Assembly (NCBI RefSeq): GCF_026571515.1
Contig: NW_026857436.1
Coordinates: 1-64,000, forward strand
Reading direction: 5' to 3'
DNA: 64,000 nucleotides
Source: Ruditapes philippinarum
Lineage: Eukaryota
The notes below the pieces were generated by a model that was given only the letters and a program-made list of their open reading frames with translations, made no database searches and was not told the origin of the DNA. The translations under genes were made by a program, and so were the position numbers. Position 1 is the stretch's first letter; each line of letters opens with the position of its first letter. Positions 1-64,000 of this stretch are shown here, piece after piece.

Positions 1-521
1 TGAACTTTGAATTGCTTTGTCTATTGTTTCGTTGCTTCAACGCACTGTCTCGTCACTTCGACGCATCGTTTTTGGTCTAGTCCGCTTGGTGAATTGTTTA
101 TTCACTTTTTATCATCATCTCTGCTTCGGCGATTGTCTTATCGGGTCTTTGTATTGCATATATTGTCTTGTCACTTTGGTTTCTTGTTTGCTCGTGATAT
201 TGTCTCATCGCTTCGGCGAATAGTTTTTAAGCAATGAGACTGCGCTAAAGTGACTTACCGAAAACGCAATGAAATCACGCGACAATACTTTGAAGTAACA
301 GCGCGTTGTTAAGCCATTAGACGATGCACAAAAAAAAAACGACACAAAAAAGGAAATAAAAGAAAGGACAACAGAAACGTGACAATGCGCCAAAGCGACA
401 AGACGATACGCTGAAGCTACGAGACGATACGCCTAACGCATCATTCGTCATCCAGTCGTCTCGCAGCTTTGTATCAGAGGTCTCTAAAGCGAAGAATTGA
501 TGACCCTAACAGTACACCGTA
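1..521. mobile_element. Right end of a non-autonomous DNA transposon (IS3EU-like terminus ...CACCGTA), truncated by the window edge
   Basis: CG-rich degenerate short repeats (cgac/gacgatacg) end in ccctaacagtacaccgta. The CACCGTA end matches the element ending at 14109 and resembles ccctaacggcattccgta at 12109. Confidence 0.55.
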
Positions 522-1357
522 ATTCATAGATTATCAAATACCTATTAAAATCATGATTATTGTATTGTCAATATTTAAACAAGAGGTTTATAAATCACCT
601 CAATGACTGATTGATTTGATTTTATATCGTGCTGAATACAGTGACAAAAATATCAAGATTTTCATTTTCCAAGTTTTAAATAAAAAAATCATTCACTAAT
701 TTTTATAATTATTACCATTTTTTCTAGTGGCATAGTTTTAAACACTTGATGCTCGAACTTACTAAAATCAACACAAATCAATTTGATAAGGTTTGTTTTA
801 GATCGTATAAAAACTGTAGAAGTTTTGCCACGGTGTTCATATGACTTGTCCTGTAAAATGATGGTTACTGTATCCCAGATGACCGATATTTTAAATTGAA
901 CTAGAAAAGACCTACATTTTGAGCAGGTTGGAATTTGACAGGATAAAATTGTGGTTTCTAGAGTGTCATGGAATTTTTCTTTGATCCAAGCTTATCATCA
1001 AACTGTGAACAAAGCTTGATTACGATGCAATTGAAACTTTGGCCATCAAATGTGTTTGTAGGATTTCATGGAGAGATACAATTTACATCGACTTAACCTT
1101 TCATCCCCTTCCATACCATTATCTTTACCCACTGTATTTTAAAACGTTCCTGTATATAAACTATTATCGGATATCTTACTGCCTTCTATGATTACATAGA
1201 TAAGATAAGTATTTAAAATTTACTTTAAATTCACAAAATTTGACTTTAGTTTTTAATGACGCGATAGAGATTAAGGATTAGAATGACTAAAATCGTATTA
1301 TTATAAACTACCGTACAGATATACATAAAAGTGGTGGACTTTATCATGTTACAAATG

Positions 1358-1364
1358 CGGAAGT
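1358..1364 (+). promoter_or_regulatory. ETS-type GGAAGT motif upstream of paralog 1
   Basis: CGGAAGTAAAT lies ~120 bp before the ATG. An equivalent motif sits at a similar distance in paralogs 2, 3 and 4. Confidence 0.4.
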
Positions 1365-1478
1365 AAATAAGAATTAAATAAAATTTCTTTTTTGCATTTC
1401 CAGAAATCATAGCATAATATATTACGTTGTTCTCAACAAGGAAGAAATAATACAAGACGTGTTTAAAATCATGGAACC

Positions 1479-4400
1479 ATGGGGAAATTTTTTGGTATTC
1501 GAAGCTTATGTCTGGTGTTTGAGAAAGGAATGTCATCGGATTTGAGGAATCTTTGTTATGAGGCAGAAAAGGATGTCAGCATGATAGAAGGAAAAATTCA
1601 TTTAGGACACAGGAAAAAGATAGAAACCAATTAAAAAATTGATTGATGATGTAGCTCATATGAGAGTATGTAAGCGAGAAGAGGTGAAGGAAGTGCTATC
1701 GATATTTAACGAATACGTAAAACCATTCTTGGAGGTATATATATTATACTATTTATGTGTTGAGTTAAACAAAGAGTTGCTAAATTGTTTCCAATTAGCC
1801 GGGGTTTTTTTATATATAACACAGGGTAGAAGAACTACAACTCCCGGCGTGGGTTTGTTTTGTATACAAAATGTATTTAAATAAAAGCCTAAAAACATAA
1901 ATACTTAAAAACTTTTTGTCACAGTTCTCATGTCACCGACTCTCAAATTCATATATCAAGTTAAACTGTATTAATTAATAAACACGCTGTTAATACATTA
2001 ACAATGAATTGTATATTGTCTGTTTTAAGGAGGAAGAAAGAAAAAAATCTGATATTGATAAAGGCTCAAAGAAAGATCCTGTTAACAAAGATGATGATAA
2101 CTTCAGTGGAACAAACGAGAATGAGAAACAAAAATTAGATAATAATACCCTACAAACAAAACATCTTCAGGATATGAACACGTAAGTTCAGATATTACAG
2201 TGATTATACGAATTATGCTCGTAATAAGCTTTGTGTGCCATATACTTAACGATACTGTAGGACCATTGTATTTTTTGAAAATTTTCAACAATATTGCGAG
2301 ACTATTCAAAAGATATACATGTAATATGTCTTACCCAAAATATATTCACGGAATTAAATTTGAAAATGTGTTTTTTCCAATATGACTTAAGAAAAGAAAA
2401 TGGCACTTAACATTCATTGTCATAGATTTTATTGTGTCAGAGAGATGCATCAGATATATATTTACATTATACATAGTTTGTATCTAAAACATAGTCATAA
2501 TTTTTTTTTCAAAAGGCTATCCCCCAACACCCTTTAAACAATTCTTGGATACGGTACAATATAACACATTTTTGCTGTTTAACTTCAGACCAATAAAAAG
2601 AGGAATAGAAGGACTTGTTGATGCATTTCGAGAGCTTTTCTTGAATGGTCATTGGAAAACACTTTTTGATGATATCTCGAAACACACAAATTCCCAGCAT
2701 CTGAGCACTGAATGCATTATGGAAATAGTAAAGGTAAAACATTTAAAAATATATATGAAAGATGTAAAAGAATCTTTATCTTGATTTTTTTACCGATGAC
2801 GAGTGGATTGGATTTTTCCAGGCTACGACCTTAAGAGGCGCGGCGGCACCATGTGTTACTTTTTTTTAAGTTTATATATCCAAATTATCTAATTAGAAAT
2901 GAACAAAATTTGCAATAGTTTATCTTATTCATCACTAATAATATTCGAACGTGTTAGGCTTTCATTGTATAAAAGGTCTGGATGTACAAGATAAAGAAAT
3001 ACAGATGACTCTTGCATATATTGTCCTTCTACTTATCGTATTTTAAACTGTTTAAAGTGACTGTTAAATTTCTATTCATTAAAAAGCAATTTACTTATAT
3101 TCAACAGAAAGCGTTTAAAATAAGTAAGATTGAGGCTGCCAATCAGATAAGTTTTGCCGGACAGTGTGCAAAACAGATAGTAGAGACTGGGGAGACTGGG
3201 GATGTACGTATACATACTCAGATTTATTTTTATACCTTCTTTTACTTTGCATTGTATTAAATCTGTGTAGTTAAAATCTAATGTTATTTGCCAGACAAAT
3301 ATTGGTGTGTTTATGAAGTATCATAGAAATCAGGAAAAAAAATGATATGAGCCGCGTCACGACAAAACCAACATAATGGGTTTGCGACCAGCATGGATCC
3401 AGACCAGCCTGCGCATCCGCGCAGTCTGATCAGGATCCATGCTGTTCGCTATCAGTTTCTCTACTTGTTATAGGACTTGTAAGCGAACAGCATGGATCCT
3501 GATCAGACTGCGCGGATGCGCAGGCTGGTCTGGATCCATGCTGGTCGCAAACCCACTATGTTGGTTTTGTCGTGACGCGGCTCAAATTGCTAAAGAGATG
3601 ATAAATGTGTAACACCTCTCACGCCTTTTAGTGGAGTTTATCTGTTAATATTTAAAACGTTTTGGATATTATATTCTAAAGGAAAAGTTATTCTAACTAA
3701 TCATATTCATGAAAAGTTTCGTGTAACATGCGGTTTTTTTATATCTGAAAATATTTGTGCAAAGTCCATTAATGAGTGTGTTCGAAATAATTAATTAATT
3801 GTCCTTTACTTTCTGAAGGTGTCTCCTGACAATATCCATTCTTCAAAGCATATGGAATCCTCGGACGAACTACTTCGTAGATATAGATATATACATGCAG
3901 ATATGTCAACAGAAAGGCTTCAAGGAGTAATGTTCATTTCCATATATTTTTTCATTTTTAATGAGTGTAATTTTAAACAGTGCGAAAAAAGTTTTGATCC
4001 AAAAGGAATTAATTTGTATTATTGTCTGCCAATGAACATATTGAAGGTAGAAAATTAATTTAAACAATATCCCTCATTAATTGTATGTGTGCCTTTAAAT
4101 TGTATTAAAAAGTCTAATTTTAAGAGCATACTCCAGTTCTAAAACTAACAAATACAGGCGTCGTATGAAAAAACGTGGTGGTAACCCTATAGGTGTCGAA
4201 TCCACAATCCCTGTACTGATAGGCTTACAAATTCACCACTACGCCACCGCTTTCCTTTAAATGGTTATTTTGATTTCCTTAATTTCGGCTTTTTAAATAT
4301 GTATTGTACGAAACGGTATTTCTTCAAACTTAAATGGTTTTAAAGAAAATCCATTTGATTGATTTAATTATCAAGACATTACCAGCTATCCTATTTTTAA

Positions 4401-4718
4401 CGCGTTATGACAATGCTTATATTCTCTTTATTTCAGCTTCTTTTACAAGAAGTGAAAACATTCCTTCTTGACACTTACAATATTAAGATGGATGGGAATA
4501 AAAACCTTGTATTGTTCACACGTGACTGTGCTGCCATAACATGGTTAATGTGTGTTGAGGACCCACCAATTGATATGGTATATGACAAATTTTCAGACAG
4601 AATGGACGAGAACAAATATGACATTATAAAAGGAAAACCATTTAAAAACATTGTGTGGCCTGCATTACAATTTGAAGGCGCTGGAAGCATGTTATCAAAA
4701 GGAGTAATATGGTGTTAA
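1479..4718 (+). CDS. Mieap (SPATA18)-like domain protein, paralog 1; six exons; one +1 frameshift in exon 1 (pseudogene or sequence error)
   Basis: Exons 1479-1734 (MGKFFGIRSLCLVFEKGMSSDLRNLCYEAEKD...IET/IKKLIDDV...VKPFLE, extra base near 1630), 2030-2181, 2589-2733 (AFRELFLNGHWKTLF), 3108-3203, 3819-3926 (LLRRYR) and 4437-4718 (CAAITWLMCVEDPP...IVWPALQFEGAGSMLSKGVI). All introns are GT-AG with phases 0,2,0,0,0. About 345 aa if corrected. Confidence 0.8.
3348..3584. mobile_element. Palindromic MITE, copy 1 (intron 4 of paralog 1)
   Basis: ~100 bp inverted arms (tgagccgcgtcacgacaaaaccaac...gttggttttgtcgtgacgcggctca) around a short spacer; six copies in the window. Confidence 0.9.
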
Positions 4719-5439
4719 TAGTTATGATTGATATAGAGTCGAAATCGGAGACGACCAGAACAGAGTAAAAAGTTATTTGCTGTACATACCGGTAGTTAGT
4801 TCATTGATAATATTGCAGGGCTTTTTTCCACAGGTTGGGGAAGCAGCCATGTCCTTAATTTTTGGGGGAAATTACACGGTGTATTTGCAAAAGGGAAAAA
4901 AAGCTTAATGTAAATTTAATTTTTTGGGAAAACTGCATGATTTTAAAGAATTTCTCTTTGGAGAAGCAGCCTTATACCGGCCCCTGCAATAGATGGTTAA
5001 AACCCCTGTATGGATATATTTTAAATTCATTATTTGCCAATGTCCCTAGAAAAAATGTAAAAAAATAAAGATTTTCTTTGATATTTTAACATACGTTCCC
5101 ATTTCTTTTCAAACTCCAAAGGTGTACATTTTATGAAAGTGATTAAATATCAGCAGACTATTGATATCGCTCTAATTCGTTATGGTAGAATAAGTGTACT
5201 GTATGGAAGATTTTTCTTTTCACAATCAGTTAAACGAGAATGTTATTTGTTTATTTTTGCGATGATATCTACAAAACACAAAGATTCATGTCTTGTCACA
5301 ATTAGAGTTTTAAACTGTAAATATATTGAAGGACACTACAAAACCTAGGGTAAATGTCTCTCTTTATCGTTAATTTGAACATGTATCTTATAAAAATAAA
5401 ACCATTGTATGTTATATAGCGTTAAGTTAGTTTATCATT

Positions 5440-5535
5440 AACCGCATAATACAAAACCAGGAAGTAAAATGACAGTATATGTTCCATGAATTCGTGTACT
5501 TTTCTTTTAAAATCTGCTTATGTTAAACTTTATTC
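5440..5535 (+). promoter_or_regulatory. Orphan copy of the paralog-2/3 proximal promoter region
   Basis: aatacaaaaccaggaagtaaaatgacagtatatgttccatgaat...tttcttttaaa...tgttaaact aligns by eye with aataccaatccaggaagtataaatgaagtagttttccatgaat...tttcttttaaa...tgttaaaact (17368-17450). Confidence 0.6.
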
Positions 5536-6780
5536 AAAAGGTTATTGCCTTATACATGTAACTTAAACTTTGTTGTGTTGACATACAAAGAGTTGATTTT
5601 ATTGATAAAACTGTACACGTAGTACAACTGAATGAAACGAGAAGCAGTCAAAAACTTACGGTGTCCTTATCGTGCCATTTAGAATGTCGTCCGTCGCGTC
5701 TAAGGGTAGACACACGACAATGCGAAGTGACATCGCGACAATGCGAAGCGACGCTCGACAACGCGAAGCGATATGCGACAATGCGAAGCGACGCTCGACA
5801 GTGTCAAACGATATGTCGCACTGTCGCCTAGAAATGTCGCGGTAAAAAAAGGGCGACATTTAAGAAATGTCGCTTCGCGTTGTCGAGTGTCGCTTCGCAT
5901 TGTCGAGCGTCGCTTCGCGTTGTCGCGATGTCACTTCGCGTTGTCGCGATGTCACTTCGCGTTGTCGCATTGTCACTTCGCATTGTCGAGTGTCGAGGTT
6001 GGTAGAAGTGCATACCACGACACTCGACAATGCGAAACGACAACGCGACAATGCGATACGACGCTCGACAATGCGAAGTGACACTCGACATCGCGAAGCG
6101 ACATTTTTTAAAATGTCGAGTAAATGTCGCGTTATTTTTATGATTTTTACACCGCGACGCTCAACATTGCGAAGCGACACTCGACAATGCGAAGCGATAC
6201 TCGACAACGCGAAGCGACACTCGACAATGCGAAGCGACATTTGGAATAATATCGTATCGCATTGTCGTGCGTCTACCGGTGCTTGGTCAGAATTTACTAA
6301 CTCACCGACAAACGGTGCGATCATGGAAGGGGTCGCACTAAACTGCTGACGAATTAGCTGACGATATAGAATATATAGGAAACTGCTGACCAGTTAAACA
6401 AAGAAGGATTATCGAAAACTGCTGACCAGTTACACAAAGAAGGGAAACATTGAAGGTGTCAAATTGCCGTTGGTGATATTACAGGCGAGGTCGAGAAATA
6501 CTTGATAAAATGTTTTTTCAAGATGTCAATATTACAAATGATACATATTAATTATAAAAAATTCAATTGATTTATACTGTAATATTTCTCAATTTATTTT
6601 GATATAATATTTTATTTAAGTACCTTAATGAATTTTCTTCAACGTGTTATATATTGGTTAAAATTTTAAAAATGTAGTCAAAATATGATGTACGAAAAAT
6701 CATAATTTGTTTCAAGTATGTATAAAACTTTAATACACTTGTTACTATATATAGTAACAAAATTGCCTATGATTTCAACT

Positions 6781-7362
6781 GATTATGAGTGTCACGTGAC
6801 CTATTATGAGTTTGCGGCCCGGGCCGAGAACTAGTTATCAGCCCGCAGAACATGTACACGTGCACAAACTGAAACAATGACGTCATATTTTACGTCATCA
6901 AACAGTTAACTGTAAAATTGAAAGTAGGTTGTCAGCACGAATCGCTTTATTTTTATTATGAGAGCTTAAGCGTATTTTAGTACAAACACATTTTTTTGTT
7001 ACTATTGAAATTTGAAGAAATAATACGACAAATTTATTCCGAAAAAAATGAAAATAAAACTTGCTTCTAGATTCTACTGCTTGAACACACAAACAGTAAA
7101 CATCTCTGTACAGAACAGTAGAAGAGTAGACAAGAATGTCAACAAAAGAACTTTGTTTGTTTTTTTTTTCTTTTCTTTTTTTAAATGCTACTATTAGATC
7201 ATCCAAGTGTATTAAAGACATTAATACACGTCAGAGTAGGGCCGGAAGGTGATAATCGGCCCTAAATGAATAATGGCCTCGGGCTAAAGCCCTCGGGTCC
7301 ATTATTCATTTTGCGGGCCGATTATCACCTTCCGGCCCTCACCTGCCGTGTATTAACCTCTT
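6781..7362. mobile_element. Small non-autonomous element with a terminal ~140 bp hairpin
   Basis: Palindrome at 7220-7357 centred on ctcg-ggctaaagcc-ctcg and ending attaacctct. The left boundary is approximate. Confidence 0.55.
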
Positions 7363-7465
7363 AATGCATCATAGGTTAAAATATATACATGTACATATAC
7401 GTAATGTATATTTTAACAAAAATATAATTATTATGTCGTATTTAGCGCAAATATGAAATAAAGTG

Positions 7466-7818
7466 ATTTATCACACACCCGTGCCGATTTTGCGACTCCG
7501 TAAATATGGTATTGCACGGCCGTGCATATATTTTGACGTGACGTCATTAGCGTTATACAAACATAGTGTAATGACGCGCTAAATGTTAGCGTTATACTAT
7601 AGGCGCGTCAATGAAAAATGACTCTTATTTCTCTTTAAACGGTCTTTATTTTGGGTATGTGATAAATAGAATATTAAATTCGTGTAAGTTCATTACTGAA
7701 TTTATTGCACTCGTTGAATAAAATAATATTATGCTCGCCAGAGGCTCGCATAATATAATTTTATTCAACTCGTGCAATAAATTCACTATTGAACTTACAC
7801 TCATTCAATATCCTCTAT
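7466..7818. mobile_element. Small non-autonomous element with a terminal ~145 bp hairpin
   Basis: Inner inverted repeat tttatcacacaccc...gggtatgtgataaa, then a palindrome at 7668-7812 centred on ctcg-ccagagg-ctcg and ending aatatcctct. Confidence 0.6.
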
Positions 7819-8909
7819 TTCTGTTTCCTTATTTGTTGTTGTATAATTGTATAAGTAATATTGAACAAAAATTAATAATGTGCTAATTGTTATAGTTAAT
7901 AAGCTTTTATTACATTATAAACAACATGTTTCCACAGATATCCATTAAACTGATAATTTATCGAGATCGATATGCCCCAAGGTCATATTAAAATCGATTT
8001 CACACGCGACGTGTCATTCTTGATTTATCTATGACAAAATACAATAAACAGTCAAAAATATGTTTATTAAAATGCTGACCATATTGTAGAATCTGCTGAA
8101 AAGTTAGATATTAAAACAAATTATCATCCTAGGACAGTAACAGAGATAGTGATGACGTAAACAATCAAAACAAACGAAAGAAACAACGTACTGTCCTAGG
8201 ATGATAATTTGGTCTTAACGGTACATGGGAAAGTCCAAAAACGGGGTTATCTGGATTATTATCCGATATCGTAAAAGTAAACACTTACAAATACTATATA
8301 GCATTATTCTTACAGTATCGTTTGCGTATTACCGTTATGGTTCTGTCGGTAGATCGAAATTATTTGTAACTTTTAGAGTTTTGTTCTCATAGGTTCGAAC
8401 CCCAAGTAGTGCCATTTTATAACCACAGGTTTTTCTTCTTGCTCTGTTTTTTTATCATTATAATTATTCATTTATTTTCGTTTTCCTTTTTGTTTTCTTC
8501 TTATGATATATATTTTATAGTATATATTTATTTTTTATTTCTATTCTTTTTTCTTTTTGTATTTTTTGATCACAGTGAAATAAAATATTCGATCTCATAT
8601 TCATGTATGCATAAAAACCGGTCAAACAATTGACTGTTCTGAGGTAAAAAAAATGTACCAGTAGTCGAACTTCTGTCTGTACGGATAAACTCATTACTGA
8701 CACGGTTGCTCTACCTGCTGCGCTAACAAGACATATGATAACATGTAGTTTTATTTTCATTTTTATAGATTGTGGCATTGATCTGCCTAACCTATTTTTC
8801 GCATTGTTATTGGTCTTTGTTATGTAAACAAAGGCTCAAGTTATCATCCTAGGACAGTAGTGACATATTTGTATACGATACACCAACAGTAAGTAAAATA
8901 AATAGTGAA

Positions 8910-9790
8910 ATGAGTACTAATGGAACTTTTCAACAATCATTTACTGGACAATTATTGCAGTCACCTCCGTATCAGTATAATCAACAATATCTTGGTCCAC
9001 TACCGCCAGGTACACCAATGATGAATCAAGGTACAAACCAAACTCCACCATGGGCTATAGCTATGATGGAAACTATGAACTCCCGTCTTGATAAAGATCG
9101 ACTCCCGACTTGATAAAATTGACAATATTGAAAAAAGTAGTAAACTCAATGTGCTTGAAACTCAATGATCTAGATATTAAGGTAAAAAGTATAGAGTCGC
9201 GAGTTTGCGATGTAGAAAACAACAGTACATTTATCAGTGAAAAGTATGATAAGCAAACAACAGAATTAGCGTCAACTAAAGATAGTGTAAAGACCATGCA
9301 AAATCATGTGACACGTTAAATTCTACAATCAAAACATTAAGTAAAACCCAGGTAGAACTTAGAACACGCATCTTGGACAACGAATTTAGAAATATGAAGG
9401 ACAATCTAATATTTTATGGCTTACCGGAAGTACATACACTCACCGAAGCATCCTGTTATTAACAAGTTCCTCTACAAGTAACACTGACCAAAAAATATTA
9501 ATTTTCGCCAACACATATTATACAGCAAACAGACCCTAATTCATGTCCTCTATTTGTAAAGAATTTATTAAAAATCCATTAAAAATCAGTACTGAGATAG
9601 AGTTTATAGAGCCCATCGCCTTGGTACACTAACAACCCCCGAAAATCCAAAGACCGATTGTTGTGAAAATTTCACAAGTATAAAGTCACAGAGAAATAGT
9701 AAGGAATACAGCTTTCCATATGAAGGATGTCCTTAAAAACATAGATAATGGTGTTGGCAGTACAAATACCCAAAGAGTGGCGAGATGCCA
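8910..9790 (+). pseudogene. Degenerate LINE ORF1 (coiled coil plus RRM-like)
   Basis: Frameshifted fragments PPWAIAMMETMNSRLDK, LDIKVKSIESRVCDVENN, ILDNEFRNMKDNLIFYGLPE and RAHRLG...RPIVV are typical of ORF1 in CR1/L2-group LINEs. Confidence 0.7.
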
Positions 9791-11865
9791 TTGAATGCTT
9801 GAGCCAGAAAGAGCATTAAATAGAGCAAGAAAGTATTTTGAGAAATAATAGAACGAACGAGAATAAAAGCATTTTCATAAATAAAAGAAAGGTATATAAG
9901 ATATAAAACTTAGATGTAAACGTTTATTCAAAAAGACAGAGGGGAAACGAGTGTCAAAATTAGCAAAATGTAACCCAAAGTCTTTTTTGGAGAAATGTGA
10001 GAACACAATACAGGCAACCTACTATAGAAAATAGAAACATAAGTATTGATGATATGTATATACATTTTAATAGTTTGTACGGTTCTACACCACTGTATGA
10101 TCATGAAAATAATGATGTACATAATGATTACATATATGATAATGATTTAGATGTTGAATTTACATCGATGGAGATAAAAAATGCAATATTTTCGCAAAAC
10201 AATTCCAAATGCCCAGGTACTGACCATCTGATTGCAGAAGTATTTAAAAATTCAATTGATATAATTTGTCCATTTCTCACACGCTTTTATAATAAAATAT
10301 TTAATGATGGCGTATTTCCTGAATGCTGGGGAGAAGGTATTATAGTACCAATTTTTAAAGGTGGAGCTCATGAAGCAAAAAACTTTCGCGGAATTACCTT
10401 AAATAATATTTTGTCCAAAATATACTCAAAATTATTTAATTTTATCCATGAAATATGGTGCTATATCAGTCAAATATATTTCATATTTTTAAAAAATAAA
10501 TATGAAATAAAAATATGAAAGTGGGCGGAGTTAAAACTCATATTTATTTTAAGGGACTTCTTTCGCCATTTTGTTTGAAAAATCTGATAAATAAAAAACA
10601 ACTTTTTGTTGAATTTTGCTTTGAAAACTATCTAGAATGATAGAAAATGGTCTAACTAAGAAAATTAATCTGAACACCAATATCTTAAATTCAGTTATTA
10701 ACGCTATACAGACGTTTAAACAGTTGTTTACGTGACGTCACAATGTAGCGCCAAATATATCGCGTGCAAAACAAGACGCAATAATATATTACTGCGCGCT
10801 GTACAATTGCAGTTGCGTAGCAAGCAATAGATTTTTCTTTGATAATGAAATTAAATAAAAAGGTTATTTTTTCGTTTTTCGTGAAATATGGTATATATTT
10901 TCACTCAACATGATAAAATGCCACATATTTTCACTCGCCGTCCCGGCTCGTGAAAATATGTGGCATTTTATCATGTACAATATCCTCTTAGTATTGATAG
11001 GGTTTTATTATGGAGAAAGTTACTGAATGAAAATATAAGTACAAAATAAGTGCAATCAAGTGCAATCAAGTCAATGTATGGTATTGTTAAATCTTTTGTT
11101 AAATATAAAAACATGCATTCTGATCTAATTAATTCTAAGATTGGAGTAAAACAAGGAGATCCAGCAAGTAGCATATTGTGTTTATTTTTTCTCAATGATA
11201 TATTAAATAATATAAATAGGAACATTCCTGGTATTGTTAACATTGATGATATACAGGTATTTTTGTTGTTATTTGCAGACGACGCTGTAGTTTTCACACA
11301 TGATCCAAATTCATTACAATCTATCTTGAATGATATAGAACATTATTGCAATATGTGGAATCTGAAATTAAATGTATCTAAAACAAAAGTAATGATTTTT
11401 GAAAATGGTAGACATACATCTTATGATTTCTTTTTGTATAACACTAGAATTGAAATTGTAGAATCTTTTAAATATTTAGGTGTGTATCTTTTTAAAAATG
11501 GGAACTGGAACAGAACTCAAAAATATATTGCGCAACATGCGTCATATTCACTACACAATCTATTTATTGTATGTAACCAGTTGGAACTTCCAGTTTCCCA
11601 AATGATAAGTTTATTTGATAGTATTGTTTTACCAACATTAAATTATGCTGCAGAAGTGTGGGGGCATCATGCTGGTCCGAACATAGAAATTATACATACA
11701 AAGTTTTGTAGAAGATTGTTATGTGTGAAACAATCAACCAATGTAGATGTATTATATGGTGAACTTGGTCGTACACCAATGTCCATTCATAGAAAACTAA
11801 TATTGATCAAATACTGGTTAAAACTTCTTAAACTTAATGAAAGAACTATATTGTATAAAATTTAA
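9790..11865 (+). pseudogene. Degenerate LINE ORF2 reverse transcriptase (endonuclease deleted, interrupted, 3' truncated)
   Basis: KCPGTD..IAEVFK, FPECWGEGIIVPIFKGG..NFRGITL (9997-10435); GVKQGDPAS, LLFADDAVVF, FKYLGV (11050-11865). The GFR..F.D..KAFD segment is missing at the insertion site. Confidence 0.9.
10437..10990. mobile_element. Hairpin-type non-autonomous element inserted in the LINE RT
   Basis: Breaks the RT frame. Terminal palindrome at 10908-10976 centred on ctcg-ccgtcccgg-ctcg, ending aatatcctct like the element at 7466-7818. Confidence 0.7.
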
Positions 11866-11875
11866 CTGTATAAAA

Positions 11876-12109
11876 CTACGATGGTGAAAACGCGACAGTA
11901 CGATGGTGAAAACACGATAGTTTGTCGCGTTTTCATCATCGTAGTATCGTACTGTCGCGTTTTCATCATCGTACTATCGCGTTTTCATCATCGTACTTTC
12001 GCGTTTTCACCATCGTAGTTTCGTGATTTCGCGTTTTCACCATCGTACTATCGACTATCGCGTTTCAGATCAACACATTCATAGGCGATGGCCCTAACGG
12101 CATTCCGTA
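11876..12109. mobile_element. Fragment (one end) of another ...CCGTA-terminated non-autonomous DNA element that truncates the LINE
   Basis: ~21-bp repeats tacgatggtgaaaacgcga / tcgcgttttcaccatcgta in both orientations, ending gccctaacggcattccgta. Confidence 0.7.
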
Positions 12110-12461
12110 ATAATCGCCGTAAACAAGCTGTTTATTTACGTATGACATCATAATTTACACTGAATATCATGTTATACTATCCTATGATGTCACAAAATTA
12201 AAACGAGAGATTGCATTAAAATTACATCTTTTTAGCAACTTTTTATTCGAGTAGCTATCATCATGAAAATCAAAGTGCTCCGTGGTTCGTTGATCATGTT
12301 GCCATGGTGATCGGCGCTTTGCGAATATTACTTTTATCATGTTTTTTAATTTAGAAATATGTAGCAGATAAATACTTAAGTAAAGTATTAAATCATCATA
12401 TTGATATGTCTGCTTAAAATAATTTTATAGCCTTGTCTACGAACTTTCCGGACAGCCCTCG

Positions 12462-12920
12462 TATATAGGGAAACTGCTGACCAGTTAGATATATAGAGAA
12501 AAATATATTTTGCCGTGAAATTGGAATTCATTTTTATTATGTATGCAAATTCAATTTATTTTATAAAATTATGTCGACATTTAATTAAGTAAAAACACTG
12601 CTGACCAATTTAATGTTATTTCAAATTGATTTAAGCCGTAAAACTCTTCTTATTCTATATGGTTAGCAAATTTAACGCTCTTTACATTCAGGCGAGAAAA
12701 TGCTGACCAGTTAAATATATACACATGTAGTAGAATCTGCTGACCAGTTAGATATATAGGGAAACTGCTGACCAGTTAGAAATATAGAAAAAAATATATT
12801 TTGTCGTGAAATTTTAATTCATTTTATAATGTACGAAATTCAATATATTGTATAAAATTTTGTCGACATTTAATTAAGTTAAAACACTGCTGACTTATTT
12901 AATATTAATTCAAATTGCAA
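12462..12920. repeat. Local direct duplication (~290 bp spacing) carrying the ACTGCTGACCAGTT motif
   Basis: 12462-12630 matches 12754-12918. The motif also recurs in the inner part of both TIRs. Confidence 0.7.
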
Positions 12921-25138: not shown

Positions 25139-28100
25139 ATGATGGCAACAAGTATAACTCTGCAGTTACTGGACTATACGATAGACGGGTATTTTAGTAA
25201 GGCAAAAGCATTATGTGATGAAGCAACTGTGGAAATTAACACACTCAAAAGAAAATACGGTAAACATTTCACAGACTGTCAAACACACGCTATCGAAAAT
25301 GTTAGAAGAGTAATAAACCATTTGGTTACCAACCAGACAATGTCAGCTAAAGTAAATGCATTGTCAACAATTCCGAGGTTTTCTCAGCATATCGTCGAAA
25401 ACTATTTAAAGGTTAACATCTTTAGTTTTCATTTTGTTTTTGCTTCTGTTTTATTTTGTTCTTAACTTCATTGTCAGTATAGAAATATGGTGTGAAAAGA
25501 ATAAGCTTTGAACTTTTGTTTTTTTGTTGTTGTGCTTTATACGCGAACGTCATGTAAAATATGATGCATGGAGGTGTCATTTTAGCAATAAAGATACTTT
25601 TGGCAGGCAACTTGGTAAGCCATGTCGCAGTGAATTGAACCAACATTTAAATAGCTAATCATATTTCAAAATACTCGTGCACAATTTATATAAAAAAGAA
25701 CAAAGGTGAAAGCTGTTACTAAATAATCATGAAGTGAGCAGGTCTTTTTCAATGCAAATTACAAACCTGTAAGTTCTAATAGTATGTGATCTGTAAGAAT
25801 TTATTTTATTTGTTAAACGCAAAAGTAACTGGAAGAAACATTTAGGAAAATAAACAATTTGCTTAGGTTTCTAAATACATGTATAAAAGGGCAAACTTAT
25901 CAACATGAATGAAGGAACTGCGTAATATATTTTATAAACTAGCAATTACAGCTTAAAGATTTGTAAAAAAAAATCTCATTCAATTGAACTTTATTGAGGA
26001 GGCTGGAACATTCAAGGAAATGTGGCTTTATCGGTAAACTTGTACAAAATCATGCAGTTTTCAACATTACATATATTTTGGCACTTCCTTCTTCGAAAAG
26101 AAATTCATATAGTTTCATGTTTTGCTATCTACCGCTATGAAACATTGTTTGCATTGCTTTAAGTACTTTGTAATATTTCATTCCTATAAATGTATGTTAT
26201 AAATACTTTCAAAACAAAATAATTTGTGCTAAATACTTCAAATGCTATGCTTAAAAGATATTATGGCACACATATTTTAGTTGTAGGTAGTTAATTTAAT
26301 TGTGCAATCTGTCTTTAATATAAAGTACTAATTACCTTGGTACACTTAGACATATTCAAAGGCTCAAGTATATCATATGAAATGAACAGGTATAAATTAT
26401 TTCAGAGAAAGCCAATGAAGGAGGTTCATCCATCCGATCGAACTAGCGGCATTCAAAACCACTACATCGATGAGCAGAAAGGCGAAGATAGTCGACACTG
26501 TGAACAAAATATGGTTAGTGGTCGGCGCATGCATACGAAAAGACAGTCGGACGGACAACGAGCGGCAATTGGAGATAATAATCAGACAGAAACACATCAG
26601 ATCGGCACACATGAAGAATATCAAAAAAATCAAGCTTGGTAAACAAGTAAATAAATAACGAAATGTATTAATATTCACTTACAACATTTTAACACAATGT
26701 CTCTCATTCAATGTTCTTAAATAAGAATAGGTATGTATTTTCATAAAATTCTTTCATATTGAGTTTATACAAGTTTACTTTAGTTCGATTGTGTAGGAAC
26801 CATTAAGCTTATTGAAACACACTCAAATCAAACAGTACTAAGCAATGAGTGTAAAGGTTATTACTGACAGAAACAACGGTTTGTCCCTTGAATCTTTTGA
26901 ACCCACGCGGCCAGCAATCATTAAATTACTAGTCCAACACTTTAGACATTCGCAAATGCACCCACGTTCATTATTATCACACATTGGAAATAGAAAATTA
27001 TGAAAGAAATAATTTTTATCTCGATTTTAATATAACAATTGGTTTAAACAATGTATACATGTATATTTGGCTAAATAAGAGGGGTTGTAATAATTGTTTT
27101 AACTCTCAGTAAAAAGAGCAATCCATGCACTGAGGCTAAACAACCCTGACATTCCTGACCTGAGTGATACGAACAGACCAACCAAAATAGCTGAAAAATT
27201 TTCCGAGCTTTATGATAATGAGTGGACAGAGGCGTTTGAATCACTTTGTAAAACGGAAACGAGTTCGGAAAAAAGAAACATTGAAACCCTCCTTAACATT
27301 GTCCAGGTAACAACATATTCAGACTAATCTTAATTTCTTTTGATCGACTTTTCACTGTTGTCAAATGCTTAAATAGTGTTGATTTCATTTTAATGCAAAA
27401 AGACACAACAATGAAGTTCAAATTTTTTTTTTTTATATTTTGTTGTTGTTGTTCTTTATATAATATAATAAAAACTGATGCAGATAGCCCGAACCAAAGT
27501 AGGTATATAGGCACAAGACAATATGCAGATAGCCCGAACCAAAGTAAGTATATAGGCACAAGACAATATTTCATAACAGACAATTTAAGCCGTTCAACAC
27601 GTAACATTATTGTACTGATATAAAATCATGAAAGTATTGCTAAATACACGTCACCTTTATGTCCGTGTAATAGTAATCTTTATTTATTGATAAATTGAAA
27701 AAGGTGTAATATAAATTCATGTTTTAAGAGACGTAATATCGTATATGCTTCTACTTTAGGATGGGTATGAATTTTGCCGGGTAGAAGCAGATAGGCAAAT
27801 TGACAATCTACAATCAATTTGCATAAGATTTATTAAAGGAGAACAATTACCGTCATCCCGAGTAAGACCTTATTTTCTGTTGTTTGCTTTCAAATGAATT
27901 AATAATCAAGTGCGTTTCTTTGATTTTATTTGTTTTAATAATAAATGCCTTCGGAATAAAACACTTTGGCGAGCATCATATGTTATTATAGTAACAATTC
28001 GTCCGTTCTCATTTTACAAGATTATAAGTCAAATAATTAATTCATTGATATTCTTATTTTATTCTAGAAGTATACAGATCCGCCATATGATAAAGGTAGA

Positions 28101-28706
28101 GAACACCTAGTTCAGTACCGGAAAGACATCGCCCAACTCTCTTTGTCGTATCTGACGGTAATGTATTGCAGTTGGAAGATTGTATTCAAAGATCATTTTC
28201 AAACTAAAGTTTTAGAGGTTATATGTTATGTGGGAGTCACTCGTATCAATAAAATCACCACAAGTCGCTATTTTTTATAGATATTTACACTATCAATGAT
28301 ATAGGTATATTACAACAATAACAATACTTCATGTATCAAATATTTTATTAATCACTTTTAATTGCTAATTTACATAATAAACGATACTTACTGTCATGGT
28401 TGATGTCAGTCCTTAGATCAATTATTTATCTTTTATTCAAAGGACAAGTTTAAGAGTCAGATGAAAATACAATACAGTGACAAGGGCATTATAGCTTATG
28501 TAGATAAAGCCGTCGAGCTGACATGGTTGATGGCGGTTCAAGACCCTCCAGTTTACATGTGCCCGACTACTACACATTTCGATAGCAATCTCTACAAGCC
28601 TTTTACTCGGCCCGGCAAGACACCATACTTTTTTGTTTGGCCTGCTCTCAAATTATGTGAGGATGGTGGACTACTTATGAAAGGTGTGGTACAATACAAA
28701 CACTAA
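25139..28706 (+). CDS. Mieap-like domain protein, paralog 3 (recent duplicate of paralog 2); one +1 frameshift at the start of exon 3
   Basis: Exons 25139-25411, 26406-26638, 27110-27306 (extra base in the A-run at 27111-27115 relative to paralog 2), 27760-27861, 28068-28157 and 28443-28706. Exons, introns and flanks align with paralog 2. Confidence 0.85.
26812..26960 (-). mobile_element. SINE remnant in intron 2 of paralog 3
   Basis: Same position and sequence as the 18962-19110 copy. Confidence 0.5.
27478..27568. repeat. 45-bp tandem duplication in intron 3 of paralog 3
   Basis: atgcagatagcccgaaccaaagta(g/a)gtatataggcacaagacaat occurs twice; paralog 2 has one copy. Confidence 0.8.
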
Positions 28707-29200
28707 GGAATCACTATTACATAGATGACATGGCATGTTTAATGTCAGCAGAGAATAACTTTCTGTCCATGACGTACCAAGACTATTTTGATTTTGTAAA
28801 TAGGTAATTCACATAATGAAAAAATGCATTTGTATGATAAGTTTAGATTTTTTATGTGTTATGACTTTTTACAAACTTTTAACGAGGCAAAATAATGCCA
28901 ATTATGTTATACAGCAGTGTAGGGAGTATAGTATAAATTGCATATTAATTGTGTATTAATATTATAAAATTTGCAGACTTGTTGATGATTATTCACCAAA
29001 ATATGGCCGCAGTAAAAAATGTAAATGCCAGCGACAAAGTATATTCATAAAAGTCTTGCCACAAACATTACGATAATTGACGTTACAAATGAATGAATGT
29101 AACAGAAAAGTTTACACACAAACACAGTATTGATAATTTACGATTTTTACTTTACGAAACATATGAAGTAAATGTATATGCCGGATAAAGTAAAGAAAAA

Positions 29201-29202
<2 letters not shown>

Positions 29203-29284
<82 letters not shown>
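29203..29284. repeat. (AT)n microsatellite
   Basis: About 40 perfect AT units. Confidence 0.98.
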
Positions 29285-29287
<3 letters not shown>

Positions 29288-29537
29288 GCGATATAAACTG
29301 AAATTATGTTATTATTTGCCAGCATTGTCTCATATAGCTGGTTGCTTTTTGTTGATGTTTTTTTTTTTTTTTTTGGGGGGGGGGGGACAATCTGAGTTAT
29401 AATGCATTTGACCTTAACCCCTCCAAAGTGTAATTTGTCTAAATGAATAAGCATATTTACGAGTCTTTATCCACTTGATATTGATTTTGTTTTATCGAGC
29501 CCGTAAAACTTGGTATGCTTCCACGAAAGATCGGAAC

Positions 29538-29545
29538 AAGGAAGT
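29538..29545 (+). promoter_or_regulatory. ETS-type AAGGAAGT motif upstream of paralog 4
   Basis: ~130 bp before ATG 29673. Confidence 0.35.
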
Positions 29546-29672
29546 TAAACGTTTGCCTGGGTATTTGATTCAACTATTTAGTTGATAACGTTAAATGTTT
29601 AACTATTCAACGTCTACACTCGGTTAACATTATCAATAAGAACTTCAAGTTTAGATTATAATAACAGACAAA

Positions 29673-32600
29673 ATGGAGGATATAAAGTTGAGTTCAACTA
29701 TTTGGAAAGTTATTTTCTGTGTGGAGAAAAGAGATATGACAAACGCGACCAAGCTGTGTAGTGATGCAAGGAAAGAATGTGATCGGTATTACAGCACGGT
29801 CAACCTGCAAGGTACAAAAGCGATTGATCGTTTAAAAGAATTTATTACAACAGTCGAAAAAGAAGAAAAGAAAAATTCTAATATTATTGGAAAACAATTG
29901 CAGACAGCTAAAACAGATTTCGAAAAAGTCATTCTGCCCTTCCTTAAAGAGGTCAGTTACTCGTATTTTTTTATATTTTCAAAATTTCTTCTTTTTTTTC
30001 AAATAAATGATTTATCTATTTAACATGAAAATGTACATATGTTTTGATAGTGAATAGTGTATACAAAAACGCTTTTATATGCGGAGAGGTAACAGGTCGA
30101 TACATACTCAATAATACGTACAAAATATATATGTTTGATTATTAACTGCATTTATTTACCTTACTTTACTTTTGTTACATCGAATGGCTGTTTCAGAAGC
30201 AATACACGTTTTCTCTTTCACTTTGAAACACATATCTAGATGCCGAGTTAATGTTTTGTTCGTATTGTTTGTAAAGTACACAAGAAAACTTGGAGTGTGG
30301 TCAAAAAGTTGGTGAAAATGGTATATAATACATATAGATTTGATGTAGAACAATTAGATGGTGTTTTCACACGTCAACAAGATTTACACTACAAATTCCG
30401 TTAACTTGATACATTTATTTTCCCATATACCAATTGGAGTTATCTTTACTATTATTATAATTGTAACACGTGACTCAGAAATTTTCAACAGCGCTTTAAA
30501 CAGGAAAAGATCTTATCATGAGGTACATTTCCTATAAGAGAAAAATAGTGGCCTTTCTTTTTCCAGTTTCAACCTCTAGGGTCAGCACTAGAGTAACTAT
30601 GAGCACCAAAGAATTAGTTGCTTTTTACCTAGAGTGCTTATCGCGCTTGACTCCTCAATTTGAATGAGTAGTAAAGAAAACAATATCTTGTAAGCGGCGA
30701 AAGTTTTTGCTAACTGGGAAATTCATCAACATCGAAGAAAGAGAGACAATATTTAAGCGTTTAACAAACTTAAAGTATGATTAAAAAAATAATACAGACC
30801 TATATATAACACTGCAGGCCTTACACACTATCCACAAGTAGGATATTGTCATAAATGGAGGACAAAACGAAAATTAATGCAGAATATTATGATAAGCTCG
30901 GATAAAGCGTAACAATGAATTTGTGTTTTGATTTCTTATTGAATCATATAGTTCATTGATTGTTTTATGAATGTTAAATCAAAGAATAAATAAAAATAAC
31001 TTCATATGTTCACGTTTAATGTACGTTCAATTGTTTGGGGGAATAAGATAAATATTGATAAATACTTATCACCTATTATGTGTGATTGTGATTCTGCAGA
31101 TTTGGATGTTCGACAGAACGGTACACTATCCCTTTATTATGGTTAGTGTCACAATTTTACTCATTAACTAGGGTTAATGTTTACAATTACGTCTTACGAG
31201 GGCCAATGTTTTAAATATACTTATGTATACTAAATATGATTTCTGATTTACTCACAGAAGTTTATTTGAATAATTTGCCAGAAGAATATCATTCATTGTG
31301 ATCTTCATTATTTGGCAGTTTGGATCACTGAGTACGAACACTTAAGCTAAAATAAGTTTCTAGTTTCTACTAAGTGTTCTTGTCAATTACTCGAGCACAA
31401 GAAGAAAATTACGAAAGACTTTCCTTCGGTGAACTTTTCATTCATGACTCTCATGTTAAAAGTCATGACACATCATTTGAACCTATGGAGGAATTGCTGA
31501 ATTTTTAAATTATCAAATCCCTGGCTATGCGTGGTTACTGGTTAATCCCTACTTAATCACCATCCTTTTTCACCACTATTTTGATGTACATGCAAAACCG
31601 CCACACTGGTTAATCAGTGCATGCAACAAAACATGTTATACCGCCATTCCACTTCTACAAATGCATAAGTTCTATCTGGTTCGAACGGTGTATAAAAATC
31701 AACTGTCAATGCGGAATCAAACATGTCACACAGATAGTTAAGTCTGATATTTTGGTAAAAAGACGTTTGCCTACAACTGTTTGTGGAAATGTCTACCTCA
31801 AGAATGTAGAAATATCACCGTCACCTCCAACTTCTACAATGCTATCAAAGTCTGTTTAATGTTAACTCAGCATTAATTTTATCATCATATCTTATTCCAT
31901 ATACATGTATAAAGATATCTTTATTCATTGTTGTTTATTAATATGAAGCAAGATATTTTAAGAGATGAGTTACGCATCCTCTGATAGGTGGGTTACATTT
32001 ACGGAAATGGTATTTGGCATCAGCTTATGTCGTAAATAAGCATATTTGTCTCCAAAATTAATTGGAACAATCCGAATGTTAAGCTTCATTTAAAAGAAAT
32101 GCGTATTCGAATTTATATATCGTATATATGACCGTCATAGAAAATGTTTATTGTAGTTCGTATAAACAAAACATTCTTGAAAGTATCCAATTTTGCTGCA
32201 CGAATTGTGACTGGTCTAAACTATCACAAACTTTTTTCATGAAATCGTCTGGATCTCACTCGCAGACAGAAGAAATCTGCAAATATTAATTCTAGCTTTT
32301 AAGCATAACAAAAGTGAGCTTCCCTGTTATATGAATGATACCTGTACATAAACAGTTCGTAATACCAGAACTTATAATCTAAGAAACAAAAGCAATTTTG
32401 GAACTGTTATCCAATGTCTGGAAATTAATTTATGATCACTTACATTTTATTGAACGATTTAGATCTGGATACTCAAAATGTTCGAAAGATTTTATCTTTC
32501 AAAACCAAAATAATTTTTTCGCAACCTTTAGTTTTTAATTATCATCCTTTTATGTCTTAAACTAATCTTTGTAAATGACAAACAGCCTCTATTTTTTAAC

Positions 32601-35600
32601 AAAGTTTGAATTAGTTTACATAAGTGAATTATTAAGCGGGAAACATTAATGTGGCGCGTCTTCCTTCCTTCCTTCCTTCATTCCTTCATTCATTCATTCA
32701 TTCATTCATTCATTCATTCCTACTTTCTATCTCTCTTTTTCTTACCTTTTCTTTATTGTATCTTTCTAAAATTATGATAAGTCAGCATTTGCTTTAACCA
32801 TTTCCTGTTTTTTAAGTATCATGATATTGATAACTAATCTGTAATATTTACTTAACATGTTAAATTCAACAAAATTTATGCACATCTTTTTACTATTTTT
32901 GGGATAAACTTAACTTGGAAGGACTGACCCTCTAATGCTGTTGAAACTTGAAGCTCGACCATTTTGCTTGTTATAAGCAAACACAATATTCGTATTAATA
33001 TGGAACTTATTCTTTAATTGTTTGCTTTATGAATGTATGTGAACTAGCATTCGTTTTGTATAAAACCGAGTAGCTGGATTACCACCTTATCTGATTCTAA
33101 CCCTTGGTTAACTTGAATACATATGTGCCGAGTCATGACAAAACCAACATAATGGGTTTGCGACCAGCATGGATCCAGACCAGCCTGCGCATCCGCGCAG
33201 TCTGATCAGGATCCATGCTGTTCGCTATCAGTTTCTTTACTTGTTATAGGGTCTGTAATCCTGATCAGACTGCGCGGATGCGCAGTCTGGTCTGGATCCA
33301 TGCTGGTCGCAAACACATTATGTTGGTTTTGTCATGACGCGGCTCAATAATGTGAAATTATACTACCCATAACACTATAGTAGCTAAGCATTGTAGCATT
33401 GCATTAAACAGACGTTTTTATTGTCTTATTTGAGACAGAATATTAGAAGTAAACAAAAGGCATCAAATCAAGGAACACCGAGGAAAAGAAGGTAATAATT
33501 TGTTATAGCATCTGAAAACAATACTATAATAGTAATAAGAAACCAAGCAAATGTTTATAGAATAATATTTTAATATTCTAAATAGTGATGATGTAATCTT
33601 TTGAGTAATAAAGAAATCTGGTTTTAACCATACATTTATATTGTATATATTTACTTTCGATTAATTCTGAATTTTTGAGAAAAAAATTGCCTTCTATATC
33701 ACATAATTATGCAAATACTACGTTCTGTATAATGTTTATAGTGATGCAACAAAGAAAGAATACCTGACAGGTCATGTGAAACACTTTAAAGAAATATTTG
33801 ATAACCCGTGGGCTGAAGCTCATGACGCTTTAAAAAGCCATGGTTTCAGTGATGAAAAGATTATTGCAGGGATACTTCGTGAAGTAGTAGAGGTAAATTG
33901 TAAATATATCATGACAATTGGAATACTTAGGCTATATTCGTATTAGACATGTAAGCCAAATAAATCGGTTGATTTGAAATATTTTCCTTGACTTTAAGAT
34001 TGTTGAAATGGAAATCGATATTTGCTTGTTATAATCACTGGAGTATAGATGATAATGCAGTTCATACATATGAACATATAAAAGAGTAATTAATGTATAC
34101 TAACTTAAAAAAGCAAGTAAGGAAATAGATCTATGTGATTATTATTTAAGATCAATCATTTTGTTTTGATTTTGATATGAAACAAATGTTATTTGGCATT
34201 TGATTTTAAAGCGGTATGCTTGTATATTCAGTCTATATTTTGTGGCATTTGTACGTAAAGGGTAAAGATTTTATTTTTTTAAAAATTGGCAGCTAACATA
34301 AGGCAATGCAATAAGACATATTGCTTACCTAAAATGGGGTAAAATATGCAGAAAAGATCATTTGGGTAAAGATTTGGTGATAACAATAGGAAATTAAGAT
34401 CGTTTTTTTTTTGCGATTGGGGTCATATAAAAATGTGAACCATTATATCCAGTGTAATATGTATACATTTCTCAAATTCTATTTACAACTTATTGATAAT
34501 TTGAAACTTTGTTCTTTGATCTTGTGGTAAGTATACTTCAATTTAATAATACTATTGTTGGCGGGGGTATTTAAAATATGTTTTATTTTTGGATGTGATA
34601 TAGGGGGCCCCTTTTAAACCAAATGAATAAAAGGATGATCCCAAAGGGAGTAAATTAAAAGAAGCCAACGATGCGCTGACCTAATTGCAAAAAAAGGAAA
34701 GGAGATATGTTTAAATTTAAAATTTTTGATTTTTTGAAAAAAAAAATCTTTTTTTAAACAGTATGTGTTTCATAATTTTATCTATCAGATATGTCCATGT
34801 ATATATTTTTTAACCTCCGACTATTTTCATAGTACATTTATACATACAACATACACATATCTTAATCAAAAAAAGGTACCATGCACTCAGAAAAAATCTG
34901 TTTAATTTGCGCTCTCAAAAATAAATGCCAGAGTAAAGTTTATTCCCTGAGCTCTGTCCTGATACTCACAAAAAGATTGATACTCACAAGAAGACTTAAT
35001 TAAACGAAATTTGCATATTATCCTATAGCAATGAGCTGCTTTCTTATCGGCCATTTCGGGAATTTCAATTGTCGTTCAACTGTCGTTGGCATTTTTGTCT
35101 ATTAAAATTTCCCTCACCCACCTCCTGTTTAAAGTTTCATATAATCAGATAGTTACAGATAAAATTCGTGTATCATAATTGACTGCTATGAAAGACCACC
35201 GTATATTCATTATGTTTTTTTAATATTTCTAAAGTTAAGTTTTATAACAATGTATTACGTATTCTGTTAAACTTTTAGTGCTAGGGGTGTGAGACATGTT
35301 GCACTTTTCTAATATCCCTTATGAACAGACTCAGCCAAACCAAGTCTGCAGTGTTTATGTACTTCTATTGTTTTATTCACTTCCTAAGGATCTCGCTTTT
35401 TTCCAATAATTTTTATTTCTTCACAACATCAGATAAAAAAATGCCGTGTTTGGCCCGCCCCTTTTCATTTTTAAAATGTTGTTTTTATTTTTCTTGGTCC
35501 CCTTTTGGGGGGTCTTCCAGCACATTTAGTTTTTTGAAGATTGAAAAACCCCGGGTTTAAAAAAGGGTTTTTTGTGCCCCAAAAAACGTGGGGGGATGGG

Positions 35601-38600
35601 TCATAATCCAATTATCCCTTAAAATTTCATATTGAAAAATTTGTTCAAACCGTCGTCAAAAAATTTTTTTGTAAATTTTGGGGGTTTTTACTGTTTTAGG
35701 GATATCTCCGAGATTTATTTTACATACTAGTAAATAGTGACATACGAATGTTTTTAAAGCTAAAAATACATATTTTTATATTTTCATTAAAGGTTAAAGA
35801 TGATGTGAATAAAATTGAGGGCAACATAGCTGAAGAAATAAGAGCGTATAGAAAATCTTCAAAACTGATCCCTGCAATACCTCCCTGCCCTTTTAAGGTA
35901 TTAAATTAATAAAGAAATTATCAAACTCCCCATTCCATACAACTTTCCAAAAAAGCCCCAATAAAAGCCGGGGAACACTTTTTTTTGTCCATTGACCAGC
36001 CCTTTTTATAAGGAAAACTTTGAAAGTGTTTTTAACCCAAGGGAAAATTTTGAAGTGAACAGGGGAAAGAAATTTAAAAATTGCCCAAAAAGGCGCTTAC
36101 AATTTTCACGTTAAATACCCAAAAAAAAGGTCAAAATAAAGCCCAAAAAATAACCGGGACTTGTTATATTTCTTTTCTTTGGTACATCTTTCTTCAAATT
36201 TAATTTAATCATCCTTTTTTTTAAAGACAAAGTTTAAAAAACAACCGTAACAAGGTAAAAAAGTAAAAAATTTTCCCCGGGAAATGCAGCAATGTGATTG
36301 TCACGCCGCGAAAAAAGAAAAAAAAAATAAAAAAAAAAAACAGTTAAAGTATAATGTTAAGGTATCTCCAAATAGCATTGAGTTTAATTGACAGGTTTTT
36401 TAACTCACCTTTTTTAAGAAGGTTTTAAGTATTGTAATGTAACTTGTTACAAGAGCCCATGCATATGTAGTTAGAGCAGAATAATTTAGTCATTCTTTGT
36501 GTATACATACTTCTTGCAGTGAGATCTATCCACATATGAAGTTTCATGTTGATATCTCAAAGGCTTTTGTAGGTTATGCTCTGGACGAAATTAAGTATGA
36601 AAAGGAACAAAGGCGATATACTGAAAAAATAATGCCACCGGTAGGTGGTGCTGCCGCACTCCTCCTCAATGAGATTTACTCCACCTAATTGAAAGTTTCA
36701 CGTTAATACCCTCTAACACTGTTTAGAGATAAGCTCGGCGACAAAAAGTTGAAAAAATAACAAAAGGGCAATAACTCAAAAATTATAAAAGGGGTTATCA
36801 TTCTTGCGCCACAACATTCCTCCTCAAATAAAGATCAATCCCACCAATGAAGTTTTCATGTTTAACACCAAAGACCTTTTGAGTTATGCTCCACTCAGGT
36901 GAAAAATTAAGTATGAAAAAGTACAAAGAGGGCAATTACTCCCAAAAACTATGAAGGATAGAGTCATCACTTTTTTGCCCACGGCCCACACCTCCTTGAG
37001 TGAGATGGCTTTTTGAGTTTATGCTCTGGACAAAAATTTTTAAGTTTGAAAAATAACAAAGGGCCAATAACTGCAAAAATTATTGTAGGTAGAAATCATC
37101 ATATGTTGTGCCCACTGCACTTCTCCTAAATATGCATTTATCCACCTATGAAGCCTTCAAGTTGATACCTTCCCCAAAGTTTTTTTTAAAATAAAAGGGT
37201 CCGGGGCTAAAAATGGAGGAAGGACAGAATTGGGGGGGGAAGGGGCAGGCGGCGGGGGGGCACGGGGGACTAATTTTTATATCCCCAACCACCTTTTCGG
37301 CGGGGAAATTTAAAAAATTAAAGAAGGGTAGAGTTATCACCTTCCGAGTAAAATCTATCCCCCCTAAAAATTTTTTGTTTATTTTAAAAAACCTTTGTAG
37401 TTATCTCTGGGGACAAAAATTAAGTATGAAAAAATTTACAAAGGACAATTTAAATGAAAAAAACCAAAGGGACGGTTTGGGTTACATTCTTGGGTTGGGT
37501 GCCCAATTCCCCCCTCAATGAGAAAAATTTTTTATCCACCTATGAAGTTTAAGTTATTCCCCCCCCAACACTTTTTAATAAGCTCTGGACAAAAAGTATG
37601 AAAAAAAACAAATTTTCCCCAAAAACTCAAAAATTATAAAGGGTAGAGTTAACATTTTTTGTGCCCTAACATTTCCCCCGTTAAAAAGATATATCCACCT
37701 ATGAAGTTTCATATTTACATTTTAAAAAACTTTTTTTAGAGGGTATCCCCCAAACCCGGTGAAAAATTTAGTATGGGAAAAAAAAAAAAGGGCAAAAACC
37801 AAAAATTTTAAGGATCAAAAATTTACCCTTTTGCATTGGGAAAACCCCCTGAAATGAATCTATCTAATATATGAAAGGGTTTTATGTTGGGTATATCAAA
37901 AGGCTTTTGGTAGTTTAACCCGGACCCAAAAAAAATTTGTATGAACAAAAACAAAGGGGAATAACTGAAAAAAAATGCAACCGCCTTTGCGTTTTTCACT
38001 CTTGGTTTTGCGGGATCCTCCTCAATGACGCGTCTATCACCTATGAAGTTTCAAGGTGTTACCTCTAACACTTTTTGAGATGTGCACCACTCCAGGTGAA
38101 AAATTTAGTATGAAAATAACAAAGCTGGCAATAACTCAAAAAAATATGAAGGGTAGAGTTATCACCTCCCTGAGTAAATCTTACCTCTAACACTTTTTGA
38201 GATATGCTCCGACAAAAAGTATGGAAAAATAACAAATGTCAATAACTAACAAGCAGGGCCATGATGGCCTATAGATCGCCTCCACCTGACTTATTCAAAA
38301 CTCATCCAAACAAATTACCTTAGACAAGCATTCCTGACCCAAGTCTCATGACAGGTCGAGCTCAAAAATGTGGACCAACTACAGTGTTAACAAGGATTAT
38401 CCATATTTGAGCAGTGCCCGACCTAGTTTTTTACCCAGGTGACACATATTCAAACATTGACCTTAGAAATCATCCAAAAACAAACTTTCAAACCAATTTC
38501 CAGGATACTTGGATCAAAAACAGTAGCAACTACAGCTGTTAACAAGATTTTTCTATTTTTAGCTCCCCCGGTGACCTAGTTTCACATGTTGATTTCGAAC

Positions 38601-41600
38601 TCCTCCAAGCAATTATCCTAGACAAGCTATCCTGACCAAGTTTGATGATAATTGACGTTGAAAATGTGCACCACTAGAAGTTAGAATGAACAGAATATTT
38701 GATCACAACAGTTACGAGGCGTTTAACAAGATTTTCTATTTTTTAGCTCCTGTTGACCTAGTTTTTCATATCGAGATGACCCATGTTCGATATATTCCCA
38801 GCAAAATGACCTAAAAGACAAGTTTCCTGACCAAGTTGATGACAATTGAGTCAAAATTGTGACCCACTAGAGTGTTAACAAGGTTTTTCTATTTTTTAGC
38901 TCCTGTGACCTAGTTTTTCATCCGAGATGACCCATGTTCAAACTCATCCGAGCTATCACCTAGACAAGCATTTTGACCAAGTTTGATGATGATTGATGCA
39001 AAAATGTGACCGCTAGGGGTGTTAACAAGGTTTTTTCTATTTTTAGCTCCGGTGACCTAGTTTCTCATCCGAGATGACCCATGTTCGAACTCATCCGCAG
39101 CTATCAACTAGATAAGCATCCTGACCAAGTTTGATGATGATTGGAGGCAAAATTGTGACCTCTAGAGTGTTAACAAGGTTTTTCTATTTTTAGCTCTGGT
39201 AACCTAGTTTTTCATCCGAGATGACCATGTTCCGAACTCATCCGAGCTTTCAGTTAGACAAGCATCTTGACCAAGTTTGATGATGACTGATGCAAAAATG
39301 TGACTGCTAGAGTGTTAACAAGGTTTTTCTATTTTAGCTCCGGTGACCTACTTTTTCATCCGAGATGACCCATGTTCGAAACTCATCTCAGCTATCAACT
39401 AGATAAGCATCCTGACCAAGTTTGATGATGATTGATGCAAAAATGTGCCGCTAGAGTGTTAACAAGGTTTTTCTATTTTTAGCTCCGGTGACCTACTTTT
39501 CATCCGAGATGGACCCATGTTCGAACTCATCCCGAGCTATCACCTAGACAAACATCCTGACCAAGTTTGATGATGATTGATGCAAAAATGTGACCGCTAG
39601 AGTTGTTAACAAGGTTTTTTCTATTTTTAGCTCCGGTGACCTACTTTTTCATCCGAGATGACCCATGTTCAACTCATCCGAGCTATCAACTAGATAAGCA
39701 TCCTTGACCAAGTTTGATGATGATTTGAGGCAAAAAAAATGTGACCGCTAGAGTGTTAACAGCTAAATGTGAACGGACGACGAACGGACGACGGGACGAG
39801 ACGGACGACGGACAATCATCGATCCTAAAAGCTCACCCCTGAGCCATGCTCAGTGAGCTAAAAAATTATAATCGGCTACAGTTATCATTCTTTCGCCACA
39901 ACATTCCTCCTCAATAAGATCAATCCACCAATGAAGTTATGGTTGACATCTCAAAGATTTTTTTTAGTTATGCTCCACTCAGGTGAAAAATTAAAGTATG
40001 CAAAATTACAAAAGCCCGGCAATTACTCAAAAACTATGAAGGGGGTAGAGTTATCACTTTTTTGCACTGCACACTCCTGAGTGAGATGGGCTTTTTGAGT
40101 TATGCTCTGGACAAAAATTAAGTTTGAAAAAATAACAAAGGGCAATAACTGAAAAATTATGTAGGGTAGAATCATCATTGTTGTGCACTGCACTTCTCCT
40201 AAATATGATTTATCCACCTTATGAAGCTTCAAGTTGATACCTCAAATACTTTTTAAGATATGGTCCGCGACTAAAATGAGGACGGGAAGGACAGACTGAC
40301 GGTCAAGGACAGGCGGACGGACGGAGACTAATTTTATATCCCCAACCACCTTTTCGGCGGGATAATTAAACATTTTCCAGCTTATAGCTAAAGGAAACTC
40401 AGAATTTTGCTCACAATAATGAGACATGAATTCTGAATGAAGTTCAGAAACTTTGTGTAAAAGACTGATTTACGGACCAAATTAAGTTATTGTACAACCT
40501 GGTATGGTAAATGCTTACTGTGAAACGCATATGGAAAACCAAGTCTCATTTTAGGGAAAAACTGTTTTATTGCCCGCAAGAAATGAAATTATTCAAAAAA
40601 AGACAACAAGAAAAGCATTGATGCAAAGCATCAAAGGGCGACGCCCAAAAGAATTTGACCTAAATACTTAACAAAAGATGTGTACTTTATTGCTGTACCA
40701 TTTTCATGTGACCTGGAGGCTAGGCCCAGTTTAAGTTGAAACTTTAAACCAAAAAGAATAGACACTGTCTTGCCAAGATGCAAAGACAATTTATAGTCAA
40801 TTAACCAATCTTAAGATTTATTTACCAGATACAAGGATACCTGAGTCATCATCATATAATCACATGCACGAGCATCAAACCTGGGAAGAAAATCTAATCA
40901 TATTTTTTCTTCCCAGGTCTGATACTTGTACTTGTGCATATAATAAAGCTTATTGCTTAGGGTTGCAGACATGTCATTGACATATATTAGACATAAAAGA
41001 GGACCTAAAATGAACATCAGGGGGACACCATAGGTATCAGAGCAGGAGTAGATTTTAGGAGTATGTAACCAGCCACATCAACCAGCTGCTATCAGAGATA
41101 AATCTTGAACCATGTAAGAATGTCATTACATATGGCAGATGCTTGAAGTTCCATGAAGAAGAAGGAAAAAGAACTTCTTCATGTGCAGTAATTAGTGTGA
41201 TCAACTGTATCAAATGCCTTTTGTAGATCTAACAGTATCATGCAATACTGCCTTTGTCCATTTCAAATTAAATGCACTTTATTAAATGAATAAAACATGT
41301 GCCAGTCGCAAAACCACTTCTAAACCCTGACTGAAAACTGCCTGACCATGACTCGAACACATGACTTTCAGAAGACCAACTGAGCTATCGGCCGCTACAC
41401 ATTTTCTCTTAATAATGAAACAGTTCTAAACCACAACATATTTCTCCACTATATTGATTAATGTCCTTGAATTTCTGATGTTTTACAGAGCATAGTGAAT
41501 TAAACTCATGGTTATATGCAGTCACAGGATGAGAAAATTTTAACTTTCAGCTTCACCATAACTCAAACCTGTGACCCACAGAATATTATGTACCGCGGCT

Positions 41601-44600
41601 GAAGCGATTGAGCTATCTTTGCCACTTACACATTTTCTCCCCTAAATAGTGAACAGTTCTAAACCATGACAGATATTTAGATTTTTAAATTAACAGATAA
41701 ATAATTCTTAATTAATAAATTAGAAAAAAAAAACTTACATACTCATATAGTCTTAATTAAGATAACAATTTATATACCATTGTATAATTATTTTTTACTA
41801 AAAAGGGCTTAGACAGTTATTGGTTGTGCCATTATTTATAACAGGTCAATTTGAAAGTGAACATAACTGTGCTAATTCATGTACAATATTTATTTTTTGT
41901 ACAGATAAAAAACTAACCTTTTTTCTATGATAAGAAATTTTATGAAGTCTGATTTGTATTTTGCATCAAGGCACCGGGCGAAAACATGAAAATTATGCAA
42001 CCAACGACAACCACTTCGTGGTCGATTGTATTTCATGTTTTCATCTGGCGCCTGGTTACTTTTGTACTTTGTTGGTTTTCATGTGGCACATTAAATCACC
42101 CACTATAAAATTTAGTGTACCAAATTTTATTCAAGGGCAAGTAACAGTCTACTCTATGAAAAGTATGTTGTCGGGTTGACTCAGGAGACCTGGAGATTGA
42201 GACCGGTGTCCCTCCATTACAAATAGATAAGGCAGAAGCTGTCCATTTCAAAACTATGCCACATGTTAAAAAAAAATAGAATGTAACTATTCAGAATATG
42301 ATTTGTTTTGAGACTTTATCAATTATATTGCTGGATCCAAGATTCAGGACATTTTCAATCAATAATGTATTATCATTTATAACTTTAAATGAAAGTCTCA
42401 TCCCTTTAATAATAATGACATAACTCAGAGTAACTCTTTAAATTCAGAAATAATTTATAAATCTCATCATATCAATATACTAAGATATACATGTATGCAC
42501 ATAACATTAATAATTCCCAGTTTCTATTAAATAAATATGAAATCCTACCATTAACATTGGTACTAATGGATGGAATTCAAAATCTAGTAGAAAAGAAAAC
42601 TAATAATATATAAACTCTGTTATAGATACTATTATTAGCCAGCTAACACTTGGTATAAACAAATTTAACCTGTAGACTGATCATGTATTATCATTTATAA
42701 ATTTTAAATGCAAGTCTCATCCATCATAACTGTAAGTCTTTAAATACAGAAATACACATTATATCCATATACTATGATACACTTGTATGAACATTACATA
42801 AATAATTCTCAGGTTCCATTAAAAATAAATATAACATCCTATTAACATTGGTGTTTGGGGGGAATTCATAAATCTTGTAGAAAGAAAACTATAATGTACA
42901 TGATATTGTATAGTATAAAAGTAAAAAAAATCTCAATAAAATCATATAATAAAGATTAAGTTGTGTGAGTTTCTAAACATTAAATGCATATCTCTTACAG
43001 TAACAAATACTGTCCCTCATTAGACTTTACTACAAAACTAACTGTAACTATATATATCAAGTGTTTAAAATGAGCACCATATGTTACATAATAATAGCTT
43101 AAATATTATTATCTACCTTTTCATTTTTACCAAAGGTTATTTTATGAGCAATTTACATACAAACACATAGAAAATAATAATTTCACATATTGATTAGAAT
43201 ATTCCTCTAGCAGAAATACCTATAGTATATGTGCTAACTGAACAAACTAGAAAAATCTGGTCTAATTAAGGTATATAAAGCCAGTAAAAAATATATATAT
43301 CAATATTTACTCATCATGGCCTTTATGCTTTTGATTACCTTACAACTGGTAAATTTTATTAAACAAAAAATAGTAAGTAATACCTAACTTGTAGGGATTA
43401 AACGATGATCAAGTATAATCGATAATTGATCGTTTATAGGACCGATTAGCGATGATCGAATACAAAGTTCAATAATCGATCATCGGTTATTTATCTTCTT
43501 GCTCTTACTTAAGTGACTCGCTGTATTATAACAACACTTTAAATTAAAGCCAGCTTTGGTGTACCCAATAACTTTCATTAAAATGAATGAGAAAGCATAC
43601 TGGTGACCATGAGATTAATAGTTGACAGTGAGGCATTCTGTAGTTTAAAAGACATACTATGCTCAAATTTAAAATTTAGAAAATGTCTACACAGTCTATT
43701 TGTAAATATATGAAATAAACATGTTTGACTTCAAACAAAGAAGATATGTATAAAATTATTCTACACACTGAAGATGGTAACAATATCAATATATGGTGTC
43801 ATTAAAAAAACCTGGAATTTTTGTTAATGACCAACTTCTCTTGTTCTCATACATAGCTTATTCATTCCTTTATTGGAATTGAGACATAATAATTTCATAG
43901 ATATAATGAATTTATTTGATTAAAATATTTTACTCAAGGATGAACATAAGCATGAGTAACTAGTTTATTTTAATCTTAAGTGGTAGTTACACATATATAT
44001 AGATTATTAATGGAATTCTTATAAAATATTAAAGCATGATATGTGCATTGTACATATTTACTTTGTTATCGTAAATGTTTCGATTATATAATCGATGATT
44101 GGTCGATTATTTTCAATGATCGATTATGATTTTTTTCCAATTAAGAAACCCTATACCTAAAATAGACAGAAAAGAACAAATAATTTAGTAAACATGAGTT
44201 ACTTCCCCTTAAAATAGAGAAAACCTAAAAAAAAAAACCAGAAGAACACCCCAAACATCAAAATTAAGAAATGTTGCAGGCTCAGTTTTATTAAGCCATG
44301 CAAATTCATGGTAAAGTATTCATAAAAAAATAGATGGCCATGTGACAGCAGTTTTTGCAGAAAATCTGATAGCTTTCAACATCCGGATACTGGTACACCT
44401 TGTAAAAACAACCATTCTGTGCAACAGATAAACGTAATATATAAAATTAATAGGATAATCGTTTATAACAGTCCATTACCTATCCTTATACTAATTGGCA
44501 GGTGAAATTTCTTCTTGTAGGAAAATTTTGAAAAAATATATATAAACGAATGGATATGGACACGACATCAATGTAGACCACAACGATATTCGAAATCCGG

Positions 44601-45557
44601 GTTTTAGTATTTCAAACAAATACAGTGTGTCGAAAGGATGTGCGGAATTGTGTAAATATATCACGCTGATATTTCGCGTGTTGATAAAAATACTGTTTAG
44701 ATTCTACAAATGTATATGATTTGAAAGGAAAATGTTTCTATGTTACTTTTCACGGAAATGGGCTGTACAATGATTGCGTATTTAAAGCCAATAAAATGTC
44801 GGCTGTAGAAATCGAAAGGAATTTTGTCACGTGACTTTTGCCCATGCTACCGAAAACTACCCATCACAATATCACGGCGTTGAGACGCCGTGAAATAATT
44901 AGAGTATTTATCATAAACAACCACAGACAAGTTTTTTGTTGTTTAAACAAGAGTGATATAATTTTGAAATGTTCATACACAAACGTTTAGTTAATTTGAT
45001 ATAAACCTTATCTTTGTTTTAATAAGATCAACTGTTTGTTATTATTGTACTTCAATAATGGTAATACTTCTACTATAAATGCAGTCAAAAAATGACTTTT
45101 GTGTTTGTAAAATACTCTCAACCTTGTCAATGTTTTAGACTATTTGATATTTTTCAATAAATAGTAAATTTGTAGCTGAAATATTAACTTCGTATATGCT
45201 TTTCAAAACGTTTTGTTTCTAAATTTCATCTTGTATACATGTATTTAATTACAGAACTTTCTCGAAAGCAATTTGGGTGGTTTGTTAAAGAAATACGGTA
45301 TAGATCCGAGGAAAATCAACACACAACTTGAAGAGTATGCAATGAAATGTGTCGAAGTGACGTGGTATCTTTGTGCCGAGGATCCTCCTGTATGTATGGT
45401 ATTGGTATTAGATGAAGGAACACAACAGTTTGACGAAACTCTTTACGAACCCAGTACAAAGAGGGGTGCCATGATAGATTATGTTCTTTGGCCAGCTCTT
45501 AAACATTCTGAAAATGGGTCCGTGTTAGCCAAAGGAAACGTCGAGTGCAAAAATTAA
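29673..45557 (+). CDS. Mieap-like domain protein, paralog 4; six exons over 15.9 kb, exon 4 garbled
   Basis: Exons 29673-29951, 33439-33491, 33742-33892 (HFKEIFDNPWAEAHDAL), ~34604-34708 (unreadable frame in a homopolymer-noisy region), 35793-35897 (EEIRAYRK) and 45255-45557 (CVEVTWYLCAEDPP...YVLWPAL...KGNV). Readable junctions match the phases of the other paralogs. Confidence 0.75.
31960..32460 (+). mobile_element. Old CR1-like LINE ORF2 3' remnant
   Basis: Broken LESIQ..AARIVTG-like segment at ~32176-32220 and YNLRN at ~32374; many stops. Confidence 0.45.
32659..32720. repeat. (CCTT)n/(CATT)n microsatellite
   Basis: Directly visible. Confidence 0.9.
33124..33346. mobile_element. Palindromic MITE, copy 2 (intron 1 of paralog 4)
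   Basis: Same family as 3348-3584, with a small internal deletion. Confidence 0.9.
36447..40370 (+). mobile_element. Pearl/Helentron-like (HINE) tandem-repeat element(s), outer
   Basis: ~140-160 bp repeats (ttatgctccggacaaaaattaagtatgaaaaataacaaagggcaataact), a (GGAC/AGAC)n microsatellite at 40280-40330 and a terminal short hairpin (atcccc...gggata). A second noisy terminus lies at ~37220-37310. Confidence 0.7.
38248..39865 (+). mobile_element. Pearl/Helentron-like element nested in the outer one, with ~10 tandem ~145-bp units
   Basis: Starts aacaagcagggccatgatggcc; unit gagtgttaacaaggtttttctatttttagctccggtgacctag...gaccaagtttgatgatgattg; (GGAC/GACGA)n at 39772-39812; ends agctcaccctgagccatgctcagtgagct plus an A-run. 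Confidence 0.85.
40960..41345 (-). mobile_element. Degenerate LINE RT fragment
   Basis: Minus strand reads FQSGFRSGF, MILLDLQKAFDTVDH and GVP..ILGPLLCLIYVNDM. Confidence 0.75.
43392..44153. mobile_element. Possible hAT-like non-autonomous element
   Basis: TAGGG...CCCTA ends with subterminal aatcgat/cgatta repeats at both sides; no clean 8-bp TSD. Confidence 0.4.
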
Positions 45558-46199
45558 ACAGTATGAAGCATTATAGTACTAGATTTAAAGAAAGAATATT
45601 GTGAAATACATAGAAAGAAATACTGAAAATTAAATACCGATATAAACTATATAATCAACATTTATCAAATCATAAAGACATAAAACAATACTTTTGGCGG
45701 TGTTCAATTGTCAGTAAACTTCTTTTCTTTCTATAAACCAACCGGATAATTAAAATAAACTTGCCGTTGAGTTCACGTGAGCTTTCATTTTATGTTTTAA
45801 AGATCCTGTAACATATTTTCTTATGGCTTTATATGATAAATATAATGCTAAAATGAAAATGTATCAATATTGTAAGTTCTTAAAAGCATTATTTGTAAAG
45901 ATATTACCGAGTTTAAATTTCATGTTAACAAAGGGAGGTAATTAGAAATTTATTTTCTATAAAATTTAAGTCAAATTTTTCAAAAAGAAATGAATGCATA
46001 TGTTTTAATAACTACATATAATGTTTTTACAAATATTTGCAGTACATATTTTACATATTCTTGGATGTTTGAAAATTGTTTTAGAAGCATTTTTATATAC
46101 ATATATAAAATTTCACTTAAGTGTGGTAACAACCTTAATTACAACATACAGGATCTTTAAGGATATTGTCATAGATTCATGAAACTAAATTTTGTTTGT

Positions 46200-46704
46200 T
46201 CATGATTATTCCCATACTTACTAAAATATCTACATCTGTATTCAATGACCAACATACGCCGTTCAGAATAATATCCTAGTAAGATTTTGGTTTATGGACA
46301 AGACCGTAAAACAAATTATATAAAAGACACATTTTCTTATTATGGTATGAACATTTGGAACAATATACCTTTAAATATTCGTAATGTTGATAACCTTAAA
46401 TGTTTTAAAAGAAAAATGCAAAAAAGCAAAACNNNNNNNNNNNNNNNNNNNNNNNNNNNNNNNNNNNNNNNNNNNNNNNNNNNNNNNNNNNNNNNNNNNN
46501 NNNNNNNNNNNNNNNNNNNNNNNNNNNNNNNNNNNNNNNNNNNNNNNNNNNNNNNNNNNNNNNNNNNNNNNNNNNNNNNTTTTTTTACCTATGCATATTG
46601 TTGTTGTTGTTTTTTCTATTCAGAAGGCCACATTGAAAATAAGATATATATACATTGTAATTGCTATTGTATATTCTTAATGTGTAACCTACTTTAAATA
46701 AAGA

Positions 46705-46705
<1 letters not shown>
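46200..46705 (+). mobile_element. 3' end of a CR1/L2-type LINE
   Basis: KTNYIKDTFSYYGMNIWNNIPLNIR...FKRK is an ORF2 C-terminus; AATAAA at 46698 is followed by an (ATT)n tail. Confidence 0.7.
46433..46579. other. Assembly gap (N run)
   Basis: 147 N. Confidence 1.

Positions 46706-46789
<84 letters not shown>
46705..46789. repeat. (ATT)n microsatellite (LINE tail)
   Basis: Directly visible. Confidence 0.95.
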
Positions 46790-47184
46790 GTATTAAAGAA
46801 CTATTGTATCGAGAAAAAATAGCAAATACACAACGACTTTTTCATAATTGTGTATGCTTAGTGCTTTATTAACCACTAAATTGGCAGATAATTTAATCTG
46901 CTGTCAAATTACATTGTAGTTAATTAAAAAGTGGTCTTATTTCAAAACAGTTTTGTGTTATTGTCTTTAAAAATTCGCTTTCTATTGTTTAATGCACTGC
47001 ATTGTTATATTACATTGTTATTACAGTAGCAAATTATAGATTTCTAAATCAATACATTTATGAAATGATATACTATGTGTGTAAATAAATACATTGCGAA
47101 ATCGCAATTCAGAAAATGTGTTTTACTTAATAATTAAATACGTAGAAAGATAATGTTAAGTGTGTATGCGGTAATAAATTTGTC

Positions 47185-50177
47185 ATGGAAAGTAAGACAA
47201 GAACGGAGCTATTACTAACGATGCTGATGGAAAATCGGACGACAGAGGCTAGGCGACTAATGGGCCATACAGAATATGAGCTAAGCATGTTGCCGTCAAA
47301 TTTAAATCGCGCTCAAAAAAGTGTTGTGAAAGAAATAAATGAAATAATTGCGCGTTTAAACGAAGGATATGACGGCTCGGCTATCACAAAGGCGAAACCA
47401 GCCCTAGCGAAATTCATAGAGTACCGATTGAACGGGTTCATTAAGGTAAAATACTTCTACGTATAAGTCATACTTAGGATCTTGTTTTACGACGAAAATT
47501 ATTTTTGAAGGTTTCATTTGATATTTCTATTTTTGAATATTGCTACTTTCCACAAATACCTTATACTGAACCTGAATAATAGGTAACTGTTAAGATATAT
47601 ACATGTACATGCGAGAATATGATATTCATTATAAATGTTTCATAGTACAAATGGTTGAATTATTCAATGACTAAACTTTTTTTCAAGTCAGCGTTTAGTC
47701 ATGCTAAAAAGGATAATGACTCCATGCTAGATTTCGTTTCTAAACTCTTGTTTAAATTATGTAATGAAAGTTATGACACCAATTTTTGTTATAATTTCAG
47801 AGTTTTCTATACAAGGATTTCTCGAGATACTATGATCCATTATCAGGGCAAGGTGATTCTTATGTGGATATCCCAACACAAACAACGACGCGTCGAAGAG
47901 TTCAAGGGTGGCAAAACATCATGTCCGACTTTTCTCAAAAGAAAGCAAGCAGAAGAGAAACGAAGGATTTATGGACAATAGACGGTATTCTCGAAGCAGG
48001 AGAGGACGCTGACCTGGAATGGGAAAGGTTAACGAAGAATATAATTGTATTGAAAAAAAATTGATTAAAAAAATAAATTATAATAGTACGTATTTCTGTT
48101 ACGAATTTCGATGAAAAATACATGTATTTTAAATTTCTAAAGTTTGGTATATGCTATTTAAGCTATGACCACCCTAATAGGAAAATAAAAGGAATGTAAA
48201 TGAGGGCCCATTCACTTAGTTTACTAAGGAACTATTAAACCATTCAATTTATAGATAAGAGGTATAAAGCTGGCGTAAAAGACAATTTATAATTGACAAA
48301 TAGTACAAACATATGAGCCGCGTCAGGACAAAACCAACATAATGGGTTTGCGACCAGCATGGATCCAGATCAGCCTGCGCATCCGCGCAGTCTGATCAGG
48401 ATTCATGCCGTTCGCTATCAGTTTCTCTACTTGTAATAGAGTTGGTAAGCGAACATCATGGATCCTGATCAGACTGCGCGGATGCGCAGGCTGATCTGGA
48501 TGCATGCTGGTCGCAAACGCACTATGTTGGTTTTGTCATGACGCGGCTCATATATATTTTTCAGGTTTAAGTTACACGAAGATAAAGATAAAAAGGAAAG
48601 TAGGGATTTTAATACCCCTACGTATATCGCACAAACATTTACAGACCTGTATCATAATGAGTGGACTGAAGCCTTTAGAAAACTAAGCAAAAGAAAAATA
48701 TACGATAGGACAATTATTGAATTGCTTTTGGCAATAGTGCAGGTATTTTTGCTTTCTATCTATAGTTAAAGAGTAAATTGAATTCATATACCCTAAAGTC
48801 CCGTAACATCTGAGCGCAAAGTGAATATAAGATAATTACTGGGAACAAGTTATTTATACTGATTAAGTTTCAACCGTGTAATTCTTATAATTTTGTTGAT
48901 TAACAAAATAATCGTAACGTTTGCTTTTGTATTTCTTATCCAATTAAAAATAAGAGCTATTATTAATCGTATACGTGTTCATCTGTGAAGATGATACTGA
49001 ATTCAAAACAAACTATAAAAGTTTTAGGAACGAAAAAGGTGGTTATGTTAGGTTCTAATTTAAACGTTTAAGTTTATGTTTCAATATATAATCTTACAAG
49101 ATGATTTTTTATTCTAAATACTTTTTATATAAATGCATGGTATTCACGTGTTTCAGGGAGCATATGCATTTTGTAAAAAAGAAGCAACACGGCAACTACA
49201 AGATATACATTCAGCGTTCCTAGATATCCTTGAGTTTGGTTCACGTACTGATCATGTAAGTCCTATTTCATGTAAACATATACTAGTTGTTGCTTAATAT
49301 TTGAATGCCTCTGAATACTTACCCTTAAATAGTTCTTAGTAACGTTAGATAAACTAAAAGGATGTTCGTTTTTCCTTATCAATATTTTTGTTATCCCTAA
49401 CTATTTATTTAATGTAAGAAGTAAAGCACACAGATTATATTTGTTTCAGTATAGGGAAACGTCTGCAGACTCAAGTTTGCTAACAAAATACCGAAAGGAT
49501 ATGGCAGCCACAGCTTTGCCTAAGCTAATCAAGGTAATCATTCGCAATAACTAGATTAACCCCTATTTTTATAGTAAACAGATACACAATAAAAACTACA
49601 GCAATCATGAAATTCGTACTCCTTTAATATTTTGCATAGACGGTCCTTCCTATGAAAAGTAAGATGTATGGTACATATTCTTAATAACAGAGATATCAAA
49701 CTATCTTTCAATCTATAATTAAGTTACTAGTATATTTGTTGATTTTTCTATTCGTATTTTGATATGCAAACATGCACCTTAAATTCGTACAAATGTTTAA
49801 TATTATAGACATGAAAAAAATAAACGTGTTATAAGGAAACTAAAGGAACAACATAATCATTATGTAATATATGATACTTTTAGGAATTTTACGAGAAGTC
49901 TTTTAAAGAAATATGTGTAGCTTCGCTAGGTGTTGAACCTGAGAAAGATGGTATAGGTTCGTCATTCGCAAGAAAAGCTGTTGAAGTGACATGGTGGATG
50001 TGTGTTCAAGACCCTCCGGTCTATATGGTTCCTACTAGTAAAGAGGGATTCGATCCAAAACTCTACAATGCGTACAGTAAAACATCATCAAATCAGCTGT
50101 TATACTTTGTGTGGCCTGCATTACGTTTTTCTCTTAACGGTGAAATTTTACAGAAGGGTTTCGTACAATATAGATGA
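47185..50177 (+). CDS. Mieap-like domain protein, paralog 5; intact, six exons, ~380 aa
   Basis: Exons 47185-47445, 47801-48027, 48565-48742 (PTYIAQTFTDLYHNEWTEAFRKL), 49157-49255 (GAYAFCK), 49450-49533 (LLTKYRK) and 49884-50177 (AVEVTWWMCVQDPP...YFVWPAL...KGFV). Total 1143 nt in an open frame. Confidence 0.9.
48314..48550. mobile_element. Palindromic MITE, copy 3 (intron 2 of paralog 5)
   Basis: Same family; ends 14 bp before exon 3. Confidence 0.9.
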
Positions 50178-50245
50178 TGATGATGAAAATCCATATATTC
50201 TTACCCTAATGTATATCATTTTGATTTGGTTTAAACATATTTATT

Positions 50246-50421
50246 TAAGCTCGATTGCGAATCAAGTTCTTGCAACTTATATTAATCACTTTCGAGTCCG
50301 CTTCCTGGAACCAACCAGTACTGGTATCATATGAAGAAAGATGGACGTAACCCGAGTAGGGCTCGAACCCATGATTTCTGAGTTGAGAGACAGACACCTT
50401 AACCACTAGGCCACCGCTCCC
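50246..50421 (-). mobile_element. tRNA-derived SINE
   Basis: Minus strand: ggtggcctagtggttaagg (A box), gggttcgagccc (B box), then ccagtactggttggttccaggaagcggactcga. Confidence 0.7.
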
Positions 50422-50699
50422 CTTTATCATTTTGATTAAACGGATGCAGAGGAAAAACAACTACAACAAAACGAAAAATTTATATTTTGATATTTCGATG
50501 ACGCACGGTTCCATTGCATTGATTAAAAATTCAACGACGTTTTTATTTAATATAAGATCCACAGTCCAATAATAAATTATGAACATTTCATTCATATTTC
50601 ACATTTTTTGCAAAATGTTATTTTTTATTTATTTAATATATATACCAATGTTTCATCTCAGTGTTCTTATATTTTTTACATTTGGTCCTTCGTGGCCAA

Positions 50700-50840
50700 T
50701 GCGGCCTCAGTGGCGGAGAGGTTATGGTTGGAATCCCGTAATAGATTCTTTCATCTGAGGTAGCTATCTAGCTAGCTTACAGAAGGTCGGTGATTCTATC
50801 TAGTTGCCCGCAGTGTCGGTGTGACTTGAGATCCAACAAA
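50700..50840 (+). mobile_element. Degenerate SINE fragment (second family)
   Basis: gtggcggagaggtta A-box-like head and gaggtagctatctagctagcttacagaaggtcggtg body, resembling molluscan SINEs. Confidence 0.4.
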
Positions 50841-51569
50841 ACTATCCGTTTATTCCAATCCTTTTAGTGTTGAGCATTGAATACCGCTTAAGTCGGCATG
50901 CCAGAGATTGCATTCATGAACAGACTCAGTCATACCATGTAATTTGATCTTTAACTATTTGCTTCTGTTTTCATTGCTCTCTGGACACTCCCCTTTTCAG
51001 AACTTTTACACACAACAACAACTGGTGTAAAGTGCTGTGTAGCAGTTTTAATAGGTTGTCCCGTACTTAATCATGTAAAATTTTATCATTGACTCGTGTT
51101 GAGAGATGCTGCACTTTCAATTATTTCTAATGAAAATACTCAATGACATCGAGAATACTATTTCAAGGTAACTGCTTCGGGTTTTCCCTCCCTCTTTCAA
51201 TCATTTAAAATTCCCATTTATGAAGACTGGCAAATAAATTCTACCAAACCTGGACCGATGTTTTAGTTACTTCCCTTTATTTCATTATTGATTTACAAAC
51301 ACTTTAGCTTTAGCTTTCTTTTTAAACTTTGTCCTTTCAAATATTATGTTTCCATCTCAACACGATTATTTCGGATTTTTTCTCATTAAATTTTCTGAAT
51401 AGTATGTGACTGCAATATTTACTTAATTGCTGTTTCATATCAATTTTCCACGTCATCTGCGCAATAAAAAAAATACAATGTACATGTATAAGACATAAAA
51501 TCTACCACAATCATTACTACAGTAATGTATTTTTGTAAAATAAATATATTAACAATGGTGGAATATCCT

Positions 51570-54500
51570 GCTCTAAAACCTGCTTGGGACTCGTCTATTT
51601 TTGTTAGATTCTTCAGCCCATGTACATTCTTTATTCTGCGTAAATGTCTTCATGAAAATATGTGTGCTTGAAAATTGTATACACCGTAAGTCATTCAAAG
51701 ATCTACCCTTATGCTCAAAAAATACCTTTGAAAGTTCTTGGAATTGCGGACATGGAAATGAAATTAAATGAAAATGAAACAAAAATAAAATTTCACATCA
51801 TTGATAAAGAATGCACACCACTATTAGTCCAGCAAACAGCAGTTGATCTAGGATTACTTAAATTCTGCATAAATAATGTGAATACAAATCAAAACAAAAC
51901 AACATGGATAATATTTTATCAGAGTTAGGTGACAGATTTCAAGGATTGGGAAAACTCAAAGATTTCCAGCTACAACTACATATCAACAAAAATGTTAAGC
52001 CCATTGCACAGCCGAATCGCAGAATACCTTTCAAAATGCGACAGCAAGTCAGAGAAAAAATAAAACAACTACTAGATTCTATCGTCATAGAAAAAGTTGA
52101 AGGTGCTACACCATGGGTGTCACCCCTGGTAATTATTCCGAAAAGCAATGGAATGTGTGTAGACATGAGACAAGCAAATACAGCAGTTGAACGTGAACGG
52201 TTTTCAATGCAGAACATTGACGAAACACTAGAAGAACTTAGTGGAGCCAAATTCTTCACTAAACTAGATCTAAACATGGGATATCACCAGATAGAGCTTG
52301 ACCCGGAATAAAATAACAACATTTGTCACAAACGATGGGATATATCGCTATCGTCGACTTATGTTTGGAATTTCCTGTGCTTCAGAAGTCTACCAACGTA
52401 TAATACAACATACAATTCAAGACATACCAAACTGCAAAAATATTTCGGATGATATTTTGGTATATGGCACTACAAAAGAACAACATGACGCCACATTGCG
52501 TAAAGTTCTACAACGCCTTAGAGACAAAAACTCTGAACAAAAGTAAATGTGAATTCTGCAAGACAACCATCACATTTATGGGTCACACCCTCACCGCTGA
52601 TGGACTCATGTCACATGATGACAAAATAAAGGCAGTGCTAAATACAACACCACCCAAAAATGTGAAAGAAGTTAAATCTTTCTTAGGACTGCTAAATTAC
52701 TGCTCAAAATTTCTTCCCAATTTCGCAACAATTTCGGAACCTCTCAGAAAACTAACAAGAAAAAATGTTCCATTCGACTGGGAAAAAGAACAACAATCTG
52801 CGTTTGAACAATTAGAATCACTGATAACAAGTGCAAGTGTCATGGCTTTCTACAACCCAGAAGCTGAGACAACTCTTATAGTCGATGGCTCACCATTTGG
52901 TCTGGGTGCAATTTGCTTCAAAAACAAAACGATGGACATTTAAGACCTGTAGAACACTAAATGTTGAAAGGCGTTACAGTCAAATTGAAAGGGAATGCTT
53001 AGCAGTAACTTGGGGCATAGAAAAGTTTGACACTTATCTGTATGGATTAACCTTTAAAAATAATTACAGACCATAAACTGCTAGTCAACATTTTCAAGCC
53101 AACACAAAAACCTGCAGCTAGACTAGAAAGAATGCTACTTAGACTACAAAGCTACAAATTCAACATAGAATTTCAATCAGGAGCATTAAACCCAGCTGAC
53201 ATCCTCTCAAGGTCAACGTATAGTCAAGAAAAATGTGAGATATCAAATATCACAGAAGGTTACATGGATGATGTCTGCGAAAATGCCGTGCCAATGGCTA
53301 TGACCTTAGATCAAATTGATAAAAAGTAATCTCAGGACAAATTCATTCAAGAAGTAATCAAGTGCATTCAGCATGACAAATGGCCGAAAAATCAAGATTT
53401 CAAGATTATCTACAAGTTACGCAATGAACTGTCGGTACATAATAACATTGTGTTACGGGGAAACAGAATTGTAATTCCACAGGGACTAAGGCCAAAAGTA
53501 TTACAATTAGCACATGAAACACATCAACTCATCAAGACATAGTGAAAACAAAGCAAATGCTAAGAGAAAAAAAGTTTATTGGTCTGGCATTGACAACGAA
53601 ATTGAAATGCTGATCAAGACGTGCTTCCAGTGCCAGCTAGTTTCAAACCCGCCACGACAACTTCCTATCACACCAACCGAATTACCAGAAATACCCTGGC
53701 AAACCGTTTGGACGGATTTAACAGGACCGTTCCCAGGGGGAGAATATATTCTTGTATTAATAGATTACTACTCTCGTTATCCGGAATTTGAAATAATGAA
53801 ATCAATCACTTCAAGATGTATCATTCAAAGATTTATGAAAATATTCACCACACATCGACTTCCGTCAGTGATTAAAACGGACAATGCACCAAACATGGTA
53901 TCTCAAGAAATCACAAACTTCTTCACTGCAAACGGAATAAAACACCAACGTGTTACGCCTTATTATCCGTAAGCAGCAGGATTGGTAGAACATTTCAACA
54001 AAATAATAGCAAAATGCTAGCAATGGAAAGAAAAACTGACGAACAGAAATCTACAAATTTTTGATGACATATCGAACAACCCCTCATGTATCCACAGGAT
54101 CCGCACCTGCATCTTTGTTATTCAACAGAACAATAAGGAATAAACTACCACACTTTGGAAGAAAGAAAGATGATACAAAAGTAAGAAAAATGGATTCGTA
54201 CAAAAAACAAAAAAATGAAGAATTACGCAGACAGGCAGGCAAATACTCGGATTATAACATATTAACTTGGACAGAAAGTGCTTATTCTAAACAAACATCA
54301 AGGAAAATAAGACTCAAAATGGAAAAATGAAATATACATTGTTATTGGACAAACGGGAATTCAAGTGGAATTAAAATCAAGACACAATGACATTGTGAGA
54401 AGGCATATCACTCAGATCCGTCCATTTTATCAGAGATAAAATGTCAGACTCATTCTCAATGATAACAAACTGACCATACAAACTAACAATTAAACTAAGA

Positions 54501-54948
54501 AAAATTAATGACATGTTTCAGTAAATGATTACTTTAAATTAAATAGCAATAAATGATATCATTCAAACTACCAGAGAAAACATTAAGATTAATGTTTACA
54601 AAATGTCTAAACTTTATTGCTCTGAAAACTTCATGCGTCTTAGATATTTACAAATGACATGCTAAATTATGTTCATGATTATAATGCTTTTATTTCAGGG
54701 AATTTGAGTTCATGAACTTTTTAAACTACTTGCATGTTAATCTTCTGAGAAAAAAGGCGGATGTAATATATTGACTCGCTATTGGTCAGCTATTATTAGC
54801 CACTCACTAGCTGATAAGATCCGCCTAAATTCACCTGGCATCACCTCTATGTAGGATCATTAGTAAATAGATTTAGAAACCAGACGGCTGCGTTGTTTAA
54901 TCTCTCTACCCAGGCTTGTCCAGTAACTATGATATAGCAGACATTACA
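51570..54948 (+). mobile_element. Decayed Ty3/Gypsy LTR retrotransposon (pol: PR-RT-RH-IN; 5' truncated) with 3' LTR
   Basis: TPWVSPLVI, CVDMRQAN, FTKLDLNMGYHQ, RLMFGIS, ISDDILVYG, DGSPFGLGA, RRYSQIERECLA, PWQTVWTDLTGP, LVLIDYYSRYPE and KTDNAP occur in Gypsy order with many frameshifts. Confidence 0.92.
54762..54948 (+). repeat. 3' LTR of the Gypsy element
   Basis: Polypurine tract gagaaaaaaggcgga directly followed by TGTAAT...ATTACA (187 bp). No 5' partner found. Confidence 0.75.
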
Positions 54949-56005
54949 GGATAAGTCTAAAATCTAAGCTACTGGTCTAGTGCAGTGACCTTCAGTCATA
55001 ATCGTTAGGACATATATGGTGTCTAGTAAGAACTGGTCTTGCACACAAAACTCGAATCAAATGTTTTCTAAGTTCGCAAAGAACTGCAATTCAATCAAAT
55101 ATGAATCTTGGATGATCTCTAAGAATTGTAATTTTGAAATCACATTTGTTTGGAGTGACTGAATTCATAAACGAGAATTTGCACCAGGTTTTTTTTTCTA
55201 AAAAAATTATAATGGAAACCAAACCTTTAAGAACATCAATTGCGATAAATTGAAAATGATACATGTTCGGTTTGATTGAGTCTGCTCATAGACGGTAGTC
55301 ATAAACACAAGCTACCGTCTACGCCCTCTAGCACCGGCTTCAGCAGAAGTCAACTTGTATAGGTTCAAGTGAATGCACTCTTGAAACAGTTAATGAGATG
55401 AAGATGCGCACAGAACTTTAGCCATATGTGACGTCAACGCACGGGTGAGTAGAATAGCCCCGCTGTTCGAAACGAAATTTATTTATTTATTTATTTATTA
55501 GGTAGGAATTTGCATTTTTTGCTTTTGTTTAAAATGGACCATTTATATACATTGAATTAACTTTTTTCAAGGGATGAAAAGAGCTTTTTTATTGTATTAA
55601 CGTTAAATTTCAGTTAAAGAAAATATCTTTTAAAAATAATAATAACTGTAATAATTGTCGTTTTTGAACAATGTAAAATATTTTTTTGAAATATAACATA
55701 AATCACCAAAATGTAACATTATTCAATGCCTTAGCGGCTAAGGTTAATGAAAAGGTCGAAATATGATATGCAATTTGAAAACGTTTTCTTTCATTAAAGC
55801 CTATAACTTAAGTTTTGTTAAAATAGCAATGTCACGTTATTACAATGGTATTATCACACGATCTTCTCACTTAATTTGCTACAACTTTAAACAAATATAT
55901 GTTCTTAATGATATATAAACTTATAGACCTAACAAAAGACTATGTAGCAAATGAATTTTGGTAAGAATAGGAAACGTGTCGAAACAGTAATATTAGAGTA
56001 ATAAC

Positions 56006-59000
56006 ATGGACCTAACAAGAGGTAAACTGGAAACGCTGTTTGATTTCTTGCGTTATAGGCAGTATGACGATGTACATAAGATTCTCGATGATGCCTCGGA
56101 CGAATACAGGCAGCTATTTAGAGAATTGAATAGGGAAGAGAAAAGGAAAGTAAATTATGTTATGTCGATGATAGATTATTGTCGAACTGGCAAATGGATT
56201 CTGGCAGGGAATCAACTAGGTCCTGCTGAAGAAGAATACTATAAATATTTCTACAGAAAGCGTTCATCCTATAGAGAAGTGAGTAAAATTGTTCGCCTTA
56301 GTTAATTAGTTTTTTAGTTTTATAATTTTTGTATTATCATTGTGTATAACGATATAAAACGTAAAAAAAAAGAAAAATTGAGCCGTGTCACGACAAAACC
56401 AACATAATGGGTTTGCGACCAGCATGGATCCAGACCAGCCTGCACATCCGCGCAGTCTGATCAGGATCCATGCTGTCCGCTTACCAACTCTATTACAAGT
56501 AGAGAAACTGATAGCGAACAGCATGGATCCTGTTCAGACTGCGCGGATGCGCAGGCTGGTCTGGATCCATGCTGGTCGCAAACCCATTATGGTGGTTTTG
56601 TCGTGACACGGCTCAATTAAATTCTTAATGAATCTTTGTCGACATAGTAAAATCATAGTTACATTTTTTTGTAGCAATCGTTCAAAACGCTTAAGTTCAA
56701 TCTTCAGCCCAATGAAAGGAAGGGCAGTAGCCAGTTTAATAAAAGCAATAGCACGATAAGACCTGTGTCAGAAACATATCCACGCGGATGGAAGGGAGAT
56801 AGCAAGTTTGATAAAAACAAGATCACGTCAAGACCGGCGTCAGAAACATATGCACAGAGAAAAGATATGGCGTTGGGGTCAAATTTATTGTGAGATTTTT
56901 TTTTAAACATTTCACTTTTCAAGAATGTGTATTTCATTTACTTTTAGATGGTTTCATGTATATCTATGTATTCATTCTATTACCTTGTATCTTATTTACT
57001 TCCCATAATAACTCAAAAGTAGTTTCATGTGCATATATGTGCACATGTGTTTTTTATTTACTTCAGATATCAACTGTAAGATTGTTTCGAGAATATCATG
57101 AAAATACATATAAAATACATATGAGCCGTGTCATGACAAAACCAACATAATGGGTTTGCGACCAGCATGTATCCAGACTGGTCTCGATCCATGCTGGTCG
57201 CAAACCCATTATGTTGGTTTTTTCGTGACGCGGCTCATATTTATTTACGTAAATTTATTTACTTCAGATATAACGATAGTTTCAAATACATGTATATTTA
57301 TATACAAACATGTATTTCTTTAACGTGAGATATAAACAGTGAGATAGGTCAACGTTTTGATGCAAACATGTGCTTTATTAACTTGATATATAAATAATAC
57401 GATATGCTCATGTCTATTAATGCTCACATATGTATTTTATTTACTGTAAGAAAGTTTCATGTGAATTGTATTTATTTCAACATAGAGATCGGCTTATATA
57501 TACATTGTATTTGTGCACAAATGTGTATTTCATGTATCTCAGATATCACTAATTAGACAGTTTCATATCTATTCACATATAGTTTCATATCTATTCACAT
57601 ATATTTTCATATCTATTCACATATAGTTTCATATCTATTCACATATAGTTTCATATCTATTCACATATAGTTTCATATCTATTCACATATAGTTTCATAT
57701 CCATTCACATATAGTTTCATATCCATTCACATATAGTTTCATATCTATTCACATATAGTTTCATATCTATTCACATATAGTTTCATATCCATTCACAAAT
57801 AGTTTCATATCTATTCACATATAGTTTCATATCTATTCACATATAGTTTCATATCTATTCAAATATAGTTTCATACCTATTCACCTATTTTCAAATCTAT
57901 TCACATATAGTTTCATATCTATTCACATATAGTTTCATATCTATTCACATATAGTTTCATATCTATTCACATATAGTTTCATATCCATTCACATATAGTT
58001 TCATATCTATTCACATATAGTTTCATATCTATTCACATATAGTTTCATATCTATTCACATATATTTCATATCCATTCACATATAGTTTCATATCCATGCA
58101 CATATAGTTTCATATCCATTCACATATAGTTTCATATCCATTCACATATAGTTTCATATCTATTCACATATATTTCATATCCATTCACATATATTTCATA
58201 TCTATTCACATATATTTCATATCCATTCACATATAGTTTCATATCCATTCACATATAGTTTCATATCTATTCACATATATTTTCATATCCATTCACATAT
58301 AGTTTCATATCTATTCACATATAGTTTCATATCTATTCACATATAGTTTCATATCTATTCACATATAGTTTCATATCTATTCACATATATTTTCATATCC
58401 ATTCACATATATTTCATATCCATTCACATATAGTTTCATATCCATTCACATATAGTTTCATATCCATTCACATATAGTTTCATATCTATTCACATATAGT
58501 TTCATATCTATTCACATATAGTTTTCATATCTATTCACATATAGTTTCATATCTATTCACATATAGTTTCATATCTATTCACATATATTTTCATATCCAT
58601 TCACATATATTTCATATATATTCACATATAGTTTCATATCTATTCACATATATTTCATATCCATTCACATATAGTTTCATATCCATTCACATATATTTCA
58701 TATCTTTTCACATATAGTTTCATATCTATTCACATATAGTTTCATATCTATTCACACATAGTTTCATATCCATTCAGATATAGTTTCATATCTATTCACA
58801 TATAGTTTCATATCTATTCACATATAGTTTCAAATCTATTCACATATAGTTTCATATCCATTCACATATAGTTTCATATCCATTCACATATAGTTTCATA
58901 TCCATTCACATATAGTTTCATATCCATTCACATATAGTTTCATATCTATTCACATATAGTTTCATATCTTTTCACATATAGTTTCATATCTATTTACATA

Positions 59001-62000
59001 TAGTTTCATATCTATTCACATATAGTTTCATATCTATTCATATATATTTTCATATCTATTCACATATAGTTTCATAACTATTCACATATATTTCATATCC
59101 ATTCACATATAGTTTCATATCAATTCACATATATTTTCATATCCATTCACATATATTTCATATCTATTCACATATAGTTTCATATCTATTCACATATAGT
59201 TTCATATCTATTCACACATAGTTTCATATCTATTCATATATATTTTCATATCTATTCACATATAGTTTCATAACTATTCACATATATTTCATATCCATTC
59301 ACATATAGTTTCATATCCATTCACATATAGTTTCATATCCATTCACATATATTTCATATCTATTCACATATAGTTTCATATCCATTCACATATAGTTTCA
59401 TATCCATTCACGTATAGTTTCATATCTATTCACATATAGTTTCATATCCATTCACATATAGTTTCATATCTATTCATATATAGTTTCATATCCATTCACA
59501 TATAGTTGCATATCTATTCACATATAGTTTCATATCCATTCACATATAGTTTCATATCCATTCACATATAGTTTCATATCCGTTCACATATAGTTTCATA
59601 TCTATTCATATATAGTTTCATATCTATTCACATAAAGTTTCATATCCATTCACATATAGGTTCATATCTATTCACATATAGTTTCATATCTATTCACATA
59701 TAGTTTCATATCCATTCACATATAGTTTCATATCCATTCACATATAGTTTCATATCCATTCACATACAGTTTCATATCTATTCACATATAGTTTCATATC
59801 TATTCTCATACAGTTTCATATCTATTCACATATAGTTTCATATCTATTCACATATAGTTTCATATCTATTCACATATAGTTTCATATCTATTCACATATA
59901 TTTCATATCTATTCACATATAGTTTCATATCTATTCACATATAGTTTCATATCTATTCACATATAGTTTCATATCTATTCACATATAGTTTCATATCTAT
60001 TCACATATATTTCATATCTATTCACATATAATTTCATATCTATTCACATATAGTTTCATATCTATTCACATATAGTTTCATATCTATTCACATATAGTTT
60101 CATATCCATTCACATATAGTTTCATATCTATTCACATATAGTTTCATATCCATTCACATATAGTTTCATATCCATTCACATATAGTTTCATATCTATTCA
60201 CATATAGTTTCATATCCATTCACATATAGTTTCATATCTATTCACATATAGTTTCATATCTATTCACATATAGTTTCATATCTATTCACATATAGTTTCA
60301 TATCTATTCACATATAGTTTCATATCCATTCACGTATGAACATTTCCTTACTTGATATATAAATAGTAAGATAGGTTCATGTTTGTTTATATTATTTACT
60401 GCAGATATCAACAGTACGATAGTTTCATCATAACATGTATTTGTTTACTCCATATATAAATAGTATGATAGATGTATGTATATTGATGCACACGTGTGTA
60501 TTTTATAAACTTCAGACATAAACAGTAAATGCTTCAACAGACGGAAGGATTTTGAAGTACAACACCAATTAAAACTAAGATTTTAAAGCAAATTTTAATG
60601 TGTGAAGGCAACTATTTCTTGAATTCGTAAACCTTAAGTCTAGATGTAGGAGTAGAACATGTTTTATTTTGAAAATCTTGTCCTACAGATTTTTACAGAC
60701 CTCCCACAATGACAAGTAACAGATTACCAAATCTCCTGATAATGGGTGTAATGAATGAAATTACAGAACAATTAGGGCTAAAAGGTAAACATAGTAGAAA
60801 GATGGGGTAAAATAATGTTGGAAAACTCTTCAGGAGACCCAAAGTTGTGGTATGTTCGAATCTCAAATTATTCCGAAAATGAGTATGTCATGGTATTGAA
60901 CTGTTCTCTAATCAGGGGAGGTAGTTTATAGGCGGCCGGATAGCTCAGTCAGTAGAACCGCAGTGCGGTATTCCGAGGGTCCCAGGTTTGAGTCTCGGTC
61001 AGGCTGCACATTAAAAATTAATAATTTAAAAAAAGTGGAGGTGTTTCAATCATTACTCATGGGGAAAAATATTTAGTGAGTAAAGTAAGTAAGGGATCAA
61101 TTGGGAGGGAACTTTTTTTAGGGAAACCTTATTTGATTCCTACAATGCAGAGTTAGAAAATTGTACATCTTATCTGTAATTAGTGTTGTACAACAAAATC
61201 CTACCGTCTGTTGAGGCCTTAAGATGCTTTTAGGTTCAGGTATATTTAAGCACACGTGGGTATTTTATTAACTTCATATATAAACAGTAAGATTTATGTA
61301 GGTTCATGTACATTTGTATATTTATGCGCACGTGTGTAGGTAGTTTTATAACCTCAGATATAAACAGTAAGATGAATGTAGCTCATGTATATATTTATGC
61401 ACACGAGGGTATTTTATTAACTTCATAAATAAACAATTTGATGCATGTAGGTTCATGTATATTTATGCACACGTGTGTAGGTAGTTTTATAACTTCAGAT
61501 ATAAACGGAAAATGCCAATGAGGAAGCGTCATGTGACAGATCTAAGGGATCTCAGTGACATACAAAAAATTGCTGGAAAGTTGGAGGAAATATATCACAA
61601 CGAATGGGCAGATGCTCTTGATGAATTGGAACACTTTAAGATAGATGAGTTTAACTCTATTAAGTGTCTTCTTAAGATACTGTTGGTAAGTTGGTAAATG
61701 TAATTATTGTTGTTGTTGCTTCTGCTACATTTGCTCCTCCACCTTTTTCTTTTTTCTCTCCTTCATCTAGCCGTTGTGACTGTTTACTCAATAATTGTAA
61801 TTTTTGATGGTATTTTTTGTGTCATTATCAATTTTTGCATTGTTGAAATATTGTTTTTTATTCTCAATGAATCGTTAGGTCTAATTGATACATAGCTACA
61901 ATCATGCTTATCTTTTTTAATAAATGAAATAAACATATTTTTAAACATATCCTTATGATTAGATGCGATAACTAAGAGAAAACTCTACTTCTATGGAAGT

Positions 62001-63449
62001 CCATCGACACCCTTTGTCCGCCCTATTTGCTTTCGGTTTATTCGTATTGTATTGCATTACTTTACATAAACACATGTCATGATAACAATCCATTAATATT
62101 TTTTCAGGATGCATACTATATATCAGTCGTTGAGGCGGACACGCAAATAACAAAGTTGGAAGATGCTGCAAGCAAAATACTTTTGGAGGGAGCCTATGCA
62201 ACGGTTATTACATACAAATTCACAGATTATGACATGTTGACTGAATTATAACATGTATTCAGGCGAACATTTTTATTTGTCTTTAAATCTGCAAACTTGA
62301 ATTTGTAAAACTTTTCAAAGCCTACAGTAAGTAAAGAGTTGTTAAGAAATTGCATAATCTTTAACCCACCTATCCGTTTGGTAAATCTATTCATAACATA
62401 TTCGATATACTCGTTTCACTCTTCGGTCTCATCTCAGTTCTGTTTAAATGTATATGCCTAGACCTACAGCCAGGCCTAGACCTATAGCCATGCCTAGACC
62501 TATAGCCATGCCTAGACCTATAGCCATCAATAGCAGCTAGCGTCATGTTCCTTTATTCAAATGATATACAATGCATTAAGTTGTGATCTACACATTTTGA
62601 TATACATTTTAGTCGTATGGTGAAGAGCTAAAAGATCAAAGGTCGTTATTGGTGAGATACAGAATGAGGATCGCAAATATATGCGTAGATCGGTTGCAAG
62701 AAGTGAGGACTTTTATCATTATATTCTACTCGCATGTATTTTAGATAACTTATCAATCGGATATTCTTATTTGATTTTCATATTCTACTTGTATATACTT
62801 TAGATTGGTTAAATCAATCGAACATTTTCACTAGATTCGTTATTCTTACTCGATTCTTAAATCAAACATTAGGTTTTAGCAGTAAATATTTGTATAATTT
62901 GAGTCGCGCCATGACAAAACCAACATAATGGGTTTGCGACCAGCATGGATCCAGACCAGCCTGCGCATCTGCGCAGTCTGATCAGGATCCATGCCGTTCG
63001 CTATCAGTTCCTCTACTTGTTAAAGGGTTTGTAAGCGGACAGCATAAATCCTGATCAGACTGCGCAGATGCGCAGGCTGATCTGGATCCATGCTGGTCGC
63101 AAACCCATTACGTTGGTTTTGTCATGACGCGGCTCATTTGATTTTTCAGACGTTCAGACGTCGTTATCTACCAGAGATCATCCGCACAGTAGGAGTATAC
63201 CAAAACCTTCCCATACAAGGACCTGTTCATACATACGCCAGTCAGTGTGTGGCTATCAGCTGGGCAATGGCTGTACAATATCCACAGGCATATCTTGCAG
63301 ACGACAGGGATAGGCAAAGACTCTTCAATAGAGAGTTTTATGACACATACACGAGATCTGGCCAATCTGTTGATTTCTTTGTCTGGCCGCCATTGTTAAC
63401 TCATAAAAACGGAAAACTGGTTTCTAAGGGAATTGCACAAGGACTGTAA
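56006..63449 (+). CDS. Mieap-like domain protein, paralog 6; intact, six exons, ~386 aa
   Basis: Exons 56006-56278, 56675-56889, 61499-61685 (DLSDIQKIAGKLEEIYHNEWADALDEL), 62108-62203, 62613-62702 (LLVRYR) and 63150-63449 (CVAISWAMAVQYP...FFVWPPL...GKLVSKGIA). Total 1161 nt in an open frame. The exon 2 donor is slightly uncertain. Confidence 0.88.
56379..56615. mobile_element. Palindromic MITE, copy 4 (intron 1 of paralog 6)
   Basis: Same family. Confidence 0.9.
57122..57237. mobile_element. Palindromic MITE, copy 5, centrally deleted (intron 2 of paralog 6)
   Basis: Both outer arms are retained and the centre is missing. Confidence 0.85.
57559..60333. repeat. 22-bp minisatellite (AGTTTCATATC[T/C]ATTCACATAT)n, ~125 copies
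   Basis: Directly visible tandem array in intron 2 of paralog 6. Confidence 0.98.
60931..61010 (+). mobile_element. tRNA-like SINE head / tRNA pseudogene
   Basis: tagctcagtcagtaga A box and ggtttgagtc B box; imperfect stems. Confidence 0.55.
62456..62527. repeat. 18-bp tandem repeat x4 (gcctagacctatagccat)
   Basis: Directly visible. Confidence 0.85.
62900..63136. mobile_element. Palindromic MITE, copy 6 (intron 5 of paralog 6)
   Basis: Same family; ends 13 bp before exon 6. Confidence 0.9.
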
Positions 63450-63609
63450 AATACATGACATGTTTAATTACGATATTGTTTATCATTTTGTAAATTTTGC
63501 TCGTACTATACACACGAGAAATCTGAATTGGTATCAGATTTGTTTTATTCGATTGTTGATTTAGACATCGTAATTGTGTGTAATTTCATTTTTGTTTCTT
63601 TTATATACT

Positions 63610-64000
63610 TTTATGTTCCTTAATGAGTGGCAGTAGCCACGAGTGAAATATGATAATTTTCATACCACAAGGTGAAAAATCCTGTATTTATGGGAAAAAC
63701 TTAAATTTTCTGTTAATTATATACATTATCTTTTCTGATGTAACAGTGCATCAATTTTGTAAATTGACCGAGTTTAGAAGAAAGTGGTTCGGCAAGACAC
63801 CAGTGAAAATACGGAAAATATGTTTCACAGCAGTAAAATAAATCTTTATAGTGAAAATACGGAAAATGAAAATAAAAGTTTTATTTCATCAATATTTCTC
63901 AATATTTCATTAAAAAGTATATAAAAATCAAATATATCTATTTCTTCTTGTATTTGAACAAAAAAGAAAGACACATATTTTGCTTAAGATTTTTTATCGA
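63610..64000. mobile_element. Possible hairpin-type non-autonomous element, running off the window
   Basis: gagtggcagtagccacgagtgaaa resembles the reverse complement of the CTCG-loop-CTCG hairpin centre seen at 7278, 7733 and 10934. Confidence 0.35.

What the first reader, a model, noticed from the sequence alone, without database searches (positions are those of the whole stretch)
1479..63449. Tandem cluster of six diverged Mieap-domain genes with a shared modular six-exon design
Seen: six co-oriented genes with the same exon plan (N-terminal helical exon, low-complexity linker exon, four core exons; phases 0-2-0-0-0). Only scattered core motifs are conserved between most copies. Established: the exon 3 and exon 6 motifs match the C-terminal region of Mieap/SPATA18, which is single-copy in vertebrates, is a p53-induced mitochondrial quality-control protein, and has a long coiled coil. 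Inference: this is a lineage-expanded subfamily with no long coiled coil and a variable N-terminal module. Tandem expansion, high divergence, recent duplication and gene decay together are the birth-and-death pattern typical of invertebrate immune or stress gene families. This is the best candidate in the window for an undescribed system. Its function cannot be read from sequence.
Basis: partly seen in the sequence, partly recalled or inferred. Interest (0 to 1): 0.9.

Follow-up and report, generated by a model that had tools for sequence, protein, structure and literature searches.

The report
Clam array of Mieap-domain genes
This stretch of Manila clam DNA holds a real row of fast-diverging genes that all end in the 'mitochondria-eating protein' (MIEAP) domain; this family is already known to be hugely expanded in bivalves, and its function is still unknown.

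Summary
The window is Ruditapes philippinarum contig C5923. It carries six co-oriented last exons that pass Pfam MIEAP (PF16026), and six homologous first exons.

Status of the six genes:
- Gene 2: RNA contigs from two studies confirm six exons, five GT..AG introns and phases 0-2-0-0-0.
- Gene 5: the RefSeq protein gives the same plan.
- Gene 1: same plan from exon 2 on, but exon 1 is frame-broken by homopolymer indels.
- Gene 3: one extra base at the start of exon 3.
- Gene 6: my own model fits the plan.
- Gene 4: only exons 1, 3 and 6 are detectable.

The N gap (46433-46579) lies between genes 4 and 5 and touches no exon. The linkage of genes 1-4 to genes 5-6 therefore rests on scaffolding.

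Exons 3-6 encode one complete MIEAP domain. Exon 1 folds as a generic four-helix bundle and exon 2 is disordered.

The array is not an undescribed system. Regan et al. 2021 already report the bivalve Mieap expansion (807 genes, about 53 per species). RefSeq annotates at least four of these genes as uncharacterized LOCs. This genome has at least 150 such exons. The scan also noted a similar array elsewhere in this genome.

Function remains inferred: a modular adaptor with a conserved MIEAP anchor and a fast-evolving N-terminal bundle (dN/dS about 1).

The MIEAP domain has no solved fold relative. A weak GrpE resemblance failed the sequence tests.

The parts
1479..4718 (+). Gene 1 (RefSeq LOC132749740, protein P0008). 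Exons: E1 1479-1734 (frame-broken), E2 2030-2181, E3 2589-2733, E4 3108-3203, E5 3819-3926, E6 4437-4715 plus stop.
   Evidence: P0008 maps to exon 1 (from the Met at 1660) and to exons 2, 3, 4 and 6; exon 5 rests on its residues 157-185 and the exon HMM. Exon 1 is split over two frames near 1625. It has four homopolymer indels relative to the intact copy on C8149. Its MIEAP hit is E 2.7e-9.
17387..21210 (+). Gene 2 (LOC132749741, protein P0151, 360 aa). Exons: E1 from 17387 or earlier to 17749 (ATG at 17480), E2 18627-18790, E3 19533-19725, E4 20101-20202, E5 20388-20477, E6 20752-21012 plus stop, 3' UTR to at least 21210.
   Evidence: Spliced RNA contigs from runs X1 and X8 show five GT..AG joints. 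The phases are 0-2-0-0-0. P0151 matches exons 1, 3 and 5 at 100% over their full length; the exon 2 and 6 HSPs run past the splice sites, and exon 4 matches from 20101 in a 71% HSP that overruns the acceptor (its close relative P0007).
25142..28706 (+). Gene 3 (LOC132749745, protein P0164, 318 aa), a recent duplicate of gene 2. My model: 25142-25411, 26478-26638, 27117-27306, 27760-27861, 28068-28157, 28443-28703 plus stop.
   Evidence: Per-exon identity to gene 2 is 71-92% and dS is 0.18. There is one extra base after the conserved exon 3 acceptor. The RefSeq model uses other exon 1 and exon 2 donors. No RNA was laid on this gene.
29673..33892 (+). Gene 4, 5' part. Exons: E1 29673-29951 and E3 33742-33892. 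Exon 2 was not found.
   Evidence: The exon-1 HMM gives E 4e-6 and the exon-3 HMM gives E 3.6e-6. Splice phases fit: phase 0 donor, phase 2 acceptor, phase 0 donor. No exon 2 candidate was found.
44521..44553 (+). An exon-3-like remnant (an 11-residue motif ending in NEW), 0.7 kb upstream of the gene 4 last exon.
   Evidence: tblastn and HMM hits are weak: E 0.002 and 0.06 in restricted searches. There are stops just upstream. It raises the possibility that 'gene 4' is two partial genes.
45255..45557 (+). Gene 4 last exon (E6) plus stop. It lies 11.4 kb from exon 3, across a repeat-rich block.
   Evidence: PF16026 gives 35.8 bits and the exon-6 HMM gives 87 bits. No exon 4 or 5 was detected between 33.9 and 45.25 kb.
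46433..46579 (.). Assembly gap (N run) between gene 4 and gene 5.
   Evidence: locates it. No family HMM hit lies on either flank. The ORFs listed across it are artefacts of N read as X. It was not filled.
47185..50177 (+). Gene 5 (LOC132749744, protein P0155, 380 aa). Exons: 47185-47445, 47801-48027, 48565-48742, 49157-49255, 49450-49533, 49884-50174 plus stop.
   Evidence: P0155 maps at 96-100% on exons 1, 2, 3, 5 and 6; exon 4 was not recovered by tblastn and is placed from the exon-4 HMM (49160-49243) and the RefSeq protein sequence. The model is 1143 nt, all sites are AG/GT, and the phases are 0-2-0-0-0. MIEAP E 7.3e-16.
56006..63449 (+). Gene 6 (my model). Exons: 56006-56278, candidate E2 56675-56889, 61499-61685, 62108-62203, 62613-62702, 63150-63446 plus stop. 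Intron 2 holds a 22-bp satellite.
   Evidence: Exon HMM hits are E1 0.01, E3 1.5e-13, E4 0.001, E5 0.05 and E6 7.6e-26. No RNA or database protein confirms this model.

Best explanation
This is one stretch of a larger tandem array of bivalve-specific MIEAP-domain paralogs in the Manila clam.

What each intact gene encodes. Each encodes a cytosolic protein of about 350-380 aa made of three modules: an N-terminal four-helix bundle (exon 1), a very hydrophilic disordered linker (exon 2), and one complete MIEAP domain (exons 3-6).

How the array evolves. It grows and decays by local duplication, divergence, transposon insertion and loss. I hold this part at about 0.95.

How the proteins most likely work. 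This part is inferred, and I hold it at about 0.3. In vertebrate Mieap the structured C-terminal region concentrates the protein in cardiolipin/phospholipid-rich mitochondrial condensates, and the hydrophilic N-terminal half engages clients. By analogy, the conserved MIEAP domain of the clam proteins would be a common anchor, to a membrane lipid or to a shared partner. The fast-evolving N-terminal bundle and linker would give each paralog a different client or regulation.
For: Shown:
- Six PF16026 last exons and a full-length domain in the RefSeq products.
- Spliced transcripts of gene 2 in two studies.
- An AlphaFold model with mean pLDDT 86: helices 5-89, disordered 92-129, and a helical domain with a small C-terminal sheet at 135-360.
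- Linkers with GRAVY -1.0 to -2.0.
- dN/dS between genes 2 and 3 of 1.03 in exon 1, 0.86 in the linker and 0.50 in the MIEAP exons.
- In a tree of 57 last exons, genes 1-5 fall in one clade with copies on C8149, C3186 and C340 (SH-aLRT 87).
- C8149 carries six more such exons and a 90% nucleotide copy of gene 1. C3186 carries an 87% nucleotide copy of gene 2.

From the literature:
- The role of the Mieap C-terminal region comes from PMC10845071.
- The bivalve expansion comes from PMC8382680.
- Gill enrichment of the Pfam family in a mussel comes from PMC5549309.
Against: - No experiment on any bivalve member was found.
- The clam MIEAP domains are not hydrophobic (GRAVY -0.4 to -0.7), unlike the description of the vertebrate C-terminal half.
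- They lack the coiled coils and the basic disordered clusters of vertebrate Mieap.
- No lipid-binding fold relative was found. The best match is Z 6.2 at rmsd 11 A.
- The two raw-read RNA runs showed almost no reads on gene 2 exons.
Confidence: 0.55

Rival explanations
1. The family is an intracellular immune or stress effector family under diversifying selection, and paralog diversity matches a diversity of pathogens or insults.
For: - dN/dS is about 1 in the N-terminal exon.
- There are hundreds of copies, and no close ortholog even in Mercenaria, where the best hit is 44% identical.
- Diverged parallel copies could reflect presence-absence or haplotype variation.
- The Pfam family is enriched in mussel gill.
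- A MIEAP protein changes in abundance under cadmium in Dreissena.
Against: - There is no signal peptide and no recognisable immune, death-fold or TIR domain.
- A dN/dS of 1 can equally mean relaxed constraint.
- No challenge expression data were examined.
- This reading is compatible with the best explanation rather than exclusive of it.
Confidence: 0.25
2. Most copies are drifting duplicates with little individual function. The array would be neutral birth-and-death turnover around a few working genes.
For: - Gene 1 exon 1 is frame-broken.
- Gene 4 lacks detectable exons 2, 4 and 5.
- Gene 3 has a shifted exon 3 start.
- Overall dN/dS between genes 2 and 3 is 0.69.
- Transposons and a satellite sit inside introns.
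Against: - Four genes keep open exons and AG/GT sites.
- Gene 2 is spliced and present in runs of 10 studies.
- dN/dS in the MIEAP exons is 0.28-0.50.
- The gene 1 breaks are all homopolymer lengths and may be assembly errors.
Confidence: 0.15
3. The C-terminal head of the MIEAP domain is GrpE-like. The family would then act as nucleotide-exchange co-chaperones for the HSPA12-type Hsp70s that are co-expanded in bivalves.
For: - GrpE is the top hit of both aligners for both models: Foldseek E 0.09-0.16, VIA Z 6.2 with 138 of 156 residues aligned.
- hhalign picks the same FD..(H/Y) motif.
- HSP70 and Mieap are the two large ancestral bivalve expansions.
- Another unchecked scan note raises the same idea.
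Against: - All scores are below the noise marks: rmsd 11 A and TM 0.2-0.33.
- hhalign probability is 2.3% over 18 columns.
- GrpE is not among the 25 Pfam families listed as most often matched by the 62 members scanned.
- Contigs with HSP70 hits do not overlap contigs with MIEAP hits.
Confidence: 0.06

Closest known systems
Vertebrate Mieap / SPATA18 (Pfam PF16026)
   Same: It shares the same C-terminal domain over its full length, above Pfam's cut-off. It also shares the overall plan of a hydrophilic or disordered N-terminal part followed by a structured MIEAP part.
   Different: The clam proteins have no long coiled coil. They have a 90-aa four-helix bundle instead. They are about 360 aa, and there are hundreds of copies rather than one. 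The last exons of the window genes group apart from the best-scoring, canonical-like copies on C6225 and C6085.
Bivalve Mieap orthogroup expansion (OG24 of Regan et al. 2021, PMC8382680)
   Same: The domain is the same, the family is restricted to bivalves and has a large copy number. Homologs occur in Mercenaria, Mya, Mactra, Dreissena, Saccostrea, Mytilus, Potamilus, Sinanodonta and Pinctada.
   Different: The paper reports counts and duplications only. It gives no gene structure, domain architecture or array anatomy. Many members elsewhere carry long coiled coils and are named myosin-, golgin- or girdin-like. This subfamily does not.
GrpE nucleotide-exchange factor (PF01025)
   Same: GrpE also has long helices followed by a small C-terminal sheet, and it is the top though weak structural hit. 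The two share an FD..(H/Y) motif.
   Different: There is no significant profile similarity, and the rmsd is high. The clam has its own ordinary mitochondrial GrpE on C1647.

Membership tests
Pfam MIEAP (PF16026) | A match to the family profile above the curated cut-off (27 bits) over the whole domain | tested here: met
   P0151 scores 58 bits over positions 1-194, P0155 59.2 bits and P0008 37.8 bits. All six last exons pass on their own, at 28.6-43.7 bits.
Pfam MIEAP (PF16026) | The conserved core motifs: the N-part motif ending in NEW, and the DPP, WPAL and KG motifs of the last exon | tested here: met
   W, P and G are invariant, and the D-L-S-D, N-R-P, E-L-Y-D-N, W-T and Q..PP positions are nearly invariant, in 56-62 family members. 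The six window copies share W, P, Y, WP, L, G and KG.
Canonical Mieap/SPATA18 ortholog | Long N-terminal coiled coils and several disordered regions with basic clusters, in a protein of about 500 aa or more | tested here: not met
   The model shows a 90-aa four-helix bundle and one 38-aa disordered stretch. Linker net charge is -4 to +1.
Canonical Mieap/SPATA18 ortholog | Single-copy orthology | tested here: not met
   There are at least 150 exon hits in the genome. The best-scoring copies on C6225 and C6085 branch apart from the window genes.
Canonical Mieap/SPATA18 ortholog | p53 induction, mitochondrial condensates, and cardiolipin or phosphatidic acid association | not testable with these tools
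   These features are known only from vertebrate cell work (PMC10845071).
GrpE (PF01025) | A profile match, or significant profile-profile similarity | tested here: not met
   GrpE is not among the 25 families listed for the 62 members scanned at E up to 10. hhalign probability is 2.3%.
GrpE (PF01025) | A shared fold | tested here: inconclusive
   GrpE is the top hit, but at Z 6.2, rmsd 11 A and Foldseek E 0.09. This is below the tool's own noise marks.

The most novel reading that the evidence does not exclude
The MIEAP domain ends in a GrpE-like head, and the bivalve MIEAP expansion supplies paralog-specific nucleotide-exchange or adaptor co-chaperones for the equally expanded HSPA12-type Hsp70s. 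The variable four-helix bundle would direct each pair to different clients.
Probability: 0.06. Interest if true: 0.8.

Novelty: new member of a known kind. Interest (0 to 1): 0.35.

Why it matters
MIEAP-domain genes are among the largest bivalve-specific expansions. There are about 53 per species in the published count, and a few hundred exon hits in this clam. No member has a tested function, and the domain has no solved structure or recognisable fold.

This array offers a compact, transcribed, RNA-verified example. It has a clear modular plan: a variable four-helix bundle, a disordered linker, and a conserved MIEAP domain split over four phase-0 exons. It could guide constructs for localisation, lipid-binding and partner screens. 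As a discovery it adds anatomy, not a new system.

Tried and rejected
- Homodimer prediction of the gene 2 protein gave no answer (score 0.07). It is not evidence either way.
- Fold searches of the whole model found only generic four-helix bundles for residues 1-95 (Z 8-10: BRIL, PsbQ, talin).
- Fold searches of the MIEAP part alone found nothing above noise.
- A PDB sequence profile search found nothing.
- An Atlas search with the N-terminal 92 residues gave no usable feature hit and only generic helical structure matches.
- The GrpE lead failed the Pfam, hhalign and contig co-occurrence tests.
- Exon 2, 4 and 5 of gene 4 were not found by HMM, tblastn or splice-aware scans. The splice scan also missed the true exon 2 of gene 3, so this negative is weak.
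- The second homolog search, with P0155, did not return RefSeq proteins for genes 4 and 6.
- Spliced full-length models of genes 3, 4 and 6 were not joined or searched as such. All searches used single exons by reference, or database proteins equal to RefSeq models.
- The N gap was not filled or looked up in other copies.
Full report
**Where the window comes from.** The window is G000:C5923:1-64000, from a 1.41-Gb assembly in 15,874 contigs with about 32% G+C. Exact look-ups name the source. Proteins identical to the translated exons of the window are RefSeq entries of Ruditapes philippinarum, the Manila clam. They sit on a 65,331-bp contig:
- LOC132749740 (P0008, 285 aa) is gene 1.
- LOC132749741 (P0151, 360 aa) is gene 2.
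- LOC132749745 (P0164, 318 aa) is gene 3.
- LOC132749744 (P0155, 380 aa) is gene 5.

All four are named 'uncharacterized protein'.

**The assembly gap.** The only N run is 46433-46579. It lies 876 bp after the gene 4 stop codon (45555-45557) and 606 bp before the gene 5 ATG (47185). No family HMM hit lies on either flank. The ORFs that the ORF listing draws across it exist only because N is read as X. No coding model depends on the gap. The adjacency of genes 1-4 to genes 5-6, however, rests on the scaffold join.

**The observation: six genes.** A six-frame PF16026 search of the genome finds six hits in the window. All are on the + strand and above the cut-off, at 4500-4709, 20779-21003, 28449-28694, 45300-45542, 49959-50168 and 63222-63437. 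I built exon-wise HMMs from 56 family members. They find six homologous first exons, six third exons and six last exons. They find fourth and fifth exons in five genes.

**Gene 2 is verified by RNA.** Contigs of two runs from different studies carry five GT..AG joints. These define exons 17387-17749, 18627-18790, 19533-19725, 20101-20202, 20388-20477 and 20752 onward. Counted from the ATG at 17480, the coding lengths are 270, 164, 193, 102, 90 and 261 nt. That gives phases 0-2-0-0-0 and 360 codons, exactly the RefSeq protein. Twenty runs from ten studies hold 14-21% of the sampled words of this 3.7-kb stretch, about what exons alone would give. Two raw-read RNA runs had almost no reads on the exons, so expression is not high everywhere.

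**The other five genes.**
- Gene 5: the RefSeq protein maps at 96-100% (exon 4 placed from the exon HMM and the protein sequence, not by tblastn). The model is 1143 nt, all sites are AG/GT and the phases are the same.
- Gene 1: the plan holds from exon 2 on. Exon 1 differs from its intact paralog on C8149 by four indels, all in homopolymer runs. It has a stop in every frame before the donor. This is either real decay or an assembly error. RefSeq starts the protein at an internal Met.
- Gene 3: it is a close copy of gene 2. It has one extra base just after the conserved exon 3 acceptor. An acceptor 7 nt downstream (27117) keeps the 0-2-0-0-0 plan. RefSeq instead uses other exon 1 and exon 2 donors. 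No RNA was laid on it.
- Gene 6: I derived a complete model with the same phases, including a candidate hydrophilic exon 2 at 56675-56889. It is unconfirmed.
- Gene 4: this is the weak one. Exons 1, 3 and 6 are intact and in the right phases. No exon 2, 4 or 5 is detectable. Exon 6 lies 11.4 kb from exon 3, across a repeat block. A second exon-3-like remnant sits at 44521-44553. 'Gene 4' may therefore be two partial genes.

Searches used single exons by reference or the RefSeq proteins.

**What the proteins are.** Exons 3-6 together are one complete MIEAP domain: profile positions 1-194 of 195, E 1.7e-15 for gene 2 and 7.3e-16 for gene 5. An AlphaFold model of the gene 2 protein, built with 56 homologs, has mean pLDDT 86. 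It shows:
- a four-helix bundle at residues 5-89;
- a disordered stretch at 92-129;
- a helical domain ending in a small sheet at 135-360.

The linkers have GRAVY -1.0 to -2.0. No other Pfam domain is present. By eye there is no signal peptide or transmembrane helix.

The N-terminal bundle matches only generic four-helix bundles (Z 8-10). The Atlas search gave only generic helical matches for it.

The MIEAP part was modelled alone through the natural partial protein P0007 (pLDDT 84). It has no solved relative by sequence or by fold. The best hit is GrpE at Z 6.2, rmsd 11 A and Foldseek E 0.09, all below the tools' noise marks.

**How the array evolves.** Outside the gene 2/3 pair, paralogs share 17-38% identity in exon 1 and 25-47% in exon 6. 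I computed Nei-Gojobori estimates exon by exon:

| Comparison | dS | dN/dS |
|---|---|---|
| Gene 2 vs gene 3, exon 1 | 0.15 | 1.03 |
| Gene 2 vs gene 3, linker exon | 0.29 | 0.86 |
| Gene 2 vs gene 3, MIEAP exons | 0.17 | 0.50 |
| Gene 2 vs gene 3, all exons | 0.18 | 0.69 |
| Gene 2 vs copy on C3186 | 0.08 | 0.28 |
| Gene 1 vs copy on C8149 | 0.066 | 0.45 |

The parallel copies align to the window at 87-91% nucleotide identity through introns. The C8149 copy lacks the 8.4-kb insertion at 5657-14083. I cannot tell whether they are very diverged haplotigs or a segmental duplicate.

C8149 carries six MIEAP last exons of its own, upstream of its gene 1 copy. The array is therefore larger than the window shows.

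I built a quick maximum-likelihood tree of 57 last-exon peptides. It used only loci I had fetched and hits covering at least 55 profile columns; 96 columns were kept, so many forks are unresolved. Genes 1-5 fall with the C8149, C3186 and C340 copies in one clade (SH-aLRT 87, with an inner group at 95). Gene 6 falls elsewhere on a long branch. The two best-scoring, canonical-like copies (C6225, C6085) branch apart.

The closest full-length relative in another venerid clam, Mercenaria, is only 44% identical. There is no one-to-one conserved ortholog.

**What is already known.** Regan et al. 2021 (PMC8382680) list a Mieap orthogroup of 807 genes. It averages 53.1 per bivalve against 0.6 in other animals, with three duplications in the bivalve ancestor. 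Gerdol et al. 2017 (PMC5549309) found the Pfam family over-represented among gill-enriched genes of a mussel. A Dreissena proteomics study saw a MIEAP protein change under cadmium.

In this genome the profile search scored 150 of 202 candidate exons, and the gene 2 protein raised 384 candidates. A profile of the six last exons finds 1414 representatives of 50%-identity clusters. Every named hit is from a bivalve. The scan itself noted another such array in this genome. The claim of an undescribed system therefore does not hold at the family level. What is not in the papers I could search is the gene anatomy and the architecture of four-helix bundle, linker and MIEAP domain.

**Mechanism.** Nothing here measures function. 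The best-supported inference borrows from vertebrate Mieap. There the structured C-terminal region concentrates the protein in cardiolipin-rich mitochondrial condensates, and the hydrophilic N-terminal half deals with client enzymes (PMC10845071). The clam proteins keep the same order of a hydrophilic or disordered part followed by the MIEAP domain, but with a short bundle instead of coiled coils. The selection pattern shows a constrained MIEAP domain and an unconstrained N-terminus. This fits a common anchor with paralog-specific heads. I put this at about 0.3. Points against it: the clam domain is not hydrophobic, and no lipid-binding fold was recognised.

The GrpE idea came up independently in my fold searches and in an unchecked scan note, so I tested it:
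- GrpE (PF01025) is not among the 25 families listed for the 62 members scanned.
- hhalign against 33 animal GrpE proteins gave probability 2.3% over 18 columns, around an FD..(H/Y) motif.
- Contigs with HSP70 hits do not overlap contigs with MIEAP hits.

It stays a long shot. A homodimer prediction gave no answer.

**Verdict.** This is a real, transcribed tandem array of a known, bivalve-expanded domain family. It has a neat conserved exon plan and clear signs of turnover. One member is damaged in this assembly and one is incomplete. It is ordinary for a bivalve genome, but the family's function is a genuine open question.

Noticed in passing
window 18908-19041 (intron 2 of gene 2): A short element with very high depth in RNA contigs (about 450 and 340, against 5-50 on the exons) and many loose ends in raw reads. 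It is probably a SINE- or MITE-like repeat transcribed from many loci.
   Followed up: no
window 3332-3587, 33110-33351, 48309-48559, 56379-56626, 62894-63144: A palindromic element of about 250 bp (it matches in both orientations, at 83-93% identity) sits in introns of genes 1, 4, 5 and 6. In gene 5 it ends about 5 bp before the exon 3 acceptor. In gene 6 it ends about 5 bp before the exon 6 acceptor.
   Followed up: partly
window 5657-14083: This 8.4-kb block has inverted, low-complexity arms and an internal reverse-transcriptase fragment (RVT_1 at 11050-11862). It is absent from the parallel copy on C8149, which jumps from 5656 to 14084. It is therefore an insertion specific to this copy.
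   Followed up: partly
window 51877-54327: A Ty3-like retrotransposon pol region between genes 5 and 6. It has RNase H and integrase domains on the + strand and is broken into several frames.
   Followed up: partly
window 57559-60337 and 61236-61506: A 22-bp satellite of 127 copies sits inside intron 2 of gene 6. Just upstream of exon 3 there is a 70-80-bp repeat that includes the exon 3 acceptor sequence.
   Followed up: no
G000:C8149:60000-113988 and G000:C3186:1-12631: A parallel array. C8149 has six MIEAP last exons and an intact copy of gene 1 (P0153, 348 aa). C3186 has copies of genes 2 and 3. Nucleotide identity to the window is 81-91% through introns. Whether these are haplotigs or paralogs is undecided.
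   Followed up: partly
G000:C6225:104566-108284 and G000:C6085:134573-138651: These are the two best PF16026 hits in the genome (90.9 and 69.8 bits). One exon covers profile positions 97-195, which is a different exon plan. They are probably the canonical Mieap-like genes.
   Followed up: no
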